Sequence record: MK250017.1
Strand: one strand, 5' to 3'
Length of the DNA stretch: 64,000 nt
Positions 1 to 64,000 of this stretch are shown here, piece after piece (the first letter of the stretch is position 1; each line of letters begins with the position of its first letter). The translations under genes were made by a program, and so were the position numbers. The notes under the pieces were generated by a model. That model ran no database searches, was not told where the DNA came from, and saw nothing but the letters and a program-made list of their open reading frames with translations.

Positions 1-978
1 ATATATTTTTTGTTTTATATCATTAAACTATTTCTTTAATACATAAAAATCTCCTTCTGTATTATGAATTAATCTGTTAATACCTTTTGATGTATATCCT
101 GTAGATATAAGTAATGCTCTATCTACTAATGTATTATATTTGTTAAATGGTGTTCTTATTTTTAGATTTAAGACTGTATTGAAATTCGTATCTGATTTTT
201 GTCCAAGTTTTTTAAAGGTACCATCTTTATTAAATTCGCAATCAATTGCAATAGGTGCAGGCATAACATATGTTTTAAAATATTCAGCTTCACCTGTTTC
301 TGAATTACAGAAATAAAAGAAAAATACAGTAGTAATATTTCGAAGACATGTTTGACATTTATTTTCTTTTATTTCCAACTATCGCATATCATTTAAAATC
401 TAATCAATACCTTTCATTGCATTATTAACTTTACCCTTAAATGTATTATCATCAAAGAAACTACATAAAACTGATTTAACTTCTATATATGTTTCATCAC
501 CATTTGGATATGTTAATTTAATATCTGGACATTCATTCCTACCATTTGGTTCATGTTCAATTTTATAACCATCGGTTTCTGAAAATATTCTATGTACAAT
601 ATATTCTGATGTATCATGACATAAAGTCATAAGCATTGAATCTTTATATAACAGTTTATTTTCATATGACATAAACTATGTTAATGAACCATTAAATGTA
701 ATATCTTCAGTATCTTTATAGATTTCTGTAAAATTCGGTTCTGGTAATGAAAGTGTTAAATAATAATCATCCATATAAGTATAAATGGAATTGTACAATT
801 TATAGAACTATCGTTTATACTCATCATCAGTAGAATACTCTAACCACTATCGAATACTTTCTTCCAAATCATTTGCTACAAAAATACTATCATCTAATGA
901 TGATAGAAACTATCGTCTTTCCTATGGATTATTAATACATTTAAGAATACGCTACGGACTTTTTGATTTATTTAACAT
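1..978 (-). CDS. PD-(D/E)XK nuclease-like protein, 3' end runs off the window (>=326 aa, TAG read-through)
   Basis: ATG at 978 is in frame with track ORFs 400-672 and 28-378 through 9 in-frame TAGs and no TAA/TGA; motif CPDIKLTYPNGDETYIEVKS (PD...ExK). Confidence 0.62.
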
Positions 979-1023
979 TTTTTATTTTAGATTTATTTTA
1001 ATACATATTATAATGAAACTGTA

Positions 1024-1383
1024 TTAAAAAGTCTTTTTAAAATTAATCAAAGATTCTGTTATGTTTATAATTGTATCTCCTTTATAAACTGTTTCATTGA
1101 AATGATATTCATCTATAAGTTTCCCTTGTTTTGTCCGTATATTTAATTTCACATTAAAATTTAAAACATCATTATCTTCATCAGATGCAATTAAATATTC
1201 ATCATCAAATTTCATAATTACATGATGTTCAGAATGTTCGTCTCCTATTAATACATTTAAATTTGTTATGCAATAATTTTTAATTTTATTCTTTACAATA
1301 ACATTAAATCTTTTATCTGATAATTTTCGTTCATTATTTTTATTATCATTAAAAATATTTCTTAATAACGTAATCAATTTCAT
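1024..1383 (-). CDS. hypothetical protein (119 aa)
   Basis: ATG-TAA ORF co-oriented with neighbours. Confidence 0.7.
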   Translation of the reverse strand: MKLITLLRNIFNDNKNNERKLSDKRFNVIVKNKIKNYCITNLNVLIGDEHSEHHVIMKFDDEYLIASDEDNDVLNFNVKLNIRTKQGKLIDEYHFNETVYKGDTIINITESLINFKKTF

Positions 1384-1468
1384 TTATTCTTAACAATTTA
1401 TTTTCACCTAAAAATAAAAAGGAATATACTATCACAATATATTCCTTTTATTTTATATATTTTGTCTT

Positions 1469-2020
1469 TTATTTATATTTAACCATATAATTAAATACCT
1501 GATCAAATGTTGATCCAATTGACCAGAAATTTTTTATATCTTTTATACTTTCATCTGCTACTATAACTGTTGTATCATAAAATTCATTATCATAAACTTC
1601 AGTTAACATTCTTAATTCATCACTTATTATACAAATGGTATTTTCTGTTTGAAATTGTCTTGTTAACTTCAATTCTTTATCATCATTATATAAATTATAT
1701 GGATATTCTTTATAAATGTCGATAATAGGATTTATAGCAATGAGATTTCCATCATAAAAAGATTGTAACCAGAAGTATGCTGCAGGTCCATCTGTTATAA
1801 CACATGCATATTTGTCTATACATGCATATATAGTTTCAGAATCAATTTCCATCTGTATGTTTTCTGGTACATAATTATATTGTTTCTGTATATCATTAAA
1901 TAGTTTAAAGACTATATCATAATTATCACCATAACAAAATTTTATTTGTTCTATAAACATATTATAACGTTTATCAGTATTATAATCATGATCAAGAATA
2001 ATTAAGATTTTTTGTTTCAT
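1469..2020 (-). CDS. hypothetical protein (183 aa)
   Basis: ATG-TAA ORF; followed by hairpin at about 1417-1449. Confidence 0.75.
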   Translation of the reverse strand: MKQKILIILDHDYNTDKRYNMFIEQIKFCYGDNYDIVFKLFNDIQKQYNYVPENIQMEIDSETIYACIDKYACVITDGPAAYFWLQSFYDGNLIAINPIIDIYKEYPYNLYNDDKELKLTRQFQTENTICIISDELRMLTEVYDNEFYDTTVIVADESIKDIKNFWSIGSTFDQVFNYMVKYK

Positions 2021-2168
2021 AATTCAAAACATATTTTAATTTTAACTATGTTTGACATCGTTTTTAAAAATAAACAATTAATATTTCATTTTTATCCTAA
2101 TTATTACTAAAAATACATATATAATATTTATTTAATAAACAATTGTAAACTTTACACTTATTAAAAAT

Positions 2169-3032
2169 ATGAAGATAATAGATTTTACGCAATATAAAAA
2201 TGTTTATTTCTTTGGTGATCCACATGGAATAAACATAATTTATGATATATTACGTTCATATGTAAATGAAGATAATATATCAGATAATTCCGTTATATTC
2301 TCTTGCGGAGATAACGGTGTCGGTTTTTATGATATTAAAACAGATTCTAATAAGTTGAAACTATGTAATGATATATGTATTAAACATAATATTCAATTAA
2401 TATTAATACGTGGTAATCATGATAATCCTGATTTATATAAAGAATCATCACCTTTGAATAAAAGCAATATATCATTAGTTGATGATTTCACTGTAGTTAA
2501 AACAGCAGATTATAATATCATATGTATAGGTGGTGCAATATCAATAGACAGAACAGATCGAGTTCTTAATAAAACATATTGGAAAAATGAAGGAACAAGA
2601 ATATTAGATGATGAATTAAAAGAAGAAATTAAATCATTAGATTTTAATATTGATATTGTTTGTTCACATAATTGTCCTACATATCAGAAACCAAGAGATG
2701 AATATCCATTAACATCTGATAATCCATTGTTTAATTGGTCCATATGGGACTCAAAACTTTTAGATGATAACTTTATAGACCGCAGTAATTTGGATGCGAT
2801 ACACAAAGAATTAAGTATGTCTAACAAGATTAAATACTGGATCTATGGTCATTTCCATAACCATTATGATTCAATAGAGAATAATCCTAAATTTATTTGT
2901 CTTGACATGTATTATAAGAATATAAAAATACTAAAGAAAACTAATAACTCTTTAATATATAAAACAGGTCCTGATATTTTAGATATACATAATATCGATA
3001 AGTTTAATCAAATTAAAATAAAAGAAATTTAA
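2169..3032 (+). CDS. calcineurin-like metallophosphoesterase (287 aa)
   Basis: Motifs GDPHG, CGDNG, RGNHD, SHNCP, YGHFH in canonical order. Confidence 0.87.
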   Translation: MKIIDFTQYKNVYFFGDPHGINIIYDILRSYVNEDNISDNSVIFSCGDNGVGFYDIKTDSNKLKLCNDICIKHNIQLILIRGNHDNPDLYKESSPLNKSNISLVDDFTVVKTADYNIICIGGAISIDRTDRVLNKTYWKNEGTRILDDELKEEIKSLDFNIDIVCSHNCPTYQKPRDEYPLTSDNPLFNWSIWDSKLLDDNFIDRSNLDAIHKELSMSNKIKYWIYGHFHNHYDSIENNPKFICLDMYYKNIKILKKTNNSLIYKTGPDILDIHNIDKFNQIKIKEI

Positions 3033-3039
3033 TATACAA

Positions 3040-3390
3040 ATGGTAACAATATTTATAGGATTTATAGGATTTGTATTATGTCTTATACAATTAATCATAT
3101 TTGATTGGTTCACTAAAAAATTTACATATACAAATAAATGGTTTATATATAATAATTTAGAAAAAAGAGAAGATTCAAAGCCAATAAAAATAAAACGGTA
3201 TTGGTATATCTTATATTGTATATGTATGTTAATACCTATAGCTAATTTATTTTTATTCATAATCTGTTTCTTCATGTCATTCATGATGAGATTGGATTAT
3301 AATTACTATTATAATGGAAATAACATTACAGTATTAACATTAATAAAATTTAAAAATAAATTAAAATATTATTTAAATACAGAAGTATAA
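3040..3390 (+). CDS. small membrane protein (116 aa)
   Basis: Two hydrophobic segments; ATG-TAA. Confidence 0.65.
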   Translation: MVTIFIGFIGFVLCLIQLIIFDWFTKKFTYTNKWFIYNNLEKREDSKPIKIKRYWYILYCICMLIPIANLFLFIICFFMSFMMRLDYNYYYNGNNITVLTLIKFKNKLKYYLNTEV

Positions 3391-3437
3391 AAATTAAGGT
3401 TCTAATCTTATTCACAAAAGATTAGAACCTTAATTTT
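3390..3437. terminator. bidirectional intrinsic terminator
   Basis: Perfect 20-bp inverted repeat AAAATTAAGGTTCTAATCTT (3390-3409 / 3418-3437) between convergent genes. Confidence 0.85.
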
Positions 3438-3449
3438 ATTTAGTTTTAA

Positions 3450-4268
3450 TTAAATAATACATTTTTCACCACAATATGGGCAGAACTTAAATTTTGAATT
3501 AAGTTTTCTTCCACAATTAGTACAATATATTTTATTCAAATCACTTGTCGTATATGGTTTCCTTGATTTAGGAAGAATCTTTATATATTCTCTTTTAAAT
3601 GGATAATTTTCAAATTCATTATTTACTGTTTCAAATTTCTGATTTGAATAACCACCATTTTCAATTCTACCTGTTTCAATAGTAGTATCATTAACATTAG
3701 TTTTATATAAAGCTTTATTATATGTATTTCCATCAATACTTGCACAACAACAGTTAGTAACATTATTTGTTAATAAAACATTATTATTAGTATCTGAACA
3801 TGTAACTACAGTATCATAACTTGGAACAGTATATGTATTTTGATTAGAAATTAATGGACTCTCTTTCCATAAAACATTTAATGTATTATAAATATTTGTT
3901 TTAATTCTTGATGATACTCTTTCTTTATAAAACTTTACAGTAATATTACCATTATTCGCAATAGCATGTTTTACCTGTACATCATTATCATCTACTTCAT
4001 AAGTAGAAAATTTAAATTTAACCTGATTATCCAAATAACGTTCTAACCATACTCTCTCACCTGGTTTCAAAACTAACATACCATCTATATCTTTACCATT
4101 AAATGTAAATGTAACACCAATAGTAAACTGTTCAGAATTAAATAACTGAATTTCAAATTCATCATTATTGTCCATATAAACAACACGTGAATCTTCATTT
4201 GTAGAATACTCTTTCAAAAGAGATTTGTTAATAGCTAACTAAGCCATCTTCTTTTCATTAATAATCAT
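3450..4268 (-). CDS. C-terminal zinc-ribbon protein (272 aa, one TAG at codon 10)
   Basis: ATG 4268 MIINEKKMA-TAG-LAINKSLLKEY joins track ORF 3450-4217; C-terminal CTNCG...CPYCG. Confidence 0.75.
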
Positions 4269-4269
4269 A

Positions 4270-5003
4270 AGTCATATATAATTTATTTTAAACTTATCTA
4301 TTAAACTTTCAATTCTATACAAAATTTCAAAAGTACTTGAATAATACTCAGTCTAATAGAAATATCATTATCTAATTTTAATTATAATAGATATAAATTA
4401 AAAAATAATTTTTAATATCTATCTTTAACTTAATACTATATATTAATTATACTACAATATTTATAAAAAGTTTATATTTACTAATAAATTTTAAAAAATA
4501 ATTTAATAAATAAAAAATATTTACATTTCCGAAAGACTTACCTTACTAAATTCATTAAATTATTAAAAATTATAAATAAATTTTTTCATATATTTATATA
4601 TAGATCTATCACAANNNNNNNNNNNNNNNNNNNNNNNNNNNNTGAGTTCTGAGAAAAAGTCTACATTTTTTCTAAATATTTTTAATGAATTCTAAAAATA
4701 ATTCATAACTAATTAATATTCAATAAATTAAATAAAATATTTTTCATATAATTTTCATATAAATTAATATAAAATAAAAATTCAGATCTAAATTAATATA
4801 AATTTAAATCTGAATTAAAAATTAAATTTTTTATATACTATATATAATATCTATCTCAANNNNNNNNNNNNNNNNNNNNNNNNNNNNNNNNNNNNNNNNN
4901 NNNNNNNNNNNNNNNNNNNNTTATTTTTTAACTATTTTTAATGATATTTTTTTAAACTTTACAAATAATATCTAATATAACTATAGAAAATTAATTTAAT
5001 TTA
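4270..5003. other. very AT-rich non-coding divergence region with two N-gaps and a hairpin
   Basis: No credible ORF; lies between divergent genes; AATTCAGATCTAAATT / AATTTAAATCTGAATT near 4779-4816 pairs at 15 of 16 positions. Confidence 0.5.
4954..4981 (+). promoter_or_regulatory. putative middle-class promoter (AAAC-N18-TATAAC)
   Basis: AAACTTT 4954 and TATAAC 4976; same 22-nt offset as more than 10 other sites. Confidence 0.5.
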
Positions 5004-5543
5004 ATGGATATGGATTTTAATACTAAAGTATAGTTTACGAGAACACGTAATGTAAAGATGCCTAATAGAGCAAATAAGCATGATGCAGGTACAGATTTTT
5101 TTGTACCTTATTATAATTAGGAGTTTCTTGTTGATTTGATTAAGAAGAATACAGGTAATAAGATTTTCTATAAGATTGAGAATGATGATTTGTTTATCAC
5201 TATTCCGGCTGGTGAACAGGTAATGATTCCATCAGGAATTAAGGTATGGATTAATGATAAGAGAACATATCTTCAGGCAACTAATAAGTCTGGTGTTGCT
5301 TCAAAATATCATCTTGATGTTATGGCAAATACGATTGATGCAGATTATCAGGGAGAAGTTCATATTAATCTTTGTAACAATGGTAATACAGATATTACAG
5401 TTCAGACTGGTCAGAAACTTGTACAGTTTATTCATCAGATTTATCTTGATACTGATTGGGTTGAAATGGATGAGAAAGAATATGATGAGATTGAAGCATC
5501 AGACAGAGGTGATGGAATGGCAGGTTCTACCGGAACATTCTAA
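5004..5543 (+). CDS. dut: trimeric dUTPase (179 aa, TAG at codons 10 and 39)
   Basis: Read-through restores motif 1 (HDAGTDF); TNKSG, ANTIDADYQGEV, QKLVQF, RGDGMAGSTG follow. Confidence 0.92.
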
Positions 5544-5580
5544 AAAAATAAAATATATTTAAGAATATGAATTTAAGAAT

Positions 5581-6102
5581 ATGAATAAGCTACGTAATTT
5601 CGAGTTTGAATATAATGGAGAAAAATATTGGTATTCACGTTCTATAACAGTTGCAACTTGTATTTTCTGTAAGGATTCAGACGGAAATTGGTGTGCATTA
5701 ATTAATAAAAGAGGTAAAGGTTGTCCGACTGCTGTTGGAAAGTGGAATGTGCCTGCAGGATATTTGGATCATGATGAAGATATATGTTCATGCGGTATGA
5801 GAGAAACATATGAAGAAACTGGTCTTATTATTCCACGGGTATTAATGAATTTTTACGCAATTAATTCAGTTCCAGATACAAAACGACAAAATGTAAATGT
5901 AATATATTATGTTGTTCTTCCTGGTGTTATTGATGATTATCAGTTAACAACTGAACATTCAGAACCAGATGAAGTAGATGATATAATGTTTATACCAATA
6001 TCAATGATATTTACATCTGATATACAAATTGCATTTAATAATGATAATATTTTATTGGACGTATATAATAAGATTATCATTAATCATAATAAAAGTAAGT
6101 AA
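5581..6102 (+). CDS. Nudix hydrolase (173 aa)
   Basis: Nudix box GYLDHDEDICSCGMRETYEETGL. Confidence 0.9.
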   Translation: MNKLRNFEFEYNGEKYWYSRSITVATCIFCKDSDGNWCALINKRGKGCPTAVGKWNVPAGYLDHDEDICSCGMRETYEETGLIIPRVLMNFYAINSVPDTKRQNVNVIYYVVLPGVIDDYQLTTEHSEPDEVDDIMFIPISMIFTSDIQIAFNNDNILLDVYNKIIINHNKSK

Positions 6103-6163
6103 TTTTTTATCCTTGAATTATTTTATAATAGTTCAAGGATTTTTTATTATAAATTATTTAATG

Positions 6164-6171
6164 TATCTTTG
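6164..6171 (+). promoter_or_regulatory. Bacteroidota-type -7 element TATCTTTG (putative early promoter)
   Basis: Matches TAnnTTTG; same 8-mer at 8966, 9361, 28988, 39359, each upstream of a small TAG-free gene. Confidence 0.65.
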
Positions 6172-6234
6172 TAAAAGTAAACAAAATAGTTTTTTAACAT
6201 TATAATAGTTTATAATGAATATAAAATAATTATC

Positions 6235-6627
6235 ATGGGACTTAAATTTAAAAATCAAAATCCAATTTCTGATAATAATACATTAAAAGTATATTTCTGT
6301 ACAGAGGATGTACATAATGATCCGGATGATGCATGGTCAGATGAACTTATTACTATAGTATATCATATTGCTGCAACAACGGTAGATGAAGCTGTTGATC
6401 TTTGGGTTGAAAAATATTCTGATATTACATGGAAAGATAAAACAAGAGAGGATTTTAACAGACAAGATTATTGGGATGCATGGATAGATCATAACAGGGA
6501 AAAAACTTATAATGTATACTTAAATAAAATTTTAAAATTAAAAAGGAAACTGAGTAAATCAATGGTTGAAATTCCTGGTATTTTCCATATTGGTAAGCCT
6601 TGTGTACTTTTAAAATCAAAATTATGA
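6235..6627 (+). CDS. hypothetical protein (130 aa)
   Basis: ATG-TGA ORF downstream of TATCTTTG. Confidence 0.7.
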   Translation: MGLKFKNQNPISDNNTLKVYFCTEDVHNDPDDAWSDELITIVYHIAATTVDEAVDLWVEKYSDITWKDKTREDFNRQDYWDAWIDHNREKTYNVYLNKILKLKRKLSKSMVEIPGIFHIGKPCVLLKSKL

Positions 6628-7019
6628 AACTAAAAATTAATATAGAAAAATATTCAAACTATTCATCAGATGCTGATAAGGAAGTTAGCACGAAGGAAAT
6701 TGAATTTGATGATAAAATGTTTGATGAAATAACAAGACCTTTAAAAACAAAAAAGAAAGTTAAGAAATGTTTATGGTGTGCAACATTTGATGATAGACTT
6801 ATTGTGAATTATAAAGGTAAACATACATATACAAGTGAAAAGAAACTTTATAATGGTATTATAGCAAATTTCGAACAGTTATTTAAATATTATAAGATAG
6901 ATGATTATAAATATGAACCATTAACTTATATTCAATATGATTTTAAAGAATTGTTAGATAGACTTTTGAAAGAAAACAGAATAAAGTTTCATAGTATTGT
7001 TTTAGAATCAATTGAATAA
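6624..7019 (+). CDS. hypothetical protein (131 aa)
   Basis: ATG at 6624 overlaps the upstream TGA (ATGA). Confidence 0.7.
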   Translation: MKLKINIEKYSNYSSDADKEVSTKEIEFDDKMFDEITRPLKTKKKVKKCLWCATFDDRLIVNYKGKHTYTSEKKLYNGIIANFEQLFKYYKIDDYKYEPLTYIQYDFKELLDRLLKENRIKFHSIVLESIE

Positions 7020-7022
7020 TAT

Positions 7023-7679
7023 ATGAAAAATATAGAAATTTATTTACCAGAATATATTAGACAACATTATATCTTATCATTTATGTATGGTTCATATGTT
7101 TATGGTACAAATACAGATAAATCAGATAAAGATATAATTGTTATCGTTGATGATAATATTGAATTAGAAAATTCTGTTAATGGAATTAAGGAAATTTTCG
7201 TAACTGATGGAATAACTGAATATGATTTTCAGATTATCAATAACAATACATTCAAAAAGATGCTCTACGAACATCATATAATCGCTGTAGAAAGTTTATT
7301 TATGTCATCTGATATGTATTCAAGTATTGAACTTTTTAACTCGTTATACGCGAAATATTTCATTCTTGATAAATGGAAATTGCGGCAGGTTATTTCAAAA
7401 ATAGTTGGAAATTCTTATGCGAAATGTCATAAGAAGTTAACAGTAGAAAAAGATTATGATTTATATAGATCACAAAAATCATTATATCATTGTATACGAT
7501 TATATATGTTTGGAATTCAAATAGGAAAAACAGGAAAGATATATGATTATAGTGAAGCAAATCATTATTTAAAAGAAATATTAGATAAAAAATATTCATG
7601 GGAACAATATAAAAAAGAATATAAACCATTACTTAATAAATTAAGAAGTGAAATGGTTTTATATTGTCCTAAACCATAA
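7023..7679 (+). CDS. DNA polymerase beta-superfamily nucleotidyltransferase (218 aa)
   Basis: GSYVYGTNTDKSDKDI fits hG[GS]x9-13D-h-D. Confidence 0.75.
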   Translation: MKNIEIYLPEYIRQHYILSFMYGSYVYGTNTDKSDKDIIVIVDDNIELENSVNGIKEIFVTDGITEYDFQIINNNTFKKMLYEHHIIAVESLFMSSDMYSSIELFNSLYAKYFILDKWKLRQVISKIVGNSYAKCHKKLTVEKDYDLYRSQKSLYHCIRLYMFGIQIGKTGKIYDYSEANHYLKEILDKKYSWEQYKKEYKPLLNKLRSEMVLYCPKP

Positions 7680-7716
7680 AAATAAAAAAATATTTGAAAA
7701 AAATTATTTAAAAACT

Positions 7717-7744
7717 AAACTTTTTAAATGATATTCAATATTAT
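7717..7744 (+). promoter_or_regulatory. putative middle-class promoter
   Basis: AAACTTT 7717 and TATTAT 7739 upstream of ompA. Confidence 0.5.
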
Positions 7745-7826
7745 ATATGTTACTTGTGTGAATATCAAGTAATTAATTTTTAATTTTAATATTTTAGTTA
7801 ATAACAAATTTTAAATTTTTTAAAGT

Positions 7827-8876
7827 ATGAAGAAGTTTATTTTTATGCTTATTGCAATGTTTACATTTGCAATTGGTTCAATTAACGCACAGACACAGAA
7901 TGACTATGCAGGTTCTAGTAAGTTTACTGATAATGTTTCAGTAACACTTCAGGGTGGTGTTCTTACATCATTTGATAATTTTTATAGTGGTCATACTGCA
8001 ATGGCACCTATTGTTTTGATTGGCGCAGATAAGTATGTAACCCCTTGGTTGGGATTTGGTGTAGAAGGTCGTACACTTATTGGTACAGGTCATGGTAGTT
8101 ATAATACATATACTGCTTTTGATTATGTTAATGTAAGTGGTCTTGTAAAGGTTAATCTTGCTAATGCATTTAAGTTTGATGGAACACGTAAGTTCTTTGA
8201 GCCTGTTGTTTATACAGGTCTTGGTTGGGGACATCAGACAGCAAGTTATGGAGATAATCACAATAATTGGATGACTTATCGTGCAGGTGCAGAGTTTAAT
8301 TTTAATCTTGGTGAGGATCGTGCATGGGGTATTGTTGTAAATCCATCAGTTGTTTGGAATGACATTGACAATGGTAAGCTTGTAAAGAAGAACGGTAGTT
8401 TTGAGATTACAGCAGGTGTTGTTTATCGTTTCAAGAATTCAAATGGAAAGCGTTCATTTGCTAAGGCACATCTTTATGATGCAGCAGAGGTTGCAGCTCT
8501 TAACAAGAAGATTAATGAGCTTGAATCACGTGAACCTGTTGTAATTGAGAAGATTGTAGAGAAGCCTGTTGCAACTAATACTGTTGCAGGTGTTGGCTCA
8601 AATGTGTTTATTGCTCCATTTAAGTTTAATAGTTCTGAGCTTTCTGATAAGTGTAAGTCAGTACTTGATAATATTGCAGAGGGCACAACAGTTGTAATTG
8701 ATGCATATGCATCTTCTGAGCCAAAGAGTTCTGCAAAGTATAATACAAAGCTTTCTGTAGAGCGTGCAAATGCAGTTAAGAAGTATCTTGAGTCACGTGG
8801 CGTTAAGGTAACAGATACCACTGGACATGGTATAGATGATGATTTTGGTCGTGTTGCTATTGTTACTGTAAAGTAA
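7827..8876 (+). CDS. ompA: Bacteroidota-type OmpA family outer membrane protein (349 aa)
   Basis: Signal peptide MKKFIFMLIAMFTFAIGSINA; amphipathic beta-strands ending AGVVYRF; compact OmpA_C domain YASSE...YNTKLSVERANAVKKYL. Confidence 0.85.
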   Translation: MKKFIFMLIAMFTFAIGSINAQTQNDYAGSSKFTDNVSVTLQGGVLTSFDNFYSGHTAMAPIVLIGADKYVTPWLGFGVEGRTLIGTGHGSYNTYTAFDYVNVSGLVKVNLANAFKFDGTRKFFEPVVYTGLGWGHQTASYGDNHNNWMTYRAGAEFNFNLGEDRAWGIVVNPSVVWNDIDNGKLVKKNGSFEITAGVVYRFKNSNGKRSFAKAHLYDAAEVAALNKKINELESREPVVIEKIVEKPVATNTVAGVGSNVFIAPFKFNSSELSDKCKSVLDNIAEGTTVVIDAYASSEPKSSAKYNTKLSVERANAVKKYLESRGVKVTDTTGHGIDDDFGRVAIVTVK

Positions 8877-8912
8877 TAAAAGTAGTTTAAAGTTTAATAA
8901 TAATTTAATTTT

Positions 8913-8948
8913 AGTGTGATTAGAATTTATTTCTAGTCACACTTTTTT
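8913..8948 (+). terminator. intrinsic terminator after ompA
   Basis: AGTGTGATTAGAA / TTCTAGTCACACT followed by T-run. Confidence 0.8.
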
Positions 8949-8965
8949 ATTTTATAATAATTGTG

Positions 8966-8973
8966 TATCTTTG
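8966..8973 (+). promoter_or_regulatory. Bacteroidota-type -7 element TATCTTTG
   Basis: GTGTATCTTTG upstream of 9010 gene. Confidence 0.65.
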
Positions 8974-9009
8974 TAATATAATATATTGTTTAAACAGAAG
9001 TTATTTAAT

Positions 9010-9336
9010 ATGATAAAATTTAAAAATCAAACATCAAATAATACTATATCATCAGATGTAATTAAAGATTTAATAGATACATTACCAACTACAAAATCAC
9101 CAATATTTAAAACGAAGAATTTTACTATTCGTGATTTACGTATTGGAAGTATTATACGTATTCATTTATGTAATGATTCCCGTGGTGATAAAGGATATGT
9201 TACAACAGAAATTGTTGCATTATTTAATTCAATGGGACAACATATATATAATTCTAATGCAGATTTTGCAATTGTATATGAAGGTATAGTATGGACTGCA
9301 AATTGTACACAAATAGATAAAATAATTTCGTATTAA
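9010..9336 (+). CDS. hypothetical protein (108 aa)
   Basis: ATG 9010 within track ORF 8986-9336. Confidence 0.65.
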   Translation: MIKFKNQTSNNTISSDVIKDLIDTLPTTKSPIFKTKNFTIRDLRIGSIIRIHLCNDSRGDKGYVTTEIVALFNSMGQHIYNSNADFAIVYEGIVWTANCTQIDKIISY

Positions 9337-9360
9337 TTTTTTTATTCAAAAATAAATGTG

Positions 9361-9368
9361 TATCTTTG
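9361..9368 (+). promoter_or_regulatory. Bacteroidota-type -7 element TATCTTTG
   Basis: GTGTATCTTTG 30 nt upstream of ATG 9398. Confidence 0.65.
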
Positions 9369-9397
9369 AGATGTAACAAATAAAACAATAGAAAATT

Positions 9398-9823
9398 ATG
9401 AATAAGATTTTTATAACATTGATTTTTAGTTTTGTATGTATGTTTGCTAATGCAACATCACATAATAAATTACATATCGGATATGATAAAGATATGTGTA
9501 GCGATTATTATGTTCTTTCTATAAAGAAAGATACTGTATACGTTACATATTATGAATATGAACAAGGTACATTTGTATATTATGATGGTTTAAATGATTT
9601 TGCATCATCACGCCTTACACCATTGATGAATAAATTGGTTAATATTCATACAAAAAAAGTTAATAAGATTAAAAATGAATATGAAAATCTTCTTATTGAT
9701 ATTAATGTAGTAAATCCTACATATCATAAATGTAAAAATAATTATATTGCATTTTATGAAATGGGTATATTATATAATAAAATAGGAAATCTTATTGATA
9801 AAGTAAAAAAAATTACAAAATAA
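9398..9823 (+). CDS. putative exported protein (141 aa)
   Basis: Signal-peptide-like MNKIFITLIFSFVCMFANA. Confidence 0.7.
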   Translation: MNKIFITLIFSFVCMFANATSHNKLHIGYDKDMCSDYYVLSIKKDTVYVTYYEYEQGTFVYYDGLNDFASSRLTPLMNKLVNIHTKKVNKIKNEYENLLIDINVVNPTYHKCKNNYIAFYEMGILYNKIGNLIDKVKKITK

Positions 9824-9831
9824 AAATAATT

Positions 9832-10005
9832 ATGGAAGTTAATATTACAGAAGAAAAGTTTAAAGCATATAGAGAATTACAAAATTCTGGAGAAATTAAT
9901 ATGCTTGATTATATTAATGGATGTAAACTTACTGGTCTTAGTAAAGAAGAGTATATTGATATTATCCATAATTATAATACATATAGAGAAAAATTTAATA
10001 TTTAA
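9832..10005 (+). CDS. small hypothetical protein (57 aa, below the track cut-off)
   Basis: MEVNITEEKFKAYRELQNSGEINMLDY...; ATG-TAA fills the intergenic gap. Confidence 0.65.
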   Translation: MEVNITEEKFKAYRELQNSGEINMLDYINGCKLTGLSKEEYIDIIHNYNTYREKFNI

Positions 10006-10023
10006 TTATAAAAATTATATTTC

Positions 10024-10545
10024 ATGAGTAAAGTATTTTATCCTACAAATCTTGGAGGTATGTCAATTAATTGGGTTGACTATCTTGGAAGTACGAAGAA
10101 TTCTACAAATAAGAGTGAACTGCTTATTGACCATATTGCAACAATGAGTAATGAAAATAATGGTAAAGATGTTTATATGAATTTCTTTGAAGAGATTGAT
10201 CGTATAGATGATGAGACTGCACAGAATCAATATAAGACATTTTTGCGAATTAATATTACAGAAGCTATTAAGCATGATCTTGAGTGGATGGAAATGAATA
10301 ATAAAAGTATCAATGATCCAACGAATTCACATTATATTAATCTTGAGTCTTTGAGTATTACTGATATTGATGTTAATGATGATTTTAAGTTCATTCGAAT
10401 TCATTATGATTTTTGTCAGAATCATTTTGCATGTTCATGTAGTCGTCGTAGAATGGTAGGTGCTGTATATCGTTTGCATGCACTAACTTCTAATAAGAAT
10501 GAATTGTTTGCATGTTCATGGGATGGACCTATTGTTTTTTGGTAA
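10024..10545 (+). CDS. hypothetical protein (173 aa)
   Basis: ATG-TAA ORF. Confidence 0.75.
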   Translation: MSKVFYPTNLGGMSINWVDYLGSTKNSTNKSELLIDHIATMSNENNGKDVYMNFFEEIDRIDDETAQNQYKTFLRINITEAIKHDLEWMEMNNKSINDPTNSHYINLESLSITDIDVNDDFKFIRIHYDFCQNHFACSCSRRRMVGAVYRLHALTSNKNELFACSWDGPIVFW

Positions 10546-10565
10546 AATTAAATTTAAATAGATAT

Positions 10566-10775
10566 ATGATTAACATTAATGATTTAACAGATAACGAAAA
10601 ATATATTTTTACACAAGGTTATGAACAGGGACAAAAAGAAAGTCTTGAAAATTATGATAATATTGAAAAGATTATAGATGCATATCTTGTAGTAAAACAT
10701 GAATGTCAAAATAAAGATTTCATGGAAAGACATGACTTTATTTCACTTGTTATCGATAAGACAAAACAAATTTAA
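10566..10775 (+). CDS. hypothetical protein (69 aa)
   Basis: ATG 10566 within track ORF 10512-10775. Confidence 0.6.
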   Translation: MININDLTDNEKYIFTQGYEQGQKESLENYDNIEKIIDAYLVVKHECQNKDFMERHDFISLVIDKTKQI

Positions 10776-10813
10776 GTTAATATAAATTATAGAATTAAAA
10801 TAAAAGATATATT

Positions 10814-12079
10814 ATGCCTATTATTTAGAAAACAAAGTATTCATATAATGATTTGACTATTGAGCCTGCAGTAATTAGTTCAATTAAGAGTAGGAAGGAA
10901 TGTGATCCATATGAGCGTATGGATGTAAATATGAGAGATTATCTTCCGTTGTTTACTGCACCAATGTCTACTATTGCAAATGAACATAATTTTAATATAT
11001 GGAAGAAGAATAAAATTATGCCTATGTTGCCACGAAATATTGGTGCTGATCCAAATGGAAGTATTGATAAACGAATTAGTTATATCAAAGATTTTCTTGA
11101 TAATGGTGATTGGGTTGCGTTGTCACTTAAGGAATTTGAATATGTTTTTGTAGAACATAAGATGATGAGTCCTGGACAAATCTTTCCTGGTTATAATCGA
11201 ACATATAGAGTATGTGTAGATTTGGCTAATGGTCATATGGAATGTCTATATGATACAATTAATAAAGCGAAGGAAATTGCAAGAAATGACAATTATAAAC
11301 TTATTGTAATGACAGGAAATATTGCAAATTCTGAAACATATAGATGGATTTGCAAACATGCTGAAGTTGATTATATTAGATTGTCTGTGGGAAGTGGATC
11401 AAATTGTATTACGGCTACGCAGACCTCTGTTCATTATCCTATTGCATCATTAATTGATGAATGTAAGTATATAAAGAATGTATACGAAGGTAAATCTTAT
11501 GCTAAATCAACACCTTATATTATTGCTGATGGTGGTGTTAGAGGATATGCAGATGTTATTAAGGCTATTGCTCTTGGTGCAGATTATGTAATGATTGGTA
11601 GTTTGTTTACAGGATTACTTGAATCTGCTGCACCTCTTGATATTGAGTGTTATAATTCACATTATAAGTATGGATATGCAGCAGGTATTATTAATGATGG
11701 TATTAATAATATTCTTAATCTTTGGGATAGTCTTGAAGATGAAGATGATAATGATACATTAGTACCAATTGATAATAAAGAATTGGAGCAGAAGAAGAAA
11801 GATTTCATTAAGGATATGAAAGATATTGTAAAGGAATCTTATGGTATGTCTACAAAGAAGGCTCAGAAGTTGATTAATCCAAATGCAAAGTCAAAGACTT
11901 CTGAAGGATGTACGAAGTATATTCATGTAAAGGAAACTGTTAAGCAGTGGTCAGATAATATGATAGATTATTTCAGGTCAGCAATGAGTTATACAAATAA
12001 GAAATATATTAATGATTTCAGAGGAAAAGTAGATCTGATTATTAATAGTTCATCTGCAATTCTTGCAGTAAATAAGTAA
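10814..12079 (+). CDS. IMP dehydrogenase / GMP reductase family enzyme (421 aa, TAG at codon 5)
   Basis: MPII-TAG-KTKYSYNDLTIEP restores the N-terminal YxDxxIxP motif; catalytic loop GSGSNCIT; IIADGG; ALGADYVMIGS; YGMST; SEG. Confidence 0.85.
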
Positions 12080-12105
12080 ATAATTTTATTCATCATTTTA
12101 ATATT

Positions 12106-12143
12106 AGGATGGAATACTTAATTATGAGTATTTCATCCTTTTT
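12106..12143 (+). terminator. intrinsic terminator
   Basis: AGGATGGAATACTTA / TGAGTATTTCATCCT followed by T-run. Confidence 0.75.
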
Positions 12144-12145
12144 TA

Positions 12146-12152
12146 ATAAATA
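12146..12152 (+). promoter_or_regulatory. putative late promoter ATAAATA
   Basis: Motif starts 30 nt before ATG 12176; same heptamer 28-34 nt before ATGs at 14478, 17165, 47854, 54570, 56678. Confidence 0.5.
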
Positions 12153-12175
12153 TATAAAAAGAAAAATTACCTAAT

Positions 12176-14374
12176 ATGTCAAAAATAAAGAATTATCAAA
12201 AGTTAGATAAAAATTCTGTATTTAATAATTGTAGTTATGCATAGTCAGCAGGTGTTTATTATAATTAGGAAGGTTTTTCTAATGTAACAAATAAAATTTA
12301 GGATATGGGAACATATAATCCTGATAAGTATATATTAGGAAATATAACTAAACCAAATAAGAAGACATTTGTTAATTATGATAAACATGAAATAATTAAT
12401 AAAGGAAATAATACAAAAATTAACATTAATAATATAAAGAATAATAAGGAAACATATGCGTATGTTTCTGGTATTATGGTTCCTACTATTGAAGCAGAAG
12501 TAAAACCTATTACAGAAATATTAAAAGAAACTGAAAATAATATTACAAATTCAAAAAATATAGTTATTAATAGTAAAGAATTTAAAGAATTACATAAAGA
12601 AGAAAAAGTTATTAATAATAAAGACGTTAAACAAGTAAAAAGTAAATCATCTGTAAATTTATTTTCTAAAGTATTTGAAAATAAACAATAGAATGATATT
12701 AATGATATTAATGATGATAATGTAATATATTTAAATGGTTGGGTATGGTTAAATAGATTTAATAAACCATATGCACATAATTTTGGTGATGATATAAATT
12801 TTTCATTTTTGACAGAAATAACAGGTAAGAAACATAAGAAATACGATAATGAATTTGTAACAAATTATTTAATGATTGGAAGTATTTTTATTGATAAGTA
12901 TATAAATGATTTTACAGAAGTATGGGGTAGTGGAATGTTAAGACATTAGGTATTATATAAAAAACCAAATAAAGTATATGCAGTTAGAGGTCCAAAAACA
13001 CGAGAGATCTGTTTAGCATCAAATATAGATTGTCCGGAAATATATGGAGATCCTGCATTATTAATACCATATTACTATTATCCTTATGTAATGAAAAAAT
13101 ATAAATTAGGAATTATTCCACACCATTCTCATATTAATTCAGATATATTAAATAAATTTAAAGATAATAAAAATATTAAGATTATTAATTTTACAAAATA
13201 TAATGATTGGAAAGATATAATTAAAGAAATTGTAGAATGTGAATTTATTATATCTGAAAGTTTACATGGTTTGATTATATCAGAAGCATTTAGAATTCCT
13301 AATATATGGATTTCATTAGGAAATAATATAGGATAGAATTTGAAATATGAAGATTTCTTTTTATCTATTAATAAACCATTATATGATTCATATTTAGTAA
13401 ATGAAGATACAACATATGAAGATTTATTAAAATTAAAAGATAATTATAATTCAACATTTGAAATAGATTTACAAAAATTAGTTGATGCTTGTCCTATAAA
13501 ATTAAAGAATTTAAATTTATATAATCAGATTAAACCATATACAGGAAAAGTATTATTATGCTGTATAGGAAAAATGGAAAATAATTATATACGAGAGTTT
13601 GTAGAATATTATAAAACAATAGGATTTGATAATATATGTTTATATGATAATAATGATATAGATGGAGAACATTTTGAGGATGTAATAGGTGATTATATAG
13701 ATTCAGGATTTGTAATATTAAAAGATTGGAGAGGAAAAGAATTAGCATAGATTCCATCATATACAGATTGTTATAATACATATAAAGATGAATATGATTG
13801 GATTGCATATTTTGATATAGATGAATTTTTAGATTTAGCTTGTAATAATATAAAAGAATTCTTATCTGATGATATGTATAATGATAAAGGTATAAATTGT
13901 ATAAGAGTTTGCTGGAAACAATTTACTGATTCTAATATTATTAAAACAGATGGAAATTATTCAGTAACTAAATTTAATCAATATATACCATTAGATAAAG
14001 ATAAATATTGTGCATAGACAAAAATTATAATTAAAACGTAGTTAGATAATATCATATTTGATTCACCACATGGTGTTATATATAATAAAGATTGCCATAT
14101 TACATGTGTAAATACAAATGGTGATTTATGTACAAATGATATAATTATAAATAATCCTACATGGGAAAATGCATGTTTAAATCATTATCGTTTTAGAACA
14201 ATAGAGGAATATGTATTAAATAAAATGGTAAGATTATGGCCAACAACATATATGAATGGTGGAAAAACGGGATTAAATTTAAATTTATTTTTTAGATATA
14301 ATACATTTTCATAGGAAAAATTAGATTTTGCAAATTATCTTTTAGATAAATATAATATAAGTAGAAATGAATAA
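12176..14374 (+). CDS. polysaccharide pyruvyltransferase / glycosyltransferase fusion (732 aa, 10 TAGs)
   Basis: One frame through track ORFs 12305, 13091, 13340. Pyruvyltransferase motifs HNFGDD, IGS, VWGSG, AVRGPKTR, YGDPALL, LGIIPH, SESLHGLI; then GT motifs ENNYIREFVEYY, LYDNND, WIAYFDIDEF. Confidence 0.85.
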
Positions 14375-14446
14375 ATGAAAATAAAAGAGCAATTAAATAT
14401 TTTTATATAGTGCAAAATTATATAGAATATTAATTGCTCTTTTTTG

Positions 14447-14453
14447 ATAAATA
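14447..14453 (+). promoter_or_regulatory. putative late promoter ATAAATA
   Basis: 31 nt before ATG 14478. Confidence 0.5.
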
Positions 14454-14477
14454 TAAAAAATAACATGTTATATTTAA

Positions 14478-15443
14478 ATGAATAAAGATATACGTCCACC
14501 TCAGCATGTATTACATGTTTTCGATCCTAATAGAAAATGTAGACCACATGATGAAGTTGAGTTTATAGAAGGTCGTTATGTTGATATTGTAAATGCAAAG
14601 AATAAGGATCCACATACTTTGTATTTCGGTAAATCAAAGAATTCTGAACTCTTAACAGGTATTTTTTTAGGTGATCTTGAACTTACTTCAAAAGTAAAAG
14701 ATGTATCTCTTGTTTCTGTTGATGGTGTTGTAACATTATCTATTAAATATGTTAATTCTGCTGGTAAACTTGCAACAGTAAAAACAAATTTACCTTCATA
14801 GAAACTTGTTGAAGATATTAAAAAATTCTTAGAGGATTTTGATACAAGTATTCTTGATAAAATTAACACATCATTCAGTGATGTATATGATAGATTAAAT
14901 GTTATCGATTCATCAATAGTTGATATTAATAATCATCTTACAGTTATAGATACTTCTGTAGGTGAATTAACAACAAGAGTAGATACATTAGATACATCAT
15001 TATTAGGATTAATAGATGAACTTGATCATGGTAAGTATAATTATACAATACATGAAGATCCTGGAACATATGCAAACGGTTTCAAAAAAACATTTACTTT
15101 ATTTAAAGGTGAAGAAGAACAAAAAGATTCATCTAAGATTGAAGTAACTGATATGGTGTTGAAATAGTTAAATTATGTTAAAGATAATAATGTAATTGAA
15201 GCAAAAGTTTGGCCAGAACCTATTAAGTCAATCGATTTAATCGGTGATGTTCTTACATTAAAAGATGGTACAGTTATTAAAGATGTTATTTCATCTCTTG
15301 ATAAAGATTTAATTAAAACTGTATCATTAGACATGAAAGGTTATGACGAACATATTAATGACTTCATGAATACTGATTCATCTATTAATGACAGATTAAC
15401 TTTTGTAGAAAACCAATTGAAATGGGAAGAGTTAGATAAATAA
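14478..15443 (+). CDS. fibre-like structural protein, WEEL paralogue 1 (321 aa, 2 TAGs)
   Basis: Read-through of TAG 14799-14801; lD[TS]S[VIL] coiled-coil repeats; ends QLKWEELDK. Confidence 0.65.
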
Positions 15444-15487
15444 AAAAAGAGAAAATAAATAATAAAATTAAATCTATTAAATTTAAT

Positions 15488-17062
15488 ATGAATAAAAATA
15501 TGGTTTATGGTGCTAATGAAGCAACTTCTTTAACTGATAAAGTTGCAGATTTTACAAAGGGTAAAAACATTCACTTTGGTTCTGGTGCATTTGAAGAATA
15601 GAAAGTTGTTGCTATTGCAACAGCAGCTGAATCTGATGCAAAGGTTCGTTTCGTATATGATGCAATAGGTGATTCTGGTATGGTATTTGTTGGTAATCAA
15701 CTTGCATCTTCTAAGATTCTTGACATTACAACAAATAAAGTAGCAAAGAAACATTTTGATCCTGAAACTGGTAATTATGTAGAATCAACTACAGAAAAAG
15801 TTGCAACTAAGGTAACAGTTACATGGTTTGGTTCTCAGGAAGATCCAAAAGATAATGTTGTAAAGACACAGACATGGACTACTGTATTTGATGTTATTGA
15901 TACAGATACAGTAAAAGCAATGATTGATAAAGCTTCAGCAGATTTAAATAAATCAGTTGATGATTTAAAAACAAAGCATGAAGCAGACGTTTTACGTTTA
16001 GATACATCAGTTAACGGCATTGAGACACTTCTTAAGCGCGATGTAGTTTCAGCTGACACTGGTAGTGCACTTACAGTAACTCCTACTTCTGCTGATGCAA
16101 CAGGTTATAAGACTTATAAGGTTGCAGTTAACGTAGATGATGCAAAAGGTTCAACTATTAAGGTTGTAGATAATAAGATTAAGATTGCAAAGTATGCAAT
16201 TAAGCAGGTTGCTGCGGATTCTATGGAAAAAGATGCAGATACTAATGAAACAAAGTATGCATCTGAATATCAGTTAATGATGACTGATGCTGATGGTGTT
16301 ACAAAGGCAGTTGGTGATAAGATTAACATTGCAAAAGACTTCTTAGTAACTAAGGCACATGTATGTACATTTAAGTATGTTGCTGAAAATGGCGCAGAAA
16401 TTAAGTATGATGTACAACTTGAAGATCAATGGGGTAATTCTCCAGCAGTTAAATATGGAGATGAAGTAACATCAGAAAATCAGCTTCCATGGTCTAAGAA
16501 TCAGGATGGTACATGGGAACAAGCACGTCTTGGTTTCGGTATTAAGTATGGTCATTCATATTTACACTTAGTTATCAATACTAAGCCAACTAATACAAAA
16601 GCTGCTAGACTTGATGATGTTTATCTTGATTTTACAGAAATCTTTACAACATTCAAGGGTGATGATAAATTCATCAAGGTTGAGAATGGCGTTGTTTCTT
16701 TGGATATTGATGCTGTTTCATCTAAAGTTGATGAAAAACTTAAGGTTAATGATACATTCACAGAACTTAAGGCAAAAGATGAAGCAATTGAAGGTCGTCT
16801 TAATGGATTAGATACATCTGTAAGCAATATTGAGAAATCATATGTAACAGATGCATCTCTTGAAGCGCCAAAGGCAGATAATGCACAGTTCAATACTTTA
16901 AAGATTACAAATCATAAAGTTGTTGATGGTGTTGCAAAAGACACAGAGGTTACTGTAGATGTTGCAAATGAAAAATATTATGCAGGATTAAATACAGCAT
17001 TAAATACACTTACAGAAAATGATAAACATCTTTCTGCACTTCTTACATGGGAAGAACTCTAA
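15488..17062 (+). CDS. fibre-like structural protein, WEEL paralogue 2 (524 aa, TAG at codon 38)
   Basis: ATG 15488 joins track ORF 15680; module ASSKILDITT; ends LLTWEEL. Confidence 0.7.
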
Positions 17063-17089
17063 TTAATTTTTAATTAACTTTAATAATAT

Positions 17090-17128
17090 AATGGGATAAC
17101 TGATAATAATTCAATTATCCCATTTTTT
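17090..17128 (+). terminator. intrinsic terminator
   Basis: AATGGGATAA / TTATCCCATT followed by T-run. Confidence 0.75.
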
Positions 17129-17130
17129 AG

Positions 17131-17137
17131 ATAAATA
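17131..17137 (+). promoter_or_regulatory. putative late promoter ATAAATA
   Basis: 34 nt before ATG 17165. Confidence 0.5.
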
Positions 17138-17164
17138 AAATAAAATATAAACTTTATTAATAAT

Positions 17165-18880
17165 ATGGCTATTACTATTAAAAAGTCAATGATTAATGGT
17201 GCTCCAGTTATTTTTGGCACTCCTGCTGATGCAGATACTGCAAAAGGTGTAGAAGTAAAATTTGGTTATGGTACACTTGAGAATGTACTTGCAAAAGTTG
17301 GTACTGCAGATGACGGCGTAATCTATTTCGGTTATGATGATGCTAAATCAACTGGTGCAATTGTTTCACGCGGTAAACTTGTTTCTTCTAAAATTCTTGA
17401 TATTACAACAACTGCTGCTGTAACAGGAGAAGGTGATAAAGTAACAAAAGAAGCATAGATTGTAATTTCTTATATTGATACTGATAAGTCTGTTAAAACA
17501 TTGGAAATTCCTGTTTCTGCTGATGGTAAATTAAAAGAACTTGCTGATAAGATTGAAGATCTTAAAACATTAGTAGGTACAAAGACAGATACTAAAGATA
17601 CTGATACAGTATTCGGTGCAATTGCAAAAGAAACAGATCGTGCAACTACTAAAGAAACTGCAATTTCCGATCTTCTTGGTACTGTTGATGATGTTGCTGG
17701 TACTGCAACTGCATTTGGAAAGATTGCTGATGAAACAAAGCGTGCAACTGATGTTGAAGGTAAGTTAGATACTCGTGTAACTAATATTGAAACACTTATA
17801 GGTGATGCAGAAAAGCCAGATGAAGATACAGTAATCAATAAAGTAACTGAAGTAATTGATTGGTTCAAAGGTGTTTCTGAAACCGAAAAAGGTGCAACAC
17901 TTATTTCTGATGTTGCTGCTAATAAAACAGCTATTGGTACAAAAACTGTAGAAAATACTAATAGCATTTATAAGAGAATTGAAGATCTTGAAGCAAAGAA
18001 ACACACAGTAAGTGACGTAGTTGCTGATGCTGGTAAATGTGTATCAGGTGTTCATGTTGATGAAAACGGTGCATTAACAATTGATCAAGCTGAATTAGCT
18101 GCTACTAATATTAATGCTACTGCAATTGTAGCAGGTGATGATACTGTTGCAGTTGAAGGTGATAAGGTTGCTTCATAGATTGAAAGTTTAGCTAAGTCTA
18201 TTAAGACTGCTACAAAGTCTGCTGATGATGCAATTAAGGCACTTGATGTTACAGATACTGCAGTAGAAGGAAAATATGTTTCTGCTGTTTCTGAAGAAGA
18301 TGGTAAGATTACAGTTACACGTGCAGATCTTCCTACACTTTCTGTTAAGACAGGTTCAGAACAATTTGCAGCTGTTAATAACCATGAAGTTGAAATCAAG
18401 ACTACTGCATTAAATACTGTTGGACTTACAAAGACTGATGCCGGTAAATGGCAAGCAGGTACTGCTGATGCAAAATCAACTGGTCTTGCAACTGCTGCAG
18501 ATGTTGCCGCAGAAATCGTATCAGATGAAGAGGTTATTGCAACAGCTCTTAATGACCATGAAAATCGTTTAAAGACAGTAGAAGGTAAAGAAATTACTGT
18601 TTCTTCTGCTAAGTCTGATGTTGCTATTTCTGTTGCAGAAGTAAAAGATAACGATGTTGTTACTACAGCTGCAACTAATTTCAATGTTACAACTGGTAAA
18701 GTTACATTTACTATTCATAATGGTGATAAAGATGTTGCAGAAACAATTACTGCATATACAGAAGATACTGTTAAAGCTCTTGTTGAACTTTATGCAAAGG
18801 AAAAAGCTCGTGCTGAAGCTGCAGAAGCTGGTCTTGATAAGAGATTAACTTGGGTTGAATTGAATAAGCAAGACAAATAA
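17165..18880 (+). CDS. fibre-like structural protein, WEEL paralogue 3 (571 aa, 2 TAGs)
   Basis: Joins track ORFs 17165 and 17501 and continues to TAA 18878; VSSKILDITT; ExxRAxxxExxL repeats; GKYVSAVSEEDGKITV; ends RLTWVEL. Confidence 0.72.
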
Positions 18881-18900
18881 TAATTTAACATAAATTTAAA

Positions 18901-18936
18901 ATGAGACTTAAAGTCAGACTTAAGTCTCATTTTTTT
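18901..18936 (+). terminator. intrinsic terminator
   Basis: ATGAGACTTAA / TTAAGTCTCAT followed by T-run. Confidence 0.85.
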
Positions 18937-18982
18937 ATATAAACTCTAAACAAACAGTGTTTAATTTTAACATAAGAGTATT

Positions 18983-19633
18983 ATGGATCAAATTACAAAA
19001 GAAAGAAATAAACAAGAGTTTATAGAGTTATTGAGAAGTACAAAAAGAGAAGGTATTGAAGATTTAATTAACTGGTTATCAGAGAAGTCTGATTTCTTTG
19101 AAGCTCCATCATCTACAATTTACCATTGTAATTATCCTGGAGGTCTTTGCCAACATTCACTTAACGTTTATTATGCAGCACGAGACTTCTATGAGACTTA
19201 TAAGAAACTATCTCTGCCAGAGAAAAATGTAGAGTCTATCCCAATGGAATCTATTATCATAACTGCACTTCTTCATGATTTATGTAAAGCAAATAACTAT
19301 AAGATTGTTGAGAAGTTTAAGAAAGATGAATCAAACCAATGGTTCAAATACTATTCATATCAGATTGATGAAAAACTTCCACTCGGTCATGCTCCTAAAT
19401 CTATTTTTATTGCACAAACATTTATCAGACTTTCAGGTGAAGAATTATGCGCGATTATGTGGCATATGGGAATGTCAGATATTGGTGCATGGATGAGTAA
19501 TTACCAAAAACCTTCTATGCAAACATCATATACAAAAGTTCCACTTTCTGTATTAATTATGCAAGCAGACTTTTTCGCTTCATACTGTATGGAAAAAGAA
19601 GTAGATCAAACTGTTGAATGCAGAATTGGTTAA
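18983..19633 (+). CDS. HD-domain phosphohydrolase, YhaM-like (216 aa)
   Basis: EAPSS.IYH.NYPGGL.QHSLNV, LLHDLCK, GH, WHMG. Confidence 0.85.
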   Translation: MDQITKERNKQEFIELLRSTKREGIEDLINWLSEKSDFFEAPSSTIYHCNYPGGLCQHSLNVYYAARDFYETYKKLSLPEKNVESIPMESIIITALLHDLCKANNYKIVEKFKKDESNQWFKYYSYQIDEKLPLGHAPKSIFIAQTFIRLSGEELCAIMWHMGMSDIGAWMSNYQKPSMQTSYTKVPLSVLIMQADFFASYCMEKEVDQTVECRIG

Positions 19634-19637
19634 AAAT

Positions 19638-19676
19638 AAAAGAGAGATTAAATTGTTGATATTTAATCTCTCTTTT
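19638..19676. terminator. bidirectional terminator between convergent genes
   Basis: Perfect 16-bp inverted repeat AAAAGAGAGATTAAAT. Confidence 0.8.
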
Positions 19677-21318
19677 TATATATTAAATATGGTGAATAAC
19701 ATTTTAAATAATCTTCCCTAATATCATCTTTATTACAATTTAGAAATTCTTTTAACATACTTTTATTAAATCTAAATTCACTACGTTTATAATTATAATA
19801 ATTTAATGTAAATTTAATTTTATCTGATTCTAATTTAAAATTTAATGTTTCATATAATTTTATATTATCAGTTTCTAAATTACAATTAACAATAATAGAA
19901 TTATAAGTATAATTACATTTAAAATAATTTAATAATAGTTTTTCACAACCTATCACATATAAATTATTTTTATAACAAATTCTATTTAATATATAATTAT
20001 TATCTGATATATTACTAAATGTCATACAACATAATAATTCATTATTCTTAAATAATCCTAATTTTATATCAGACTCAATATAATTATCAATATGATAAGT
20101 ATTTATAAAATCTTTACATATATTTTCATCTAATTCTTTAATGATACAATTATCTGAAAATACTTTCTGCTCAAGATGACAACTTCTTAATATAATATTT
20201 TCTATTTTATCTATATTATAATGAATATCATCTTCCCTAAATGTCAACATCTATATATCAGTTTTAGATACTAAATCATATTTTACTTTAAATCTATTCT
20301 TACCATTAATTCCACAATGCCAATAAATTCCATTACATTCTATTGCAACTTTATAATCAGGTAAATAAAAATCAAATTCACGCGGTGATATTATATATCT
20401 AACATGTTGTTCAAACTTTATATTATGTTTCTCCAATAATAATCTTATTTTATATTCTATAGACGTCTCTAAATTTTTTTCTGGATTACATATAGGACAC
20501 ATAACAATATCTTTCTACTATCTATTAAAAAATGTATAATTCTTTATTGAAAATGGATTATGTATTTTACATTGATTATAAACTATAAATTCATTTTTAT
20601 TATCTGAATATTTAATTTCATAACCACGTTTTAACCATTTATTTTCTATTGTTTTATGTTTATTAACTAATTTCTATTTAACATTATTTTCATTCTTATT
20701 CGCACATTCATTAGAACAATAATGTCTAAACCCTTCACTGAATCTATAAAACTTAACATATTTTCCACATGTAGGACATACAGGACTTTTATTAATATGA
20801 TTCTTCATTCGATATAAAATCTCCTGTATAACTGATTTATTCCTCTATAAATCATCATACCTATTCATCATGTAATCATATATACCAAATTGCTTTAACT
20901 TTTTATTTTTACAATATTCAGATATTAATCTGTCATCTTTAATCATTAAATTCAATACATATTCATCATCAATATTTTCTTTCTACTTTACATCAGTTAA
21001 TTTATGTATTTTATTCGGATCATTTAATGAACATTTATATGAACAATATTGATTATAACCATATAAAAATCCTCTGAATAATAAAGGAATCTCTTTACCA
21101 CATGTTTTACAATATAAATGTAAATCATCTGGTAATTTATAATATATCCTATATATGATTTCCTGTATATTTTTTACAGATTTAAATCTATTCATTAAAT
21201 AATCATATAAACCATGATCTTTTAACCATGATTCTTTTATTCTACATGTATTTAATTGAATTTTATTGTTTCTAAATACTGTTAATTTATCTATTATAAT
21301 CTGATCTGCCACTTCCAT
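19663..21318 (-). CDS. free-standing Hef/Vsr-like homing endonuclease (about 551 aa, TAG-rich)
   Basis: Track ORFs 20983, 20251, 19663 share one frame via 6 TAGs (including TAG-TAG); two CxxCG...YCSxxC repeats, CPICN, catalytic EFDFYLPDYKVAIECNGIYWH; start 21318 or 21360. Confidence 0.72.
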
Positions 21319-21354
21319 ATTTTTTATATTAATAAATGTTAAAAATGTTTTAAT

Positions 21355-21382
21355 AAACAAATAACATATTTTACTATATAAT
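21355..21382 (+). promoter_or_regulatory. putative middle-class promoter for the polB-IntN gene
   Basis: AAACAAA 21355 and TATAAT 21377. Confidence 0.6.
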
Positions 21383-21414
21383 TTAAAATTTGAATTAGAA
21401 TTTAATTGAAAAAC

Positions 21415-22221
21415 ATGGAAGAAAAGAAATATAAATTTTGTCAGATAGATCCAAATAATTGTACTGTTGAAGAACTTGAAGAAGAAGTAGAAAGACTTAA
21501 AAACTTAGGTGATTTTTACGAGACTAAACAGTTGGCACTTAAGAAATTTATTAATAGTGTTTACGGAGCAACCGCGAGCAAGTATTTCATTGCACATAAC
21601 ACAGCTGTTGCGGAATCTATTACACTTCAGGGACAGGATTTGAATCATTATTCAGAGAATTCTGTTAATGCATATTTTAGTGGTATATTTCAGAATGATA
21701 CTGAATTGCATAAGAAATTGGGTATTGATTCGGAAAAAGCAAAAAAAGTAAGTATTGCCAAGGGTAAAACAACAGAAACAGGTACGTTAGATGGACCCGA
21801 GTTTTCATATCTTAATGGAAATCAGAGTCTTACTGTTGCTGGAGATACTGATAGCCAAATTGGCTCGACGCAATTCTATGTTGATAATAACATAACTACA
21901 ATGGAAGATTTCTTTACAAAAGCTAAATATGAAAATAATGATGTGGTTATAAAGTTACAAAATGGTTCTGAAGTTGTTCCTGTACATAATCACAATACAT
22001 TAACATATATAGATCATGATTTTAAAACGTCAGAACGCCCTATTAATTATATAATGAGACACAAAGTAACAAAGGATAAGTTCAGATTGAAGACTAAATC
22101 AGGTAAAGAACTTATAGTAACTGGAGATCATAGTATTATGGTTATAAGAAATAATGAATTGATTTCATTACCAGCAAGAGAAATAAAGAACACAGATAAA
22201 ATTATAACATTGGATAAGTAA
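21415..22221 (+). CDS. polB: family-B (T4 gp43-like) DNA polymerase fingers/palm fragment fused to split intein N-half (268 aa)
   Basis: Motif B KKFINSVYG; AESITLQGQ; first half of motif C AGDTD followed directly by the intein; ends at a true TAA 22219-22221; no exonuclease domain or motif A. Confidence 0.9.
   Translation: MEEKKYKFCQIDPNNCTVEELEEEVERLKNLGDFYETKQLALKKFINSVYGATASKYFIAHNTAVAESITLQGQDLNHYSENSVNAYFSGIFQNDTELHKKLGIDSEKAKKVSIAKGKTTETGTLDGPEFSYLNGNQSLTVAGDTDSQIGSTQFYVDNNITTMEDFFTKAKYENNDVVIKLQNGSEVVPVHNHNTLTYIDHDFKTSERPINYIMRHKVTKDKFRLKTKSGKELIVTGDHSIMVIRNNELISLPAREIKNTDKIITLDK
21853..22218 (+). mobile_element. split intein N-fragment (IntN, 122 aa, Ser1, no Cys)
   Basis: Block A SQIGSTQFYV; block B KELIVTGDHSIMV (TxxH); stop after EIKNTDKIITLDK. 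Confidence 0.9.
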
Positions 22222-23339
22222 TGAAATATTTAACAGAGGATGAGATAATTTAGTATTGTAAGAATCATAATATAGATTCGTCAATATGTTACTGTAAAGA
22301 ATGTGGTAAATTTCTTGCATATGATAATGCTGTATTTCATATAAATTCAGTTACGAAGAAATTAGTATGTGATGATAATAAGTTATCATTTTTAAGTACG
22401 AGAAATTATAATGGTAATGAATATCATTTATGTAGGTGTTATGATTGCGTATGTGAGAAATTTCCAAATTTTAAATATGTAAGATTTAAGTTTGCACATA
22501 AAGCTGCAAAATATACATAGTATGGATTTGGTGTTCCTGATGAAGATTTTAAACCTGTATCAAAAGCAAGACAATGTGTTACTAAAGAAAAAATGATTAA
22601 GAAATATGGTATTTCTGAAGGTACAGAAAGATGGAATTCATATTGTGAGAAACAATCTGTTACAAATACATATAAGTATAAGCATGAAAAATATGGGATG
22701 TCTTCAGATGAGTTTGATGAATATAATAAATCGCGAGCAGTAACAAAAGAAAATCTTATAAAAAGACATGGAAAAAAAGAAGGATTAAAAATCTGGAATG
22801 ACTATATTGAACGTCAGCGATATACATGTACATTAGATTATTTTATTGAAGAATATGGTAAAGAAGATGGAACACAAAAATATAATGAATTTGCAGAAAA
22901 ACGCTCAGATCAATATTATTTAATAGGTAATAAATCAAATATATCATTAGATTTATTTTCTAATTTAAAAGAATATTATAAAGATAATGATACTTATATA
23001 GAATATACAGTTAAATCATTAAATAATAATTTTTATCATGTAGATTATTATGATAAATCATTAAATATTGTTATCGAATTTTATGGAGATTTTTATCATT
23101 TTAATCCAAAGAAATATAATGGTAATGAAACAGATTATTTCATATTAGGGAAAGAACGAACGGTTAAAGATAAGTGGTAGCATGATAAAGAACGTATAGA
23201 TGATATTCAACAAACATTAAATTGTAAGGTAATAATTGTTTGGGAATCTACATATAAAAATGATAAAAAAGGAACTATTAATTCATTAATATAGATGATT
23301 AATAATAAAGAACAATTAAATGACATAACAGAAATATGA
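22221..23339 (+). CDS. free-standing Vsr/DUF559-like homing endonuclease (372 aa, 4 TAGs)
   Basis: ATG overlaps upstream TAA (TAATG); Cys-rich N-terminus; three KYG/RHG/EYG..EG...W/Y repeats; VDYYDKSLNIVIEFYGDFYH...W-TAG-HD..R...VIIVWE; TGA 23337. Confidence 0.8.
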
Positions 23340-23578
23340 TACCATATCAATCTAAAATAACTATTATAAGAAACAGTAATTTTAAAAAGCATAATACATT
23401 ATTAAATACTTTTTTGAAATTGATAGGAAGTAATTATCGTGATTTATATTATGCATTAAATCATGATTTGAATTGTATTACGATAAATGACAGATCAGAG
23501 ATAAATGATAATCAAATTATATATGCGAAATATTTAGGTATTGACATTATTGATGAATCACTTAAGAGAATTAGTTAA
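23336..23578 (+). CDS. small protein with BRCT-like C-terminus (80 aa)
   Basis: ATGA overlap with the upstream gene; YAKYLGIDIIDES resembles the BRCT KAxxLGIxIIxE helix. Confidence 0.45.
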   Translation: MIPYQSKITIIRNSNFKKHNTLLNTFLKLIGSNYRDLYYALNHDLNCITINDRSEINDNQIIYAKYLGIDIIDESLKRIS

Positions 23579-23618
23579 ATAGTATTATCGTGAAAAGTAT
23601 TTCAATGAAGAAAATAAT

Positions 23619-23646
23619 AAACTAATATTACAATATATTATATAAA
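23619..23646 (+). promoter_or_regulatory. putative middle-class promoter for the IntC-polB gene
   Basis: AAACTAA 23619 and TATAAA 23641, same 22-nt offset. Confidence 0.55.
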
Positions 23647-23669
23647 ATATATAATTAACAAAAGAAAAG

Positions 23670-23801
23670 ATGAATTACGATATACAAATAGAAGATATTG
23701 ATGTAATAGAGCAATTAGAAGATTTCAATGATGAGTATGTATATGATATTGAAGTAGATGATACTCATACATTCTTTGCAAATGATATTCTTGCTCACAA
23801 T
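23670..23801 (+). mobile_element. split intein C-fragment (IntC, 44 aa, no Cys)
   Basis: Block F EYVYDIEVDDTHTFFAN; block G DILAHN then Ser+1 (TCA 23802). Confidence 0.92.
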
Positions 23802-24644
23802 TCAATATACGTAGAGTTTGGAAGAATTTGCCAACAATTAGATATTCCGGAGTCTGAATGTGCACAGTTTGTTGTTGATCTTTGGAATTATGGTTGCGGA
23901 CCATATATGCAGCAGAAATATGAAGAGTATGCGAAGAAATATAATTGTGATGTAAATATTCAGAATTTGGAGTTAGAGAAAATTGCGGATACAACAATTT
24001 TAACATCAAAGAAGCATTATGCAATGGCAGAATGTTTTAAGGAACCTAATATTTTCTTGGAACCAATGGAGGAAGTAGTTTATAAGGGTTTGGAAATTGT
24101 TCAAGGATCTACACCACCATTTGCACGTGAATGTCAGAAAGATTTTACACGTTATATGTTGCAGTGGTATCAGACACATAAAGAACGTCCACCTTATGAA
24201 GAAATTATATCTCGTATTAAGGGTTATAAACAGCAATTTTTATTTAAAGATCCTGCCGATATTTCAAAGGGAAGCTCGATAGGAAATTATCAGAAATTTG
24301 TATTGGATGATAAGAATAAGTTAGTGTTTGGTGAACATTGTCCTATTCAGGTTAAAGCTTCAGGAATTGCTAATTTTATTTTAAATCAGCCAAAGAATAA
24401 GAAATATAAGGTTAAATATAATCCAATTAAAACAGCAGATAAAGTAAAGTGGTATTATGCAAAAGATAGAACATATGATTGTTTTGCATTTTTGCCAGGT
24501 GCTTATCCGATTGAGTATGCGCCGGAGATTGATTATGATAAGCAGTTTGAGAAAATGATTCTTGAACCTTGTAATCGTATTATTAAAATTATCGGTTATA
24601 CAACATTAACATCTAATTTATGTTATACTGCTGCACTTTGGTAA
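23670..24644 (+). CDS. polB: split intein C-half fused to DNA polymerase C-terminal palm/thumb (324 aa)
   Basis: After HN comes SIYVEFG, completing AGDTD|SIYV; LELEKI, KKHYA, YKGLEIVQGSTPPFAR, IDYDKQFEK match gp43-type C-terminal motifs. Confidence 0.9.
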   Translation: MNYDIQIEDIDVIEQLEDFNDEYVYDIEVDDTHTFFANDILAHNSIYVEFGRICQQLDIPESECAQFVVDLWNYGCGPYMQQKYEEYAKKYNCDVNIQNLELEKIADTTILTSKKHYAMAECFKEPNIFLEPMEEVVYKGLEIVQGSTPPFARECQKDFTRYMLQWYQTHKERPPYEEIISRIKGYKQQFLFKDPADISKGSSIGNYQKFVLDDKNKLVFGEHCPIQVKASGIANFILNQPKNKKYKVKYNPIKTADKVKWYYAKDRTYDCFAFLPGAYPIEYAPEIDYDKQFEKMILEPCNRIIKIIGYTTLTSNLCYTAALW

Positions 24645-24671
24645 TTTTTATAATTAAAATATTTTAATAAA

Positions 24672-25097
24672 ATGACGGAAAACGAAATAATAGATGCTAT
24701 ATCATTTATTAATGCACATAAAGATATAGTTGGATATAATATAGCAAGAAAAGCAACTGAGTTGATTTATAAATATGATGGTTATCCAGATTTGGATGAT
24801 ATTGAACATAAGAGATTATATGATTTTTATGAAAAACATAAAGAAGTATGTAAAGGTGGAGATTCATATAGATTAATTGAATTATATACATGTGGATTTA
24901 CTAATACTTATGTATGTAATGTATGTAATGAATCATATGATTATACTAATTATGATAAAGAATGTTGGTCAGATGGAAAGGGAGAGAAATTACCATTTTC
25001 GTTTATTGAAGTTGGTACAGGTATCGGACCATGTATAACTATAGTATGTACAGAAAATAATGATTCTAAAGATATTACAGATATTGATTCATGGTAA
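24672..25097 (+). CDS. hypothetical protein (141 aa)
   Basis: ATG-TAA ORF. Confidence 0.7.
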   Translation: MTENEIIDAISFINAHKDIVGYNIARKATELIYKYDGYPDLDDIEHKRLYDFYEKHKEVCKGGDSYRLIELYTCGFTNTYVCNVCNESYDYTNYDKECWSDGKGEKLPFSFIEVGTGIGPCITIVCTENNDSKDITDIDSW

Positions 25098-25127
25098 TAA
25101 AAAATAAATTATTTAATATAAAGATAT

Positions 25128-25388
25128 ATGAGATTAATTAAGATTGGTGCTGAATGGTGTGGTCCATGCGGTGTAATGGATAAGAGATTGGAAAATTTCA
25201 ATGCATGCGACTACGTTAAATATGATGTTGATAATGAAGACGAGGAAACACTTGCAGTAATAGATAAGTATAATGTAAGAAATGTTCCGGTTATTATTTT
25301 GGAAGGTGATAATGGTGATGAACTTAAGAAATGGGTTGGTCTTGTATCACTAAATGATATTAATGCGGAAGTTGAAAAAAATAAGTAA
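25128..25388 (+). CDS. trx: thioredoxin (86 aa)
   Basis: WCGPC active site; VRNVP cis-Pro motif. Confidence 0.9.
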   Translation: MRLIKIGAEWCGPCGVMDKRLENFNACDYVKYDVDNEDEETLAVIDKYNVRNVPVIILEGDNGDELKKWVGLVSLNDINAEVEKNK

Positions 25389-25393
25389 TAAAA

Positions 25394-25549
25394 ATGGGAG
25401 AAGAACTCACTAATGAAAATAGTGTTATATGTCAGTATTGTAATAAACCATATTTTTTTCTTTCTATGAAATGTCCATTTTGTGGTAAGTATAGAAATGA
25501 TGGTTATTTAATATTTACTGTACCTATTAAAGATAATGAAGGATATTAA
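25394..25549 (+). CDS. small zinc-ribbon protein (51 aa)
   Basis: CQYC...CPFCG; ATG-TAA; below the track cut-off. Confidence 0.55.
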   Translation: MGEELTNENSVICQYCNKPYFFLSMKCPFCGKYRNDGYLIFTVPIKDNEGY

Positions 25550-25580
25550 CACGCAGTTAATATCCTTTTCTTATTTAATA

Positions 25581-25608
25581 AAACTTTTAATTTATTATCG
25601 TATATAAT
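25581..25608 (+). promoter_or_regulatory. putative middle-class promoter
   Basis: AAACTTT 25581 and TATAAT 25603. Confidence 0.6.
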
Positions 25609-25641
25609 ATTTGTAACAGAATTTTAATTAAACTTTAAATA

Positions 25642-27564
25642 ATGAATATCTTAGACAATATTAATGAGAAAATAAATCCATGTGATGACTTTTATAATTA
25701 TGCTACAGGAAATTGGATAAAGAATAATCCACAGCCTGATGAATATCCAACATGGAATGTATTTACAAAGATAGAAGAAGATAATATCGATAGGATTAGA
25801 GATATTATTACATCATCAAAAACTGATTCATCTGTAATTAATCATAAGATTAATGATTGTTATAATATTATTATGAATTATGATAAGAGAAATAAAGATG
25901 GGAAGAAACCATTGATTTCTTATATCAATGAACATGTAAATAATCTTAAAACAAATATGGATGTAATTCTTGAATCTGCACGAAATAATATTGAAATGTT
26001 TTTTGATACAGGGTTACAACCAGATAGTAAAGGATCAGGTAAATATGAAGTTACTATATATCAGGATGGATTAGGTTTAGGAAATAAAGATTACTATTTG
26101 AAAGATACTGAAGAAAATCGAAAATATATGAATGCATATTCTCAATATATTATTGATTTATATGAATATCTGTATAATGATAATAATATTGCGTTAATGG
26201 AAAATAATAAGATATTATCAATAGAAAATTTATTGGCACCTGATTCATATTCAGTAGAAGAACTTCAAGATCCTATACTTAATTATAATAGAATATCTGT
26301 TAATGAATTATCAGAAAAAACATGTTTTGATTGGCGATTATATTTAGATACATTAGGTTATACAGAAACAAATGAAGTTATTGTAAGTAATATTGAATTT
26401 TTAAAGTGTGCATGTAAACTTCTCTTAACATTAGATACTTCTTATTTAAAGACTTTTTATGAATGGCAGGTAATTAATATTGCTGCAACAAAACTTGATG
26501 ATAAAATATATGACTTAGTGTTTAAGTATAGTCAGGTATTTACAGGTGCAAAAGTACAGTATCCGAAAGAAAAAAGAGCAATTAATAAGATTAATAGTGT
26601 TTTTTCCGAAGTCATCGGACAAATTTATGTTAAAAAGTATTTTAATAAAGATTCAAAGAATGATGTTATTAATATTATTGAAAATTTAAAGTCATCATTT
26701 GAAACTATTATAAATAGTCAAACATGGATGAGTAATGAAACAAAAGAAAAAGCATTAGATAAATTACATGCAATGAAACTTAAAATAGGGTATCCAGATA
26801 AATTTGAAGATTTTTCTGATATTCCTATTGATATTAATTTAACATATTTTGAAAATTCATTAAATATTCAGGAATATTTTAGAAAGAAAAATATGGAAAA
26901 ACATTATAATAAGGAAATTGATTATAATGAATGGTATATGGATCCTCAGACTATTAATGCTTATTATGATTGTATTCAAAATGAGATTTGTTTTCCTGCT
27001 GGTATTCTTCAATATCCATTTTATGATCCTAATAGAGATCCTGAATATAATTATGGAGCAATAGGTACAATTATAGCCCATGAAATGACACACGCTTTTG
27101 ATAATCATGGACGACATTATGATAAACATGGTATACTGAATGACTGGTGGACTGAAAGTGATTCTAATAAATTCAATGAATTAACAGATATAACAAAAGA
27201 ACGATTTAATAATCTTGAAGCTTTACCAGGATTAAAATGTGATGGTTCTTTAACTTTGGGTGAAAATATAGCAGATTATGGTGGATTGAAGATTGCATAT
27301 TATGCATGTAAAAATATTATGAAACATGGAATATGTACAACAAAAATTTGGGAACATAAATTCTTTTTAGCATATGCAAATAATTGGTCTGAAATTACAA
27401 CTGATGAAGCTATTAAGAATCTGGTCGCAAATAATGAACATACTATTAATCGATTACGTGTAAATGGAACACTACCTATGTTTACACCTTGGATAGATTA
27501 TTATAATGTAAAAAAGACAAATAAATTGTATTTGGATATAGACAAACGTGCAAAAATCTGGTAA
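25642..27564 (+). CDS. pepO: M13 family zinc metallopeptidase, PepO/neprilysin-like (640 aa)
   Basis: PCDDFYNYATGNW; INAYY; HEMTH zinc motif; GENIAD; no signal peptide. Confidence 0.93.
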   Translation: MNILDNINEKINPCDDFYNYATGNWIKNNPQPDEYPTWNVFTKIEEDNIDRIRDIITSSKTDSSVINHKINDCYNIIMNYDKRNKDGKKPLISYINEHVNNLKTNMDVILESARNNIEMFFDTGLQPDSKGSGKYEVTIYQDGLGLGNKDYYLKDTEENRKYMNAYSQYIIDLYEYLYNDNNIALMENNKILSIENLLAPDSYSVEELQDPILNYNRISVNELSEKTCFDWRLYLDTLGYTETNEVIVSNIEFLKCACKLLLTLDTSYLKTFYEWQVINIAATKLDDKIYDLVFKYSQVFTGAKVQYPKEKRAINKINSVFSEVIGQIYVKKYFNKDSKNDVINIIENLKSSFETIINSQTWMSNETKEKALDKLHAMKLKIGYPDKFEDFSDIPIDINLTYFENSLNIQEYFRKKNMEKHYNKEIDYNEWYMDPQTINAYYDCIQNEICFPAGILQYPFYDPNRDPEYNYGAIGTIIAHEMTHAFDNHGRHYDKHGILNDWWTESDSNKFNELTDITKERFNNLEALPGLKCDGSLTLGENIADYGGLKIAYYACKNIMKHGICTTKIWEHKFFLAYANNWSEITTDEAIKNLVANNEHTINRLRVNGTLPMFTPWIDYYNVKKTNKLYLDIDKRAKIW

Positions 27565-27584
27565 ATAAAATAAAAACATATAAT

Positions 27585-27833
27585 ATGAGTACAATTATTA
27601 CTTCAACGTTATTGGTACTATTTGTGTTGTTGTTTATTATGCTTATTGTAATTTCCGGTCGTATGAGACGTGATTATGAAGATAAGTTACAGATGGAGGA
27701 ACAGCAAGGGAAAGAAGCATTTAGTGCTGATGTTATAAAGGAACAAAAGAACTCACATACAATTAATATTTCTTCAGAAGAATTATCTAATGAAGTAGAG
27801 GATGCGAGTATTGTAAATTTTAAGATTAAGTAA
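27585..27833 (+). CDS. membrane-anchored small protein (82 aa)
   Basis: N-terminal hydrophobic helix. Confidence 0.65.
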   Translation: MSTIITSTLLVLFVLLFIMLIVISGRMRRDYEDKLQMEEQQGKEAFSADVIKEQKNSHTINISSEELSNEVEDASIVNFKIK

Positions 27834-27869
27834 AACGAGAATTATTAATAATAAAATAAGTTAGAAATT

Positions 27870-28325
27870 ATGATGGAATCTGTTATTGCAATCAGTGTAG
27901 GTTTCTTTATTATGATGTGTATTATTATAAAGTTTATAGTAATTAATAATATTCATGATATTCCTGATATTGTAGATAATACAGATGATGATATTTAGAA
28001 TACCTTGAAATAGGATGTTCAATATAAGAGTGTATAGGATGTTGATGGCATAGATGATGTATCTATTAATAGTATTGATGTAAATATTGATACTGATATT
28101 ATTAATCATGATTTAACATTTAATAATAATGATGAGACCTCTGATGATATACAATAGTTAATGCTTTTAATAGAACCTATAGAAGATAATATTAAACAAG
28201 TTTCTGAGAATAATAGTAATATATTCCCAGAAACTTTTCGTATATTAAATTTTAGTGCAAAACATGAAAAAGAAATAGATTTATCAGGTACTACTTTAAT
28301 TTCATTAAGATCTATTAAACAATAA
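27870..28325 (+). CDS. membrane-anchored acidic protein (151 aa, 4 TAGs; absent from track)
   Basis: Open only with TAG as sense; TM segment VIAISVGFFIMMCIIIKFIVI then D/N-rich tail; TAA 28323. Confidence 0.6.
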
Positions 28326-28374
28326 TAGTAATTTTTTGTATAATATTTAAATGAAAATCTAATTGAAATTAAAT

Positions 28375-28935
28375 ATGAGTTATACTTATAATGAAACACG
28401 TACAGATATGCCTGTATATGATGAAGGTACTCGTACGAGAGAAGATAAGGATATTATCTTTGTAACAACTTAGTCTGATACGGTAAAAACAGATATTGAA
28501 GAAGATGAACCATTTGATGAACCTTGTGGTGATCCTGTAGATAAATCTTTTAATGTACCTATTAAAAAAAATAAGCTTTAGCCACTAAAACCAAATAAGA
28601 TTGTATTTAAAGAACAAATGTAGATTTCTCATAAGAAAGAAGCAAACCCTATCTTTAATACAGATAATTTAAATGTGGTTGAGCATCCAAATCATTATGG
28701 TGCAGGAAACGGAGGTTTGCAATGTATTGAAGCAATGCTTTAGACTTTCGGTAAAAATGCAACAATGGATTTTTGTAAATTGAATGCATTTAAATATATT
28801 TGGAGATCTGATCATAAAGATAAGGAAGTTCAGGATATGGAGAAAGCAAAGAGATACCTTGAGTATTGGCATGTACTTGCAAAACTTAGTGGTAATTCAG
28901 ATGATGGTTCATTCCATGCATATCTTAATAATTAA
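28375..28935 (+). CDS. DUF3310 (T7 gp1.7-like) domain protein (186 aa, 4 TAGs; absent from track)
   Basis: VEHPNHY...CIEAM...FCKLNAFKYIWR...QDMEKAKRYL. Confidence 0.75.
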
Positions 28936-28987
28936 AAATATTTTTTAAATTGTTAATACTTTATTTTTTTATTTAGGAAATATAGTG

Positions 28988-28995
28988 TATCTTTG
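28988..28995 (+). promoter_or_regulatory. Bacteroidota-type -7 element TATCTTTG
   Basis: GTGTATCTTTG upstream of ATG 29009. Confidence 0.65.
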
Positions 28996-29008
28996 TATTG
29001 TAAAAATA

Positions 29009-29182
29009 ATGAATAAAGTATTAACAATTAAATATATAAAAATTATGATAACATTTCTTTTAGGATTTTTCGGTATTATCTTGTTGTTTGCATTTGCATG
29101 TGCAGTAATTCCAGTACTATTTAGTATTATTGGTATGGTATTACAATTCATTTGGGCAATTTTGACAGGTGATATACGATAA
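29009..29182 (+). CDS. small membrane protein (57 aa)
   Basis: Long hydrophobic stretch; ATG 29009. Confidence 0.6.
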   Translation: MNKVLTIKYIKIMITFLLGFFGIILLFAFACAVIPVLFSIIGMVLQFIWAILTGDIR

Positions 29183-29282
29183 AAATAAAGTTTGTTTCAA
29201 ACTATAAATGAAACTGGCGGCCTGTTATATTTTCTAAAAATATAACTTGTATAATTAATATAAAAATAAAAATATTTTAATT

Positions 29283-29555
29283 ATGCGTACATGGCTTGAT
29301 AAAAAAACGAATCAATGGGTATCAGAAAGACCTGAAATTACATGGACAGGTTTAGTAGATATTAATACTGGTGAAAAAATATTCGAAGATGATACAATTT
29401 CTATTATAGATATTTGTACATATCCTATAAAAAACAGAGGACGTAAAATTATTACATTAAAACCTAATGATAAACATTTTAATATTTGGGCATGTCCTGA
29501 ATATTATCAAGATGAATGTAAACCAATATTAATTAAGAAAGGAGATACTAAATGA
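29283..29555 (+). CDS. hypothetical protein, weak YopX-like motif (90 aa)
   Basis: WTGLVDINTGEKIFEDD resembles TGLxDxNGxEIYEGD. Confidence 0.55.
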   Translation: MRTWLDKKTNQWVSERPEITWTGLVDINTGEKIFEDDTISIIDICTYPIKNRGRKIITLKPNDKHFNIWACPEYYQDECKPILIKKGDTK

Positions 29556-30268
29556 CTGCAGAATATAATAAAGGTTCAGAATGGTTAAATACTATTTTTA
29601 ATAAGATTCCTTTTAGCAAAGACTTAGAGAAGTTATGGGATTCAGAAGAGTATTCAAAACATTATAAAACAGATCATGATACTATAGATATTTCTAAATA
29701 TGGTCCGTTTTTTGAGACTATTGAAGATGATATTTATAAGTTTTATGAACTTATGGAATATGGTTGTAATCATTTATGGATGTATTGGCCTTATAATAAA
29801 GAGATTGAAGATAACCTCATAAAGTTGGGTCTTATGTCTGGAAGAAATCGCAATACACGTTGGTATAATGATCTTAAAGAAATTAAGTATGAATATGATT
29901 ATGAGCCGGGATATATGGGAACTCTAATGAATACATTTGGTAATTATAATAAATGTTATTATGATGAAGATTCTATAAGATTTTATCATTTTACATATAA
30001 TAGTAATTGTCAGTCATTTGGTGGTGTTGTTTTATTTGTAGATAGATTACATCATGATATTTATATATTTGGTATAGGTGAAGATGATGGTTGGATGTTT
30101 CCTAATACTACATGGTACCATGATTATGAAAAATATGGTATAAACAAATACGAATTGTGGCAACTTTGTGCAATGGTAAATGATGTACATGTAGATAATT
30201 TTGATAACCAATTGATTATAGAAAAATTGTACAACGAGTATACAAAATATGAACACAAAAACATTTGA
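29552..30268 (+). CDS. hypothetical protein (238 aa)
   Basis: ATGA-coupled ORF. Confidence 0.75.
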   Translation: MTAEYNKGSEWLNTIFNKIPFSKDLEKLWDSEEYSKHYKTDHDTIDISKYGPFFETIEDDIYKFYELMEYGCNHLWMYWPYNKEIEDNLIKLGLMSGRNRNTRWYNDLKEIKYEYDYEPGYMGTLMNTFGNYNKCYYDEDSIRFYHFTYNSNCQSFGGVVLFVDRLHHDIYIFGIGEDDGWMFPNTTWYHDYEKYGINKYELWQLCAMVNDVHVDNFDNQLIIEKLYNEYTKYEHKNI

Positions 30269-30551
30269 TGAATGGTCAAAGTCGTTGGAAACAATGGACT
30301 TTGACCATTATTCTTTAGAAATGAAAAACACTATTTTAAAAGGTAATCTTCCAGATAATGAAAAGAAACTTTTTGAAATTTGTTTTGATTATGTATATAA
30401 ATTACATAAAGAAAATAAACCATTAGATGTAAAATTACTGCAAATTCATCTTGAACAAATTCATGATTTTGAAGAAGTAAAGATGCAGGATTTTATACGT
30501 ATAGTAATTTTATTAGGATATTGTGGTTTTAATATAACAATGTTGCATTAA
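30249..30551 (+). CDS. hypothetical protein (100 aa)
   Basis: ATG-TAA ORF overlapping the upstream gene end. Confidence 0.65.
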   Translation: MNTKTFDEWSKSLETMDFDHYSLEMKNTILKGNLPDNEKKLFEICFDYVYKLHKENKPLDVKLLQIHLEQIHDFEEVKMQDFIRIVILLGYCGFNITMLH

Positions 30552-30611
30552 AATATAAACTTTATTGTAATTTTATAATAAAATATACATAATAAATTAA
30601 TTCAATTTTTA

Positions 30612-31634
30612 ATGGACGTTACTAAAATAAAAACATATTTAGCAAGTAATAAAGTTTGTTTTGTTACAAATTCATTAGCAATGCCGAGTACGTTATTAGT
30701 TTCATCTCTAAAAACATATATAGAATATATTCCTATATAGAATTTCTGGTTAATTCCTGGTATAAGAGATAATAAACCATTTTATGGAATAGATGCATTT
30801 CTTTTAATGTTGAATTATTTCTTATCAAATAAGAATTTTGATTATGTTATCTATATAGATGAAGATTGTTTTATAACTGATTTTTATTCATTAGTAAATG
30901 AATTTATGAATTTTACAGAAAGTGGTTGTGTATTAGCAGGACCACAAGATGGTGGAGTTTTTTGTCATAGAAATCATAGTCGATTGATGATTAATACTTT
31001 CTTAAGTTTTTGGAATATAAAATTACTTAGAGATAAAAAAATAACATTTAATAATATTATTAATTATATTTCTAATGAATTTAAAAATAATTCCAATACT
31101 TTATATAAAGATTTTATACAGAAATTAATAATTAATAATGATAAATTATTATTTACGTATATGAATGAAAAATCAATGAATATGATAAACGATGTAAAAA
31201 CATTTCGTGAAAGTAGAGTTGATTTACCAAATCATGAAACACCTTATTGTAAAATAGTAAGAGATGATCCTAATAATAAGATAGAGCCTCATCAAATTCC
31301 ATATAGTTGGGATGATGATGTTGCAGAAATTAATTTTGAACCTTATTATATAATTGAACAAGCATTAGTAATATTATCTGATTCACCGATATATTATTTG
31401 TTTGGAACAGACTTATATGATTCAGATTATATAAAGAGAAATGTAACATTTGATACATCAGGATTAACATCTGCAATTTTTTCTTATAAACCAGATAATG
31501 AGTTTTATGATAGAAAATTGATTGCTGTTCATACATGGTTTAGCAGAGCATATACAAAATGGCCTCAAACAGAAGAACAGTTAAATCATACAAAACGAAT
31601 TAATTCAATTATTAAGAATTTTTCTAGAATTTAA
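30612..31634 (+). CDS. putative GT-A fold glycosyltransferase (340 aa, TAG at codon 43)
   Basis: ATG 30612 joins track ORF 30807; FDYVIYIDEDCFI DxD motif; preceded by AAACTTT 30557 / TAAAAT 30579. Confidence 0.55.
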
Positions 31635-31637
31635 TAT

Positions 31638-31665
31638 AAACTTTTTAATTAAATTCAACTATAAT
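31638..31665 (+). promoter_or_regulatory. putative middle-class promoter
   Basis: AAACTTT 31638 and TATAAT 31660. Confidence 0.6.
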
Positions 31666-31701
31666 TAACATAATAAAAACATTTAATAAAGATTAATAAT
31701 A

Positions 31702-32580
31702 ATGAATTTAGTTTTTAAAAATAAAGGTACTACTGCTGGATTTGCTGCATGGCTTTCTGCTTTTAAGGAAATTCAAAGTTCACTTCTTATTGAATGTGAT
31801 TTGAAAGAGCAATGCTTTGTTTCGAAAGGATTTACTGCAGATCATACAGTTGTAAAGTATTCTAAGATTTCATTTGATAATGCAGGTTTGGAAATTCTCA
31901 ATATTAGAGATAATGATAATGTTGCATATTCAGTGGAAGAATGGAATGAAAAGTATAATGTACGTATTAAGATTGGTATCTTCATGATTCTACCTAAATT
32001 TATTTCTGTAATTGATATTTTTAAAGATACAGATTTTAATTTTACTGTAGATTTTGATGTATATAAATCACATACTGGTGATGAATTTCATGCACAGGCA
32101 ATTAAGATTAAATCACGTACAAATAGTATGAAGGTAAAGGATTGTAATATCTCCGAGTTTGAACAGGTTTCAGATGATTTGTTCTTTACACGAATTAATG
32201 TGATTGATAAGCCGATGTCATTTGAGATTCCTATGAGTGTATTGAAGAATTTGACAAGTATTTCTGGTATTTTTGTAACAGATGCAAAGAAAGATATTAT
32301 CAAATTTTATACAAAAATTGATGAAGGAACAAACAAATGGGGACTTTATGCGTATGATGATACAAATGAGTCTTATGATTATCTCTTAGGCTTTTTGACA
32401 AATGGTGAAGGTGTAGAGAATAGTGTTCCTATTTATAGAAGTAATTTCTTTACAGCAATTAATTTAAAAGGTGGTGATGATAGTGTTATTATTACATTAC
32501 CTGCAGATTCAAAACAGAAAGTACGTGTAGAATCAGTTGATGGTACTTCATATACAGTTTTATCAACTGTAACACAGTAA
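31702..32580 (+). CDS. probable sliding clamp, T4 gp45-like (292 aa)
   Basis: By-eye pattern: WLSAFKEIQSSLLI, IGIFMILPKFISVI, FEIPMSVLKNLTSIS, terminal YTVLS; replication-gene context. Confidence 0.5.
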   Translation: MNLVFKNKGTTAGFAAWLSAFKEIQSSLLIECDLKEQCFVSKGFTADHTVVKYSKISFDNAGLEILNIRDNDNVAYSVEEWNEKYNVRIKIGIFMILPKFISVIDIFKDTDFNFTVDFDVYKSHTGDEFHAQAIKIKSRTNSMKVKDCNISEFEQVSDDLFFTRINVIDKPMSFEIPMSVLKNLTSISGIFVTDAKKDIIKFYTKIDEGTNKWGLYAYDDTNESYDYLLGFLTNGEGVENSVPIYRSNFFTAINLKGGDDSVIITLPADSKQKVRVESVDGTSYTVLSTVTQ

Positions 32581-32649
32581 TTAATAAATAATAATTTTAA
32601 TATTTAATTTTATAAGTTTTTAAGTTTAATTTTTTAAAAATACTTTTTA

Positions 32650-33759
32650 ATGGCAAAATTTAATGAATTGACTCAGCGTTATGAGTGGGACGAACCTAAA
32701 GATGGTTCATTTAATTGGACTCCATATGAAGATGGATGGAATGGTACTTCACTTAAGGTGAATAAGAATATTAAGACAAAGAATAATGAGAAGGTATTTA
32801 GTCATGAATCTTATGCACAGGAATTGTATGATGCATATGCAAATGTTCATGTAATTGGTAGTAAGGAACTTGTTAAGAATTCACTTGTTCATATTTCTGA
32901 TATTGATACAATTGATGATGATACATTGATGCTTACTATTAATGGTGGTTCTAATAATGTAGTTGTTGACCTTAATAAGGAACATCAGTTCTTCAACCAG
33001 TTTAATGTTGGTGAAGATAAGACAATGGATAAGGAAATGTTTGTAGAAGCATTGAAGGATCCTAAGTTTAAGGAACAACTTCTTGGTATGGATTTGAATG
33101 CTAAGATTACAGAGGGTGATGTTGAGAAGGCATCTATCTGGAATGGTTATGTTGAAACACTTGAACGTGAGATGAAGGAGCAGATCACTAAGAAGTCTAA
33201 GGCATATTATGCGACAATTATGTCTACTAATAAGGGTGGATTTGTTGTTGATATTATGAATACCGTTAAGGCGTTTATGCCAGGTTCTATGGCTGCTGCA
33301 AACCGTGTTACTGATTTTGAGAGCATGGTTGGTAAGAAGTTTGAGGTTATGATTGAATCATATGATCCTAATTATGGATTTGTAGTAAGTCGTAAGAAGT
33401 TCTTGAAGACAATGCTTCCTGTTAAGCTTCGTGAACTTGAGGATATGTTGGAAACCGATAAGGACCATGTATTTGAGGGTAAGGTAACAGGTACTACATC
33501 ATTTGGTGTATTCGTAGAGCTTGATGAATTTATTACAGGTATGTTGCATAAGACACTTGTAAAGGATGAGACACGTGAGGCTATGCGTAATAATGAGATT
33601 GTTGCTGGTTCAAATGTACAGGTATATGTACATAAGATTGAGAAGAATCGTGTAATTTTGTCAGATGTTCCATCTGATGAACGTGATGCGGTTATTGCTC
33701 GCCGTGAGGCTGAAGAGGCAGCAGCAGATGCAGAAAAAGAAGAGAATAAAGTTAATTAA
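32650..33759 (+). CDS. S1 RNA-binding domain protein, ribosomal protein S1-like (369 aa)
   Basis: Two S1 repeats NKGGFVVDI..VKAFMPGS and GKVTGTTSFGVFVELDEFITGMLH; TAG-free. Confidence 0.8.
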   Translation: MAKFNELTQRYEWDEPKDGSFNWTPYEDGWNGTSLKVNKNIKTKNNEKVFSHESYAQELYDAYANVHVIGSKELVKNSLVHISDIDTIDDDTLMLTINGGSNNVVVDLNKEHQFFNQFNVGEDKTMDKEMFVEALKDPKFKEQLLGMDLNAKITEGDVEKASIWNGYVETLEREMKEQITKKSKAYYATIMSTNKGGFVVDIMNTVKAFMPGSMAAANRVTDFESMVGKKFEVMIESYDPNYGFVVSRKKFLKTMLPVKLRELEDMLETDKDHVFEGKVTGTTSFGVFVELDEFITGMLHKTLVKDETREAMRNNEIVAGSNVQVYVHKIEKNRVILSDVPSDERDAVIARREAEEAAADAEKEENKVN

Positions 33760-34055
33760 TGGAAAATAATAAACTTTTTGGGAACACTGCAGGTAATGTT
33801 AATATGCCTGCAGTGAATCCTTTAGATTATCCATCTGAAGTATGTCCAAATTGTGGATGCGAAATATTCGTACCAGGTATTATATTTAAGAAAATTCCTG
33901 GTGTATTGATTGGACAAGGTTCAGATGATACACAAGTTCCTTTGAAGATTTTTTATTGTGCTAATTGTAGAGAATTAAGTCCGTATGATAAAAAAATTAT
34001 TGAAAAAGGAAAGAAGAAAGTAGAAGAATCAAAAAAATCAAATTTAATTGTTTAA
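33759..34055 (+). CDS. zinc-ribbon protein (98 aa)
   Basis: CPNCG...CANC. Confidence 0.7.
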   Translation: MENNKLFGNTAGNVNMPAVNPLDYPSEVCPNCGCEIFVPGIIFKKIPGVLIGQGSDDTQVPLKIFYCANCRELSPYDKKIIEKGKKKVEESKKSNLIV

Positions 34056-34061
34056 ATTAAT

Positions 34062-34298
34062 ATGGAAGATATAAAGGTAATGCAACCATCTGATGGTAAT
34101 AAGTTCTATATGTGTACCGTTGTAATCGATGCAGAAAATCCTGATAATGGAAAACCTAAGAAGCAAACAGAAGTTCATTTGATTGAAGGTCCAACAGTAG
34201 GTTTTGTTGAGAAAAAGGTAACAGAGCAAATGGCGGGAACTATGTTTTCATGGCATATAAAGAATATAAGTGAGTCAAAGATTCAATTTGTATATTAA
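34062..34298 (+). CDS. hypothetical protein, possibly DUF4494-like (78 aa)
   Basis: FYMCTV...GKPKKQTEVHLI pattern; family call tentative. Confidence 0.6.
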   Translation: MEDIKVMQPSDGNKFYMCTVVIDAENPDNGKPKKQTEVHLIEGPTVGFVEKKVTEQMAGTMFSWHIKNISESKIQFVY

Positions 34299-34370
34299 TA
34301 TAAATTTTATTAACATAAGGATATTATCAAATTTAATTCTTTGATAATATCCTTTTTATTTTTATCTACT

Positions 34371-35183
34371 ATGAAATTTAAAAATTTAGAAGATAGGATG
34401 TTATACCTAAGAAGTTTAACAGACTATAAACTTATTCCAAATGATTATGTTTTAATTATGCTTGATGGCAGATCTTTTTCATCTACAATTAAACGGTATT
34501 TCAAAAAACCATTTGATGATACATTTATTAATATTATGAATGAAACTGCATTATATTTGTGTAATAATGTACAAGGTTGTAAATTTGCATATGTACAATC
34601 TGATGAAATTTCATTAATATTAACAGATTTTGAAACACCAGAAACAGACTCATTTTTTGGATATAGATTAGAAAAAATTTTATCATTATGTGCATCTATT
34701 GCAACATCTAAATTTAATCAATTAATGACAATTGAAGCGATTAATCGTTGTAATAAAGACACATATAATAAAGATGAAATTTTCAATTTAATTATGGATA
34801 TGAAATTGCATCAGTTTGATTGTAAAGCATGGAATGTTTCATCATATAATGATATATTTGCATGGCTACAATATCGTCAAAATGATTGTGAACGAAATAG
34901 TAAACAACAAACAGCAAGAGCATATCTATCTCATAAAGAATGTACAGGTAAACAAGCAGATGAACAAATTTCAGTACTAAAAGATAAGTATAATATTGAT
35001 TGGAATGATTTTGATGATGGGAAAAAATATGGACGCTTCATTTATAAAGAGGAAGTTCATATGAAATCAGAGCAGTTTGGAGAGTTTATCAGAGATAAAT
35101 TTGTAGTTCACAATGCATGGTTACTGCGTGATGAAAATGGTAAGAAAAACTTCGAAAAACTATCAAAAATTCCACAAAAATGA
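34371..35183 (+). CDS. thg1: tRNA(His) guanylyltransferase / Thg1-like 3'-5' polymerase (270 aa)
   Basis: MLDGRSFS, FAYVQSDEISL, FFGYRLEK, FDCKAW, YRQNDCERNS. Confidence 0.9.
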   Translation: MKFKNLEDRMLYLRSLTDYKLIPNDYVLIMLDGRSFSSTIKRYFKKPFDDTFINIMNETALYLCNNVQGCKFAYVQSDEISLILTDFETPETDSFFGYRLEKILSLCASIATSKFNQLMTIEAINRCNKDTYNKDEIFNLIMDMKLHQFDCKAWNVSSYNDIFAWLQYRQNDCERNSKQQTARAYLSHKECTGKQADEQISVLKDKYNIDWNDFDDGKKYGRFIYKEEVHMKSEQFGEFIRDKFVVHNAWLLRDENGKKNFEKLSKIPQK

Positions 35184-35253
35184 TTTAAAAATTGAGAAAT
35201 TTTTAACTTTTGATAAAAGATATATAAAATTTCTCAATTTTTTAATTGTTAAT

Positions 35254-35281
35254 AAACTTTAATACTTTTATCTACTATAAA
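35254..35281 (+). promoter_or_regulatory. putative middle-class promoter
   Basis: AAACTTT 35254 and TATAAA 35276. Confidence 0.55.
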
Positions 35282-35306
35282 TTAAAACAAATATAAGAAT
35301 TCGTCT

Positions 35307-36803
35307 ATGAATAATACGTATCTTGAAAACGTTATATTCNNNNNNNNNNNNNNNNNNNNNNNNCTTGTTTAGTCATTTAAAGGAAGTTATTTTACTAATC
35401 CTTATTTAAAAACTTTATTTGATATTATTAAACCACATATATTGGAATATAGAGCTGAACCAACTGAACAGCAATCTATAGATTTAGTAAAACTTGCAAA
35501 TAAAGAAGATAAGGTAACAGAAGATCAAATACATGCTTTATGGCAAACAAGAGATATGGTTAGCCAATATACAGATGAATGGTTAAATCAGAATACATAG
35601 GCATTTGGTGAATGGCAAAACCTTATGAGTGGTCTTAGACGTGTTATTGAATATGTAAAAACTATTCAAGCTGATGTTACATTTGAAAATTGTGCAGAGA
35701 TTGTTCAGCATGCGAAATCAATGTTTCAATCAGATACTAATTTTACATTGAACAATTCAAAAGGGCATGATTTCTTTGATCCTGTTAATCATAAGCAAAC
35801 TGAACTTGAAACTAGAAAGACTGGTTATAATTTTGTTGATCAGTGTTTGAAAGGTGGTTGGGCGAATAAAACATTAAATGTATTTATGGGTTCACCAAAA
35901 GTAGGTAAGTCTATGTGGCTTTGTAATTTATGTGCTAATTCTGTAAGAAATGGAGAGAATTCTGCATATATTACATTGGAGATGGCGTATCAGCTTGTTG
36001 CACAACGTATCGGTTCAAATCTTTTTAATATTCCTATCGAAGAATATGAAAAAAGTGCTGCAGATGCAAATTTTATGCAACAGAAGATGAAAGAATTTTA
36101 TATGAATTCACTTATCACGCCAGGTAAGTTTATCATAGAAGAATTCCCAACATCATCTGCAACTGTATATGATATAGAATCTTTCTTACTTAAATTAGAG
36201 GAAGAACTTTCTACTGAAGCAAAACCTTTTAAATTTAAGAACATTTTCATTGATTATGTTAATATCATGAAAGATGCGAAGAATCCTAATTCAGAAAGTA
36301 CATATTTAAAAATTAAATCTATTTGTGAAGATGTTCGTGCGATGGCACAAAGAAATAACTGGTGTGTTATTTCTTTAACTCAGACAAATAGAACTGCATA
36401 TGATTCAACTGATATTGGTATGAGTAATGTTTCTGAATCTGGTGGTTTGATTGCAACAGTTGATAGTTTATTCGGTATTATTCAATCTTCAATGATGCGT
36501 GTTGATAATACATATTATTTAAAAGCTGTTGCTATTCGAAATTCTGGACATATGGGAGATAAAAAGAAATTTGATTTTAATCCAACATATTTAAGAATTG
36601 AAGAAAATCTTGATGAAAATATTATTCCTGAAAATGTATCACTTGATGGTTTAGTAAAAGATAAACATAAGAATGATAATACAGGAAATAATAATTATCA
36701 GCAATATCCTATAAATGTTGGAGTTCGTCCAAATGTAATAGAATCACCTCAATTAGGATTAACAGAAACACAAATACAGGCACAAGATTTATTTAGCATG
36801 TAA
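35307..36803 (+). CDS. DnaB-family replicative helicase, T4 gp41-like (about 498 aa; spans N-gap; TAG at codons 22 and 98)
   Basis: Walker A GSPKVGKS, YITLEM, IFIDYVN, LTQTNR, VSESGGL; frame continuous from ATG 35307 across the 24 N. Confidence 0.88.
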
Positions 36804-36869
36804 TAAACATTTTTTAATTTTTATTATATAATTAATATACTAAAAATATCAAACATTATAAAAAGCAAT

Positions 36870-37361
36870 ATGGCAAGAATTAATACTACAAAGATGCTTA
36901 GTAATGATGGGTATTTTTCAAGTAATGACTATAATCCTGATCTTTCTAATCAAACAATGACTGTATCACCTCTTGTGGCAGATTAGTATGACTACGCTAT
37001 GACTGATGATATAGTCTTGTTACATGAAAGAAAAGATACAGAAGAAATATTATATAACATATGGATTAATTCACCATATGCTAAACAATATGAGGTAAAT
37101 TCTTCTACTTTTGTCATACCAAAGATACCTAAAGAAGAAACAAGTAAAATCTTTTATTACATGAAAAATAAGCTTGCAGAAGTAAAAACGTTATCTGCAT
37201 ATGAAATGGTAATCGCTATAAATGAATTCTTTAATTTTAATTATGATTATGTGGTAAAGAAAGTATTATCACCTAAACTTAAAGCAGAGATATTAGCAGA
37301 TTATTATAACAATGGAATGAAGGAACGAATGGATACTAATGCATCTGTGAAATTATTTTAA
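36870..37361 (+). CDS. hypothetical protein (163 aa, TAG at codon 39)
   Basis: ATG 36870 joins track ORF 36999; AAACATT 36805 / TATAAT 36827 upstream. Confidence 0.7.
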
Positions 37362-37386
37362 TATATTATTAATATAACACTATTAT

Positions 37387-37641
37387 ATGAATACAGAACT
37401 ATTAGAAAAACTTAATAAATTACATGAACAAATTCAAACGACAAAAGGTCAAATTGAATCATGTAAAACATTAAAGCATTATCGTAATATAAGATGGATT
37501 ATGAGAGGATATGATCATGATTATATCAATATGGTATTAAGTGATGAAGAAATGCGATTAATGGAAGATTTTCTTGATAAATTGATATACAAGAAGGAAA
37601 AAGAATTAAATGTTCTTAAAGAACAATTTTCTAAATATTAA
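37387..37641 (+). CDS. hypothetical coiled-coil protein (84 aa)
   Basis: ATG-TAA ORF. Confidence 0.65.
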   Translation: MNTELLEKLNKLHEQIQTTKGQIESCKTLKHYRNIRWIMRGYDHDYINMVLSDEEMRLMEDFLDKLIYKKEKELNVLKEQFSKY

Positions 37642-37752
37642 TAATTTTTGTTTATTTTTATAAAATAAACTGGTGAAACGTGATATTAAAGTGGAGATTC
37701 GAACTAAGATGACATCAGAAAAATTAATAGTTTAATTTAACAGAAGTTTATT

Positions 37753-39291
37753 ATGAGATTTATTAAGTCAAAGGAAAGCGAATTACATCCTAATTATGTA
37801 TCAAGAGTAATTCGTATTAAGGACGAGGATTTTTCTCCACACCCTCATCCAGATGTAACAAAGTTAAAGTGCTGCAGAATTGGTGGAGATACTATATATA
37901 ATGTTATTGTAAGTATAGATTCAAAACCTGGAAAGTATGTATTTTTCCCTGCAAGTACAAAGATCAATCCTGAATTTTTACGATATGCTAACTTATATCG
38001 TGATCCTGAAATGAATAGTAATCCAAATAAGACAGGATTTTTTGAAGAGAATGGTAGAGTAAAGTCACTTAAATTAAAAGCATCCTACGAAAAAACAGAT
38101 CCGTCAACCGGAGTAAAGGAAAATATATTTTTACCTAATGGAGTTTCAGATGGATTCTTGATTGAATTACAAGTTGTTCTAAATTTTATATTAGATACGT
38201 TTAATATAGAAGTAAATGAAAATGATATACCAGACAATACATGGTTTGATACTATTGAACATGAAGGGAAGGTTTGCTGGTTATCTAAGAAGTTTATTCC
38301 TAAAGTATTTACAGCAAAGAATAAAACTGGTGGTGATCAATCAAGATATAAGAGACGCTAGAAGAAATTAAAGAGGTTTAATAGAGTTATACCTGAACAG
38401 TTTAGATTTCATTATGATTCAACATTGGTAAAGAAGGTACCATTTGTTGTACAACCTACTGATTATATTCATATTTCGGGTAAAATGCATGGTTCATCGG
38501 TAATTTTTTCTTACGTTTTATGTAAGCAACAGTTAAATTGGAAGCAGAAAATTGCAAAGTATTTAACTGGTTATGAATTTAATAAGTATGATTACTTATA
38601 TGCATCTAGAACTGTTATTAAGAATCAATATATCATGAAAGAAGCAGGAAAAACCGGTAATGTTTATCATGTTGGTTTTTATGGATGTGATATATGGGGC
38701 GAAGCATTTAAAATTGTTAAACCACATCTTATTAAGGGAATGTCAGTTTATGCAGAAATTGTAGGATATACATCAACTAATAAGTATATACAAAAAGATT
38801 ATGACTATGAATGTGTTCCATTGAAGGATGGTGAAGATTATACATATGGAAAGCATTTTAAGATTTATGTATATCGTGTAACATTAACAAATGTCGATGG
38901 TGAAGTACATGAATTTTCACCAAGAGAAGTTCAAATATGGTGTAAGAATAATGATCTTATTGCAGTTCCAGAATATTATTATGGTAAAGCAAAAGATTTG
39001 TATCCAGACATTGATATAACAAATCATTGGCATGAAAATTTCTGGAATCGTATGGCATCTGATAAAAATTTCTATATGGAAATGGATTCACCTGATTGTA
39101 TAAATAAGGTTCCACATGAAGGTGTTGTTATTAAGATAGATGATATGATTCCTCGCGCATTCAAATTAAAGAGTTACCGCTTTTGCAATAAGGAAGAGAA
39201 AGAGTTAGATGCTGGTATAACAAATATTGAAGATGCACAATCTGAAAATATTGATAATGATGATTCAAATAGTTATATTGATGAACAATAA
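37753..39291 (+). CDS. RNA ligase, Rnl2/DRB0094-like with N-terminal accessory domain (512 aa, TAG at codon 203)
   Basis: Motif I SGKMHGSS, YASR, motif III YAEIVG, IIIa FKIYVYRV, IV HEGVVIK, V FKLKS; track ORFs joined across TAG 38359. Confidence 0.85.
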
Positions 39292-39358
39292 TTAATAAAT
39301 GATGATATTATATTGGAAAAATATGGTATCATCATTTTTTTGTTTTAAAAAATATGTG

Positions 39359-39366
39359 TATCTTTG
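39359..39366 (+). promoter_or_regulatory. Bacteroidota-type -7 element TATCTTTG
   Basis: GTGTATCTTTG upstream of ATG 39400. Confidence 0.65.
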
Positions 39367-39399
39367 TGATATAATAATTCAATTATAAAAATAAGAAAT

Positions 39400-39660
39400 A
39401 TGAATACAACATTAATAGAAATGATTAAAAACGAATATAAGAATCGTTTTAATAAAGAATTGACAGATAATGATACATTAAATACATTAGCTGCAGAAGC
39501 ATCATATATTCAGCAGGAAACATCTGATCTTATTGTTGATAAGGATGAGTTCATAAAGTTTTCTGTAATGTATGCATTTGATCGTGTATTTAATACTAAT
39601 ACTTGTATGGATTTTCTTCCTTTTGATAATACTATTCTTGATGATGATCTTCCTTTTTAA
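39400..39660 (+). CDS. hypothetical protein (86 aa)
   Basis: ATG-TAA; acidic DDDLPF tail. Confidence 0.7.
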   Translation: MNTTLIEMIKNEYKNRFNKELTDNDTLNTLAAEASYIQQETSDLIVDKDEFIKFSVMYAFDRVFNTNTCMDFLPFDNTILDDDLPF

Positions 39661-39688
39661 CTGATTGTTTAATAATTAATATATAAAA

Positions 39689-39991
39689 ATGAGTAATATT
39701 AAATTTTTCCCTATGGACCATCCAGATTTTTGGAGTCGTCCACAATATTTGAAGACCGGCTATACATTTCGTAATGGTGGTGGTGAAGGTGATATTGTAT
39801 TTACATTATTGGAAGATTTCGATGAAGAGAAATGTAATGATATAAAAGTATTGTGCCATAATATTCGTACTGGGTTTACACATACAGAAACATGGGATGA
39901 TACACAGTATTTAGAAGCATCATTTCGTAATGGTGAATATTTTCATTATAATAAAAAGTGCGATTGGTTAACAGAATATTATAAAAATTAA
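39689..39991 (+). CDS. hypothetical protein (100 aa)
   Basis: ATG-TAA ORF. Confidence 0.7.
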   Translation: MSNIKFFPMDHPDFWSRPQYLKTGYTFRNGGGEGDIVFTLLEDFDEEKCNDIKVLCHNIRTGFTHTETWDDTQYLEASFRNGEYFHYNKKCDWLTEYYKN

Positions 39992-39998
39992 AAATAGA

Positions 39999-41042
39999 AT
40001 GGAAACAATTATAATTTATATGCTGATAGCTATTATTATATCAGCTATTTGTTCTTTGTGTGAAGCTTGTTTGTCTTCAACACCAATGTCGTTTGTATCA
40101 ACACTTAAGGGGAAATCAGGCGCTGATATTTTGCGAAATTTTAAAGAGAATATGGATAAACCTTTATCTGCTATTCTTATTATTAATACAATCGCAAATA
40201 CAGTAGGTGCATCTATTGTTGGTTCTGCTGCTGCTTCTTATGCTGTTGAGCAAGGTATAGATGGTGCAACATTTATTGGTATTATATCTGCAATATTTAC
40301 TGTTCTAATTCTTATGTTTGCAGAAATATTACCAAAAACTATTGGTGCAAATTATTGGAAATCACTTACATTGTATGTAACTCGTGTAATTAATGTAATG
40401 ATTTATATTACATATCCATTAGTAAAATGTTTGAATTTTATTACACGTCTTATGAGTAATGAAAATGCTGTTTCAATTTCACGAGAAGAAATTATAGCGA
40501 TGACTGATGAAGGCGCAAAAGAAGGTGTTATTGATAAGAAGGAAAATATGATTATTCAACGTATATTGAAACTTAATCAATATAAAGCAGAAGATATTAT
40601 GACACCTGCAAGTGTTGTATATTCAGTTGCAGATTATGCAAATCTTTCTAAGAATAGTAATTTGTATGAGAGCCTTACGGATGGTAGTACATTTTCTCGT
40701 ATTCCTGTAATGAATAAAAGCAATTATTGTGTTGGATATATTCTTAAAGATGAGTTGGATTTGAATGATACAGATAATGTAAAGATTTCTGATATTACTC
40801 ATTCTATTCATAATTATATTGATTCTACAGATGTCGCAGATATATTTAATGATATGGTAAAGAATCATGAACATATTTCTGCAATTACAGATGAGTATGG
40901 AACATTTAGAGGTATTGTAACATTAGAAGATGTTATTGAAACAATTTTGAATATTGAAATTGTTGATGAAACAGATGATGTTCAGGATATGCAGGAATAT
41001 GCAAAGGAGCAGTATCATGAAGTAATGAAGGATAACATTTAA
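39999..41042 (+). CDS. CNNM/CorC/HlyC family (DUF21 + CBS) membrane protein (347 aa)
   Basis: SAICSLCEACLSS, ILIINTIAN, FAEILPKTIG; CBS pair FSRIPV...DEYGTFRGIVTLEDVIE. Confidence 0.9.
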   Translation: METIIIYMLIAIIISAICSLCEACLSSTPMSFVSTLKGKSGADILRNFKENMDKPLSAILIINTIANTVGASIVGSAAASYAVEQGIDGATFIGIISAIFTVLILMFAEILPKTIGANYWKSLTLYVTRVINVMIYITYPLVKCLNFITRLMSNENAVSISREEIIAMTDEGAKEGVIDKKENMIIQRILKLNQYKAEDIMTPASVVYSVADYANLSKNSNLYESLTDGSTFSRIPVMNKSNYCVGYILKDELDLNDTDNVKISDITHSIHNYIDSTDVADIFNDMVKNHEHISAITDEYGTFRGIVTLEDVIETILNIEIVDETDDVQDMQEYAKEQYHEVMKDNI

Positions 41043-41091
41043 TATAAACAAATAGTTACCTAACGAATATAATATAAAAATAATTTTATAT

Positions 41092-41895
41092 ATGAGTAAT
41101 ATTTTAATTATTCCCGATATACACGGACGTACATTTTGGAAAGAATGTATTAAGTGTTGTGAATATGATGAAATTATATTCTTAGGTGACTATTTGGATC
41201 CATATAGTTTTGAAGGAATATCAAAGCAAGAAGCATTAGATAATTTTAAAGAAATTTTAAAATTTAAATCTGATAATTATGATAAAGTAACTTTATTATT
41301 GGGTAATCATGATATGGAATATATTTCATATAATTTACCACGGGATCGTTATGATAGTAAAAACGGGAAAGAAATAAGACGATTATTTTTGGATAATATT
41401 GATATGTTTAATCTTGTAACATATCGATATATTAAAAATAAATTTATATCATTTAGTCATTCAGTAATTGGTCAATGTTGGATTAATGATATTAAAAATA
41501 TAGATAATAAGATTAATAGTATGAATATTATTGATTTTATTACATACCTTAATGATTTAGTTAAATCTGGTGATGAAAGAAAAATGGGAAATATTTTGAA
41601 TCATATAGGATATTCAAGATGTGGATATGATCCATATGGTTCTGTTATATGGGCTGATGTAAATGAAGCATTAGAATTTTGTTGGGAAGATAAAGAGAAA
41701 GTTAATAAACCAAAAGATATTGATTATCAAATTTTTAGTCATACTCAACAAAGTGAATTGCCTATTATAACTAAATATTATGCATGCTTGGATTGCAGAG
41801 CAGGATTTTTACTTAATTCAGAAGGTATACTTAGGAATATTACTAATAATGAAAAAGAATTTACTATTTCATTTAATTTAATTGATAATGATTGA
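41092..41895 (+). CDS. calcineurin-like metallophosphoesterase (267 aa)
   Basis: PDIHG, LGDYLD, LGNHD, FSHS, FSHT. Confidence 0.87.
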   Translation: MSNILIIPDIHGRTFWKECIKCCEYDEIIFLGDYLDPYSFEGISKQEALDNFKEILKFKSDNYDKVTLLLGNHDMEYISYNLPRDRYDSKNGKEIRRLFLDNIDMFNLVTYRYIKNKFISFSHSVIGQCWINDIKNIDNKINSMNIIDFITYLNDLVKSGDERKMGNILNHIGYSRCGYDPYGSVIWADVNEALEFCWEDKEKVNKPKDIDYQIFSHTQQSELPIITKYYACLDCRAGFLLNSEGILRNITNNEKEFTISFNLIDND

Positions 41896-42337
41896 TTATA
41901 GTGTTAATTATAGACGATATTGGTGGCATAAACGTTATGCAATTGTTTTTGTTACTAAATTAAGCACAATTACTTGCACAGGTACTAAATATACTGAAGA
42001 CTATGAAGAAGGGTTTCAAACTAATAGTGTTAATGTATATAAAGAATATTTAAAAACGTTATTAGATAAAAATCTAAAATGTTGTGTTATTGATAGAAAA
42101 TACAAAAAGCTTCTATTTAATAATATTAATAATGAATCAGATAATTATAATACATATTCTGATTATTGTATATTGGAAAAATATATTGGTGACAATAAAA
42201 CAATTATAGATTTTATGGAATTTAATTATAGTACTAATATATATTCAACATTATTAAATAGAGATAAAAATGATATGTATTTTCTAGCTAACATAAAATA
42301 TAAGGAATACTTAAATAAAGTATGGAATAAACATTAA
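41888..42337 (+). CDS. hypothetical protein (149 aa)
   Basis: ATG 41888 within track ORF. Confidence 0.65.
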   Translation: MIDYSVNYRRYWWHKRYAIVFVTKLSTITCTGTKYTEDYEEGFQTNSVNVYKEYLKTLLDKNLKCCVIDRKYKKLLFNNINNESDNYNTYSDYCILEKYIGDNKTIIDFMEFNYSTNIYSTLLNRDKNDMYFLANIKYKEYLNKVWNKH

Positions 42338-42433
42338 AAATATAAAAATATACAAAAATACATATTTATTTAAACTTTTTATTGTTTTAATAATATATGA
42401 ATATATAACATATTAATTTTAAAGATATTATAA

Positions 42434-43555
42434 ATGGAAAATTCAAATGTAGCAATGTTTAATGATAAGGGTCAGGTAGAAACCCTTACTCAAAGTCAGT
42501 ATAACTATGATCAGCGAATTGCTGTTATGTCTGCTGATGAGAAAGCAAAGTATTTACAGAAGACGGAGAAGCTGGACCGTCATGATATGACTACAGTGAC
42601 TTCATATGGTAAAGAATTGAGTTCTGTTATTTCCCGTAATGGCGATAATCTTCTTAATTCTGTTCGTGGAGATAATTCGTCTGTGGTTGTACAGCTTACA
42701 AATGAACTTCTTAGTCAGCTTAATCTTATTGATATTGATGAGATTAATACTAATACTCGATGGAAGAAATTCTGGAGAAACTTCCCTATTATTGGGAAGA
42801 TGATGACTTCTGTTGAGTCTATTATGACTAAGTATGATACTATTAAAGATAGTGTTACAAAGATTGGTGAAAAGATTGATACTGCACGTACAGTTGCATT
42901 ACGTGATAATTCAACACTTAATCAGATTTTTGACGCTAATGTTTCATATATTGAGCAAATTCGTGAACTTATTCTTGCTGCAAAGATTCGTGAACAGGCA
43001 GTTAAGGATGAACTTGAAAATATGAAGGCTCATGCTAATGATTATGAGATGTATGAGATTAATGATACACAAAATTTCGTTAATCAAATTCAGAAGAAGA
43101 TTGTTGATATGGAAACAACTGAATATGTTTTGACACAGAATCTTCTTCAGATCCGTGCAACACAGCAGAATAATGTTGCAATCGCAGATAAGTCTGATAA
43201 TATTGTAAATAATGTTTTGCCATTGTGGAAGAATCAGATTTCTATCAGTATTATTATGAATAATCAGAAGAATTCTATTGAGGCACAGCAAAAGATTACT
43301 GATACAACTAATAAGATTTTGCGTGAGAATGCAAAGGCACTTCATATGAATTCTGTTAATGTTGCTAAGGCAAGTGAAGAGTCTGTTATTAAGCTTGATA
43401 CACTTAAGGACACTACACAGGAACTTATTCAGACAATTCAGGAAGTTAAGAATATTCATGATCGTGGAGCAGAAGAGCGTAAGGAATATGAATCTCATTT
43501 GCGTGAGTTTGCACGTCAACTTGAAATTTCATTAACAGATAACGATAATAAGTAA
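42434..43555 (+). CDS. telA: toxic anion resistance protein, TelA/KlaA family (373 aa)
   Basis: All-helical; YGKEL, IQKKIVDMETT, QIRATQQNN, VLPLWKNQI family-like motifs; TAG-free. Confidence 0.8.
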   Translation: MENSNVAMFNDKGQVETLTQSQYNYDQRIAVMSADEKAKYLQKTEKLDRHDMTTVTSYGKELSSVISRNGDNLLNSVRGDNSSVVVQLTNELLSQLNLIDIDEINTNTRWKKFWRNFPIIGKMMTSVESIMTKYDTIKDSVTKIGEKIDTARTVALRDNSTLNQIFDANVSYIEQIRELILAAKIREQAVKDELENMKAHANDYEMYEINDTQNFVNQIQKKIVDMETTEYVLTQNLLQIRATQQNNVAIADKSDNIVNNVLPLWKNQISISIIMNNQKNSIEAQQKITDTTNKILRENAKALHMNSVNVAKASEESVIKLDTLKDTTQELIQTIQEVKNIHDRGAEERKEYESHLREFARQLEISLTDNDNK

Positions 43556-43560
43556 ATAGT

Positions 43561-43965
43561 ATGGGATGGTTTTTAATGGAAGCAGAACCAAAGAAAACAG
43601 AACTTACTACAAATAAGGAACAAGAGCAAGAAGCATATATTGAGCCTTCTGTTGAAGTAACAAAACAGGATGCAAAAAATAATGCTAAAGCTCTTGTAAA
43701 AAAGAAGTTTGTTGTTGGTAAGAAATATATGCTTAGACAGAAATCTGTTTGTGGTTCTAGAGAGATTATAAAGAAATATGTATGTAAGAAATTTATTTAT
43801 ACAGTAAAAGATGAACTTCTTAATATACTTATTCTTAAGCAGGTAGAAGGTCCAAAAGGAACAATTTTTACATTAAACCGTAATGATTGTAAGCGTTATC
43901 ATATTAAATATGAACCAGGCCTTCAAGTATTTTCTATGGAATTTAATTGGATTCCATGTAAGTAA
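43561..43965 (+). CDS. hypothetical protein (134 aa)
   Basis: ATG-TAA ORF. Confidence 0.7.
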   Translation: MGWFLMEAEPKKTELTTNKEQEQEAYIEPSVEVTKQDAKNNAKALVKKKFVVGKKYMLRQKSVCGSREIIKKYVCKKFIYTVKDELLNILILKQVEGPKGTIFTLNRNDCKRYHIKYEPGLQVFSMEFNWIPCK

Positions 43966-44058
43966 AAAAATAAATTGAAATAATATAGACTTTATTTAAA
44001 TTATAGAGTAATATATTTACAATTAAGTTAATCAAATAACAAATAAAGAAAATAATTT

Positions 44059-44499
44059 ATGTCAAAAAATAAATTTATTAAGCTTCATTCAAAAGAAGAT
44101 AATAGTGTTATTATTGCAAGAATTTCAAAGATTAGTCTTGTAACTACAGATAATGATTATTCTGGTAAAATGACAACTGTATATTTTGATGATGAAAATA
44201 TTGATTCAATTACAGTTAATGAAACACCAGAGAAGATTTATCAAAATATTGTAGAGTTGGATAATACAGATTTTTTGAAACTTCATTCAAGTGATGATAA
44301 TGCAGTTATGATTGTAAACACAGAGATTATTTCTGTTATTTCACAATCAGAAGAGGATGGAAAGAATGTAACTACAATGTATTTCAATAATGAATCTATT
44401 GAATCAGCTTCATTTAATGAATCTCCTGAACGTATTTATAAGATGATGGAGATTACTAATAATGATGTGGTTACATCAGATAATAATGAAACTAAGTAA
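44059..44499 (+). CDS. protein with two tandem ~65-aa repeats, FlbD-like (146 aa)
   Basis: FIKLHSKEDN...TTVYFDDENIDSITVNETPEKIY repeated as FLKLHSSDDN...TTMYFNNESIESASFNESPERIY. Confidence 0.65.
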   Translation: MSKNKFIKLHSKEDNSVIIARISKISLVTTDNDYSGKMTTVYFDDENIDSITVNETPEKIYQNIVELDNTDFLKLHSSDDNAVMIVNTEIISVISQSEEDGKNVTTMYFNNESIESASFNESPERIYKMMEITNNDVVTSDNNETK

Positions 44500-45083
44500 T
44501 TATAGTTAAAGATATACGTTTATAAAAAATAGTAGTATAACTGAATCTATAGGCTAAACCAATATGTTTTTATAAACATTCCCTTTATTAGATAAGTAGC
44601 AAATATATTAATAATGAGAATATAGCTATGAATGTATATATGTTTACAATTATAAATAGAATAATTTAGATATAATATAGTAAAAATTATAAATAAAGTA
44701 ACATATATATTTCTAATAATTTTTATGAATCTAATAAAAACATGAATTAGATACTATTTATTAGTTACTTCAGTTTATTATGAAGGTATTATTGAAACTT
44801 TAATTTAATAGTACGATGATATTATACCCTCGAAAGTTAATTTGAAGATTGTGAAATAATATATTGGAATTGAAAATGATAAGAATATTATTTATAAAGA
44901 ATATTACATTGTAATATTTAATATCGATATTATAATTTGAAAATGATACGAAAATATATTATGGATCAGTTGGATGATTAATGAGTACAGAATGTCCCTG
45001 TATTGTGGGAGGTTATTTTAAAGTGGAGATTTTATTGGAATTTTAAATTTTGAATAATTATTAAAAACATACTATTAATTTTT

Positions 45084-45117
45084 AAAGGATATAACCCTAA
45101 AGGTTATATCCTTTTTT
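45084..45117 (+). terminator. intrinsic terminator-like hairpin
   Basis: AAAGGATATAACC / GGTTATATCCTTT followed by T-run. Confidence 0.75.
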
Positions 45118-45132
45118 ATTTAAAAATAAGTT

Positions 45133-45160
45133 AAACAATTAACATATATTTGAGTATAAT
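45133..45160 (+). promoter_or_regulatory. putative middle-class promoter
   Basis: AAACAAT 45133 and TATAAT 45155. Confidence 0.6.
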
Positions 45161-45188
45161 AATTAAACAAAAATTGATTTTTTTAAAT

Positions 45189-47228
45189 ATGCAAAAAGGT
45201 AATATTGGAGTTACTAGTTAGGATATTTTTCCATTAATCAAGAAATTTATGTATAATGATCAGGATATTTTTATCCGTGAGATCGTAAGTAATGCAGTTG
45301 ACGCATCAGAGAAGTTAATTAAAGTTATTAGTGCAAATGAGTATACAGCAAATCCAGATGATTTAAAAGTTACAGTTACTATTAATCATGAAGATAATAC
45401 TATTACTGTTTCTGATATGGGTATTGGTATGACTGCTGATGAAATAGAAAAGTACATTAATCAGATTGCATTTTCAGGAGCAAATGACTTCTTAGAGAAA
45501 TATAAGGATACACAGATTATTGGTCATTTTGGACTTGGATTTTATTCAAGCTTTATGGTAAGTTCAAAAGTTGAAATTGTATCAAAGTCATATAAAGAGA
45601 ATTCAAAAGCATGTAGATGGACATGTGAAGGAACTACAGAGTTTACACTTAAGGATGATGATAAAGAATCTGTAGGTACCGATGTAATTATGCATATTTC
45701 TGATGAATATAAGGAGTATGTAAATGAAAGTAAACTTATGGAACTTTTAAAGAAGTACGCAGAATATTTACCTATTCAAATTTATCTTAAAGATGTTCCT
45801 GCACCAACTACTGATTCATCTACCGGTGAAGTTACATATCCAGAATCACATGAAACAAAAATTACACGAGATGAACCATTGTGGTTAAAATCTGCATCAG
45901 AACTTAAAGATGAAGATTATATTAAGTTCTATAAGGAAACATTCCCTAATAGACCTGAACCACTTTTCTGGATTCATATTAATATTGATACACCGTTTAC
46001 ATTTAAGGGAATTCTTTATTTCCCTGCATTTGATCAGAAACATCCTATTTTTGAGCGTAAGCATCTTAATTTGTATTGTAATCGTGTATTTGTGACAGAT
46101 GATGTAGATGGAGTATTACCAGATTATTTGAGTCTTCTTCATGGTGTAATTGACTCTCCTGATATTCCATTGAATGTTTCTCGTTCAGTTCTTCAAAATG
46201 ATGCTAATGTTAAGAAGATTAGTTCACATATTACAAATAAGGTTATGAGTTCACTTCGTACACTTATGAAGAAAGATAGAGAAACATATGAGAAAAAGTG
46301 GGAAACAATTAAAACCTTCATTAATCTAGGCGTTGTAACAGAACCTAATATTTTTGATAAAGCAAAGGATATTATTCTTCTTGTTGATACTGATAATAAG
46401 ATGTATACTTTTGATGAATATTATGATAAAGTATCAGAAACACAGAAAGATAAAGATGGTAAAATTGTATATTTGTATACATATGATACTGCTACACAAT
46501 ATACTTATATCGATGCTTTAAAGAAATACGGTTATAATATTCTGCTGTTTAATAGTCAATATGGAGCATTTGAAGTACATACATTTGAAATGAAATTACA
46601 AGAAAAGAATGTAACATTTAAACGTATTGATGCAGATGTACCAGAAAACCTTATTAAGAAAGAAGAAGATACAACAAAGAAAGAAAAACCTGTATCTGAG
46701 AATATCAAGAGTATGTTGGTATCTATGTTTGATTGTATTGAGCTAAATCTTCCTAAAATTACACATCAGTATATTGTTCAGCAAGATGGTAAAGATGCAC
46801 TGCCTATTACTATTGTTGCAGATGAGTTCTTCCGTCGTATGAAGGAAATGTCAATGCTTAATAATGCTGGTATGTATTTGGAAAATAATGCATCTATTAA
46901 GATTATTATTAATGCAGATTCTAAAGTTGTAAAGAAGATTATTAAGATTGCAGAAAAAGAAATTGGTCAGCAAATTAATGATATTAATGAAAAAGTTAAA
47001 GATATTAATACAAGATTGGAAGCTGCTGATACAGATGATGCAAAGAATTCTATTAAAAAAGAACTTGATAACATTATTGCAGAGAAAAAGGAAATTATTA
47101 ATAAACATGCACATGCAGATAGTCATATTCATGAATTAATTGATATTGGTTTGTTACAGTATGGTTTATTATCAGGTGAAGATTTGGCAGCATTTGTTAA
47201 GAGATCTATAAAGATGATTGAAAAGTAA
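45189..47228 (+). CDS. htpG: Hsp90 chaperone HtpG, Bacteroidota type (679 aa, single TAG at codon 11)
   Basis: MQKGNIGVTS-TAG-DIFPLIKKFMY...REIVSNAVDA; DMGIGM; GHFGLGFYS; IDSPDIPLNVSRS. Confidence 0.95.
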
Positions 47229-47353
47229 TTCAATATATAAAAGAGAGTATGTTTTGTAAATAACTACTCTCTTTTTACTTTTTACAAAAGTAGACAAATA
47301 ATAAATATTAATATATAAGAAATATATTAACAAATTAAAATTAAATTAACAAA

Positions 47354-47614
47354 ATGTATCGGTATCATAATCCCTTAAAGAATTTTAATCCATTTGTGAT
47401 AACAAGTGTATTTGTATTATTTTTAATTGTAATGTTTACATTTGCAATTCCTACATTGATAAATGCAGCATCTACAATGATGAATTTTGTTGCCATTATT
47501 TTTATTTTATTTACAATTTATATATGTATTATTGTAATGAGATATTATAATGATTATTATATACGACATTATCAGAAATACAAGGAAGAAAGAGAAAAGA
47601 AAATTAAAGATTAA
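47354..47614 (+). CDS. two-TM membrane protein (86 aa)
   Basis: Two hydrophobic helices and basic tail. Confidence 0.65.
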   Translation: MYRYHNPLKNFNPFVITSVFVLFLIVMFTFAIPTLINAASTMMNFVAIIFILFTIYICIIVMRYYNDYYIRHYQKYKEEREKKIKD

Positions 47615-47639
47615 TTTATCATTTTAATTATTAAATTAT

Positions 47640-49672
47640 ATGAAGAAAATCGTATTGAATTTGATTGTCATACTAATGACATGTATGAGTTTTGTATCTT
47701 GTGCTTATGAGAGAGTTGATGCAGGATGTGAAGGTATTTATGTAAATCTTTATGGTGACGATAAAGGTGTAGGTGAAGTTAGTCTATGTACAGGGGCCGT
47801 GTGGTATTGTGTATAAATATTTCTAATAAATATATAAATAATCAAGAATAAAAATGAATTAGTAGATTTTAGATTTATTTGTAAACAAAGAATATACTGT
47901 ATAGAAAATATCAAAATATTTAAAAATAGATATAGAAATTGTTAGAAATACGTTATTGTTAAATTATTATCCTACTTTATATAGAACAAGAAAAGAAACA
48001 TTACGTATGCATGATGCAATGCTATGTTATATTAATAGTGATAGAAGTTTATTAAATATTGCTAAAGAATATAATATGGGTGATGATAATTTAGCAAAAA
48101 ATTTAAGATTATGTGGTGTAACTATTGAGGATCGTTAGCATAAACCAAAATTTAATGAAAATATATTTGATATTATTGATACAGAAGAAAAAGCGTACTG
48201 GTTAGGCTTTATATTTGCTGATGGTTATATTGAAACACCAAAACCAAATATGAAATATACATTTGAAATATGTTTATCATGTAAAGATAAACATCATTTA
48301 GAAAAATTTAATATTTTTATGTAGCATAAAAATATGAATATAAAAGTTTATACACATTTGGATAAAATAGCAAATAAAGAACGTACAAATGCTAGATGGA
48401 TTGTTGCAAATAAACATTTGTGGAATACATTAAATAATTTAGGATGTACACCTCAAAAATCATTAACATTAAAATTTCCTAATATAAAAGAAGAATTAAA
48501 ACGTCATTTTATAAGAGGATATATAGATGGTGATGGCACAATAGGATATTATGGAAAATATAATACTGTTCATTGTGAATGTATAGGAACATATGATATT
48601 TTATATAATATGTTTACATCATTAAATTTTATACCTAGAATATTTAATAAACCAAAGCGTTATAAAAAAGAAACAATGTTTTTTACAATGTCTGGTTCCA
48701 AAGCGAAAGAATTTATTAATTATATTTATAAAGATTGTAATATATATTTAGACCGAAAATATTAGAAATATATAGAAATATGCCGTCTATAATAGGAATA
48801 TTATAGATTATTAATGACCAATATCGGGGAAGTGCTGAGATGCGAATCCCGAGATAAGTTATAATTTTAAAAGATTTTAACCATCGTACAGCGTAGAAAT
48901 TGAACCTATATTATAATATAGAATAAAATATTTCCAAGAGTGGTCATCATCCCAACTGAAATAAGTGGATGAATAGGTACGCGGAACTACCCAAATATGA
49001 AGGGATAGAAATACGAATAAAAAGTCGTATGATAACAAAATTGATTGCCCCTTGACTCATGATGTATTTGAATATCCTACATATATTCAGACTGTAGATT
49101 ATCCATCATTTGAAGTTAATAGTAAAGACGGTACAAAATTTACTGTTGATCCTGCAGTTCTCGTAAAAATAGAAGATGGTAAATCACCACTTATTTTTAA
49201 AAAGTATAGAAAGCAGCTTGATGAAATTGTAAAGAATACTTTATATGTTTATATCAGAGATGCAGCACGTATTGAATTTAATAAGTATACAGCAGACCAG
49301 ATTGTATCAAATCGTGAAGCAGTAGATAAATCATTTGAGGAACGTGTAAGAAAAGGATTTGCAAGTGAACATTTTATTCTTCAGCAATTAACGCCAGGTA
49401 TTGGTTATCCTAAATCATATGAAGAAGCTATTAATGCTAAGAATAAAGCAATTCAAGATGAAATGCGTGTCAGCAATGAGATTCGTGTAGCTGAGGCAGA
49501 AGCAAAGAAAAAACTTGTTCTTGCAGAAGCAGAAGCGAAGGCAAACAAATTGAAAGAACAATCACTTACACCATTGCTTATTCAGAAAATGGCAATTGAA
49601 AAGTGGTCAGGAAATTTGCCAGATACATATGTAGGTAGTCATGGTATTCCTAATTTGATTTTAGGAAAGTAA
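47640..49672 (+). CDS. SPFH/Band 7/prohibitin family lipoprotein, join(47640..47805,49044..49672), 264 aa
   Basis: Exon 1 lipobox FVSC then ERVDAGCEGIYVNLYG; spliced junction GAVWYCPLTHDVFEYP; exon 2 AARIEFNKYT, GIGYP, EAEAKKK, AIEKWSG; 795 nt keeps frame. Confidence 0.85.
47806..49043 (+). mobile_element. group I intron (1238 nt) with LAGLIDADG ORF
   Basis: Exon ends in U, intron ends in G; P3 ATGACCA 48814 / TGGTCAT 48941; P4 TCGGG / CCCGA; P7 CAGCGTA 48889 / TACGCG 48978 with bulged A; P8 CATCC/GGATG; GNRA-capped P2. Confidence 0.88.
47854..48792 (+). CDS. intron-encoded double-motif LAGLIDADG endonuclease (312 aa, 6 TAGs)
   Basis: AYWLGFIFADGYI and HFIRGYIDGDGTI; exact TATAAATA at 47833-47840 upstream. 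Confidence 0.88.
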
Positions 49673-49796
49673 TTTTTATATTTTAATCTCTAATAATTTT
49701 CATAATTATTAGAGATTTTTTATTTTTATAAAGTAAACAAAAAGTTGTTTATCTAATAATATATATAGATTAAATAACTTTTAAATATAATTAATT

Positions 49797-49991
49797 ATGG
49801 ATTTTACAATTAAAGGAAATAATAATGAAGTATCAGTTTCTAAGGATACTATTAAGAAGTTGATAGAGCTTTTACAGCATGTAGATTGTACATGTGTATG
49901 GTCAGAACATGATAATCAATATATTAAGGTTAATGATATTCCTAATAATATTGTTGATGAACTTATTGTAAAATTGAAATTATCAAAATAA
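49797..49991 (+). CDS. hypothetical protein (64 aa)
   Basis: ATG-TAA; AAACAAA 49735 / TAATAT 49757 upstream. Confidence 0.6.
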   Translation: MDFTIKGNNNEVSVSKDTIKKLIELLQHVDCTCVWSEHDNQYIKVNDIPNNIVDELIVKLKLSK

Positions 49992-50440
49992 TGGAAGATA
50001 ATAAAGATATTGAAATTGTTGAACAACCGGTAAAGAAGAAGAGAGGACGACCACGTAAAGTACATCCTTATGAAGAATTCCAACCATATATTAAAGAAAC
50101 ATTTGCTAATTATCTCAATGATAATTATGATATGATATATTTGTTTATGAATGCAAATAAACGAATTGATAAAAGATTTTGGAATACTATATATGAACAT
50201 GTAAGAACATTGAATAATAAATTATATGAAGAATATTCTTGTGGTTTTAAATTTAATGAATATACATATAGACCAGATGTACAATGGAGAGGTATTGATG
50301 AAGTTCGTGAAACTCAACGAAAAAATGCAGTAAAGCATTTTTATGAAAACGAAAATTTAGATCCTATATATAAAGCATATATGATATTTACTCATATGAA
50401 ACTTTATATTAGTGAATCTAGTAAAGAAATGAAAGTATGA
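49991..50440 (+). CDS. hypothetical protein with AT-hook-like motif (149 aa)
   Basis: KKKRGRPRK. Confidence 0.7.
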   Translation: MEDNKDIEIVEQPVKKKRGRPRKVHPYEEFQPYIKETFANYLNDNYDMIYLFMNANKRIDKRFWNTIYEHVRTLNNKLYEEYSCGFKFNEYTYRPDVQWRGIDEVRETQRKNAVKHFYENENLDPIYKAYMIFTHMKLYISESSKEMKV

Positions 50441-51240
50441 AAATCATATCAAAATATAAGGATTTCTATGACTCATATGGATTTATTCTTGGTAAACCAG
50501 ATGAGAGTATAACTTATGTCCGTACAACAGAAGTTATAGATGATGATAATAAGCAATATAAGTCAATCATCAAGAAAATTTATGATTATGGACATTTGTA
50601 TTTTCATGTTTATGGATTTAAAGAAGATTATGTTGCATGGGTAGAAAGTGTTGTATGTGGTATATATCCTTATATATACGTATGTCCTTTTTATGTGATT
50701 ATGCAACAATTAAATAAAGGTAGAACATTTATACCTATTGATTTAAAACCTATACCAATATCAGAAGAATTTGTACATGATAAAAGTAAAAGAGAACATA
50801 TTTATAATAAGGTACAAACAAAATTTGATGAGTATTGCGATAAAAATAATATAAAAGGAAAATTACATATACAAAAAATTAGAGAAACTAATTATTCATG
50901 GTCTAATGCAAAATTTAAATTTGAAACACAAAGTTGGAAGATAGAGGAACTGGATATATTCAGAGAATTAAATGTACCAACTTTTATGTATGTAAATAAA
51001 AATGATGATATTGCAAGATATGTTAAAGATTATGGATTAACACTTAATCCAATATTTGTTAAACAAAATTTTGATGTATTAGGTGCAAATAGAACCAGAA
51101 TAATTAATGAACAGAATGTTTATATAGACATAGAAAATTTTTTGTGGGAAATGAAAAAGGAACCTGAATCAATTCCTGATAATAAAACAAAAATTATAAA
51201 TGCAGGGTTTGATTTGAAAACATCATTTAGAAATATGTAA
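50437..51240 (+). CDS. hypothetical phage protein (267 aa)
   Basis: ATGA-coupled; starts MKIISKYKDFYD, ends GFDLKTSFRNM. Confidence 0.75.
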   Translation: MKIISKYKDFYDSYGFILGKPDESITYVRTTEVIDDDNKQYKSIIKKIYDYGHLYFHVYGFKEDYVAWVESVVCGIYPYIYVCPFYVIMQQLNKGRTFIPIDLKPIPISEEFVHDKSKREHIYNKVQTKFDEYCDKNNIKGKLHIQKIRETNYSWSNAKFKFETQSWKIEELDIFRELNVPTFMYVNKNDDIARYVKDYGLTLNPIFVKQNFDVLGANRTRIINEQNVYIDIENFLWEMKKEPESIPDNKTKIINAGFDLKTSFRNM

Positions 51241-51243
51241 AAC

Positions 51244-51501
51244 ATGAGAATAGTAACAGTTAAAAATGATAAAGGTATATACATACCACCATTTATGTCT
51301 GACTTTACAAAAGAAGAGTCAGATCTTATTGGTAAATTATGGGATATATCAACTAAACATGGATACATAGCAGATTCATTAGGTGGTACACAATGTTTAG
51401 CATTAATGTATGATGAACTTCCATGTTATTTTAAAATTTTATTTAAAAATGTAGAAAGAACTGAAGTATCATATGAAGATTATGAACGAGGCTTTTGGTA
51501 A
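51244..51501 (+). CDS. hypothetical protein (85 aa)
   Basis: ATG-TAA ORF. Confidence 0.65.
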   Translation: MRIVTVKNDKGIYIPPFMSDFTKEESDLIGKLWDISTKHGYIADSLGGTQCLALMYDELPCYFKILFKNVERTEVSYEDYERGFW

Positions 51502-51508
51502 TTAATTT

Positions 51509-52225
51509 ATGAAACAAGAAAGGAAAACGGTAGTAGCAGGTCCACATATATTAAAGTTTAATATATCAGATATTAATAGAATATTTTTTACCAGTGATAT
51601 ACATGCAAATCATGCGAATATTATAAAATACTGTAATAGACCATTTACAGATGTTAATGAGATGAATCATGTATTATTTAAAAATTTAAATGATTCATTA
51701 TCAAATGTTGATAATGCTATACTTATAAATTGTGGTGATTTTATCTTTAGTAATGTAAGTACATATGATGAAATGGTTAATAATATTAAAGCTGAAAAAG
51801 TTTATAATATAATTGGTAATCATGATGTAAAAAACGTGTTACAGAGAAGAAATATAGTACCTTATAATGAAGAAAGTAAAGTATATTGGAGTACAGAACT
51901 TATTGTACAAATATATGATGATTATAAAGATAAAATACTTCTACAGTTTACAGTATCACATTATCCACATTGTGATGGACAATTCTTAGGTAAATTTAAT
52001 ATTCATGGTCATTTACATACACCAAAAAATGTAGAAGATTATACAGGTACAGATGCGAATATTGCTAAAAAGTTAAAAGAAAAAGCAATGACATATGATG
52101 TTGGCGTAGATGGAAATGATTATAAACCAGTAAAGTTAACTGATATATTAACAGGAAATTTAATTCAATATCAACTTAGAGATATTGATTTTAATTATTG
52201 GAAAAATAAAATTAAAAATATTTAA
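51509..52225 (+). CDS. calcineurin-like metallophosphoesterase (238 aa)
   Basis: FFTSDIHANH, CGDF, GNHD, SHYP, HGHLH. Confidence 0.87.
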   Translation: MKQERKTVVAGPHILKFNISDINRIFFTSDIHANHANIIKYCNRPFTDVNEMNHVLFKNLNDSLSNVDNAILINCGDFIFSNVSTYDEMVNNIKAEKVYNIIGNHDVKNVLQRRNIVPYNEESKVYWSTELIVQIYDDYKDKILLQFTVSHYPHCDGQFLGKFNIHGHLHTPKNVEDYTGTDANIAKKLKEKAMTYDVGVDGNDYKPVKLTDILTGNLIQYQLRDIDFNYWKNKIKNI

Positions 52226-52255
52226 AATATTTAAGTGCTAATAAAGTTTATTGCA

Positions 52256-52283
52256 AAACTTTATTAGCATTTTTTTGTATAAT
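52256..52283 (+). promoter_or_regulatory. putative middle-class promoter
   Basis: AAACTTT 52256 and TATAAT 52278 upstream of nrdD. Confidence 0.6.
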
Positions 52284-52361
52284 AATTAATTAATATTTTG
52301 ATATTTCATAGTATCAAAGAATAAATAAAATACCTAAAATAAAATAGAAAGAAAACTAAAT

Positions 52362-55300
52362 ATGAAGGTAACAAAACGTGATGGTAGTTTTGAGAATTAT
52401 AGTGTTTAGACAGTTAAACGTGCAGTTAGAGAAGCGTTTAAGTCAACAAAGACTAAATACTCAAAAGACACAATTTCGAATATTGTAAGTTCTATTACGC
52501 CATATGATGGCATTCCTGTAGAAGAAATACAGGATCAGATAGAAACAAGTTTGTATTCTCATGATCAGCCTAAAGTTGCAAAAGAATTTATTCTTTATCG
52601 CAATAAGAAGAAGGAAATCAGAGAATGGGTTGCTAATAAAGAAGCATTTATTGAAAGATATAAAAATGCATCAAATACTGCAAATAGTACAATTGATGAT
52701 AATTCTAACGTATCATCTAAGAACATCGGTGTATTAAATGCAGAAATTCATAAAGGTGATAATATTCTTGTAAGTAGAGGAATGATTACAAGAAAGTTAA
52801 AAGATTTATTCCCTGATTTTAAAGCAAAACAATATCAAAAAGATTTAAAAAATCATATTATCTATAAGAATGATGAATCAAGTTTTGCTGGTGCTATAAG
52901 TCCTTATTGTGTTAGTGTATCTATGTATCCATTTCTTAATCATGGATTGGAAAAGATTGGAGGTTTATCATGCCATCCACAAAATCTTGATTCCTATTGT
53001 GGTATGTATGTAAATCTTGTATTTGCAGTTGCAGCACAATTTGCAGGAGCAGTAGCAACATCAGAATTCTTGGTATATTTTGATTATTTTGCACGAAAGG
53101 AATTTGGAGATGATTACTATTTGCATAGTAAAGAATTCTATAAGATTGGTCCAAAATATCGTAAGTTACTTAATGAATCTAATTACTGGTGTAAAGATGT
53201 AGATACACTTAGAAAACATGATTTTGGTACAGATGAATTAAATAAATTGAGAGATGAACTTGTTTATAATTCAGAACGACCATTATCTGATGAAGAACTT
53301 AAAGAATATGAAACAGAACTTTCTAAATATGATGTAGAAGGTTCAATAAAAGATTTTACAAATCCTATTAAGATTGGTGATGGTACAAGAACTATTGGTT
53401 CATGTATACAACAATTCTTCCAACAAGTAGTGTATTCAATTAACCAACCCGCGGCAAGTCGTGGTCTGCAATCTGCATTTGTAAATTTCTCTTATTTTGA
53501 TAAGCCTTTCTTTGAAGGTATGTTTGGGGAATTTGTATTTCCAGATGAAGAAGGTACAAGACCTTGTTGGGAAAGTGTTTCATGGTTGCAGAAAGATTTT
53601 ATGATTTGGTTTAATAAAGAGCGCCTTCGTACTATAATCACTTTCCCTGTTGAAAGTTTTGCATTGGTATATAAGGATGGAAAGTTTGTAGATGAAGATT
53701 CTGCAGATTTTGTTGCAGAAGAATATTCTCGTGGTCATTCATTCTTTACTTATATGTCAGATACTGTTGATTCATTATCAAGCTGCTGTTTCGATGGTGA
53801 TACACCATTTATGTTTGTAGAACCTCTTAATATGGAAGAGCATGGTGGTAATAATGCATATATGGTTTCAACTATTAAAGATGCATATGAAAAATATAAA
53901 GATGATATAATTAATGTATATCATATGAATTTTAATGGTACTACAGGTAAATGTACAGGTGAATGGGTAAATGCAAAATTTGTAAAAGCACAAGCTATTC
54001 AGGAAGTACGAATTTATTTTAAACCAGATGATTTCAATCCAGATGAGTCAAGGAATGTAATGAGAGTTACGCCGGATCATATATTCCCTGTTATTGATGA
54101 TAATGGATTTATTACAGATAAAAATGCATATTTGTTACAGACTGGAGATCAACTTATTTTTGAATATGCACAATATATGGGATTATTTAGAGATGAATTC
54201 CCTGATAGAGATCAAGATTTAGTAAAACGTGCTATTTCAAAAGTTGAAATTGTAAATCTTGATGAACCAAAGGATTATTATTGTGTAGAGTTATGTGATA
54301 AAAATATTGAACCATACTTTTTGTTACCTAATGGAAATATTACACATAACTGTCGCCTTAAGAATAAGATTCAAACAAAGGAATTTAATTTTACAAATGG
54401 TAACTTAGGGATCAACTTGGGTCCTTTATGTGCTTAATTGCTAATCAAGCAATGTATTAATATAGCGATATTAATGCATCGGTGAAGCCTAAACATAAGT
54501 TGTGAAACTATATGCATGGTAATACCGAACCAAGTTAATAAATATGTTATAATTTTACATTTATAATATATGAATAATAAAATATTTACAATTTACAAAA
54601 TATCATTTCCAAATGGAAAAGTATATATTGGTTAGACATATCATTATCATTAGAGAATTAAAGAACATTTAAATGAAATGAAACATAGTGATTATAAATT
54701 ATATAGAGCTATGAGGAAATATAATATAAATGAAAATAATTTTTCTATAGTAGAAGAAAATATTTTAACATAGAACGATGCAGATAATAAAGAAATATAT
54801 TATATCAATTTATATGATAGTTATAATAATGGATATAATTCTACATTAGGTGGACATGCTGCAACAATAACAAAAATAGGAGAAGAACATCCTAAAGCTA
54901 TATTAAATGATAATGAATTATTAGAATTAAGAAAAATTAGATATTCTATGAAATATACATTTGGAGAAGTATATGATATGTATAAAAATAAAATGTCAAA
55001 AAGTGGTTTTTCAAAATATTGGCATTATTATACAAGACCTGAAATCGGAGAAGAATATAATACTGATGAAGTAAATAAATTTTATAAATCTGATAGGAGA
55101 ACAAGAAGAGGTATATTACATGCAAATTCAAGAAATTTATCAGATGAAGAAGTTTTAAATATAAGAATACGATATTTTGTAAATGGTGAAAAAGAAGATG
55201 ATATTTTTAAAAAATATAAACACTTATATTCAAAGAGTGGTTTTAATAAAATATTATTTGGATAGTCATATATGCATGTAAAAATGCCTATTAAAACAGA

Positions 55301-56546
55301 TAAGTGTAAATAGAAATTACCATAGTTATCAAAAGAAGAAGTAATTTCATTAAGAGAACAATATAATAATGGTAAGTCTATTAATGAATTAAAAGTTGGA
55401 AAATATGAAAAATATTCAATGAATAATTTTAGAAATATGTTAATAGGTAGAACATATAAAAATTATTAATGTGTGTGGAGGTCATCCCCTAAGTGATGAG
55501 CAGGAGGAGTAGGGCTACTATTGATACGTAGCAGTATTTTAGGAAACGAAGTACTTTAAATGCCGAAATAGTGCAATGTTTATTAACATAATAAACATAA
55601 GATATGACCCGGACCATATAGAAATATATGGAGAAAACGTCAAACAGGTTCAAAATCTGTAATAACATTAAATCTTAGTCGTATAACACAAGATTGGTTT
55701 AATAGTGTTAAGAAAACAGGTGTAACAAAAGAAAATGTAGAAGAACATTATGATGAATTGTGTCATTATTTTGGTGACATTCTTGATAGAGTATACAAAT
55801 ATCATACTGCATATAATGAACTTCTATGGGATATGTATGATGCTGGTTTGCTTCCGGTATATAAAGCTGGATTTATTAGTTTGAATAAGCAATATTTAAC
55901 AATTGGATTAAATGGTCTTAATCAAATGGCAGAATTTTTAGGAATTACATGCAATATAAATCCTCATTATGAAAAATTATGTCAAACAATATTTGGATAT
56001 ATTAAGCAGAAGAATCAAGAAGCTGCAGGTATGTTTAACGGACACAAGCTCACGTTTAATACCGAGTGCGTACCAGCGGAAAGTCTTGCAATAAAAAATT
56101 ATAATTGGGATAAAGAAGATGGATATTGGGTAAGTGATGATACAAATCTTTATGCATCTTATATTTTTAAACCAAATGACAAGAGCTTATCAATTTTCGA
56201 TAAAATTACATTACATGGTCGTGATTATATCGGAGATTTCTTAGATGGTGGTTCTGCGGCTCATCTTAATTTATCAGAGCATTTATCTAAGAAACAAATA
56301 AAACATATCATGCAATTTGCAGCACAGGTAGGATGTCAGTATTGGACATTTAATGTACCTAATTGTAAGTGTGAAGATTGCGGATATATATCAAAAACTC
56401 CATTTGATAAGTGTCCAAAATGTGGATCAGTTCATATAAGTTTATATGACCGTATCATTGGATATTTAACTAAAATTTCGAACTGGTCAGATGGACGTCA
56501 ACAAGAACAAAAGACACGTGTTTATCTACATAGTGAAAATATTTAA
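52362..56546 (+). CDS. nrdD: class III anaerobic ribonucleotide reductase, join(52362..54412,55640..56546); 985-aa precursor, 797 aa after intein removal
   Basis: ATP cone MKVTKRDG (TAG at codon 16); SLSSC|intein|CRL; spliced NGNLGIQTGSKSVITLNLSR; VPAESL; CxxC..CPKC; glycyl-radical RIIGY. Confidence 0.93.
53787..54350 (+). mobile_element. cis mini-intein in NrdD (188 aa, no endonuclease)
   Basis: Block A CFDGDT; block B VTPDHIF; block F YYCVEL...YFLLPNG; terminal THN then Cys+1. Confidence 0.92.
54413..55639 (+). mobile_element. group I intron (1227 nt) with GIY-YIG ORF in nrdD
   Basis: GGGAT|...AAAACG|TCAAAC; P1 guide GGGTCCTT; P4 TCGGT 54479 / ACCGA; P7 GAGGTCAT 55478 / ATGACCC 55604; S-like AAGATATGACC; P9 CCATATA-GAAA-TATATGG. 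Confidence 0.92.
54570..55469 (+). CDS. intron-encoded GIY-YIG endonuclease (299 aa, 6 TAGs)
   Basis: TIYKISFPNGKVYIG-TAG-T, RIKEH, LYRAMRKY, EIYYI, NGYNSTLGG; HTH-like C-terminal repeats. Confidence 0.9.
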
Positions 56547-56572
56547 GTTTTTATAACCTATTTTATTTTTAA
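56530..56572 (+). repeat. 43-bp direct repeat, copy 1 (nrdD 3' end and stop)
   Basis: ATAGTGAAAATATTTAAGTTTTTATAACCTATTTTATTTTTAA, identical at 57723-57765. Confidence 0.95.
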
Positions 56573-56610
56573 TAAGTTATAACATATACTTTATGTTATA
56601 ACTTATTTTT
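56571..56610 (+). terminator. intrinsic terminator after nrdD
   Basis: AATAAGTTATAACATA / TATGTTATAACTTATT followed by T-run. Confidence 0.75.
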
Positions 56611-56677
56611 ATTTAATAGTATTAAAGGTTTATCCTATTATTCAATTAGATAAATATTATAAATGAAAATATAATAT

Positions 56678-57739
56678 ATGAATTATAATAAAATTTATAA
56701 TAATATTATTAATAATGCAAAAAATCGAAATAATATAAACAATCAATACTTTGAAATACATCATATTATCCCTAAATGTATAGGAGGAACTGATGATGAT
56801 AAAAATTTAGTAAAACTTACATTACGTGAACATTTTATATGTCATGAATTATTAGTTAAAATATATCCAGATATACAATCATTAAAATGCGCATTATGGA
56901 TTATTTGTATTACGACATTAGAAGCAAAAAAAGAATATATAACAAATAATATAAAATATAAAAATAATAAATTACCTATTAATCATAGAGTACAACATTT
57001 TTTAAATGATTTTGAAAAACATATTAATATATCTTCAAGAGATTATGAATATTGTAGAACATTATATTATATAGCAACAAAAGGGAAAAAACGAACTGTT
57101 GAGCAATGTAAAAAAATTTCAGATGCGACAAAGCATGCTATGAAAGATCCATCTAGAGTACAATTAAGAAGAAAAGGTGTATTGGGTAGTAAATTTTATT
57201 ATGATTTAATAACAAATAAATCTTATAAATGGTTTCCGGGAGATCCAGATATTGATTTAAATAAGTATGCGTGGGGTAGAGGAAAGAAAATGAGTTTAAA
57301 ATCAAAAACATTAATGTCTGAAAATTTATCAAAATATAAAAAAGTATATTATTATAATGATAATTTAAAATCATCTACATGCTTTTGTAAAGATTAGATA
57401 AAAATATTACCTGATAGTTGGCATTTAGGAAGAAAATTCGGCGGATATAATAAAATGAAAATATTTATTATACCATTATTAAGAAATGTACATTTTAAAT
57501 TAGTATGTAATTAGCATTTTATTGATAATATATTTTATCATATTAATTTATTAAACAAATAGGAAATAAGTATAGGTATATTAACGATTAATGAAAAAAT
57601 ATTAAGTGACTTAATACAAAAAAATATTGATATTAATGATGAAAAATATATTACAATAATATATAACAATATATTAAATAATATAAACCAAATTAAAACT
57701 ATTAATAATAGCGTTTATTTAAATAGTGAAAATATTTAA
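56678..57739 (+). CDS. free-standing HNH homing endonuclease, T4 Mob-like (353 aa, 3 TAGs)
   Basis: EIHHIIPKCIGGTDDDKNLVKLTLREHFICH; ATAAATA 56650 upstream; ends VYLNSENI-TAA inside repeat copy 2. Confidence 0.85.
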
Positions 57740-57765
57740 GTTTTTATAACCTATTTTATTTTTAA
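57723..57765 (+). repeat. 43-bp direct repeat, copy 2 (end of the HNH gene)
   Basis: Identical to 56530-56572. Confidence 0.95.
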
Positions 57766-57770
57766 ATTTT

Positions 57771-57806
57771 AATGATTCCAGTATACTACTACTGGAATCA
57801 TTTTTT
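57771..57806 (+). terminator. intrinsic terminator
   Basis: AATGATTCCAGT / ACTGGAATCATT followed by T-run. Confidence 0.8.
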
Positions 57807-57891
57807 ATTGATTTTTTCTAATAAAAATAGATGTTTTAATCAACTTTTTATATGTTTTTCTATATAATTTTTAAGAAAAAGATTAAATAGT

Positions 57892-58599
57892 ATGAATTTA
57901 TTTGATAACGAATTTGATGATATAATTGATTCAGAAACTACATCTTCATCTGTTTCTACAGAGATGAGAGTTAATGAATTTAAAAAATGGAAGCAAGAAG
58001 TATTAAGTTTAAAAAAGAGAAAAGATGATATATATAACCGTAGAAATATAGTTCATAATATAGATGATATAATATTAGAAGGAAATTCAGTTACTTTAAT
58101 TTTTGATTCTAATGTTGAGAAAAATGTTATATTATGCCCTATTAATTATATTATATCATGCCCTCTACCGATCAATAATATTAATATAGAAAATAATACA
58201 GAAAATGATATACGATTAATTTTATATTCACCAAGAAAATATAATGATTCAAAATTAGAAGAAGATATTGTGAATAAAGATGATTTAGAAATGTTATCTC
58301 TTATTAACTTTAATAATATGAATATAACAGATATATTATTTAGAGGTACATTTTCTACATTTGATGATTATCATAAGTATCTAGATATTGTAAAGAACAA
58401 ATTTAATTATGCTACAATATGGATGAATTACGAAACACGTATAGAACATCCTGATACTACTATAAAACCATTAAAAAGAAATAACTGTCATATATCAGCA
58501 TTATTGAGATATGATGAATTAATAGATACTATTATTTACAATGATACTGTTAATATATCATATTGTAATTTTATTAATAGTGGAATATTGCAAAATTAA
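57892..58599 (+). CDS. hypothetical protein (235 aa)
   Basis: ATG-TAA; CAACTTT 57841 / TATAAT 57863 upstream. Confidence 0.7.
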   Translation: MNLFDNEFDDIIDSETTSSSVSTEMRVNEFKKWKQEVLSLKKRKDDIYNRRNIVHNIDDIILEGNSVTLIFDSNVEKNVILCPINYIISCPLPINNINIENNTENDIRLILYSPRKYNDSKLEEDIVNKDDLEMLSLINFNNMNITDILFRGTFSTFDDYHKYLDIVKNKFNYATIWMNYETRIEHPDTTIKPLKRNNCHISALLRYDELIDTIIYNDTVNISYCNFINSGILQN

Positions 58600-58609
58600 C
58601 TAGTTAAAA

Positions 58610-58786
58610 ATGGAAAATAAGAGAAATAAGTTATTTTACGTTATTATTATTGTACTTATAGGTGCTTGCATATATTTTGCAAGTGAAAAAACATATTATG
58701 AAATGAAGGTACATCAATTGCAAGAAACAGTAGATAGGCAAGCTGGTGCAATAGAAAGTTTAGAAAGACAAAAGATTAATTATTAA
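58610..58786 (+). CDS. small TM plus coiled-coil protein (58 aa)
   Basis: LFYVIIIVLIGACIYFA then heptad-like segment; below the track cut-off. Confidence 0.55.
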   Translation: MENKRNKLFYVIIIVLIGACIYFASEKTYYEMKVHQLQETVDRQAGAIESLERQKINY

Positions 58787-58791
58787 AATAT

Positions 58792-59757
58792 ATGGATGAC
58801 AAATATTTAATTATATATCATAAAGAAGATAATGATGGCTTATTTTCAATGGCTATCATTTATAATTATTTAACAGAAGAGAAACATATAAACAGAAATA
58901 TGATTTCATTATTTGGTGCAGATTATAATATGATGGAGAATATAAATATTCATACAGATATTATAGATCAATATGATTATGTATATATTACTGATATTTC
59001 ATTTGATACTGCAGAAACAATGAGAGAACTTAAGAAAACATATAGCAATAAGCTTACATGGTTTGATCATCATGCACCTATGATTAATAAATCAGAAGAG
59101 TTACATTTTGATGATATTCCTGGTACAAGAACAACAAAACATTCAGCATTGTATAATGCATTTACATATCTATATAATTTTGTTGGTCGAATTCCTGATT
59201 TATTTAAGGTATTATCTGCGTGGGATAGTTGGAGTTATGAAACAGAAAATATTAATTTTGATTTTTGTAGATATGTAAATATTGGTGTAAATAACAAATA
59301 TGATTTGAATACTAATAAAATTATTAATTATGTATATGATATTATATATACATATGAGCCTATTGAATTATCAGCTCAAATTAATGAACTTAAGGATTTA
59401 GGTAAACTTGAATGTAATATTATAGATAGAAATAATAAGAATCTTATTAAAACATATGGTGATTTTACATGGACAGTTGGACCTGATAATAGAAGTGCAT
59501 GTGCATTGTTTATTCAGAAACCTACAAATTCACAAATATTTTCTTCATGTAAAGAGAGAGTTCAAAATGGTATTGTATTTAAGCGTCTAACTGATGGTAT
59601 GTGGGCAATATCATTATATAATCCTATTGATACGCATGAATTTCATTGTGGTAAATTTTTACAGGAATATTATCATGGTGGTGGACATGAAGGTGCTGCA
59701 GGCGCACAAATAGCAGAAGATGAATTTATTAAAATATTAAAAGCTAAACATATTTAA
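58792..59757 (+). CDS. DHH family phosphoesterase (321 aa)
   Basis: YHKEDNDG, ITDISF, WFDHH, GGGHEGAAG. Confidence 0.88.
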   Translation: MDDKYLIIYHKEDNDGLFSMAIIYNYLTEEKHINRNMISLFGADYNMMENINIHTDIIDQYDYVYITDISFDTAETMRELKKTYSNKLTWFDHHAPMINKSEELHFDDIPGTRTTKHSALYNAFTYLYNFVGRIPDLFKVLSAWDSWSYETENINFDFCRYVNIGVNNKYDLNTNKIINYVYDIIYTYEPIELSAQINELKDLGKLECNIIDRNNKNLIKTYGDFTWTVGPDNRSACALFIQKPTNSQIFSSCKERVQNGIVFKRLTDGMWAISLYNPIDTHEFHCGKFLQEYYHGGGHEGAAGAQIAEDEFIKILKAKHI

Positions 59758-59760
59758 ATT

Positions 59761-59800
59761 AAATAGGAGAATAGTTTTTCGTATACTATTCTCCTATTTT
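59761..59800. terminator. bidirectional terminator between convergent genes
   Basis: AAATAGGAGAATAGT / ACTATTCTCCTATTT. Confidence 0.85.
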
Positions 59801-62800
59801 TTATTTGTCATTATTACTATTTGTATCTAATGTATTTTCATCTATATCATTATTATTCGAAAATTCTACTTGCTAATTTGTATTTTTAGTCATGTAATTT
59901 GTAAATGTTATTAATGTGCCTGGTATTCTATCTGAACCTAATATCGCTTTTACAGATTCCCAGAATTCTCTTTGTTTTATTGTATCTGTTCCTATATGAT
60001 AATGTTTTGTTGTTGCACCTGTATCATCTCGTGCCTATTCTATATAAGCAGATACACCATAATCATAGAATAATTTTAATATAGTAGGACTTTTCATTAT
60101 AATATTTGTCATAAGTTCAGTAAAATCCATACCGTTATTAATAATATCTATAGCTTCGCCATATAAATGTCGTGAATTATTCTTTTTAAAATACATTACT
60201 TCACCAATAGCATTCATACATTTATAATAATCATATTTTTTTATAAATGCATTACCATCAACTTTATTACCATATTCATCTACTGCCCATCTTCTTCCAG
60301 ATACTAATTTACATTTATTATCAGATTCAGATAAAATAGTTTTATAAATATCCTTCATAAAAGATTTTAAACCAGTTAATGGTATAGTAGAACCAGCTAC
60401 ATAATCAGATTTCTTTACATATTGATCTATCATATCCATATTAAAATTAACTGCCTCTACTGTTTCTTTTCCGTGTGCATTATATATAGTACCGGCTTCT
60501 TCTTGTTCTTGCTATTGTTCATCAGTTGTAGAACTTATATTCTATTTTCTCTATGCAGTCACGACTGCATCTTCAGATGTTTTTGCACCTTTAATATGTT
60601 CTGCTCCATATCGTTTTAATGCATCATAATATGCCATTCTAGCAAGTTTACCATTTCCAATATCTACTAATACAATAGTATTTGCTGTTTTTTTATCTAT
60701 TGTTTTACCTGATTTATCTTTAATTTTAGATGGTACTGGCCATTCTCTTCTAACTAATTTAACATTTGTTCTCCAATTTGTACCCTAACCCTAATCATTA
60801 TCAGTATCGAATACCCATTCAATACCATCTATAATATACCAACCAGATTCTGCTTCATACATGCATTCTTCTATTTTTGTACGTGCTTGACCAGTTCTAA
60901 TAGCTTGTTCTGCTCTATTTAAATCCATTAAAACAATAGGCATTTTTTCACCACGAACAATACTTAAGTTTGCACCATTTAATTCAACAAGTAAATACTG
61001 TTTTTGTAACTATAATAAATTTCTCATATTATGTTCATATGCAACTTCATAAAATCTATGAGTATTTCCAGATGACATCATATTATTTCCGGTTCCTTCA
61101 AGATTTGCTGCATCTCCATCAGATTGTTGATTTGTAATTTTCTCTGGTTCATTTTTATTTGATGATTGAGTTTCTGAAGTAGCCATTGCAGAATCACCAC
61201 TTGCATATGTCATATTTCTTCCAGGTCCTAATAATACGAAGAAATCATTATCTGCTCGTGTTGGATCAAATTTTGTTCTATTTAAACATAATGAAAATTC
61301 AACACTATAATTAGGATTATTTGGATCTATTAAACCTGTGTTAACTGATGAATATTGCATTTTACAATTTAATCCCACAAAATCCTATATTTCCTATGCA
61401 TTATTAAGTAATCTCCAATTATTAACATGATATACTGTTGCTGCTTCATTATCATCTGTAATATTAGTAAATATCTTTGTCTATATATGCGGTTTTACTT
61501 TCTATTCTTCATCTGTTTTAGTTGCTGCTTTACCATCAATAGCTCTATTATTAATAAATGTATTTGTCCAGAATGTCATATCTATTGATTCATCATAACC
61601 ACTTTCACCTAATAATCTATTAATATTCATGAAAGATAATCCATATCTCGGATCTATCCATGATTCAAAAAATGAATTAGAATCTTTCCATGCATGTGTT
61701 GTCAAATCATGTAAAAACATTTCTGGTGATTTACAATTACACCAAACCATTACATCGTTTGTATCATCTGGATCACAAAAGAAGAAACTTAATCTTAAAC
61801 GTTTTGCAAGATCCATCATAGCATCTCGTGATGAACCATTAAAATTATATCTAGATTCTTCATTTCTTAAATCTGGTACATATAATTCTCCGGTTATAAT
61901 CTATGTCTAATATTTCTGATATTGCGTCTAATCCATCTAATCAGAAACAACATTTGTAATTCTGAAATCACATCTCATAGACTTAATCATTGCATGTCCA
62001 CTCTGAAAAAATACACTGCATCTATCACCTTGCTTTACAAAATCCTTTTTTAATAAACCAGGGTCTGATGTAGTTACTATAAGTCTCATCGTAGGTAAAA
62101 CACCTGTTAATGGCATTTGATAAATTTCATACTCATTATAATTCTTATAATAACCGGTTTCCATAGAAAAATGCTATATTTCTGTAGATTCAAAATAATG
62201 ATCATTTATACGAATTATAGGATATACGGCACCTTTATTATACCATTGATTCTCTTTAATATTAGGACTTGTTACATCTGGTACTGAAATACCAATTACA
62301 TCAGGATTATTAATATCAGCGCCTAATGGTAATGAACTACGAGGATTATCTTTATCTTTATTTCCCATTGAATCCTCAAATATACCTTTATTTGAAGAAT
62401 CTTTAGAACCTTTACCATTGTCATCAGAATCATTTGCATTATCTCCAGTATTTGATGTATTCTTATTTGTTCCTGAAGAATCATTCTCTGACTCATCATT
62501 TGTATTAGAATTATCATCATTACTTCCATCAGAATTAGATGTATCTTTATTAGATGTATCAACCATATCTAATATTTTATCTTCATCTGATTTTGAATAA
62601 CAAACACCACCATATTTTCCTGAACCATAATCAATAGTATAATTAAAAAAATCTTTCTTTATTATCTAATTTGTTGTTACATCTTTATATACTTTTGTTT
62701 CTGTATATAATTTTGCATTCTTACCTTTAAATATGATATTATAAGTATTATTTATTGTGTCAGTATAATAATAATGTGTTATAGTTTTATCTGATGATAC

Positions 62801-62842
62801 TTCTCCTTTTTTTAAATATTTAATACCATTTATCGTTAACAT
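59801..62842 (-). CDS. baseplate hub-like protein with C-terminal M15-type zinc peptidase (1013 aa, 18 TAGs)
   Basis: Five track ORFs (62174, 61937, 61502, 61010, 60035) share one frame from ATG 62842 to TAA 59801; GWYIIDGIEWVF...WRTNVKLVRR; SRHLYGEAID (H-x6-D) and HYH. Confidence 0.7.
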
Positions 62843-62844
62843 AA

Positions 62845-63903
62845 TTATTTAGATTTCTTTGTATTTTTATTTGTATTAGATTTATCTGTACTATTAGTTT
62901 TCTTATCTGATTTACCGGTAGATGTATCTTTTTTACCGGTAGATGTATCTGCAGATTTTTTTGCAACATCCTCTTTAGTAATACCTTGATTTGCATATTC
63001 TATAGCTGGATCATTTGAATTATATGGTATTTTTAATTCATCTAACACAATACAAGAATCATTTGTAGAATATATACGTGTATGACTACTTGCAAATTGA
63101 TCTTTTGATGTAAACATTGTTTGTTTAGATGTTGCTGATGCAGTTTGAAATGCATTATCTTTTGAATTTTCAAATATATTACCACCTTGACCGGTAAATG
63201 TTTGATATTCATCATGTACAGGATATGCATTAGAATTTCCCATACCTGCACCACCAGTATCACCAAAACCACCACCGTCTAAACCACCGCCAGAAACTTC
63301 AGTACCTAATCCTGATAAATCAGCTAAGTTTACAGAACCCATTTTACTTAATACTGCATTTGCCCATGATGTTCTGCATGTTAGTGCACCAATATATCCA
63401 TCTTTAAATGTACGTCTGCTACCATCTGCCATATATGATGTTTTACACCATGTATATGATTTCATAGATTGCTATGAACGTAATCTTGTTCCTTTACCTG
63501 CAGAACCATTTTCATAACCGCGTAGCACAATATCAGTTGATTGTCCAACTGATGTAGTTTTTCTTAACAAATTAATAAATGATTCAGAGCATCCTTTTGT
63601 TACAATAGCTATTTGCTAATCTAATGACCAATTTTCTATAGGTCTAGAATTATTGAATTGTCTCTATATTTGACGTTTCCATGCATTAGACCATTGTGCA
63701 AGTCCGGCACCATATCCGGAACCATTTGCAGATGAACCTTTAAATCTTCCAGATTTTTCAGCAGCGTTATATGCTCCAGGATCACAACCAGATTCTTCCA
63801 TAAAACATCCTGCAAATCCAGCAGCCTAGAAATCTTTAAGATGCCATGTATCCATTATTTTCTTTGTTATATAAACACCATTTAATAATTTTTTACCTGC
63901 CAT
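62845..63903 (-). CDS. phage tail lysozyme-domain protein (352 aa, 4 TAGs)
   Basis: ATG 63903; F-TAG-AAGFAGCFMEESG.DP, GAGLAQW, LRGYE fit the phage tail lysozyme family; low-complexity C-terminal tail. Confidence 0.8.
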
Positions 63904-63909
63904 AAATCA

Positions 63910-64000
63910 TTAACCATTAGTTTTAACTGAACTATTTACTATATTTAATGTTGTCGTATTTGATGAAACACTAGAATCCCAAGGATTTATTGGAATTGAT
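63910..64000 (-). CDS. 3' end of a gene starting beyond the window
   Basis: ...SIPINPWDSSVSSNTTTLNIVNSSVKTNG-TAA, 7 nt before the next ATG. Confidence 0.5.
   Translation of the reverse strand, partial: SIPINPWDSSVSSNTTTLNIVNSSVKTNG

What the first reader, a model, noticed from the sequence alone, without database searches (positions are those of the whole stretch)
4268..52409. Lone TAG codons cluster at the 5' ends of otherwise TAG-free genes
Seen: single TAGs lie at codon 5 of 421 (GMPR/IMPDH), 10 of 272, 11 of 679 (HtpG), 16 of 985 (NrdD), 38 of 524, 39 of 163 and 43 of 340; dUTPase has codons 10 and 39, helicase 22 and 98. The RNA ligase (203 of 512) is the exception. Many genes have none (pol pieces, clamp, S1, OmpA, PepO, TelA, CNNM, Thg1), while structural and endonuclease genes carry up to 18 scattered TAGs. 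Known: recoded stops are enriched in late and lysis genes. Inference: a 5' TAG could be a cheap gate that aborts translation after a few residues until the phage decoding machinery is on. Relaxed constraint at N-termini is an alternative explanation.
Basis: partly seen in the sequence, partly recalled or inferred. Interest (0 to 1): 0.8.

Follow-up and report, generated by a model that had tools for sequence, protein, structure and literature searches.

The report
Lone amber codons hug gene starts
In the giant gut phage Lak-A1, which reads the stop codon TAG as glutamine, genes that otherwise avoid TAG keep their few TAGs within about the first 30-50 codons, a real genome-wide pattern best explained by early aborted translation being cheap rather than by a proven purpose-built switch.

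Summary
The window is Prevotella phage Lak-A1 (MK250015.1, 404664-468663), a TAG=Gln (code 15) megaphage.

**The clustering is real.**
- In the window, 16 TAGs in 12 TAG-poor genes have a mean relative position of 0.20 against 0.51 expected from Gln-codon positions (p<5e-5).
- It replicates in the rest of Lak-A1, in Lak-B1, in genes with orthologue-verified starts, and in the unrelated code-15 phage phAss-1. It does not replicate in two crAss-like Burzaoviruses.
- TAG is by far the most 5'-enriched codon in TAG-poor genes (8-fold; the next codon is 2.3-fold).
- Segments upstream of the TAGs evolve as coding sequence, so mis-called starts do not explain it.

**Best explanation: position-dependent selection.**
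- TAG density falls smoothly with codon position, roughly as 1/x, and the shift is also present more weakly in TAG-rich genes.
- TAG use falls with expression-linked codon bias. The major capsid gene is the extreme case and keeps one conserved TAG at codon 11.
- 5' TAGs evolve like ordinary Gln codons, whereas body TAGs in TAG-poor genes are lost faster.
- Genes behind a host-type promoter motif have essentially no TAG.

This favours position-dependent purifying selection on a risky codon under AT mutation pressure. A selected "cheap gate" is not excluded, because some genes re-acquire 5' TAGs at new codons, but it is not required.

The parts
4239..4241 (-). TAG, codon 10 of the 272-codon Zn-ribbon protein gene (3450-4268)
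   Evidence: The Lak-B1 orthologue has AAG at this site.
5031..5033 (+). TAG, codon 10 of dUTPase (5004-5543). A second TAG is at codon 39 (5118-5120).
   Evidence: Both TAGs are kept in Lak-B1 at codons 8 and 37. The AAACTTTA motif lies at -50.
10826..10828 (+). TAG, codon 5 of the IMPDH/GMPR-family gene (10814-12079)
   Evidence: Lak-B1 has AAA here and its orthologue is TAG-free.
15599..15601 (+). TAG, codon 38 of a 524-codon gene with strong codon bias (15488-17062) behind an ATAAATA motif
   Evidence: Lak-B1 has TAGs at codons 18 and 157 instead.
30738..30740 (+). TAG, codon 43 of a 340-codon gene (30612-31634)
   Evidence: Lak-B1 has a TAG at codon 13 instead. The AAACTTTA motif lies at -55.
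35370..35372 (+). TAG, nominal codon 22 of the DnaB-like helicase (35307-36803). A second TAG is at nominal codon 98 (35598-35600). The codon numbers assume the N run 35340-35363 is in frame.
   Evidence: The Lak-B1 orthologue has TAGs at codons 22 and 104. The masked letters were not read.
36984..36986 (+). TAG, codon 39 of a 163-codon gene (36870-37361)
   Evidence: Lak-B1 has TAGs at codons 7 and 39.
38359..38361 (+). TAG, codon 203 of the RNA ligase (37753-39291). This is the exception in the window.
   Evidence: The Lak-B1 orthologue has its only TAG at codon 3.
45219..45221 (+). TAG, codon 11 of HtpG (45189-47228)
   Evidence: The TAG is conserved at the same codon in Lak-B1.
52407..52409 (+). 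TAG, codon 16 of NrdD, inside the ATP-cone domain (52362-54437; C-terminal part at 55758-56546)
   Evidence: Pfam ATP-cone covers residues 1-85. The TAG aligns with a genuine Gln in the solved NrdD 8p23. It is TAG in Lak-B1 as well. The ATAAATA motif lies at -41.
59801..62842 (-). Contrast case: a 1013-codon gene with 18 scattered TAGs and weak codon bias
39359..39366 (+). Example of the host-type upstream motif TATCTTTG, which heads a run of TAG-free genes (39400-44499)

Best explanation
TAG in Lak phages is a glutamine codon read by a phage tRNA(CUA) in a host that reads TAG as stop, so each TAG risks premature release. AT-biased mutation, mainly CAG to TAG, keeps supplying TAGs. Selection removes them with a strength that depends on three things:
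1. **Timing.** Whether the gene must be translated before the suppressor is available. Genes behind the host-type TATCTTTG motif tolerate none.
2. **Expression.** How strongly the gene is selected for efficient translation. TAG use falls along the main codon-bias axis, and the major capsid gene is the extreme.
3. **Position.** How far into the gene the codon lies. An abort at codon 10 wastes almost nothing and leaves no truncated protein, whereas an abort at codon 300 wastes a long and possibly harmful chain.

In genes under strong selection, only TAGs in roughly the first 30-50 codons survive, and these appear as lone 5' TAGs.

- **Shown:** the pattern itself, its gradient, its links to codon bias and promoter motif, and the turnover rates.
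- **Inferred:** leaky decoding and competition with RF1, cost as the selective agent, and the temporal meaning of the motifs.

Such genes do become suppressor-dependent at little cost, but that looks like a by-product rather than a selected gate.
For: 1. **Within-gene permutation against CAA/CAG positions**.
   - Lak-A1, 1-2-TAG genes: mean relative position 0.328 against 0.500, with 29 TAGs within 20 codons against 9.1 expected (0 of 5000 permutations as extreme).
   - Lak-B1: mean relative position 0.315, with 33 against 13.6 expected.
   - Lak-A1 outside the window gives the same result.
2. **TAG is the outlier codon.** It is 8.4-fold (p=5e-15) and 7.9-fold (p=1e-15) enriched in codons 2-30 of 0-2-TAG genes. 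The next codon is 2.3-fold.
3. **Graded decline.** In genes of 300 or more codons with 0-2 TAGs, density is 14.1, 8.9, 3.8, 1.9 and 0.76 per 1000 codons for codons 2-10, 11-20, 21-30, 31-50 and 51-100. Genes with 3 or more TAGs also shift 5' (0.461 against 0.489).
4. **Not a start-calling artefact.**
   - Pre-TAG segments have 54% of their A1/B1 differences at third codon positions, against 31% in true upstream DNA (p=2e-4).
   - The clustering holds in 227 gene pairs with aligned ATG starts.
   - NrdD's TAG aligns to a Gln inside the ATP-cone.
5. **Turnover.** 5' TAGs stay TAG in 55% and 51% of cases, much like CAA. TAGs beyond codon 50 in TAG-poor genes stay TAG in only 23% and 18% (Fisher p=0.008 and 0.003).
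6. **Codon bias.** The TAG share in gene bodies falls with codon-bias PC1, computed without Gln codons: rho -0.55 (p=2e-20), and -0.54 within late-motif genes. The Gp23-family capsid gene has the top PC1 and TAGs only at codon 11 (both clades) and codon 381 (A1 only). 5'-TAG genes have the PC1 of TAG-free genes, not of TAG-rich ones.
7. **Host-type motif genes.** TATCTTTG-motif genes carry 1 TAG among 41-44 genes and none in the first 30 codons.
8. **Mutation direction.** TAG differences between Lak-B1 and Lak-B8 mostly involve CAG, with gains outnumbering losses 10 to 4.
9. **An unrelated phage.** The same clustering appears in the unrelated phage phAss-1: 11 TAGs within 30 codons against 4.5 expected, p=0.0008.
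Against: - No measurement of termination or read-through exists for any Lak phage, so leaky decoding is assumed.
- A TAG-rich 1013-codon gene with 18 TAGs implies that read-through per codon must be very efficient late in infection, which makes the per-TAG cost small.
- The interaction between codon bias and position is significant in Lak-A1 (p=0.001) but not in Lak-B1 (p=0.10).
- Gene-level recurrence of 5' TAGs at new codons (5 of 13 against a 7% base rate) is what a selected gate predicts. The cost model explains it only by gene-to-gene differences in tolerance.
- Two crAss-like code-15 phages show no 5' clustering, though each has few TAG-poor genes that carry a TAG (12-17).
- Only 3 young TAG differences fell in TAG-poor genes, too few to test the selective filter directly.
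- Gene calls and starts come from my own ORF caller, not from curated annotation.
Confidence: 0.55

Rival explanations
1. Selected cheap gate. A single TAG is kept near the start of certain middle or late genes so that they cannot be translated until the phage tRNA(CUA) is active. The 5' position is chosen because it minimises waste.
For: - No 5'-TAG gene has the host-type motif directly upstream (0 of 43 and 0 of 54). The AAACTTTA motif class is enriched for lone 5' TAGs: 7 of 16 genes in Lak-A1 and 4 of 14 in Lak-B1.
- Same-site conservation is seen in 14-17 genes, including HtpG, NrdD, dUTPase and the capsid gene.
- Genes that lost the site often carry another 5' TAG in the sister clade: 5 of 13 and 5 of 18, against base rates of 7% and 4% (p=0.002). 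Examples are the 524-codon gene (38 to 18), the 340-codon gene (43 to 13) and the RNA ligase (203 to 3).
- The tRNA(CUA) genes sit in a TAG-free gene run.
Against: - 5' TAG frequency never exceeds the level seen in TAG-rich genes.
- Retention equals that of CAA.
- 7-10 orthologues of 5'-TAG genes are entirely TAG-free.
- 10-15 long genes behind the late motif have no TAG.
- The positional decline is smooth and also occurs in genes that already have many TAGs, where an extra gate is pointless.
- The base after the TAG is the same for 5' TAGs and other TAGs.
Confidence: 0.27
2. Relaxed amino-acid constraint at N-termini alone. TAGs arise from AAG, GAG or CAG at variable sites, and such sites happen to be more common near the start.
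For: Where the orthologue lacks the TAG, the codon is often GAA, AAG or AAA rather than a Gln codon. The sites are therefore not strictly Gln-constrained.
Against: - CAA and CAG show no 5' enrichment (0.95-fold).
- The first 20 codons are barely less conserved than gene bodies (0.70 against 0.73), and pre-TAG segments are more conserved (0.80).
- The effect depends on gene class and codon bias, which amino-acid constraint does not predict.
Confidence: 0.06
3. General 5' ramp of rare or slow codons. TAG is simply one more rare codon favoured or tolerated in the first few tens of codons.
For: A few other rare codons (TCC, ACG, AGT) are mildly 5'-enriched, 1.6-2.3-fold.
Against: TAG's enrichment is about four times larger than that of any other codon in both genomes. 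The enrichment is tied to TAG-poor genes specifically.
Confidence: 0.07
4. Artefact of ORF calling. Starts were placed too far upstream, so non-coding in-frame TAGs are counted as early codons. A variant is re-initiation at a start just downstream of the TAG.
For: In AT-rich DNA an upstream ATG...TAG ahead of the true start is expected in a few percent of genes. Some very early TAGs (codons 2-5) may be of this kind. phAss-1 starts were not verified.
Against: - Pre-TAG segments evolve as coding sequence, and true upstream DNA does not.
- The result holds for orthologue-verified starts.
- NrdD's TAG lies inside the ATP-cone domain. HtpG's TAG (codon 11) lies just upstream of the best solved-structure alignments, which begin at residues 8-14 of the protein.
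- There is no excess of downstream ATGs after 5' TAGs.
Confidence: 0.05

Closest known systems
Stop-codon recoding in Lak and other gut phages (code 15; Devoto et al., bioRxiv 10.1101/356790; Borges et al., bioRxiv 10.1101/2021.08.26.457843)
   Same: This is the same phage and the same code. TAG is concentrated in structural, lysis and endonuclease genes and is absent from large blocks. Suppressor tRNA(CUA) and a release-factor gene are present elsewhere in the genome.
   Different: Those papers describe which genes and blocks carry TAG. In the texts I searched, none describes where TAG sits within a gene. The 5' gradient and the class of 'TAG-avoiding genes with one early TAG' are additional.
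Selection against nonsense (processivity) errors that grows along a gene, producing intragenic codon-usage gradients (Eyre-Walker 1996; Gilchrist and co-workers; cited from my own knowledge)
   Same: A risky codon is tolerated early and purged late, and more strongly in highly expressed genes. The observed roughly 1/x decline and the link to codon bias fit this logic.
   Different: In that literature the effect is a few percent in ordinary codon bias. Here it is a 20-35-fold density difference for one codon whose failure mode is literal termination by a release factor.
5' translational ramp and rare-codon enrichment at gene starts (Tuller 2010; Goodman 2013; cited from my own knowledge)
   Same: It is a positional codon bias confined to the first few tens of codons.
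   Different: Other rare codons in Lak show at most 2.3-fold enrichment against 8-fold for TAG. The effect also depends on gene class.
Block-wise dual coding in crAss-like phages (Yutin 2021, PMC7886860; Mgcod preprint 10.1101/2022.06.29.495998)
   Same: Early genes are TAG-free and late genes are TAG-rich.
   Different: In the two Burzaovirus genomes tested, TAG-poor genes show no 5' clustering. Several TAG-poor genes there have their only TAG as the last or second-to-last codon before TAA/TGA, as if TAG still served as their stop.

Membership tests
Code-15 (TAG=Gln) Lak megaphage | Sequence identity to a Lak genome | tested here: met
   100% identity over 24 kb to MK250015.1 at 440663-464663.
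Code-15 (TAG=Gln) Lak megaphage | In-frame TAGs inside conserved genes, aligned to Gln | tested here: met
   NrdD's TAG at codon 16 aligns to Gln in the solved NrdD 8p23. Between clades, TAG most often exchanges with CAA or CAG. Coding density is 0.885 with TAG read as sense.
Code-15 (TAG=Gln) Lak megaphage | Phage-encoded tRNA(CUA) and a release-factor gene | tested here: met
   There are two tRNA(CUA) genes at Lak-A1 225329-225401 and 226234-226308, and none in the window. An RF-1-domain gene lies at 368736-369086; RF1 versus RF2 was not resolved here. Lak-B1 has no detectable tRNA(CUA).
Recoding as a regulator of late and lysis genes (Borges model) | TAG-rich structural and lysis genes, TAG-free early genes | tested here: met
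   The tail-lysozyme-domain gene has 4 TAGs and the 1013-codon gene has 18. 58 of 78 TAG-rich genes have ATAAATA upstream. 44 TATCTTTG-motif genes are TAG-free, with one exception.
Recoding as a regulator of late and lysis genes (Borges model) | Demonstrated temporal switch of decoding during infection | not testable with these tools
   There is no cultured Lak system. The promoter-motif classes are only a proxy for timing.
Position-dependent selection against nonsense errors | Frequency of the risky codon declines with distance from the start | tested here: met
Position-dependent selection against nonsense errors | Effect is stronger in highly expressed genes | tested here: inconclusive
   The TAG share falls strongly with codon-bias PC1 (rho -0.55 and -0.50). 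The PC1-by-position interaction is significant in Lak-A1 (p=0.001) but not in Lak-B1 (p=0.10). Expression was not measured.
Position-dependent selection against nonsense errors | The codon actually causes premature termination at a measurable rate | not testable with these tools
   This needs ribosome profiling or reporter assays.
Programmed regulatory stop codon (selected gate) | Conservation of the TAG above synonymous expectation | tested here: not met
   5' TAG retention is 51-55%, against 40-60% for CAA.
Programmed regulatory stop codon (selected gate) | Presence conserved at gene level, with losses compensated | tested here: inconclusive
   5 of 13 and 5 of 18 losses are compensated, against base rates of 7% and 4% (p=0.002). 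However, 7 and 10 orthologues are TAG-free.
5' rare-codon ramp | Rare codons in general are enriched at the 5' end to a similar degree | tested here: not met
   The next-best codon is 2.3-fold enriched, against 8.4-fold for TAG.

The most novel reading that the evidence does not exclude
Lone 5' TAGs are a selected, minimal-cost translational checkpoint. They tie highly expressed middle and late genes (capsid, NrdD, HtpG, ClpX-like, helicase, dUTPase) to the availability of the phage suppressor tRNA. Their positions turn over between clades while their presence is maintained.
Probability: 0.25. Interest if true: 0.8.

Novelty: new variant of a known kind. Interest (0 to 1): 0.6.

Why it matters
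Stop-codon recoding in phages has so far been described gene by gene or block by block. A steep within-gene gradient is indirect in-vivo evidence that reading the reassigned TAG still carries a risk of termination, and that this risk shapes phage genomes down to codon position.

- It defines a third class of genes, beside TAG-free and TAG-rich: TAG-avoiding genes with one early TAG. The class includes the major capsid gene.
- It gives a quantitative prediction, that cost scales with position and with expression. This can be tested with reporters.
- It separates two ideas that are usually merged: "TAG regulates late genes" and "TAG accumulates wherever it is cheap".
- It has a practical use for annotation. 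A gene whose only TAG is at codon 5-40 will be silently truncated or mis-started by standard-code gene callers.

Tried and rejected
**Tools and data that were unavailable or gave nothing.**
- No whole genome was held for the window. I rebuilt Lak-A1 from the public record around the window, keeping the window's N runs unfilled.
- More distant Lak clades were not found in the phage collection or in IMG/VR using HtpG; only A-, B- and C-type genomes turned up.
- PHROGs gave nothing for the 524-, 571-, 340- and 163-codon proteins.
- Rfam found no family in the window.

**Analyses that led nowhere or were rejected.**
- My first permutation script timed out.
- Re-initiation downstream of 5' TAGs is rejected: there is no excess of nearby in-frame ATGs.
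- A TAG-specific preference for the following base is not robust. The excess of A after TAG is shared with CAG in Lak-B1.
- A TAG-containing upstream motif (TATAGAA) that could have produced spurious in-frame TAGs is not enriched upstream of genes.
- Comparing young and old TAGs in Lak-B1 against Lak-B8 gave only 3 events in TAG-poor genes, all beyond codon 180. That is the expected direction, but the test has no power.
- Generality is partial: phAss-1 shows the clustering, and the crAss-like phages cr7_1 and cr124_1 do not.

Full report
**Identity and setting**

The window matches Prevotella phage Lak-A1 (MK250015.1) at 100% identity, with window position 1 at record position 404664. Lak phages read TAG as glutamine (bioRxiv 10.1101/356790). 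G+C is about 26%.

The window has no tRNA gene. Elsewhere the Lak-A1 genome has two tRNA(CUA) genes and an RF-1-domain gene.

No whole genome was held for the window. I therefore assembled the rest of Lak-A1 from the public record around the window, leaving the window's three N runs as they are. I also fetched Lak-B1 (about 83% nucleotide identity), Lak-B8, phAss-1 and two crAss-like phages. Genes were called with my own ORF caller under TAG=Gln. Lak-A1 gave 539 genes: 331 TAG-free, 68 with 1-2 TAGs and 140 with 3 or more.

**The N runs**

- The runs at 4615-4642 and 4860-4920 lie between the divergently oriented Zn-ribbon gene and dUTPase. In-frame stops 1 and 3 codons upstream of the two starts keep both ORFs clear of them.
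- The run at 35340-35363 lies inside the helicase ORF as read from the ATG at 35307. The helicase codon numbers 22 and 98 therefore hold only if the gap is in frame.
- The uninterrupted Lak-B1 orthologue has an aligned TAG at codon 22, which fits an in-frame gap. I did not read or fill the masked letters.
- Excluding the helicase leaves the window statistics unchanged.

**Checking the observation**

Three corrections apply:
- NrdD is split into a 691-codon ORF and a second ORF at 55758-56546, with a GIY-YIG ORF between them.
- Two further 2-TAG genes were omitted: 14478-15443 and 17165-18880.
- The helicase numbering carries the caveat above.

In the window, the 12 genes with 1-2 TAGs hold 16 TAGs. 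Their mean relative position is 0.20 against 0.51 expected when TAGs are shuffled among each gene's own TAG, CAA and CAG positions. Ten lie within 50 codons against 2.6 expected.

**Replication**

| Data set | Result |
|---|---|
| Lak-A1 outside the window | 31 TAGs within 30 codons against 11.8 expected |
| Lak-A1, all 1-2-TAG genes | mean relative position 0.328 against 0.500 |
| Lak-B1 | mean relative position 0.315; 60 within 50 codons against 32.4 expected |
| Genes with 3 or more TAGs | weaker but significant 5' shift (0.461 against 0.489) |

Among all codons, TAG is the outlier. It is 8.4-fold and 7.9-fold enriched in codons 2-30 of TAG-poor genes, while the next codon is 2.3-fold and CAA and CAG are at 0.95.

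**Is it an artefact of start calling?**

This was the main worry. In AT-rich DNA, an upstream ATG followed by a non-coding in-frame TAG is expected in a few percent of genes. Four results argue against it:
1. Segments between the called start and the TAG carry 54% of their A1/B1 differences at third codon positions and are 80% identical in protein. True upstream DNA shows 31% (binomial p=2e-4).
2. In 227 orthologue pairs with aligned ATG starts and gap-free first 50 codons, the clustering persists: 12 against 5.0 expected in Lak-A1 and 19 against 6.4 in Lak-B1, within 30 codons.
3. NrdD's TAG lies inside the ATP-cone domain and aligns with a genuine Gln of a solved NrdD. The best HtpG alignments to solved structures begin at residues 8-14, so its TAG at codon 11 sits at the edge of the conserved region.
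4. No TAG-bearing promoter motif is enriched upstream of genes.

**Shape of the pattern**

In genes of 300 or more codons with 0-2 TAGs, TAG density falls steadily with position:

| Codons | TAG per 1000 codons (Lak-A1) |
|---|---|
| 2-10 | 14.1 |
| 11-20 | 8.9 |
| 21-30 | 3.8 |
| 31-50 | 1.9 |
| beyond 50 | about 0.4-0.8 |

This is roughly a 1/x decline. The TAG share of Gln-type codons in the first 10 codons (0.29 in A1, 0.19 in B1) stays below the share in TAG-rich genes (0.50-0.55). There is also a small excess in the last tenth of genes.

**Evolution between clades**

| Codon class in TAG-poor genes | Retained A1 to B1 | Retained B1 to A1 |
|---|---|---|
| TAG within 50 codons | 55% | 51% |
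| CAA | 60% | 40-49% |
| TAG beyond codon 50 | 23% | 18% |

The difference between 5' and body TAGs is significant (p=0.008 and 0.003). So 5' TAGs behave like ordinary Gln codons, while body TAGs in these genes are short-lived.

- Where the TAG is absent from the orthologue, the codon there is often GAA, AAG or AAA.
- Between Lak-B1 and Lak-B8, TAG differences mostly involve CAG, and gains outnumber losses 10 to 4. This fits AT-biased mutational input. Only three events fell in TAG-poor genes, all beyond codon 180.

**Which genes carry lone 5' TAGs**

Three upstream motifs sort the genes.

| Motif | Position | Association |
|---|---|---|
| TATCTTTG | -60 to -30 | Matches the Bacteroidetes TAnnTTTG promoter element (my knowledge). 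Precedes 41-44 genes with one TAG in total and none in their first 30 codons. |
| ATAAATA | -45 to -15 | Resembles the T4 late promoter (my knowledge). Precedes 58 of 78 TAG-rich genes. |
| AAACTTTA | about -60 to -15 | Enriched before lone-5'-TAG genes (7 of 29 against 1 of 78 TAG-rich genes). In the window these are dUTPase, the helicase and the 340-codon gene. |

No 5'-TAG gene has the host-type motif directly upstream.

Codon bias gives the second sorting:
- The main axis of synonymous codon usage, computed without Gln codons, predicts the TAG share in gene bodies: rho -0.55, and -0.54 within the late-motif class.
- The Gp23-family major capsid gene sits at the extreme of that axis. Its only TAGs are at codon 11 (conserved in both clades) and at codon 381 in Lak-A1 only.
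- Lone-5'-TAG genes have the codon bias of TAG-free genes, not of TAG-rich ones.
- Genome-wide they include a PolB piece, a ClpX-like ATPase, a 5'-3' exonuclease and phosphoesterases.

**Interpretation**

The simplest reading is mutation pressure toward TAG, opposed by selection against a codon that can still be read as stop. That selection is:
- absolute in genes expressed before the suppressor is available;
- graded by translational selection in the remaining genes;
- graded by position, because an early abort is cheap.

This accounts for five features of the data: the gradient, its presence in TAG-rich genes, the link to codon bias, the neutral-like turnover of 5' TAGs, and the faster loss of body TAGs. 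Leaky decoding is inferred and has not been measured.

The gate idea shares the same physics and adds selection for the presence of a TAG.

Against it:
- TAG frequency at 5' ends stays below the level in TAG-rich genes.
- Retention is not above the synonymous level.
- 7-10 orthologues of 5'-TAG genes are TAG-free, including the GMPR-family gene in Lak-B1.
- 10-15 long late-motif genes have no TAG.

For it:
- Genes that lost one 5' TAG carry another within 50 codons in the sister clade five to seven times more often than the base rate.
- In the window these are the 524-codon gene and the 340-codon gene. The RNA ligase shows a similar shift, from codon 203 in Lak-A1 to codon 3 in Lak-B1.

I cannot separate a selected gate from gene-specific tolerance with two clades.

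**Generality and prior work**

- phAss-1, an unrelated code-15 phage with 44% G+C, shows the clustering: 11 TAGs within 30 codons against 4.5 expected, p=0.0008. Its starts were not verified.
- Two crAss-like Burzaovirus genomes do not show it. In several of their TAG-poor genes the only TAG is the last or second-to-last codon before TAA/TGA, which suggests TAG still acts as a stop there.
- The papers I could search on Lak and recoded phages describe gene-level and block-level TAG use, and none mentions position within genes. That is not proof that it has never been reported.

**Verdict**

- The finding is a new variant of two known things: phage stop-codon recoding and position-dependent selection against nonsense errors.

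Noticed in passing
window 6164, 8966, 9361, 39359 (TATCTTTG); 4954, 30557, 35254 (AAACTTTA); 12146, 14447, 15455, 52321, 54538 (ATAAATA): There are three upstream motif classes with sharp positional peaks before start codons. They sort genes into TAG-free, lone-5'-TAG and TAG-rich sets in both Lak-A1 and Lak-B1. They are probably early (host-type), middle and late promoters. I did not see this described in the papers I read.
   Followed up: partly
Lak-A1 record 290204-290276 (L014); Lak-B1 344976-345048: A conserved tRNA with anticodon UUA, which would read TAA, is present in both clades even though TAA is the main stop codon.
   Followed up: no
Lak-B1 whole record (L026-L053); Lak-B8 415017-415089: Lak-B1 has about 1360 in-frame TAGs but no tRNA(CUA) detectable by ARAGORN or by blastn. 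The homologue of the Lak-A1 tRNA(CUA) is found only in B2, B4, B5, B7 and B8.
   Followed up: partly
Lak-A1 record 225329-226308 (L011): The two tRNA(CUA) genes flank a 256-codon ORF with 8 TAGs, inside an otherwise TAG-free run of genes on the minus strand.
   Followed up: no
window 52362-56546: NrdD is split. An N-terminal ORF with a weak intein-like tail is followed by a TAG-rich GIY-YIG endonuclease ORF (54570-55469) and then the NrdD C-terminal ORF (55758-56546). Rfam finds no group I intron at the gathering threshold.
   Followed up: partly
window 21415-24644: A PolB piece ends in the N-terminal half of an intein splicing domain (21415-22221). The C-terminal half of the splicing domain opens the ORF at 23670-24644. 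Between them lie a 372-codon ORF with 4 TAGs (phrog_22677) and an 80-codon ORF.
   Followed up: no
window 44500-45188: A 690-base gene-free stretch lies upstream of HtpG. It ends in a hairpin plus T-run that looks like a terminator, about 30-55 bases before the start. It may be one of the highly expressed intergenic regions reported for Lak.
   Followed up: no
Lak-A1 record 46850-48838 (L001), minus strand: The Gp23-family major capsid gene has the strongest codon bias in the genome. It carries a TAG at codon 11 that is conserved in Lak-B1.
   Followed up: yes
NC_055895.1 and NC_055899.1 (L068-L079): In these crAss-like code-15 phages, several genes with no other TAG have one as the last or second-to-last codon before TAA/TGA, for example dUTPase at codon 184 of 185. 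This looks like TAG serving as a stop with a back-up stop.
   Followed up: partly

What the first reader, a model, noticed from the sequence alone, without database searches (positions are those of the whole stretch)
4954..57868. Unrecognised bipartite promoter motif: AAAC exactly 22 nt before a TAWAAT-like box
Seen (AAAC start / box start): 4954/4976, 7717/7739, 21355/21377, 23619/23641, 25581/25603, 30557/30579, 31638/31660, 35254/35276, 36805/36827, 45133/45155, 49735/49757, 52256/52278, and 57841/57863 (CAAC variant). All are intergenic and precede replication, metabolism or host-like genes with no or mostly 5'-located TAG. It does not match the Bacteroidota TTTG/TAnnTTTG promoter. Inference: a middle-type promoter read by a phage sigma factor or a MotA-like activator. 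The invariant spacing argues against chance despite the AT-rich background.
Basis: partly seen in the sequence, partly recalled or inferred. Interest (0 to 1): 0.72.

Follow-up and report, generated by a model that had tools for sequence, protein, structure and literature searches.

The report
Lak megaphage middle-type promoter motif
The repeated AAAC-plus-TATAAT signal is real: it is a promoter class of the uncultivated Prevotella megaphage Lak, not described in the papers searched. It is probably read by a sigma factor that the phage itself encodes, and it sits between an early and a late promoter class.

Summary
The window is a 64-kb stretch of Prevotella megaphage Lak (A/C type; 26% GC; TAG partly read as Gln). 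All 13 listed sites are as described and intergenic.

- **Enrichment:** AAAC-N18-TAWAAT occurs 17 times against 3.3 expected. 16 sites lie on the + strand at spacer 18, against 0-4 at every other spacer.
- **Refined motif:** t-A-R-A-C-w-w-T, 18 nt from C to box, then r-TATAA-w. In window noncoding DNA: 15 observed, 1.1 expected. In the Lak-B1 genome: 101 noncoding sites, against 7-20 at other spacers.
- **Position:** sites lie about 50-65 nt before start codons and also before tRNA genes.
- **Conservation:** both boxes and the exact spacing are kept between Lak-A/C and Lak-B while the spacer sequence drifts.

This class sits between two others. An early-type class carries the host Bacteroidota TAnnTTTG box (98% of its genes TAG-free). 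A T4-late-like AATAAATA class has 28% TAG-free genes. This class has 62%.

Lak shows no RNA-polymerase beta/beta' Pfam domains and no MotA or AsiA. It encodes three sigma factors. The best candidate reader is an ECF-like sigma (closest solved relative B. subtilis SigW), whose own gene carries the motif. No transcription start data could be obtained. This is a new member of a known kind, of moderate interest.

The parts
4954..4981 (+). class-2 promoter-like site AAAC-N18-TATAAC; ATG of the dUTPase-like gene (5004-5543, 2 in-frame TAG) at +50
   Evidence: (conserved in Lak-B1 with N18)
6179..6206 (+). AAAC-N18-TATAAT, in tandem with an early-type GTATCTTTG box at 6163; ORF 6235-6627 at +56
   Evidence: motif not kept in Lak-B1
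7717..7744 (+). AAAC-N18-TATTAT; OmpA-domain gene 7827-8876 at +110
   Evidence: conserved
10759..10786 (+). AGAC-N18-TATAAA; IMPDH/GMP-reductase-like gene 10814-12079 at +55 (TAG at codon 5)
   Evidence: conserved, N18 kept
18916..18943 (+). AGAC-N18-TATAAA before HD-domain gene 18983-19633 (+67); doubtful, because the AGAC lies in a hairpin followed by a T-run
   Evidence: no ortholog alignment
21355..21382 (+). AAAC-N18-TATAAT; N-terminal part of family-B DNA polymerase (21415-22221) at +60
   Evidence: conserved
23619..23646 (+). AAAC-N18-TATAAA; C-terminal part of family-B DNA polymerase (23670-24644) at +51
   Evidence: motif absent at the Lak-B1 ortholog
25581..25608 (+). AAAC-N18-TATAAT; M13 peptidase gene 25642-27564 at +61
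   Evidence: no Lak-B1 ortholog region found
28317..28344 (+). AAAC-N18-TATAAT; DUF3310 gene 28375-28935 (4 TAG) at +58
   Evidence: conserved; compensating indels keep N18
30557..30584 (+). AAAC-N18-TAAAAT; gene 30612-31634 (1 TAG, Gln in Lak-B1) at +55
31638..31665 (+). AAAC-N18-TATAAT; gene 31702-32580 at +64
   Evidence: conserved; spacer diverged, N18 kept
35254..35281 (+). AAAC-N18-TATAAA; DnaB-like helicase gene, probably 35307-36803 (+53), running across the N gap 35340-35363
36805..36832 (+). AAAC-N18-TATAAT; gene 36870-37361 (1 TAG) at +65
41046..41073 (+). AAAC-N18-TATAAT; metallophosphoesterase gene 41092-41895 at +46
   Evidence: conserved
43987..44014 (+). AGAC-N18-TAATAT; gene 44059-44499 at +72
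   Evidence: TAGACTTTAT and N18 kept in Lak-B1
45133..45160 (+). AAAC-N18-TATAAT; HSP90-like gene 45189-47228 (TAG at codon 11) at +56
47292..47319 (+). AGAC-N18-TATAAG; ORF 47354-47614 at +62
   Evidence: conserved, N18 kept
49735..49762 (+). AAAC-N18-TAATAT; ORF 49797-49991 at +62
   Evidence: conserved
52256..52283 (+). AAAC-N18-TATAAT (AGAC in Lak-B1); anaerobic ribonucleotide reductase gene 52362-54437 (TAG at codon 16) at +106
57841..57868 (+). CAAC-N18-TATAAT (TAAC in Lak-B1); gene 57892-58599 at +51
4446..4473 (-). AAAC-N18-TATAAT on the minus strand, upstream of the zinc-ribbon protein gene 3450-4268(-)
   Evidence: not kept in Lak-B1
1007..1034 (-). AGAC-N18-TATAAT on the minus strand; TAG-rich ORF starting at 978 (+56) and running off the window start
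   Evidence: AAAC in Lak-B1, N18 kept

Best explanation
The sites are a phage-specific promoter class of the Lak megaphages, here called class 2 or middle-type. It has two parts. The -35-type element is t-A-R-A-C-w-w-T. The -10-type element is r-T-A-T-A-A-w, which starts exactly 18 nt after the C. The predicted start of transcription is about 32-34 nt after the first A, which leaves a 15-30 nt leader.

Proposed mechanism:
1. Host Prevotella RNA polymerase with its own sigma-A reads the early class (tGTGTATCTTTG, which contains the Bacteroidota TAnnTTTG box).
2. One early operon carries the gene of a phage ECF-like sigma factor (regions 2 and 4 only).
3. This sigma binds host core polymerase and reads the ARAC/TATAA promoters, including one in front of its own gene.
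4. That turns on replication, nucleotide-metabolism, chaperone and tRNA genes, and the gene of the gp55-like late sigma.
5. The gp55-like sigma then reads the AATAAATA late class.

Shown here:
- the motif, its strict spacing, its position and orientation relative to genes, and its conservation;
- the three motif classes and their TAG gradient;
- the sigma gene inventory and the motif in front of two sigma genes.

Inferred:
- that the sites fire as promoters;
- their timing;
- which sigma reads them.

The stated confidence is for the whole statement. That the motif is a promoter read through a phage-encoded sigma of either type is about 0.75.
For: Motif statistics:
- Window.
- Lak-B1 genome: ARAC-N18-TATAA gives 101 noncoding sites at spacer 18, against 7-20 at spacers 12-25. 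Matches in coding DNA show no spacer preference.

Position:
- ARAC lies mostly 50-65 nt before ATG.
- Sites are dense in the tRNA array, for example 47 nt before tRNA-Ile and 67 nt before tRNA-Glu.

Conservation between the window and Lak-B1:
- Identity is 0.96 in the two cores, 0.33-0.83 in the spacer and 0.57 in the flanks.
- N18 is kept in about 17 ortholog pairs, some through compensating indels.

TAG gradient (share of downstream genes that are TAG-free):

| Class | TAG-free |
|---|---|
| 1 (early-type) | 47/48 |
| 2 (this finding) | 47/76 |
| 3 (late-type) | 27/96 |

No Rpb1 or Rpb2 polymerase domains were found.

Evidence for the ECF-like sigma:
- It has Pfam regions r2 + r4_2. Its best solved relative is B. 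subtilis SigW, E 2.9e-12.
- The SigW -35 element is TGAAACnTTT (PMC6713349). ECF promoters typically have an AAC motif, a T-tract next to the -35 element, and autoregulation (PMC5758882). The Lak element ARACwwTt matches this register.
- Counting 16 nt after the C also puts rTA where SigW promoters have CGTA. That SigW spacing is from my own knowledge.
- The residues at SigW T168 and K170 (K170 reads the G opposite the C) are kept. R175, which reads G-35, is Lys in Lak, where the base is T.
- AGAC-N18-TATAA lies 41-42 nt before the sigma's ATG in both Lak-A1 and Lak-B1, and an AAAC version lies 30 nt before it in two relatives at 46-49% identity.
- The recognition helix NESTVKNYLY(K/R)GK is invariant down to 36% identity.
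- The motif is enriched around the gene in relatives: 41 at spacer 18, against 8-22 at other spacers.
- Outsiders with a different helix lack the motif.

The gp55-like sigma gene has a class-2 site 57 nt upstream.
Against: - No transcription start or expression data. The RNA runs are held as contigs only, and their ends do not line up with the sites.
- The -10 box TATAA(T) looks like a group 1-3 sigma box, not the CGT-type box usual for ECF sigmas.
- The phage also has an RpoD-like sigma with regions 1.2-4.
- The motif in front of the ECF-like sigma gene is missing in four of eight relatives.
- The two most distant loci with the same recognition helix (41-42% identity) show no enrichment in 20 kb. 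One site there has a 17-nt spacer.
- In three distant relatives (41-49% identity) the ECF-like sigma gene itself contains TAG.
- Five window sites are not kept in Lak-B1: 6179, 8992 (a weak site, not listed among the parts), 23619 and 4473(-) have lost the motif there, and 25581 has no orthologous region.
Confidence: 0.5

Rival explanations
1. The same promoters are read by the phage RpoD-like sigma (337 aa, regions 1.2, 2, 3 and 4) bound to host core polymerase. TATAAT would be a classical -10 element, and TAAACT a variant -35 hexamer with a 17-nt spacer.
For: - The box is TATAAT-like, with the second base A at 97% in the EM model. It is mostly TATAAT in relatives.
- If the -35 hexamer is taken as TAAACT, the spacer is 17 nt.
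- The sigma is a clear group 1-3 type. Its best solved relatives are RpoD, RpoS and SigA, E 1e-25 to 1e-20, and phrog_351.
- The residues that read -12 in E. coli sigma-70 are altered (Q437 to R, T440 to M, by alignment to the conserved YATWWIRQ block; numbering from my own knowledge), so a novel specificity is plausible.
Against: - The spacer is strictly invariant. Spacers 17 and 19 are at background (10 and 12 against 101), unlike the 17 +/- 1 tolerance usual for sigma-70-type promoters.
- The sixth base of the box (T-7, normally near-invariant) is T 55 / A 40 in Lak-B1.
- In Lak-A2 the gene carries four in-frame TAG codons. In both clades it follows a hairpin plus T-run and a late-type GATAAATA box. 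That points to late expression, whereas many class-2 genes are TAG-free replication genes.
- Its own gene has no good class-2 site.
Confidence: 0.22
2. Host sigma-A polymerase reads the sites with help from a phage DNA-binding activator that sits on ARAC. This would be sigma appropriation in the manner of T4 MotA/AsiA.
For: - Lak belongs to the T4-like core group, which lacks its own polymerase (PMC7824862).
- In T4 the middle class works this way.
- The TA of the box could serve as the start of a degenerate host -7 element.
Against: - No MotCF or AsiA domain scores above cut-off in Lak-A1 or Lak-B1.
- The host -7 consensus TAnnTTTG (PMC9723704) is absent from class 2: after TATAA come W, A, W, with no TTTG. 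It is perfectly present in class 1.
- The upstream block has the form of an ECF -35 element, with AAC and a T-tract.
Confidence: 0.1
3. The motif is not a promoter. It could instead be a binding site for a repressor or a replication or packaging protein, a dispersed repeat, or a side effect of AT-rich intergenic composition.
For: - There is no direct evidence of transcription starts.
- The genome is 26% GC, so TATAA-like words are common: 3108 TATAAT in Lak-B1.
Against: - 14-fold enrichment over dinucleotide-matched intergenic shuffles.
- A single sharp spacer.
- Orientation with the downstream gene and a fixed distance to ATG.
- Presence before tRNA genes.
- Spacers differ between sites, so it is not a repeat family.
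- Only the two blocks are conserved between clades.
Confidence: 0.06

Closest known systems
Promoters of phage-encoded sigma factors in phiEco32-like phages (Salmonella phage 7-11 gp47, bipartite GTAAtg-(16)-aCTA; phiEco32 gp36) (PMC8948821)
   Same: - A lytic phase without its own polymerase encodes a sigma-family protein that redirects host core polymerase.
- The target is a bipartite, phage-specific promoter with a fixed spacer, placed before non-early genes.
- Early genes use the host primary sigma.
   Different: - The sequences of both boxes differ.
- The Lak sigma has a roughly 100-residue N-terminal extension.
- Lak has three sigma genes and three motif classes.
- The host is a Bacteroidota bacterium whose own promoters are of the TAnnTTTG type.
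- Nothing has been tested biochemically for Lak.
ECF (group 4) sigma promoters, especially B. subtilis SigW (TGAAACnTTT ... CGTA) and E. coli SigE (GGAACTT) (PMC6713349, PMC5758882)
   Same: - An AAC-type -35 element with the C invariant.
- A T-rich stretch right after the -35 element.
- A rigid spacer.
- A promoter copy in front of the sigma gene.
- The Lak sigma has regions 2 and 4 only and is closest to SigW among solved structures.
   Different: - The -10 element is rTATAA(w) instead of CGT-type.
- The base before AAAC is T, not G, which matches an Arg-to-Lys change at the SigW R175 position.
- No anti-sigma partner was identified.
- The regulon is a phage developmental class, not a stress regulon.
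T4 middle promoters (MotA box at -30 plus sigma-70 -10 element; need MotA and AsiA)
   Same: - The same place in a three-step programme of a T4-like phage.
- They serve replication, nucleotide-metabolism and tRNA genes and the late sigma gene.
   Different: - No MotA box.
- No MotA or AsiA homologue.
- The likely mechanism is sigma replacement rather than sigma appropriation.
Bacteroidota sigma-A promoters (-7 TAnnTTTG, -33 TTTG) (PMC9723704)
   Same: Both lie upstream of genes with short leaders. The Lak early-type class (tGTGTATCTTTG) does carry this box.
   Different: Class 2 has no TTTG after the TA and has ARAC upstream. The two classes are separate sets of sites that serve genes with different TAG content.

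Membership tests
ECF sigma-dependent promoter | Conserved AAC motif in the -35 region | tested here: met
   ARAC, with C invariant by definition of the search. AAAC (63) and AGAC (38) are the only variants enriched at spacer 18. The C and the preceding A are 100% kept between orthologs.
ECF sigma-dependent promoter | T-rich tract directly downstream of the -35 element (-30 to -26) | tested here: met
   Positions +4 to +7 are W, W, T (72/101) and T (58/101), with almost no G or C. Positions 4-8 are at least 0.92 identical between orthologs.
ECF sigma-dependent promoter | Rigid spacer length | tested here: met
   101 sites at spacer 18, against 10 at 17 and 12 at 19, which equals background.
ECF sigma-dependent promoter | Group-specific short -10 element, commonly CGT-type | tested here: inconclusive
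   The box is rTATAA(w). In the SigW register, rTA falls where GTA of CGTA lies, but the box as a whole looks like a group 1-3 -10 element.
ECF sigma-dependent promoter | A cognate sigma with regions 2 and 4 only, usually autoregulated from the same promoter type | tested here: inconclusive
   Such a sigma exists. The motif lies before its gene in Lak-A1, Lak-B1 and two relatives, but not in four others.
ECF sigma-dependent promoter | Transcription from the site by the holoenzyme with that sigma | not testable with these tools
   Needs in vitro transcription or a reporter assay.
Classical sigma-70 (group 1) promoter | -35 TTGACA-like hexamer | tested here: not met
   The hexamer in the 17-nt register is TAAACT/TAGACT. 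The TTG part is absent.
Classical sigma-70 (group 1) promoter | -10 TATAAT with near-invariant A(-11) and T(-7) | tested here: inconclusive
   The second base is A at 0.97 in the EM model, but the last base is T 0.57 / A 0.41, or T 55 / A 40. In more distant relatives it is mostly T.
Bacteroidota sigma-A promoter | -7 box TAnnTTTG | tested here: not met
   No TTTG follows the TA in class 2. The box is present instead in the separate class tGTGTATCTTTG.
T4-type middle promoter (MotA/AsiA) | MotA box at -30, and MotA and AsiA encoded by the phage | tested here: not met
   No MotA-box-like sequence. PF09158 and PF09010 give only sub-threshold chance-level hits in Lak-B1 and Lak-A1.
T4-type late promoter (gp55) | Single element TATAAATA at -10 with no upstream element | tested here: not met
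   Class 2 needs ARAC at a fixed distance. A separate AATAAATA class fits the late type and is linked to TAG-rich genes. A gp55-like sigma is present.

The most novel reading that the evidence does not exclude
Lak megaphages may run a cascade of one host sigma and three phage sigmas that is wired to their genetic-code switch.
- Early promoters serve only TAG-free genes.
- The ECF-like sigma class serves tRNA genes and replication genes, many of which carry one or two conserved TAG sense codons close to the 5' end. These would act as translational gates until TAG suppression is on.
- In Lak-A the RpoD-like sigma gene is itself TAG-gated.

Promoter class and codon reassignment would then jointly time the programme.
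Probability: 0.3. Interest if true: 0.72.

Novelty: new member of a known kind. Interest (0 to 1): 0.5.

Why it matters
Lak megaphages are among the largest known phages. They are common in human and animal guts and have never been cultivated. The papers I could search contain no promoter analysis: the word 'promoter' does not occur in Devoto 2019, in the stop-codon recoding preprint, or in the 2024 taxonomy paper.

A sequence-level map of three promoter-like classes would help in four ways:
- It gives a first testable model of the Lak temporal programme.
- It corrects gene starts. Several genes begin about 50-65 nt after the motif and include TAG codons.
- It offers an independent handle on the idea that TAG recoding times late gene expression.
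- It provides orthogonal sigma/promoter pairs that might work in Bacteroidota, where standard promoters fail.

Tried and rejected
- **Whole genome of the window:** not held, so genome-wide work used the related Lak-B1 record (89% protein identity at the HSP90-like gene). I did not list pattern matches in Lak-A1, to avoid seeing letters of the masked stretches.
- **Profile around every TATAAT:** showed nothing, because most copies lie in coding DNA. The same was true for every intergenic TAAAC.
- **First EM run:** it drifted to codon periodicity of the upstream genes. The second run, on noncoding DNA, mixed in late-type sites. The counts I rely on are therefore the regex and spacer scans.
- **RNA evidence:** 22 runs hold Lak-like sequence, but all as assembled contigs. 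Laying four metatranscriptomes on 25400-31399 gave fragmentary contigs of related strains with no consistent ends at the sites. This is no evidence either way.
- **Motif in distant sigma homologue carriers:** not enriched in crAss-like cr6_1 or cr53_1, or in the 635-kb phage LR745206. Their recognition helices differ, so this neither supports nor refutes the assignment.
- **Single-protein scan of viral contigs:** found only close relatives.
- **ARAGORN on Lak-B1:** no CUA-anticodon tRNA, only a tRNA with anticodon TTA. The suppressor question was left open.
- **Bacteroidota bipartite pattern TTTG-N18-22-TAnnTTTG:** almost absent from noncoding DNA (1 of 17). The early-type class has the -7 box but not that -33 spacing.

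Full report
**What the window is.** A 659-aa HSP90-like ORF (45249-47228) is 100% identical to Prevotella phage Lak-A1, Lak-A2 and Lak-C1, and 89% identical to Lak-B. The window is therefore about 64 kb of a roughly 540-kb Lak megaphage. It is 26.5% GC, with three N runs. Genes lie mostly on the + strand. TAG-free ORFs are mixed with ORFs that are open only if TAG is read as a sense codon. Recognisable products include:
- a split family-B DNA polymerase with intein parts;
- a DnaB-like helicase and an anaerobic ribonucleotide reductase;
- dUTPase, an IMPDH/GMP-reductase-like enzyme and a NUDIX protein;
- HSP90, an M13 peptidase, TelA and a CNNM/CBS protein.

**Check of the observation.** All 13 coordinates are as stated and are intergenic.
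- AAAC-N18-TAWAAT has 17 matches against 3.3 +/- 1.65 expected.
- A spacer scan gives 16 + strand hits at 18 nt, and 0-4 at every other spacer from 8 to 29.

The refutation condition 'no enrichment over an AT-matched background' is therefore not met.

**The assembly gap.** The flanks of the gap at 35340-35363 map to Lak-B1 positions 24 nt apart, which equals the 24 N. The ATG at 35307 is in frame with the ORF 35625-36803. The site at 35254 lies upstream of it.

**Refining the motif.** I fetched the whole Lak-B1 genome (548 kb).
- The upstream block is t-A-R-A-C-w-w-T and the box is r-TATAA-w.
- A[AG]AC-N18-TATAA occurs 101 times in noncoding DNA at spacer 18, against 7-20 at spacers 12-25. AAAC accounts for 63 and AGAC for 38. 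The sixth base of the box is T 55 / A 40.
- Matches inside coding DNA show no spacer preference.
- ARAC lies mostly 50-65 nt before the start codon, in the orientation of the gene.
- The window holds about 22 sites.

**Conservation.** In ungapped comparisons anchored on ARAC between the window and Lak-B1:
- identity is 0.96 in the two cores and at least 0.92 at positions 0-8 and 22-27;
- identity is 0.33-0.83 in the spacer and 0.57 in the flanks;
- the 18-nt spacing is kept in about 17 ortholog pairs, in some cases through compensating indels, and AAAC and AGAC interchange between orthologs.

Five sites are not kept in Lak-B1: 6179, 8992 (weak, not in the parts list), 23619 and 4473(-) have lost the motif, and 25581 has no orthologous region.

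**Context: three motif classes.** The strongest intergenic word in Lak-B1 is a different one, tGTGTATCTTTGta, which contains the Bacteroidota -7 box TAnnTTTG (PMC9723704). A third word, AATAAATA, resembles the T4 late promoter TATAAATA (T4 consensus from my own knowledge). It marks the upstream regions of TAG-rich genes, often right after a terminator hairpin.

I took ORFs of at least 60 codons that start at the expected distance and counted the TAG-free ones:

| Class | Motif | TAG-free ORFs |
|---|---|---|
| 1 | tGTGTATCTTTG | 47/48 |
| 2 | ARAC-N18-TATAA (this finding) | 47/76, plus 12 with TAG only in the first quarter |
| 3 | AATAAATA | 27/96 |

Class 2 is thus intermediate. Class-2 sites are also dense inside the tRNA array of Lak-B1, for example 47 nt before tRNA-Ile and 67 nt before tRNA-Glu. 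That argues for a transcription signal rather than a translation signal.

**Gene starts.** For dUTPase, the helicase, HSP90, NrdD and three others, the stretch between the ATG at the modal distance and the first TAG-free ATG is conserved as protein in Lak-B1. It has no indels, and its TAG codons are kept or replaced by Gln or Lys codons. These genes therefore start soon after the motif and carry one or two TAG sense codons near the 5' end.

**Who reads it.**
- Lak-B1 shows no Rpb1 or Rpb2 polymerase domains. This agrees with its placement among T4-like jumbo phages that rely on phage sigma factors (PMC7824862).
- It encodes an RpoD-like sigma (regions 1.2-4), an ECF-like sigma (r2 + r4_2) and a gp55-like late sigma.
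- No MotA DNA-binding domain or AsiA is found in Lak-B1 or Lak-A1.

*For the ECF-like sigma:*
- Its closest solved relative is B. subtilis SigW. The SigW -35 element is TGAAACnTTT. ECF promoters in general have an AAC motif, a T-tract next to the -35 element, a rigid spacer and autoregulation (PMC6713349, PMC5758882). The Lak element fits this register.
- The SigW residue that reads the G opposite the C (K170) is kept. The residue that reads G-35 (R175) is changed, where Lak has T.
- The motif lies 41-42 nt before the sigma gene in Lak-A1 and Lak-B1, with an early-type promoter one gene further up.
- 180 homologues form a family whose recognition helix is invariant down to 36% identity.
- In eight loci of such relatives the motif is again enriched at spacer 18 (41, against 8-22 at other spacers), with ORFs 50-66 nt downstream.
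- Outsiders with another helix lack the motif.

*Against the RpoD-like sigma:*
- It carries four in-frame TAG codons in Lak-A2.
- It follows a terminator plus a late-type box.
- The strict spacer and the weak last base of the box are atypical for such sigmas.

*For the RpoD-like sigma:*
- The TATAAT-like box.

I therefore favour the ECF-like sigma (about 0.5) over the RpoD-like sigma (about 0.2) and an activator with the host sigma (about 0.1).

**What is missing.** There are no transcription start data. Public RNA runs that hold Lak-like sequence are available only as contigs, and their ends are uninformative. Timing is inferred from gene content, from the TAG gradient, and from the class-2 site before the gp55-like sigma gene.

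**Comparison and novelty.** The closest characterised systems are the phage sigma factors of phiEco32-like phages. Phage 7-11 gp47 reads a bipartite GTAAtg-(16)-aCTA promoter (PMC8948821). The next closest are ECF sigma promoters of the SigW/SigE type. The Lak class works like these but has its own sequence and host setting. None of the Lak papers I could search mentions promoters. I rate it a new member of a known kind, with moderate interest.

Noticed in passing
window 6163, 8965, 9360, 28987, 39358 (+ strand); Lak-B1 about 48-55 sites: A second, stronger intergenic motif, tGTGTATCTTTGta, preceded by a T-run about 12 nt upstream. It contains the Bacteroidota -7 box TAnnTTTG and lies 30-60 nt before small ORFs, 98% of which are TAG-free. 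It is probably the early, host sigma-A class. At 6163 and 8965 it stands in tandem with an ARAC/TATAA site.
   Followed up: partly
Lak-B1 genome-wide; window examples upstream of TAG-rich genes: A third motif, AATAAATA(W), like the T4 late promoter TATAAATA. It occurs in 47/87 upstream regions of genes with 3 or more TAG, against 20/235 for TAG-free genes, and often follows a hairpin plus T-run directly. A gp55-like late sigma gene (Lak-B1 402921-403307, 3 TAG) is present.
   Followed up: partly
window 21415-24644: The family-B DNA polymerase is in two ORFs. 21415-22221 ends with an intein N-splicing domain and 23670-24644 begins with an intein C-splicing domain. A TAG-containing ORF (22221-23339) lies between them. 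Each half has its own ARAC/TATAA site in the window, though the second site is absent in Lak-B1. This may be a split intein with trans-splicing.
   Followed up: no
window 5004, 10814, 30612, 35307, 36870, 45189, 52362: Seven genes start at an ATG soon after the motif and carry one or two in-frame TAG codons within about the first 100 codons (most within the first 45), followed by long TAG-free bodies. These 5' stretches are conserved as protein in Lak-B1. The TAG codons could act as translational gates. Code-11 gene calls truncate these genes.
   Followed up: partly
L038:3495-4505 (Lak-A2 MK250019) against Lak-B1 198324-199337(-): The RpoD-like sigma gene has four in-frame TAG codons in Lak-A2 but none in Lak-B1, where two of the aligned residues are Gln. 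In both clades it follows a terminator-like hairpin and a GATAAATA box.
   Followed up: partly
Lak-B1 123000-139000 and 420700-423700; 344976-345048: tRNA arrays of 19 and 8 genes. ARAGORN finds no CUA-anticodon tRNA, but it finds a tRNA with anticodon TTA (called 'Stop') at 344976, about 350 nt after an ARAC/TATAA site, and one tRNA-like gene with a 4-base anticodon at 201404-201478(-).
   Followed up: no
L046, L047, L051 (relatives with 41-49% sigma identity; contigs up to 717 kb): In these distant Lak-like megaphages the ECF-like sigma gene itself needs TAG=Q to be read through. TAG use therefore extends to this regulator in some lineages.
   Followed up: no
window 21347-21382: An ARAC/TATAA-like site on the minus strand (AAAC at 21350, box TATAAA only 4 nt before the ATG of the TAG-containing gene 19663-21318) overlaps back-to-back with the + strand site at 21355. 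It could be a divergent promoter pair or chance.
   Followed up: no

What the first reader, a model, noticed from the sequence alone, without database searches (positions are those of the whole stretch)
12176..14374. Pyruvyltransferase-glycosyltransferase fusion beside fibre genes: possible virion glycosylation
Seen: a 732-aa protein hidden by 10 TAGs, with a low-complexity N-terminus, a polysaccharide pyruvyltransferase domain (about 12720-13520) and a DxD glycosyltransferase domain (about 13540-14374). It shares the putative late promoter with the three fibre-like genes that follow. Known: pyruvylated glycans decorate mimivirus fibrils and bacterial capsules; I know of no such fusion described for phage virions. 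Inference: builds a pyruvylated glycan on phage fibres or remodels the host surface late in infection.
Basis: partly seen in the sequence, partly recalled or inferred. Interest (0 to 1): 0.75.

Follow-up and report, generated by a model that had tools for sequence, protein, structure and literature searches.

The report
Lak megaphage pyruvyltransferase-glycosyltransferase fusion enzyme
This gene of the gut megaphage Lak-A1 encodes one protein that joins a sugar-adding enzyme to a pyruvate-adding enzyme; it is real, intact and in the TAG-using gene class thought to be late, but the fusion was already reported, and whether it decorates the phage particle or the host cell surface is still open.

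Summary
Window 12176-14374 (+) is a 732-aa ORF with 10 in-frame TAGs, read as Gln. The window is Prevotella phage Lak-A1, a known TAG-to-Gln phage.

Residues 179-445 are a ketal-pyruvyltransferase domain with its three family motifs intact. Residues 458-725 are a GT92 GT-A glycosyltransferase with an intact DxD. Residues 1-178 are predicted disordered but conserved within Lak.

The fusion is not new. Crisci et al. 2021 list it as a Lak-core, Lak-specific two-domain protein.

- Terminator hairpins flank the gene, and it carries its own T4-late-like RATAAATA motif.
- The three downstream coiled-coil paralogues carry the same motif.
- Every ORF with the motif uses TAG (16 of 16, against 32 of 94 others).
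- Some Lak phages have a Stealth phosphotransferase cassette in place of the pyruvyltransferase, in the same slot.
- Other huge gut phages carry the same domain pair in either order.

No other glycosyltransferase or GalE was found in Lak-A1, so the enzyme probably caps a host-made glycan. My best reading is remodelling of host surface glycan, at about 0.45. There is a tested phage precedent, wbbYZ. Virion-fibre glycosylation remains possible at about 0.25 and is untested.

The parts
12106..12139 (+). Intrinsic terminator hairpin plus U-run that ends the upstream IMPDH/GMP-reductase-like gene (10814-12079)
   Evidence: Found in the scan. RNA fold -18.9 kcal/mol, z -6.0.
12145..12152 (+). AATAAATA promoter-like motif, 31 nt before the ATG. 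It resembles the T4 late promoter TATAAATA.
   Evidence: Positions. The motif is depleted three-fold in the window (19 matches against 57.8 +/- 7.9 expected). All 16 ORFs that carry it use TAG. It is conserved upstream of the fusion in L001, L003, L004, L041, L043 and L039.
12176..14374 (+). 732-aa ORF (P0001) with 10 in-frame TAG codons read as Gln: the bifunctional pyruvyltransferase-GT92 enzyme
12176..12709 (+). N-terminal extension (residues 1-178). N/K-rich and predicted disordered, yet conserved within Lak. It is retained in the Stealth-cassette variant.
   Evidence: pLDDT below 50. 62-91% identity among Lak phages and 70% in P0060. No paralogue elsewhere in Lak-A1.
12710..13510 (+). Ketal-pyruvyltransferase domain (PF04230, GT-B-like). 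Motifs: NFGDD at 202-206, VRGPKTR at 270-276, SLHG with His at 364.
   Evidence: PF04230 is recorded on the 97%-identical cluster representative. Alignment A3. The motifs are defined in PMC10629545. Best specific structural matches are WbbZ 6X1L (Z 10.5) and Pvg1p 5AX7 (Z 9.9). Motif positions.
13547..14350 (+). GT92 (PF01697) GT-A glycosyltransferase domain. DxD is DID at residues 547-549 (nt 13814-13822). The conserved NHY motif is at 669-671.
   Evidence: Alignment A1. The profile hits galactan synthase GalS1 8D3T at E 3e-5 across the DxD. GalS1 is the top structural match by Foldseek (E 5e-8) and by VIA-align (Z 14.4).
14383..14443 (+). Long terminator hairpin plus U-run directly after the fusion's stop codon
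   Evidence: RNA fold -22.6 kcal/mol, z -6.4. RNA-library contigs break at 14403 and 14440 (contigs only).
14446..14453 (+). GATAAATA motif, 32 nt before the ATG of the first downstream gene
   Evidence: Conserved in L001 and L041.
14478..15443 (+). 321-aa coiled-coil protein (P0256), the first of three paralogues. Ends in LKWEEL.
   Evidence: Faint PHROG tail hits at E about 3e-3. 79% identical in Lak-B.
15488..17062 (+). 524-aa paralogue (P0257). RATAAATA copies lie at 15435-15442 and 15454-15461. There is no terminator before this gene.
   Evidence: 602 homologues, with no Pfam domain on any of the 120 listed. Fold has low confidence, with long helices and beta hairpins.
17090..17137 (+). 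Terminator hairpin (17090-17124), U-run, then a GATAAATA motif (17130-17137)
   Evidence: z -3.4.
17165..18880 (+). 571-aa paralogue (P0258), rich in Ala and Thr. Shares its N-terminal ~200 residues with P0257 (30% identity, E 8e-14). Ends in LTWVEL.
18898..18933 (+). Terminator hairpin that closes the four-gene block. The next gene, an HD hydrolase at 18983, lacks the motif.
   Evidence: z -5.2.

Best explanation
The gene encodes a soluble, bifunctional glycan-capping enzyme of the virulent Prevotella megaphage Lak-A1.

Shown: the protein has a catalytically intact GT92 GT-A glycosyltransferase domain and a catalytically intact PEP-type ketal-pyruvyltransferase domain, behind a Lak-specific disordered N-terminal extension. 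The gene is a separate transcription unit. It carries a T4-late-like RATAAATA motif and heavy TAG use, which places it in the suppressor-dependent, probably late, gene class.

Inferred: the GT92 domain adds one hexose, most likely beta-galactose from host UDP-Gal, to a glycan that already exists. The pyruvyltransferase domain then converts that terminal sugar into an anionic pyruvate ketal, using host PEP.

The phage has no other glycosyltransferase or sugar-nucleotide enzyme that I could detect. The bacterial relatives of both domains are enzymes of lipid-carrier-linked surface polysaccharide synthesis. So the most likely acceptor is a host undecaprenyl-PP-linked surface glycan precursor (O antigen, capsule or general O-glycan). 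Infected Prevotella cells and their debris would then display a pyruvate-capped glycan. That could mask receptors against superinfection or against loss of progeny on debris.

The confidence of 0.45 is for the whole statement, including the host-glycan target. Confidence in the enzyme identity alone is about 0.9.
For: Enzyme identity:
- Domain identity rests.
- The pyruvyltransferase motifs NxGD, Rxxx(S/T) and His are all present. The DxD is present.
- The model has pLDDT above 90 for residues 179-732.

The phage supplies little else:
- There is one copy of the fusion in the 541-kb genome.
- No GT2-like glycosyltransferase and no GalE were found, with positive controls.

Bacterial relatives work on surface polysaccharides:
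- The nearest bacterial relatives of the GT92 domain are in Prevotellaceae and other Bacteroidales (42% identity in Xylanibacter ruminicola).
- That relative lies in a Wzm/Wzt ABC-transporter polysaccharide locus with GT2 and TarF-like genes.
- Pyruvyltransferase homologues of 32-43% identity occur patchily, in 10 of 201 Prevotellaceae genomes, at bacterial G+C.
- Crisci et al. reached the same conclusion on origin.

Literature:
- WcfO and CsaB need lipid-PP-linked acceptors, and Gal is the sugar most often pyruvylated.
- A phage-borne wbbY-wbbZ pair was shown experimentally to convert host O antigen.

Variation and context:
- A pyruvyltransferase-to-Stealth cassette swap sits at the same slot in otherwise collinear Lak genomes. 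This fits serotype-like diversification of an anionic glycan cap.
- An OmpA-like envelope gene lies nearby in Lak and near an unrelated phage's fusion.

Regulatory class.
Against: - No acceptor was identified. No membrane anchor or lipid-binding element is visible.
- Late-class expression is an odd time to begin remodelling a cell surface through a lipid-linked export pathway.
- Lak phages are thought to be virulent, so classic lysogenic seroconversion does not apply.
- Across Lak A, B, C and the Stealth variant, the gene sits directly upstream of three co-regulated coiled-coil proteins that could be virion fibres.
- In an unrelated huge phage, a glycosyltransferase cluster containing a GT92-pyruvyltransferase-GT92 protein abuts a gp25 baseplate gene and a protein of more than 2,500 aa with BACON domains.
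- 'Late' rests on analogy with the T4 promoter and on the link between TAG use and structural genes reported by Devoto et al.. It does not rest on timed expression data.
- The searches for other glycosyltransferases covered only GT2-like families, GalE and self-paralogues.
Confidence: 0.45

Rival explanations
1. Virion glycosylation. The enzyme is made together with the three downstream coiled-coil proteins and decorates them, or another virion protein, in the cytoplasm with a pyruvylated sugar. The conserved disordered N-terminal extension would serve as the docking module. The anionic glycan would alter adsorption, mucus binding or immune recognition of the particle.
For: - The same RATAAATA motif precedes the fusion and each of the three paralogues. 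This holds in Lak-A, Lak-B and the Stealth variant.
- The motif class is strictly TAG-using (16 of 16 ORFs). Devoto et al. place most structural genes in TAG-rich regions.
- Synteny with the three genes is conserved across Lak A, B and C.
- The three proteins have heptad-like segments, long predicted helices and a shared C-terminal motif. One has faint PHROG tail hits.
- In another huge phage, the glycosyltransferase cluster sits next to a gp25 baseplate gene and a giant BACON-domain protein.
- The N-terminal extension is kept even when the middle domain is swapped.
- Phage-encoded glycosyltransferases do glycosylate the capsid and tail tube in mycobacteriophages.
Against: - GT92 enzymes and ketal-pyruvyltransferases are known to act on sugars, not on peptides. 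No priming protein-glycosyltransferase was found in Lak-A1.
- The three neighbours are not shown to be virion proteins: none of those listed has a Pfam domain, and the one model made is unusable.
- Relatives with a 65%-identical fusion have no homologue of them within 10 kb. The linkage may simply reflect the collinearity of close genomes.
- Homing endonucleases carry the same motif, so the motif does not mark structural genes specifically.
Confidence: 0.25
2. Another glycan acceptor is used. One option is an exported phage or host glycoprotein made through the Bacteroidota general O-glycosylation pathway, for example the nearby phage OmpA-like protein. Another is a secreted exopolysaccharide matrix around infected cells.
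For: - An OmpA-like gene lies four genes upstream in Lak, and near the fusion in an unrelated huge phage.
- A 2026 preprint counts glycosyltransferases among the envelope-associated neighbours of huge-phage OMP genes, and reports that Lak OMP genes are transcribed.
Against: This is pure context. The OmpA-like gene has no in-frame TAG and no RATAAATA within 90 nt of its start, so it is in a different regulatory class. Mechanistically it overlaps the best explanation, because the acceptor is still a lipid-linked glycan.
Confidence: 0.1
3. DNA or nucleotide modification. The enzyme glycosylates and pyruvylates phage DNA bases or a nucleotide, as suggested by its position among nucleotide-metabolism and replication genes.
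For: The neighbours include dUTPase, NUDIX, a Pol-beta nucleotidyltransferase, an IMPDH/GMP-reductase-like gene, an HD hydrolase and DNA polymerase B.
Against: - The gene is insulated by terminators and belongs to a different promoter and TAG class from those replication genes.
- To my knowledge, neither GT92 nor PF04230 has a member that acts on nucleic acid.
- The nearest relatives are polysaccharide enzymes.
Confidence: 0.03

Closest known systems
Phage-borne wbbY-wbbZ O1 locus (Caudovirales BK049963; Kelly et al. 2023, PMC10629545)
   Same: A phage encodes a galactosyl-type glycosyltransferase together with a PEP-dependent pyruvyltransferase. Together they extend and cap a pre-existing host glycan with a terminal pyruvylated Gal. 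The pyruvyltransferase motifs NxGD, Rxxx(S/T) and His are shared, and WbbZ (6X1L) is the best specific structural match of the Lak domain.
   Different: In Lak the two activities are fused in one polypeptide. The glycosyltransferase is GT92 rather than the two-module WbbY polymerase. Sequence identity to WbbZ is only about 14% over the structural alignment, so the two are not orthologues. Lak adds a 178-residue N-terminal extension. The host is Prevotella, and the target has not been tested.
Bacteroides fragilis WcfO and Paenibacillus alvei CsaB (PF04230 ketal-pyruvyltransferases)
   Same: Same Pfam family and the same predicted chemistry. WcfO makes 4,6-pyruvyl-Gal on an Und-PP-linked capsule repeat unit in a Bacteroidota host.
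   Different: Both are stand-alone bacterial enzymes in capsule or cell-wall polymer loci. The only NCBIfam hit of the Lak protein is a weak partial match to CsaB (E 0.0019, far below the cut-off). A profile of the Lak domain finds no PDB sequence.
GT92 beta-1,4-galactosyltransferases, e.g. poplar galactan synthase GalS1 (PDB 8D3T)
   Same: GalS1 is the top profile and structural match. The GT-A fold and the DxD align.
   Different: 11-14% identity. GalS1 is a plant Golgi polymerase with an extra domain. The donor and acceptor of the phage domain are unknown.
Mycobacteriophage virion glycosylation (Che8 gp110, Corndog gp38; Freeman et al. 2023, cited in PMC12363180)
   Same: Phage-encoded glycosyltransferases that act late on virion proteins. 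This is the model for the rival explanation.
   Different: Different glycosyltransferase families and no pyruvyltransferase. The acceptors there are capsid and tail tube proteins, and the glycans were shown by mass spectrometry. Nothing comparable is known for Lak.
The Lak-core 'pyruvyltransferase-like protein [K13665]' of Crisci et al. 2021 (PMC8346664)
   Same: [quoted passage not shown]
   Different: In the passages my term search returned, that paper stops at annotation.

Membership tests
PF04230 polysaccharide ketal-pyruvyltransferases | Significant match to the family model | tested here: met
   PF04230 is precomputed on the cluster representatives at 97% down to 63% identity. More than 5,000 relatives have E below 1e-10, many of them stand-alone ~300-aa proteins that cover residues 180-445. 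The NCBIfam CsaB model matches only weakly (E 0.0019).
PF04230 polysaccharide ketal-pyruvyltransferases | Conserved motifs NxGD, Rxxx(S/T) and a His (WbbZ numbering N29/G31/D32, R121, H226) | tested here: met
   N202-F-G204-D205, R271-GPK-T275 and H364 are invariant or nearly invariant in a 22-sequence alignment. The motifs are defined in PMC10629545.
PF04230 polysaccharide ketal-pyruvyltransferases | GT-B-like double Rossmann fold resembling WbbZ and Pvg1p | tested here: met
   Model pLDDT is above 90. 6X1L scores Z 10.5 over 199 aligned residues, and 5AX7 scores Z 9.9 over 215. UDP-GlcNAc 2-epimerases score about the same, as also reported for WbbZ itself.
PF04230 polysaccharide ketal-pyruvyltransferases | PEP-dependent transfer of pyruvate to a sugar acceptor | not testable with these tools
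   Needs an enzyme assay.
CAZy GT92 / PF01697 glycosyltransferases | Family model match and GT-A fold closest to a solved GT92 structure | tested here: met
   PF01697 is recorded on the homologues. The profile hits GalS1 8D3T at E 3e-5. GalS1 ranks first by Foldseek (E 5e-8) and by VIA-align (Z 14.4).
CAZy GT92 / PF01697 glycosyltransferases | Metal-binding DxD and conserved nucleotide-binding residues | tested here: met
   D547-I-D549-E-F, the D491-N-N motif and H670-Y671 are invariant in 18 sequences.
CAZy GT92 / PF01697 glycosyltransferases | Inverting beta-1,4-galactosyltransferase activity with UDP-Gal | not testable with these tools
   Inferred only from the characterised family members.
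Phage-encoded host surface-glycan modification modules (wbbYZ-type) | The phage carries a glycosyltransferase together with a pyruvyltransferase | tested here: met
   Both are fused in one ORF.
Phage-encoded host surface-glycan modification modules (wbbYZ-type) | Orthology to WbbY or WbbZ | tested here: not met
   Similarity is structural only (14% identity). The glycosyltransferase belongs to a different family, GT92. So this gene is an analogue, not a member of that locus type.
Phage-encoded host surface-glycan modification modules (wbbYZ-type) | Changes the host O antigen or capsule when expressed | not testable with these tools
   Needs expression in a Prevotella or Bacteroides host.
Phage virion glycosylation systems | The glycosyltransferase is co-regulated and linked with virion structural genes | tested here: inconclusive
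   The motif is shared with three adjacent coiled-coil paralogues, but they are not shown to be virion proteins. The linkage is absent within 10 kb in more distant relatives.
Phage virion glycosylation systems | Glycan detected on virion proteins | not testable with these tools
   Needs glycoproteomics of Lak particles.
T4-type late promoters | An AT-rich TATAAATA-like element alone, upstream of late genes and avoided elsewhere | tested here: inconclusive
   RATAAATA lies 20-60 nt upstream of 16 ORFs, all of which use TAG (p 3e-7). It is depleted three-fold overall. Transcription starts, timing and a gp55-like factor were not tested.

The most novel reading that the evidence does not exclude
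Lak megaphages decorate their own coiled-coil fibres late in infection with an anionic, strain-variable glycan cap. The cap would be pyruvylated galactose in most strains and a sugar-1-phosphate in the strains that carry the Stealth cassette. It would be made by a single fused enzyme that docks through its conserved disordered N-terminus. This would be the first pyruvylated virion glycan in a bacteriophage, and a serotype-like switch on a phage particle.
Probability: 0.22. Interest if true: 0.8.

Novelty: new member of a known kind. Interest (0 to 1): 0.42.

Why it matters
Lak phages are among the largest known phages and are common in the guts of people on non-Western diets and of many animals. 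Almost none of their Lak-specific core genes has an assigned function.

This gene is one of only three annotatable Lak-specific core families. It is a tractable enzyme that could be expressed and assayed without culturing the phage.

Its target would say how a megaphage manipulates surface glycans: those of Prevotella, a keystone gut genus, or those of its own particle.

The pyruvyltransferase-to-Stealth cassette swap suggests ongoing diversification of that glycan.

The strict link between the RATAAATA motif and TAG-using genes gives a concrete, testable handle on how code switching is tied to transcription timing in recoded phages.

Tried and rejected
Searches that came back empty or could not be run:
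I sent them to no other remote tool, so two of the three 'fibre-like' proteins were studied only locally.
- The AlphaFold model of P0257, built from a 12-row alignment, was too poor to search with (pLDDT 43).
- A profile of the pyruvyltransferase domain found no PDB sequence. Whole-protein phmmer against the PDB also found nothing.
- P0001 has no PHROG hit.
- Searching Lak-A1 with a gp25 baseplate protein from L006, to find a bona fide structural gene for a promoter check, found nothing.
- PHROG annotation of ten TAG-using ORFs in the next 50 kb, five of them motif-bearing, gave a transposase, an HNH endonuclease, a protease and ORFans. None is a recognisable structural gene, so 'late' stays an inference.
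- The pyruvyltransferase-domain query found nothing in the five genomes that hold GT92 relatives. A family-wide profile search did find bacterial homologues.

RNA evidence:
- Only assembled contigs were available. Fragments of the fusion occur in two metatranscriptomic libraries.
- Contigs cannot show level, strand or ends, and DNA carry-over is not excluded. I draw no conclusion about expression.

Ideas rejected:
- One shared operon promoter: terminators separate the units.
- Recent transfer from the host: the gene has 21% G+C and 10 TAG codons, and is at most about 43% identical to bacterial genes.
- The Bacteroidota O-glycosylation sequon D(S/T)(A/I/L/V/M/T) in the repeats of the coiled-coil proteins: by eye, the recurring DTS/DSS triplets do not fit it, and I made no count. 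That pathway is periplasmic.

Not run: complex prediction, because the report does not claim binding and the partner is poorly modelled.
Full report
**What the window is.** Bases 10000-20000 of the window are 100% identical to Prevotella phage Lak-A1 (MK250015, 541,664 bp). They are 97-99% identical to Lak-A2 and Lak-C1, and about 76% to the Lak-B genomes. Lak phages are published as using code 15 (TAG read as Gln), with a CTA suppressor tRNA and RF2. No tRNA lies in the window itself. Reading TAG as Gln is therefore justified by the genome, not merely convenient. Within this gene, the TAG at residue 525 aligns with a Gln that is invariant in 18 homologues, including standard-code ones. The TAGs at 23 and 31 fall in the conserved motifs SYAQ and YYNQ.

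**The observation.** The ORF at 12176-14374 (+) has 732 codons, 10 in-frame TAGs and a TAA stop. Ten of its 17 Gln codons are TAG. Its G+C is 21% and its GC3 is 9%, the lowest third-position G+C in the window (shared with a homing-endonuclease ORF) and among the lowest overall G+C.
- The word-indexed homology search found 525 relatives. The closest, at 97% down to 63% identity, all carry PF04230 (PS_pyruv_trans) plus PF01697 (Glyco_transf_92). They sit on contigs of 525-554 kb, the size of Lak genomes.
- An exhaustive HMMER search found 10,890 relatives. Many are stand-alone ~300-aa proteins that cover either residues 180-445 or residues 458-725.
- The AlphaFold model has pLDDT above 90 for residues 179-732 and below 50 for residues 1-178.

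**Pyruvyltransferase domain (residues 179-445).** It has the three motifs that Kelly et al. define for glycan pyruvyltransferases: N202-x-G204-D205, R271-xxx-T275 and H364. Its best specific structural matches are the two solved pyruvyltransferases, WbbZ 6X1L (Z 10.5) and Pvg1p 5AX7 (Z 9.9). UDP-GlcNAc 2-epimerases score alongside them, as was reported for WbbZ itself.

**GT92 domain (residues 458-725).** It has an invariant DxD (D547-I-D549) and an invariant NHY motif. Its profile hits poplar galactan synthase GalS1, a GT92 enzyme (8D3T), at E 3e-5 across the DxD. GalS1 is also the top structural match (Foldseek E 5e-8; VIA-align Z 14.4).

**N-terminal extension (residues 1-178).** It is not junk. 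It is 62-91% identical among Lak A- and B-type phages and has short invariant motifs.

**Already known.** Crisci et al. 2021 list 'a pyruvyltransferase-like protein [K13665]' as one of only three annotatable Lak-specific core families. They note its two domains and that both are most similar to Prevotella proteins. Devoto et al. mention a Lak glycosyltransferase implicated in LPS synthesis. So the fusion itself is not a discovery.

**Surroundings and regulation.** Most of the window is a replication and nucleotide-metabolism module. It holds dUTPase, NUDIX, a nucleotidyltransferase, an IMPDH/GMP-reductase-like gene, an HD hydrolase, DNA polymerase B split by an intein and an HNH gene, a nucleotide kinase, a Thg1-like enzyme, DnaB, an RNA ligase and NrdD. 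These genes use almost no TAG. The fusion is insulated from them.
- A strong terminator hairpin plus U-run precedes it (12106-12139, z -6.0). Another follows it (14383-14443, z -6.4).
- Right after each U-run comes a RATAAATA motif, about 30 nt before the next ATG. It lies at -31 for the fusion and at -32, -34 and -35 for the three downstream genes.
- The motif resembles the T4 late promoter TATAAATA. That comparison is from my own knowledge.
- The motif is depleted three-fold in the window: 19 matches against 57.8 +/- 7.9 in shuffles. Six of the 19 lie within 12145-17137.
- Over 114 kb of Lak-A1 (the window plus the next 50 kb), all 16 ORFs of at least 100 aa that carry the motif 20-60 nt upstream contain in-frame TAG. 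Among the other ORFs, 32 of 94 do (Fisher p 3e-7). None of the 20 base-permuted control motifs matched this 16:0 split; those with the strongest TAG bias either overlap the real motif or mark very few ORFs.
- The motif is conserved at about -30 upstream of the fusion in Lak-B, in the Stealth variant, in more distant TAG-recoded relatives and in one standard-code huge phage.
- By contrast, two TAG-free small genes upstream (8986, 9398) carry TGTGTATCTTTG, which fits the Bacteroidota -7 element TAnnTTTG (the consensus is from my own knowledge).

So the fusion and its three neighbours belong to one regulatory class that depends on TAG suppression. Devoto et al. report that most structural genes lie in TAG-rich regions, so 'late' is a reasonable inference. 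It remains unproven: homing endonucleases carry the motif too, and I could not annotate a recognised structural gene behind the motif.

**The three 'fibre-like' genes.** P0256 (321 aa), P0257 (524 aa) and P0258 (571 aa) are paralogues.
- P0257 and P0258 share their N-terminal ~200 residues (30% identity, E 8e-14).
- All three end in L(T/K)W(E/V)EL, and none has an obvious signal peptide by eye.
- They have 20-62 heptad-like windows each, against 2 in the enzyme.
- They have no Pfam domain. The only PHROG matches are faint tail hits for P0256 (E about 3e-3).
- The P0257 model is unusable (pLDDT 43), though it predicts helices of 24-48 residues between beta hairpins.

They may well be fibres, but that is not shown.

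**Comparative evidence.**
- The order IMPDH-like gene, fusion, 321-aa, ~515-aa and ~594-aa genes is conserved in Lak-B type contigs.
- One Lak variant (L041) is collinear with Lak-B at 84-85% nucleotide identity, except for 1.5 kb inside the ORF. There, a Stealth_CR2 domain replaces the pyruvyltransferase domain, while the N-terminal extension (70%) and the GT92 domain (79%) are kept. Stealth proteins are hexose-1-phosphate transferases of capsule synthesis. So the alternative cassette also adds an anionic substituent.
- TAG-recoded relatives with 60-65% identical fusions have different neighbours within 10 kb: a Stealth gene and LRR_5 genes, or an extra GT92 gene and a glucosaminidase. None has a homologue of the three paralogues in that range.
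- Fusions in the reverse order (GT92 then pyruvyltransferase, sometimes with a GT2 domain) occur on other phage-like contigs. One lies beside Amidase_3 and OmpA genes.
- A standard-code huge phage has GT25, GT92-DUF4422 and GT92-pyruvyltransferase-GT92 genes directly upstream of a gp25 baseplate gene and a BACON-domain protein of more than 2,500 aa.

**Origin.**
- The nearest bacterial relatives of the GT92 domain are in Prevotellaceae and other Bacteroidales (42% identity in Xylanibacter ruminicola). That gene lies in a Wzm/Wzt polysaccharide locus with GT2 and TarF-like genes.
- Pyruvyltransferase homologues of 32-43% identity, at 40-56% G+C, occur in 10 of 201 sampled Prevotellaceae genomes.

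**What else the phage brings.** In the whole Lak-A1 record there is only one copy of either domain. There is no match to two GT2-type PHROG families and none to GalE, with positive controls. The enzyme must therefore use host UDP-sugar and PEP. With a single transferase of a glycan-acting family, it probably extends a glycan that already exists.

**Mechanism.** Shown: an intact GT-A glycosyltransferase fused to an intact pyruvyltransferase, in a TAG-dependent regulatory class. Inferred: the GT92 domain adds a hexose, probably beta-Gal, because the characterised GT92 enzymes are beta-1,4-galactosyltransferases (my own knowledge). Gal is by far the most commonly pyruvylated sugar, and B. fragilis capsule A carries 4,6-pyruvyl-Gal. 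The pyruvyltransferase domain would then cap that sugar.

The open question is the acceptor.
- *Host glycan (about 0.45).* WcfO and CsaB require lipid-PP-linked acceptors. WbbZ caps an O antigen. A phage-borne wbbY-wbbZ pair was shown to be functional on host O antigen. Together with the bacterial ancestry and the lack of a priming transferase, this makes a host lipid-linked surface glycan the most parsimonious acceptor.
- *Virion glycosylation (about 0.25).* It is favoured by the late-class signature, the conserved adjacency to co-regulated coiled-coil proteins, the retained N-terminal extension and the baseplate-adjacent cluster in another phage. There is a precedent in mycobacteriophages.
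- *DNA modification (about 0.03).* It is unlikely, because the gene is insulated from the replication genes and regulated differently.

**Expression data.** Only assembled contigs were available. Two metatranscriptomic libraries hold short fragments of the gene, and in one the contigs break at 14403 and 14440, the terminator/promoter junction. Contigs cannot show ends, strand or level, and DNA carry-over is possible. This is not evidence of transcription.

**Verdict.** The object is a known Lak-core gene and a new member (a fused form) of a known kind: phage-encoded glycan-modifying enzyme pairs. The parts I found in none of the papers read are the terminator-plus-RATAAATA unit structure tied to TAG use, the in-slot cassette swap from pyruvyltransferase to Stealth, and the breadth of GT92 and pyruvyltransferase combinations in huge gut phages.

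The N runs in the window (4615-4642, 4860-4920, 35340-35363) were left untouched, and no copy of those stretches was fetched.

Noticed in passing
window 12145-17137, 47825, 52320, 54537, 56649; L044 (Lak-A1 468664-518663): A RATAAATA motif 20-60 nt upstream of the ATG marks only TAG-using ORFs: 16 of 16, against 32 of 94 other ORFs (Fisher p 3e-7). It is depleted three-fold overall. It resembles the T4 late promoter and may be the transcriptional side of the code switch in Lak.
   Followed up: partly
window 8961-8972 and 9356-9367: TGTGTATCTTTG, which fits the Bacteroidota -7 element TAnnTTTG, precedes two TAG-free small ORFs (8986-9336 and 9398-9823). These are possibly early promoters read by the host RNA polymerase.
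   Followed up: no
L041 4620-6095 compared with L001 10414-11327: In an otherwise collinear Lak genome (84-85% nucleotide identity), a Stealth_CR2 cassette replaces the pyruvyltransferase domain inside the same ORF. The N-terminal extension and the GT92 domain are kept.
   Followed up: yes
window 19663-24644: DNA polymerase B is in pieces (21406-22221 with an intein N-terminal region, 22221-23339, 23670-24644). A TAG-rich HNH homing endonuclease lies on the opposite strand (19663-21360).
   Followed up: no
window 47854-48792, 54570-55469, 56678-57739: Three homing endonucleases lie around the NrdD gene (52362-54437). They are TAG-rich, with 3-6 TAGs and up to 86% of Gln codons as TAG. They carry the same RATAAATA motif, so this class is not limited to structural genes.
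   Followed up: partly
window 7827-8876; L037 10552-11757: An OmpA-like peptidoglycan-binding protein lies four genes upstream of the fusion in Lak. Another lies beside a GT92-pyruvyltransferase-GT2 fusion in an unrelated huge phage. This may be a recurring envelope module.
   Followed up: no
L001 4283-5416; L044 5203-6330 (-): Lak-B carries an IS605 OrfB/TnpB (Cas12f-like) gene between the Pol-beta and OmpA genes, a slot that is empty in Lak-A1. Another transposase in Lak-A1 has 8 in-frame TAGs, so it is adapted to the phage code.
   Followed up: no
window 34341-35183 and 37753-39291: A Thg1-like tRNA-His guanylyltransferase and an RNA ligase lie close together. This looks like a tRNA repair set.
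   Followed up: no
window 10814-12079: A 421-aa IMPDH/GMP-reductase-like protein lies directly upstream of the fusion. It scores far below every NCBIfam equivalog cut-off (best 94 bits, against a cut-off of 344 for that model). Its substrate is unclear.
   Followed up: no
window 59801-62842 (-), 62845-63903 (-), 1-978 (-): TAG-rich minus-strand genes sit at both ends of the window: a 1013-aa ORFan with 18 TAGs, a 352-aa protein with a faint tape-measure hit, and an open-ended ORF with 9 TAGs. These may be the edges of structural modules.
   Followed up: no
window 4615-4642, 4860-4920, 35340-35363: Three runs of N, left as they are. The third lies inside the DnaB-like gene (35307-36803).
   Followed up: no

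Follow-up and report, generated by a model that had tools for sequence, protein, structure and literature searches.

Prevotella phage Lak-A1 uses code 15, in which TAG stands for Gln. Its family-B DNA polymerase (PolB) is encoded in pieces, and two of them meet at an intein within motif C. Both lie in the window analyzed here, a 64,000-nt stretch of record MK250017.1. By its residues and alignment, the intein is naturally split, Cys-free and of class 1, with Ser1 and Ser+1 at the DTD/S site of PolB motif C, and its splitting by the free-standing gene at 22221-23339, at the usual endonuclease-insertion point, marks the locus as a 'fractured gene'. We regard as very likely the reading as a whole, which combines a motif C split intein, trans-splicing, a separate gp43A-like subunit and a selfish Vsr-like endonuclease. 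The gene structure, homology, conserved stop, purifying selection, predicted binding of the N-intein (IntN) to the C-intein (IntC), cassette exchange and lack of another polymerase were directly established. The features are as follows.

19663-21360, minus strand: second homing-endonuclease-like gene, 565 aa, code 15 ORF with 6 in-frame TAG codons
21415-21852, plus strand: N-extein of the gp43B1-like gene, 146 aa; Pfam DNA_pol_B positions 148-235; alignment to Aes123 gp43B1, PTm1, F379 and PA5oct
21814-21852, plus strand: patch of clustered synonymous differences directly 5' of the intein insertion site; left edge of the cassette
21853-22221, plus strand: IntN, 122 aa; Pfam Intein_splicing positions 8-94; top PDB match 9hth
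22221-23339, plus strand: Vsr-like free-standing homing endonuclease gene, 372 aa, code 15 ORF; similarity to the Aes123 and PTm1 VSR endonucleases
23336-23578, plus strand: conserved 80-aa ORF between the endonuclease and IntC genes; start codon overlapping the stop of the endonuclease gene (ATGA)
23670-23801, plus strand: IntC, 44 aa; Pfam Intein_splicing positions 117-155; top PDB match 9hth
23802-24644, plus strand: C-extein of the gp43B2-like gene, 280 aa, stop TAA; Pfam DNA_pol_B positions 261-350; alignment

Gene structure and the stop between the intein halves

Two plus-strand ORFs were confirmed, one from 21406/21415 to 22221 in frame 1 and the other from 23670 to 24644 in frame 3, and the gp43B1-like start ATG at 21415 is kept in Lak-B. 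The first gene ends with ...LTVAGDTD/SQIGST...LIVTGDHSIMV...IITLDK and a TAA at 22219-22221, and the second opens with MNYDIQ...YVYDIEVDDTHTFFANDILAHN followed by SIYVEFGR; the predicted spliced chain is 426 aa (146 + 280). The N-extein spans the second helix of the fingers, which bears motif B (KKFINSVYG), and the palm as far as motif C (AGDTD), while the C-extein starts with the putative Ser+1 nucleophile (SIYVEFG), continues with the remaining palm and the thumb, and matches the DNA polymerase families phrog_1918 (E 9e-37) and phrog_262 (E 8e-31). Every countable statement of the original prediction on gene coordinates, junctions, lengths, the TAA and frames was borne out.

The split would be only apparent if a cis-intein were restored by intron splicing, read-through or frameshifting, or if the stop were an assembly error. 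Such a possibility is suggested by the reading of one stop codon (TAG) as sense in Lak phages (PMC6784885), and by group I introns often housing phage endonuclease genes (PMC2677866, PMC2988022). However, all four diverged Lak lineages compared (A1, A2, C1 and B1) have TAA rather than TAG as this stop, which was also seen in independent metagenome contigs: a 28.6-kb wastewater contig spanning 21300-24750 carries 34 substitutions, none of them at 22219-22221, and a 1688-nt contig from a second metagenome run crosses the stop. The stop of the first gene, which the original prediction had called real, is no assembly slip. Further, the frames of IntN and IntC differ and several TAA/TGA stops separate them, Rfam gave no match of any family in 21300-24800, group I introns included, with no intron even at E ≤ 1, and Lak-A2, which has no endonuclease gene, still retains two separate ORFs for the intein halves. 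The break column is identical in the alignment of Lak-A1, Aes123, PTm1 and F379, and the separately made halves of Aes123 splice (PMC11923092). A merely apparent split is thus judged highly improbable.

The split intein and its relatives

IntN carries Ser1, the NX motif YIMRHKV and block B LIVTGDHSIMV, and IntC carries block F YVYDIEVDDTHTFFAN, read as YVYDIEVDDTH, and block G DILAHN, with the junction DILAHN/S. Motif NX with (R/K)-His is by definition specific to Ser1 inteins (PMC10189870), and in the alignment that of Lak-A1 lines up with YIMKHTV of Aes123. Pfam Intein_splicing matched IntN above the cut-off (E 3.7e-10) and IntC under the gathering cut-off (E 9.3e-5), the latter because the piece is short. 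The top solved-structure match of both halves was the Aes123 intein 9hth (E 4e-12 for IntN and 5e-6 for IntC), followed for IntC by the PolB16 and gp41-1 inteins. All class-1 catalytic positions, namely Ser1, TGDH (T-x-x-H), the NX R-H, the block F Asp and HN/S, are kept in the four Lak alleles, and Ser1 after AGDTD is kept in Lak-A1, A2, C1, B1, Aes123, PTm1, F379 and PA5oct.

Counting confirmed that neither Lak-A1 half contains a Cys, that IntC has 14 D/E and no K/R (net -14), and that the second half of IntN is basic (14 K/R vs. 7 D/E, net +7), all as first noted; non-catalytic Cys residues are present in many other Lak-like alleles, e.g. in GDHSCMV. This charge polarity is indeed the reverse of that in DnaE, as had been pointed out, but it is not unusual, being common to Lak-A1, Aes123, PTm1 and F379 and previously described for gp41-1 and gp41-8 (PMC2677866). 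Structure prediction of the IntN–IntC complex gave an ipSAE of 0.86, compared with 0.00 for the best control, and the three runs shared at least 95% of contacts with a partner pLDDT of at least 76; the mark applied is passed by 51 of 78 solved complexes and by 2 of 108 mismatched pairs. The two halves are thereby predicted to associate by opposite charge and to fold into one domain, and the pass may stem from the model's memory of, or likeness to, solved inteins.

From the conserved residues and the trans-splicing of Aes123, we infer that the Lak-A1 intein undergoes protein splicing. Two polypeptides, gp43B1-like-IntN (268 aa) and IntC-gp43B2-like (324 aa), would be translated, and the acidic IntC and the basic second lobe of IntN would capture each other to form one HINT domain. 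An N-O acyl shift at Ser1, aided by the block B and NX His residues, would be followed by transesterification by Ser+1, cyclisation of the terminal Asn and an O-N shift, yielding the 426-aa chain with motif C rejoined as AGDTDSIYV.

Alternatively, the halves may not splice, and the intein would act as a high-affinity non-covalent clamp on the two polymerase fragments, just as Aeh1 NrdA, a split phage enzyme, works without covalent joining (PMC3045599) and as does the gp43A/gp43B break in the same polymerase; consistent with a clamp, block A is weakly conserved among Lak alleles (SQIGST in A1, STSWKS in A2). Nevertheless, Ser1, TxxH, the NX His, the block F Asp, HN and Ser+1 are kept in all four alleles despite an IntN identity down to 61%, and a retained HINT domain of ~166 aa between DTD and S would occupy the metal-binding hairpin of motif C. 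Since, in addition, the homologous Aes123 halves splice (PMC11923092), a non-splicing clamp is considered improbable, and trans-splicing is preferred.

By alignment at the DTD/S site, the Lak-A1 intein is a diverged allele of Aes123 PolB1 (JN377899; engineered as CL and CLm) at an already known insertion site, as originally proposed, although the identity is modest (33% for IntN and 54% for IntC). The two share the T4-type PolB host protein, the split point (120 + 39 aa in Aes123, 122 + 44 aa in Lak-A1), Ser1/Ser+1 without Cys, the NX histidine, the basic second IntN lobe and the acidic IntC, as well as the gene order gp43A, gp43B1 with N-intein, VSR endonuclease and gp43B2 with C-intein. However, gp43A is directly upstream in Aes123, but ~222 kb off in Lak-A1 and ~6 kb downstream of B2 in Lak-B, and Lak-A1, a 541-kb gut megaphage, differs from Aes123 by the extra 80-aa ORF before the IntC gene and the recoded TAGs in the endonuclease gene.

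Among the cultured phages of the collection, Tenacibaculum phage PTm1 (AP019524, ORF-236 to ORF-241) has the polymerase pieces most closely related to those of Lak; they are annotated as an 'intein-containing split DNA polymerase precursor', of which no characterisation was found in the searched literature. PTm1 shares the A / B1-IntN / VSR endonuclease / IntC-B2 layout and the charge polarity (identity 38% for IntN and 52% for IntC), but, unlike Lak-A1, it carries all the pieces in colinear order inside 8 kb, has one Cys in IntC and reads the standard code. The tripartite layout is also present in LR756500. Campylobacter phage F379 (Eucampyvirinae) carries an intein at the same DTD/S site (identity 39% and 54%), which we take to be similar to that of CP21.

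The arrangement of the Lak locus, broken at the canonical endonuclease-insertion point, is that of the 'fractured genes' of Dassa et al. (2009), in which split intein halves surround a free-standing GIY-YIG or Vsr-like endonuclease gene, e.g. gp41-1, gp41-8, NrdJ-1 and IMPDH-1 (PMC2677866). Lak-A2 mirrors the step of their model at which the endonuclease is lost and the split persists, represented by locus gp41-7. Unlike in Lak, those inteins use Cys, and PolB is not among their eight host proteins.

Cys-less split PolB inteins have been mined for ligation, including Aes123/CL/CLm, CP21 PolB1, LCGC14 PolB2 and GOM-OPS-1 PolB2 (PMC12707363, PMC11923092). Like the Lak intein, those of CP21, LCGC14, GOM-OPS-1, PolB16 OarG and Neq Pol are Ser-dependent, Cys-independent split family-B polymerase inteins, but PolB16 OarG is atypically split near its N-terminus (PMC10189870), and Neq Pol is thermophilic and needs 50-70 °C. 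The Aes123 PolB1-type family and its use for ligation are already known, and Lak-A1 adds a member; the suggestion of a Cys-free ligation tool thus stands for one more candidate of a family that was already mined. The Aes123 intein trans-splices in vitro, and poor in vitro splicing is common among natural split inteins (PMC11923092).

The endonuclease genes and the third polymerase gene

The original prediction gave the 1.45-kb spacing between the halves correctly, but missed the Vsr-like endonuclease gene; under code 15, the spacing contains this gene and the conserved 80-aa ORF. The endonuclease ORF contains TAG at codons 11, 100, 320 and 358, and its product is 33% identical to the Aes123 'putative VSR endonuclease' (E 6e-32) in an alignment that crosses TAG codon 320; further matches are the VSR endonuclease of PTm1 (E 1e-23) and phrog_22677 (E 4e-48). 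There are 337 full-length relatives, among which sizes of 370-380 aa occur, and the residues D275, E286, F287, G289, H293, W341 and E342, invariant among 24 relatives, fit the Vsr nuclease core (Asp ... E-F/Y-x-G-x-x-x-H ... W-E motifs). The Pfam Vsr profile did not match this ORF, and the top PDB fold match of its model (pLDDT 86) was E. coli Vsr 1vsr/1cw0 (prob 1.00, with a weak E of 7e-3 and a TM of 0.57 by target). The start codon of the gene and the stop codon of IntN overlap in TAATG, and no hairpin beyond chance was found upstream of the start (z -0.8), different from the Dassa fractured genes, where a regulatory hairpin or late promoter is expected at that place. All the endonuclease genes described here are rich in recoded TAG codons, which also occur at intein codon 2 of Lak-C1 and at gp43A codon 7.

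The 80-aa ORF is kept in Lak-A2 and C1 (97.5% identity) and in Lak-B1 (64%, 101 aa), had no match in Pfam, PHROG or Atlas, and is absent from the equivalent place in Aes123 and PTm1. The second endonuclease-like gene adjoins the gp43B1-like start at the gp43A/B1 fracture; its product matches the HNH / homing endonuclease families phrog_559 (E 1e-41) and phrog_3339 (E 6e-41), weakly matches Pfam Vsr (E 0.003), and is related to the endonuclease between B1 and B2 in LR756500.

The polymerase active site was originally thought to be assembled from two genes, but by homology it is assembled from three, as a gp43A-like gene (515 aa; MK250016, 202070-203611, minus strand), ~222 kb away from the gp43B pieces on the opposite strand, carries motif A together with the exonuclease domain. 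In the Lak-A1 record, DNA_pol_B was matched at positions 28-155 (202073-202462, minus strand), 148-234 (at 426168) and 261-350 (at 428615). The gp43A/B1 break falls at the same fingers-tip position in the alignment of Lak-A1, Aes123, PTm1 and LR756500, and separates the exonuclease domain and motif A from motifs B and C and the thumb, as in T4-related phages (Petrov & Karam). The association of gp43A with gp43B would be non-covalent, the 426-aa chain pairing with the gp43A-like subunit with the junction at the fingers tip.

Decay of these genes into remnants, with a host or unrecognised phage polymerase replicating Lak, might be suspected from a gene lying in three dispersed pieces amid selfish endonuclease genes, in phages that are uncultured. 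In comparison with Lak-B, however, all polymerase pieces are under strong purifying selection, with dN/dS of 0.04-0.05 for the exteins (C-extein 0.04), 0.12 for IntN and 0.08 for IntC at a dS of ~0.9. Motifs A, B and C are intact, the three pieces are kept in all 15 GenBank Lak genomes, and more than 400 allele clusters were found in metagenomes. Moreover, the complete Lak-A1 record contains no PolA or PolIII alpha, and its polymerases are the three PolB pieces only. A decaying polymerase is hence extremely improbable, and, because the record has no other polymerase, Lak-A1 replication should depend on the split PolB, in agreement with the dependence first put forward.

Exchange of the IntN–endonuclease cassette among Lak lineages

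Lak-A2 lacks the endonuclease gene by a clean 1104-bp difference (22210-23313). Between A1 and A2, synonymous divergence was 1.3 in IntN, compared with ~0.1 in flanking sequence and 0 for IntC, and IntC is identical in Lak-A1, A2 and C1 and 93% identical to that of Lak-B. Of the final 13 N-extein codons, 8-9 are different when A1 is set against A2 and C1, and these differences are synonymous with one exception; the 133 codons before the patch show 1-2 differences. The identity profile falls at 21791-21850 and recovers at 23318, placing the cassette edges at ~21814 and ~23317, and one metagenome contig has A1-like IntN and endonuclease genes but the other version of the patch 21814-21852. The IntN and endonuclease cassette is swapped between near-identical genomes, with IntC constant. 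What is new here is the swapping of this cassette over a constant IntC, a Lak-A2 without endonuclease yet still split, and the metagenomic allele clusters.

The presence/absence polymorphism of the endonuclease and the sharply bounded exchanged cassette are an indirect signature of homing. The Vsr-like endonuclease would be the selfish driver, most likely cleaving endonuclease-free alleles near the DTD-coding region, and repair would then copy the stretch from the cut via IntN to the endonuclease gene; free-standing phage endonucleases are known to cleave at a distance of hundreds of bp from the gene that encodes them, with co-conversion of the interval (PMC2988022). The substitution pattern points to the patch 21814-21852 as the putative target region.

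A more tentative reading, which we hold to be possible but rather doubtful, is that the mobile unit is a half-intein cassette consisting of the last ~40 nt of the N-extein, IntN and the Vsr-like gene, with a resident, unchanged IntC and a speculative layer of TAG control. If true, the recoded TAGs may, more speculatively, couple the expression of the endonucleases, as well as polymerase maturation in some strains, to the code 15 switch. Since the cassette is exchanged over a constant IntC, one IntC would have to splice with IntN partners that are ~60% identical to each other, and half-intein exchange would, if true, represent natural promiscuous pairing and offer a ready panel for the determinants of split-intein specificity.

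Split intein genes, the stop codon and the genetic code

The first of the two intein-bearing genes, B1 (gp43B1-like, 21415-22221), encodes 146 aa of PolB with motif B (KKFINSVYG) and motif C up to AGDTD, followed by 122 aa of intein (IntN; Ser1, YIMRHKV, and block B LIVTGDHSIMV) and a TAA stop. The second gene, B2 (gp43B2-like, 23670-24644), lies in another frame and starts with a 44-aa C-intein (IntC) ending in YVYDIEVDDTHTFFANDILAHN, then continues with SIYVEFG in a 280-aa palm and thumb part. Residue counts bore out the original prediction that Cys is absent from both intein halves, and gave 14 D/E and no K/R for IntC and a basic second half, with a net charge of +7, for IntN.

The stop between the two halves was likewise found to be genuine, as TAA ends B1 in Lak-A1, Lak-A2, Lak-C1, and Lak-B1. 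Further, an unrelated metagenome, of wastewater, provided a 28.6-kb contig that covers 21300-24750 and differed at 34 positions, none of them at the stop, and a 1688-nt contig from a second run also crosses the B1 stop. B1, B2 and the endonuclease gene were also covered by contigs of a metatranscriptomic run; contigs are no proof of transcription, and carry-over of DNA is possible. No group I intron or other structured RNA was matched in the gap by Rfam search of 21300-24800 at E <= 1; a scan of 21200-24800 found no terminators, and its 33 promoter-like sites versus 31.4 expected were uninformative.

The B1-IntN protein of the window was 100% identical in the four GenBank records of Prevotella phage Lak-A1 (MK250015-18, about 541.6 kb) and 82-94% identical in Lak-A2, Lak-B, and Lak-C; window position 21415 corresponds to position 426072 of MK250016. 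Lak megaphages are reported to read TAG as glutamine (code 15); they carry release factor 2 and a suppressor tRNA with the anticodon CTA (PMC6784885). Three observations on the window supported code 15. An ORF that table 11 interrupts at TAG yields a 372-aa protein when TAG is Gln, and this protein stays similar to the VSR endonuclease of Aeromonas phage Aes123 on both sides of a TAG; its relatives at full length (370-380 aa) are common; and a TAG of Lak-C1 aligns to a Gln codon of Lak-A1. Therefore, the locus was read under both codes. The 1.45 kb spacing of the intein genes noted in the original prediction was correct, but the endonuclease gene inside it, visible under code 15, had been missed. 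Two endonuclease-like genes lie at the locus:

19663-21360, minus strand: second endonuclease-like gene, 565 aa, six TAG; adjoins the start of B1
22221-23339, plus strand: Vsr-like endonuclease ORF, 372 aa under code 15, four TAG; ATG and IntN stop overlapping (TAATG)

Relationship to the Aes123 intein and a third polymerase gene

When aligned with the characterised PolB1 split intein of Aes123, the Lak intein fell in the same column, at the DTD/S site, and its split point also shares the alignment column with Aes123, whose halves are 120 and 39 aa. Identities to Aes123 were 33% for IntN and 54% for IntC, in agreement with the prediction of a diverged Aes123 PolB1 allele, and those to Tenacibaculum phage PTm1 and Campylobacter phage F379 were 38% and 52%, and 39% and 54%, respectively. 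For the flanking exteins, identity was only 23-27%; hence the inteins resemble each other more closely than their host proteins do, as is expected of an element that moves horizontally. The best solved match of both Lak halves was PDB 9hth, the Aes123 intein. The naturally split Aes123 intein was reported to trans-splice and is the source of the engineered CL and CLm inteins (PMC11923092), and other split PolB inteins without Cys, namely CP21 PolB1, LCGC14 PolB2, and GOM-OPS-1 PolB2, have been screened as tools (PMC12707363). Lak IntN also carries the (R/K)-His 'NX' motif, a mark of Ser1 inteins (PMC10189870). These results indicated that the Lak intein is a new member of the Aes123 PolB1-type Cys-less split family, in the known fractured-gene arrangement, rather than a system of a new kind.

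The basic IntN and acidic IntC, the reverse of DnaE, hold for Lak as predicted, but are not peculiar to it, since Aes123, PTm1, and F379 have them in common; the same polarity was already described for gp41-1 and gp41-8 and contrasted with DnaE (PMC2677866). Unlike Lak, phage PA5oct has a DnaE-like polarity. Its PolB split intein (PA5oct/MIJ3, MK797984) occupies the same DTD/S site, with an IntN of net charge -14 and an 85-aa IntC of net charge +4, so the polarity has flipped within one insertion-site family. The gene between the PA5oct halves encodes a 'Hef-like' and not a Vsr-like endonuclease.

In Aes123 (GenBank JN377899), the gene order is gp43A, gp43B1 ('includes putative N-intein'), a putative VSR endonuclease, and gp43B2 ('includes putative C-intein'), and the same order is found in PTm1 and the 462-kb uncultured phage LR756500. 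The two genes from which the original prediction assembled the active site do not make up the whole polymerase, as a third, gp43A-like gene (MK250016 202070-203611, minus strand) carries the exonuclease domain and motif A. Pfam DNA_pol_B had only three matches across the complete Lak-A1 record (profile 28-155 at 202073-202462, minus strand; 148-234 at 426168; 261-350 at 428615), and neither PolA nor PolIII alpha is present. The gp43A-like protein is of 515 aa, with motif A as GGLDFASLYPS, and its gene is followed by its own DUF7487/Vsr-type endonuclease gene. In Lak-A and Lak-C, the gene lies about 222 kb from the B1/B2 locus on the opposite strand, whereas in Lak-B1 (MK250020) it follows B2 on the same strand, at a distance of about 6 kb; this differing placement indicates a large rearrangement that had one end close to the endonuclease-rich B1/B2 locus. 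By alignment, the break between gp43A and B1 is at the same fingers-tip position in Lak and the known phages. A hidden intein at this break was considered, as the B1 start (MEEKKYKFCQIDPNN followed by C) looked suspicious, and was rejected: gp43A ends in a helical tail without HINT blocks, and a Pfam intein match is absent.

Endonuclease genes and exchange of the N-intein cassette

For the product of ORF 22221-23339, identity was 33% (E 6e-32) with the 'putative VSR endonuclease' that Aes123 encodes between its intein halves and 29% (E 1e-23) with the 'VSR endonuclease' of PTm1, and D275, E286-F287-x-G289, H293, and W341-E342 were invariant in an alignment of 24 sequences. Its AlphaFold model (pLDDT 86) had E. 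coli Vsr as the best PDB match (probability 1.00; TM 0.57 by target), but at a weak E of 7e-3; sequence comparison with the PDB gave no meaningful match, and the fold search alone indicated Vsr there. No regulatory hairpin of the kind described in Dassa 2009 was found where the endonuclease gene starts, the fold there being no better than shuffles (z -0.82). Between the endonuclease and IntC genes, an 80-aa ORF (23336-23578, plus strand), whose start overlaps the endonuclease stop, is conserved and kept even in the endonuclease-free Lak-A2; it has no Pfam, PHROG, or Atlas match and no homologue or domain seen outside Lak, and Aes123 and PTm1 are without an equivalent.

Identity among Lak-A1, Lak-A2, and Lak-C1 was about 98-100% to either side of the locus and fell to 48-90% between about 21814 and 23317. 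In Lak-A2, the endonuclease gene is absent through a clean 1104-bp difference (22210-23313), while the IntN gene, still ending in TAA, is retained together with the 80-aa ORF and the IntC gene, corresponding to the stage 'endonuclease lost, split retained' of the fractured-gene model of Dassa. Synonymous divergence between Lak-A1 and Lak-A2 was 1.3 for IntN versus about 0.1 for both exteins and 0 for IntC; therefore, IntN was replaced by recombination and not merely relaxed. The left edge of the cassette is sharp, as 8-9 of the last 13 N-extein codons differ, all but one synonymously, with only 1-2 differences in the preceding 133, and in the wastewater contig, an IntN and an endonuclease gene of A1-like sequence are joined to the alternative version of this 13-codon patch. 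Free-standing phage endonucleases cleave away from their own gene, with co-conversion of the interval (PMC2988022), from which, together with the substitution pattern, we infer that the endonuclease target may lie near the DTD-coding sequence.

A second fractured gene, for the anaerobic ribonucleotide reductase NrdD, was observed at 52362-56546 (plus strand):

52362-54437, plus strand: first nrdD ORF, 691 aa; ATP-cone, NRDD profile 31-240, contiguous mini-intein
54570-55469, plus strand: free-standing GIY-YIG endonuclease gene between the nrdD ORFs, six TAG
55758-56546, plus strand: second nrdD ORF, NRDD profile 305-560

The mini-intein has Cys1/Cys+1 (...SLSSC/CFDGDT...GNITHN/CRLKN), and its ORF stops about 28 aa after it, so the layout is one cis-intein plus one intein-less endonuclease split. 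Outside the window, a stand-alone 157-aa ORF (MK250016 about 396131-396604; L015:1387-1860 in the extract of that record) is nearly all mini-intein (MKTNLNGG/CLLPNE...GIVNHN/SGTNF; 8 and 5 flanking residues; Pfam Intein_splicing 37-155, E 1.8e-9), and looks like an orphan HINT-domain gene. An M13-family metallopeptidase (25642-27564, plus strand, 640 aa; Peptidase_M13_N, E 5e-92) and an IMPDH/GMP-reductase-like protein (10814-12079, plus strand) were also observed; the latter is apparently unbroken in the window, and IMPDH is among the fractured-gene host proteins in Dassa 2009 (PMC2677866).

TAG codons are unevenly spread. B1 and B2 have none and stop at TAA, and most metabolic and replication ORFs in the window are TAG-free; every homing-endonuclease-like gene (e.g., 22221-23339, 19663-21360, and 54570-55469) has 4-6, and some structural or glycosyltransferase-like genes up to 18. 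Translation of the endonucleases may perhaps be restricted to times of TAG decoding, or their genes may derive from TAG-rich regions or donors. In Lak-C1, N-intein codon 2, Gln in Lak-A1, is TAG (MK250029; L011:5441-5443 in the Lak-C1 extract), and a 147-aa database cluster is Lak-C1-type B1 ended there at ...AGDTDS by code-11 gene calling. The gp43A-like gene has TAG at codon 7 (L013:4019-4021 in its Lak-A1 extract) in the lineages read, that is, Lak-A1, Lak-B1, and the near relative G001. The replicative polymerase is therefore not free of recoded codons.

Predicted trans-splicing and the Lak polymerase

All catalytic intein positions are kept in four Lak alleles, despite IntN divergence down to 61% identity. 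Against Lak-B, dN/dS was 0.12 for IntN, 0.08 for IntC, and 0.04-0.05 for the exteins at a dS of about 0.5-1.0, indicating purifying selection; the Lak-C1 IntN rows were excluded, as their in-frame TAG shifted the protein-guided codon alignment. The predicted IntN-IntC complex scored 0.86 versus 0.00 for the best of three controls, with at least 95% of contacts shared by three runs and a partner pLDDT of at least 76. In calibration of the tool, 51 of 78 solved complexes attained the mark, as did 2 of 108 mismatches; the pass could in part stem from solved inteins known to the predictor. The best-supported reading is that B1 and B2 would be trans-spliced into a 426-aa chain, which would associate non-covalently with the gp43A-like subunit, while the endonuclease would maintain and spread the split arrangement; the splicing chemistry would presumably be that of the class-1 pathway, as judged by analogy with Aes123. 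The Lak split-intein polymerase locus is real, cleanly organised, and functionally important for the phage.

Protein searches gave 407 clusters of B1-type proteins at 90% identity, nearly all of 262-285 aa with both Pfam domains and some from contigs of 390-530 kb, and 337 clusters of the endonuclease; some B1 alleles have a roughly 75-aa N-extein insertion, and some a non-catalytic intein Cys. The main text of the Lak genome paper (PMC6784885) contains neither 'intein' nor 'DNA polymerase', and full-text literature search for Lak, megaphage, or Prevotella with intein found no description of the locus, which may exist elsewhere, e.g., in intein databases. Modestly new are the dispersed third polymerase gene, the exchange of a half-intein cassette against a constant IntC, the endonuclease-free allele, and the size of the natural allele pool.

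Cys-less split inteins working at ambient temperature are still few (Aes123-derived CL and CLm, PolB16, and LCGC14), and Lak-type phages are an engineering resource, with more than 400 natural N-half clusters at 90% identity and natural IntN variants that share one common IntC. In the largest known gut phages, the only DNA polymerase would come from three scattered genes through one trans-splicing and one non-covalent assembly step, which is why standard annotation picks up nothing but fragments. The understanding of split inteins and fractured genes is unchanged, while a known family gains a new, highly diverse clade of phages.
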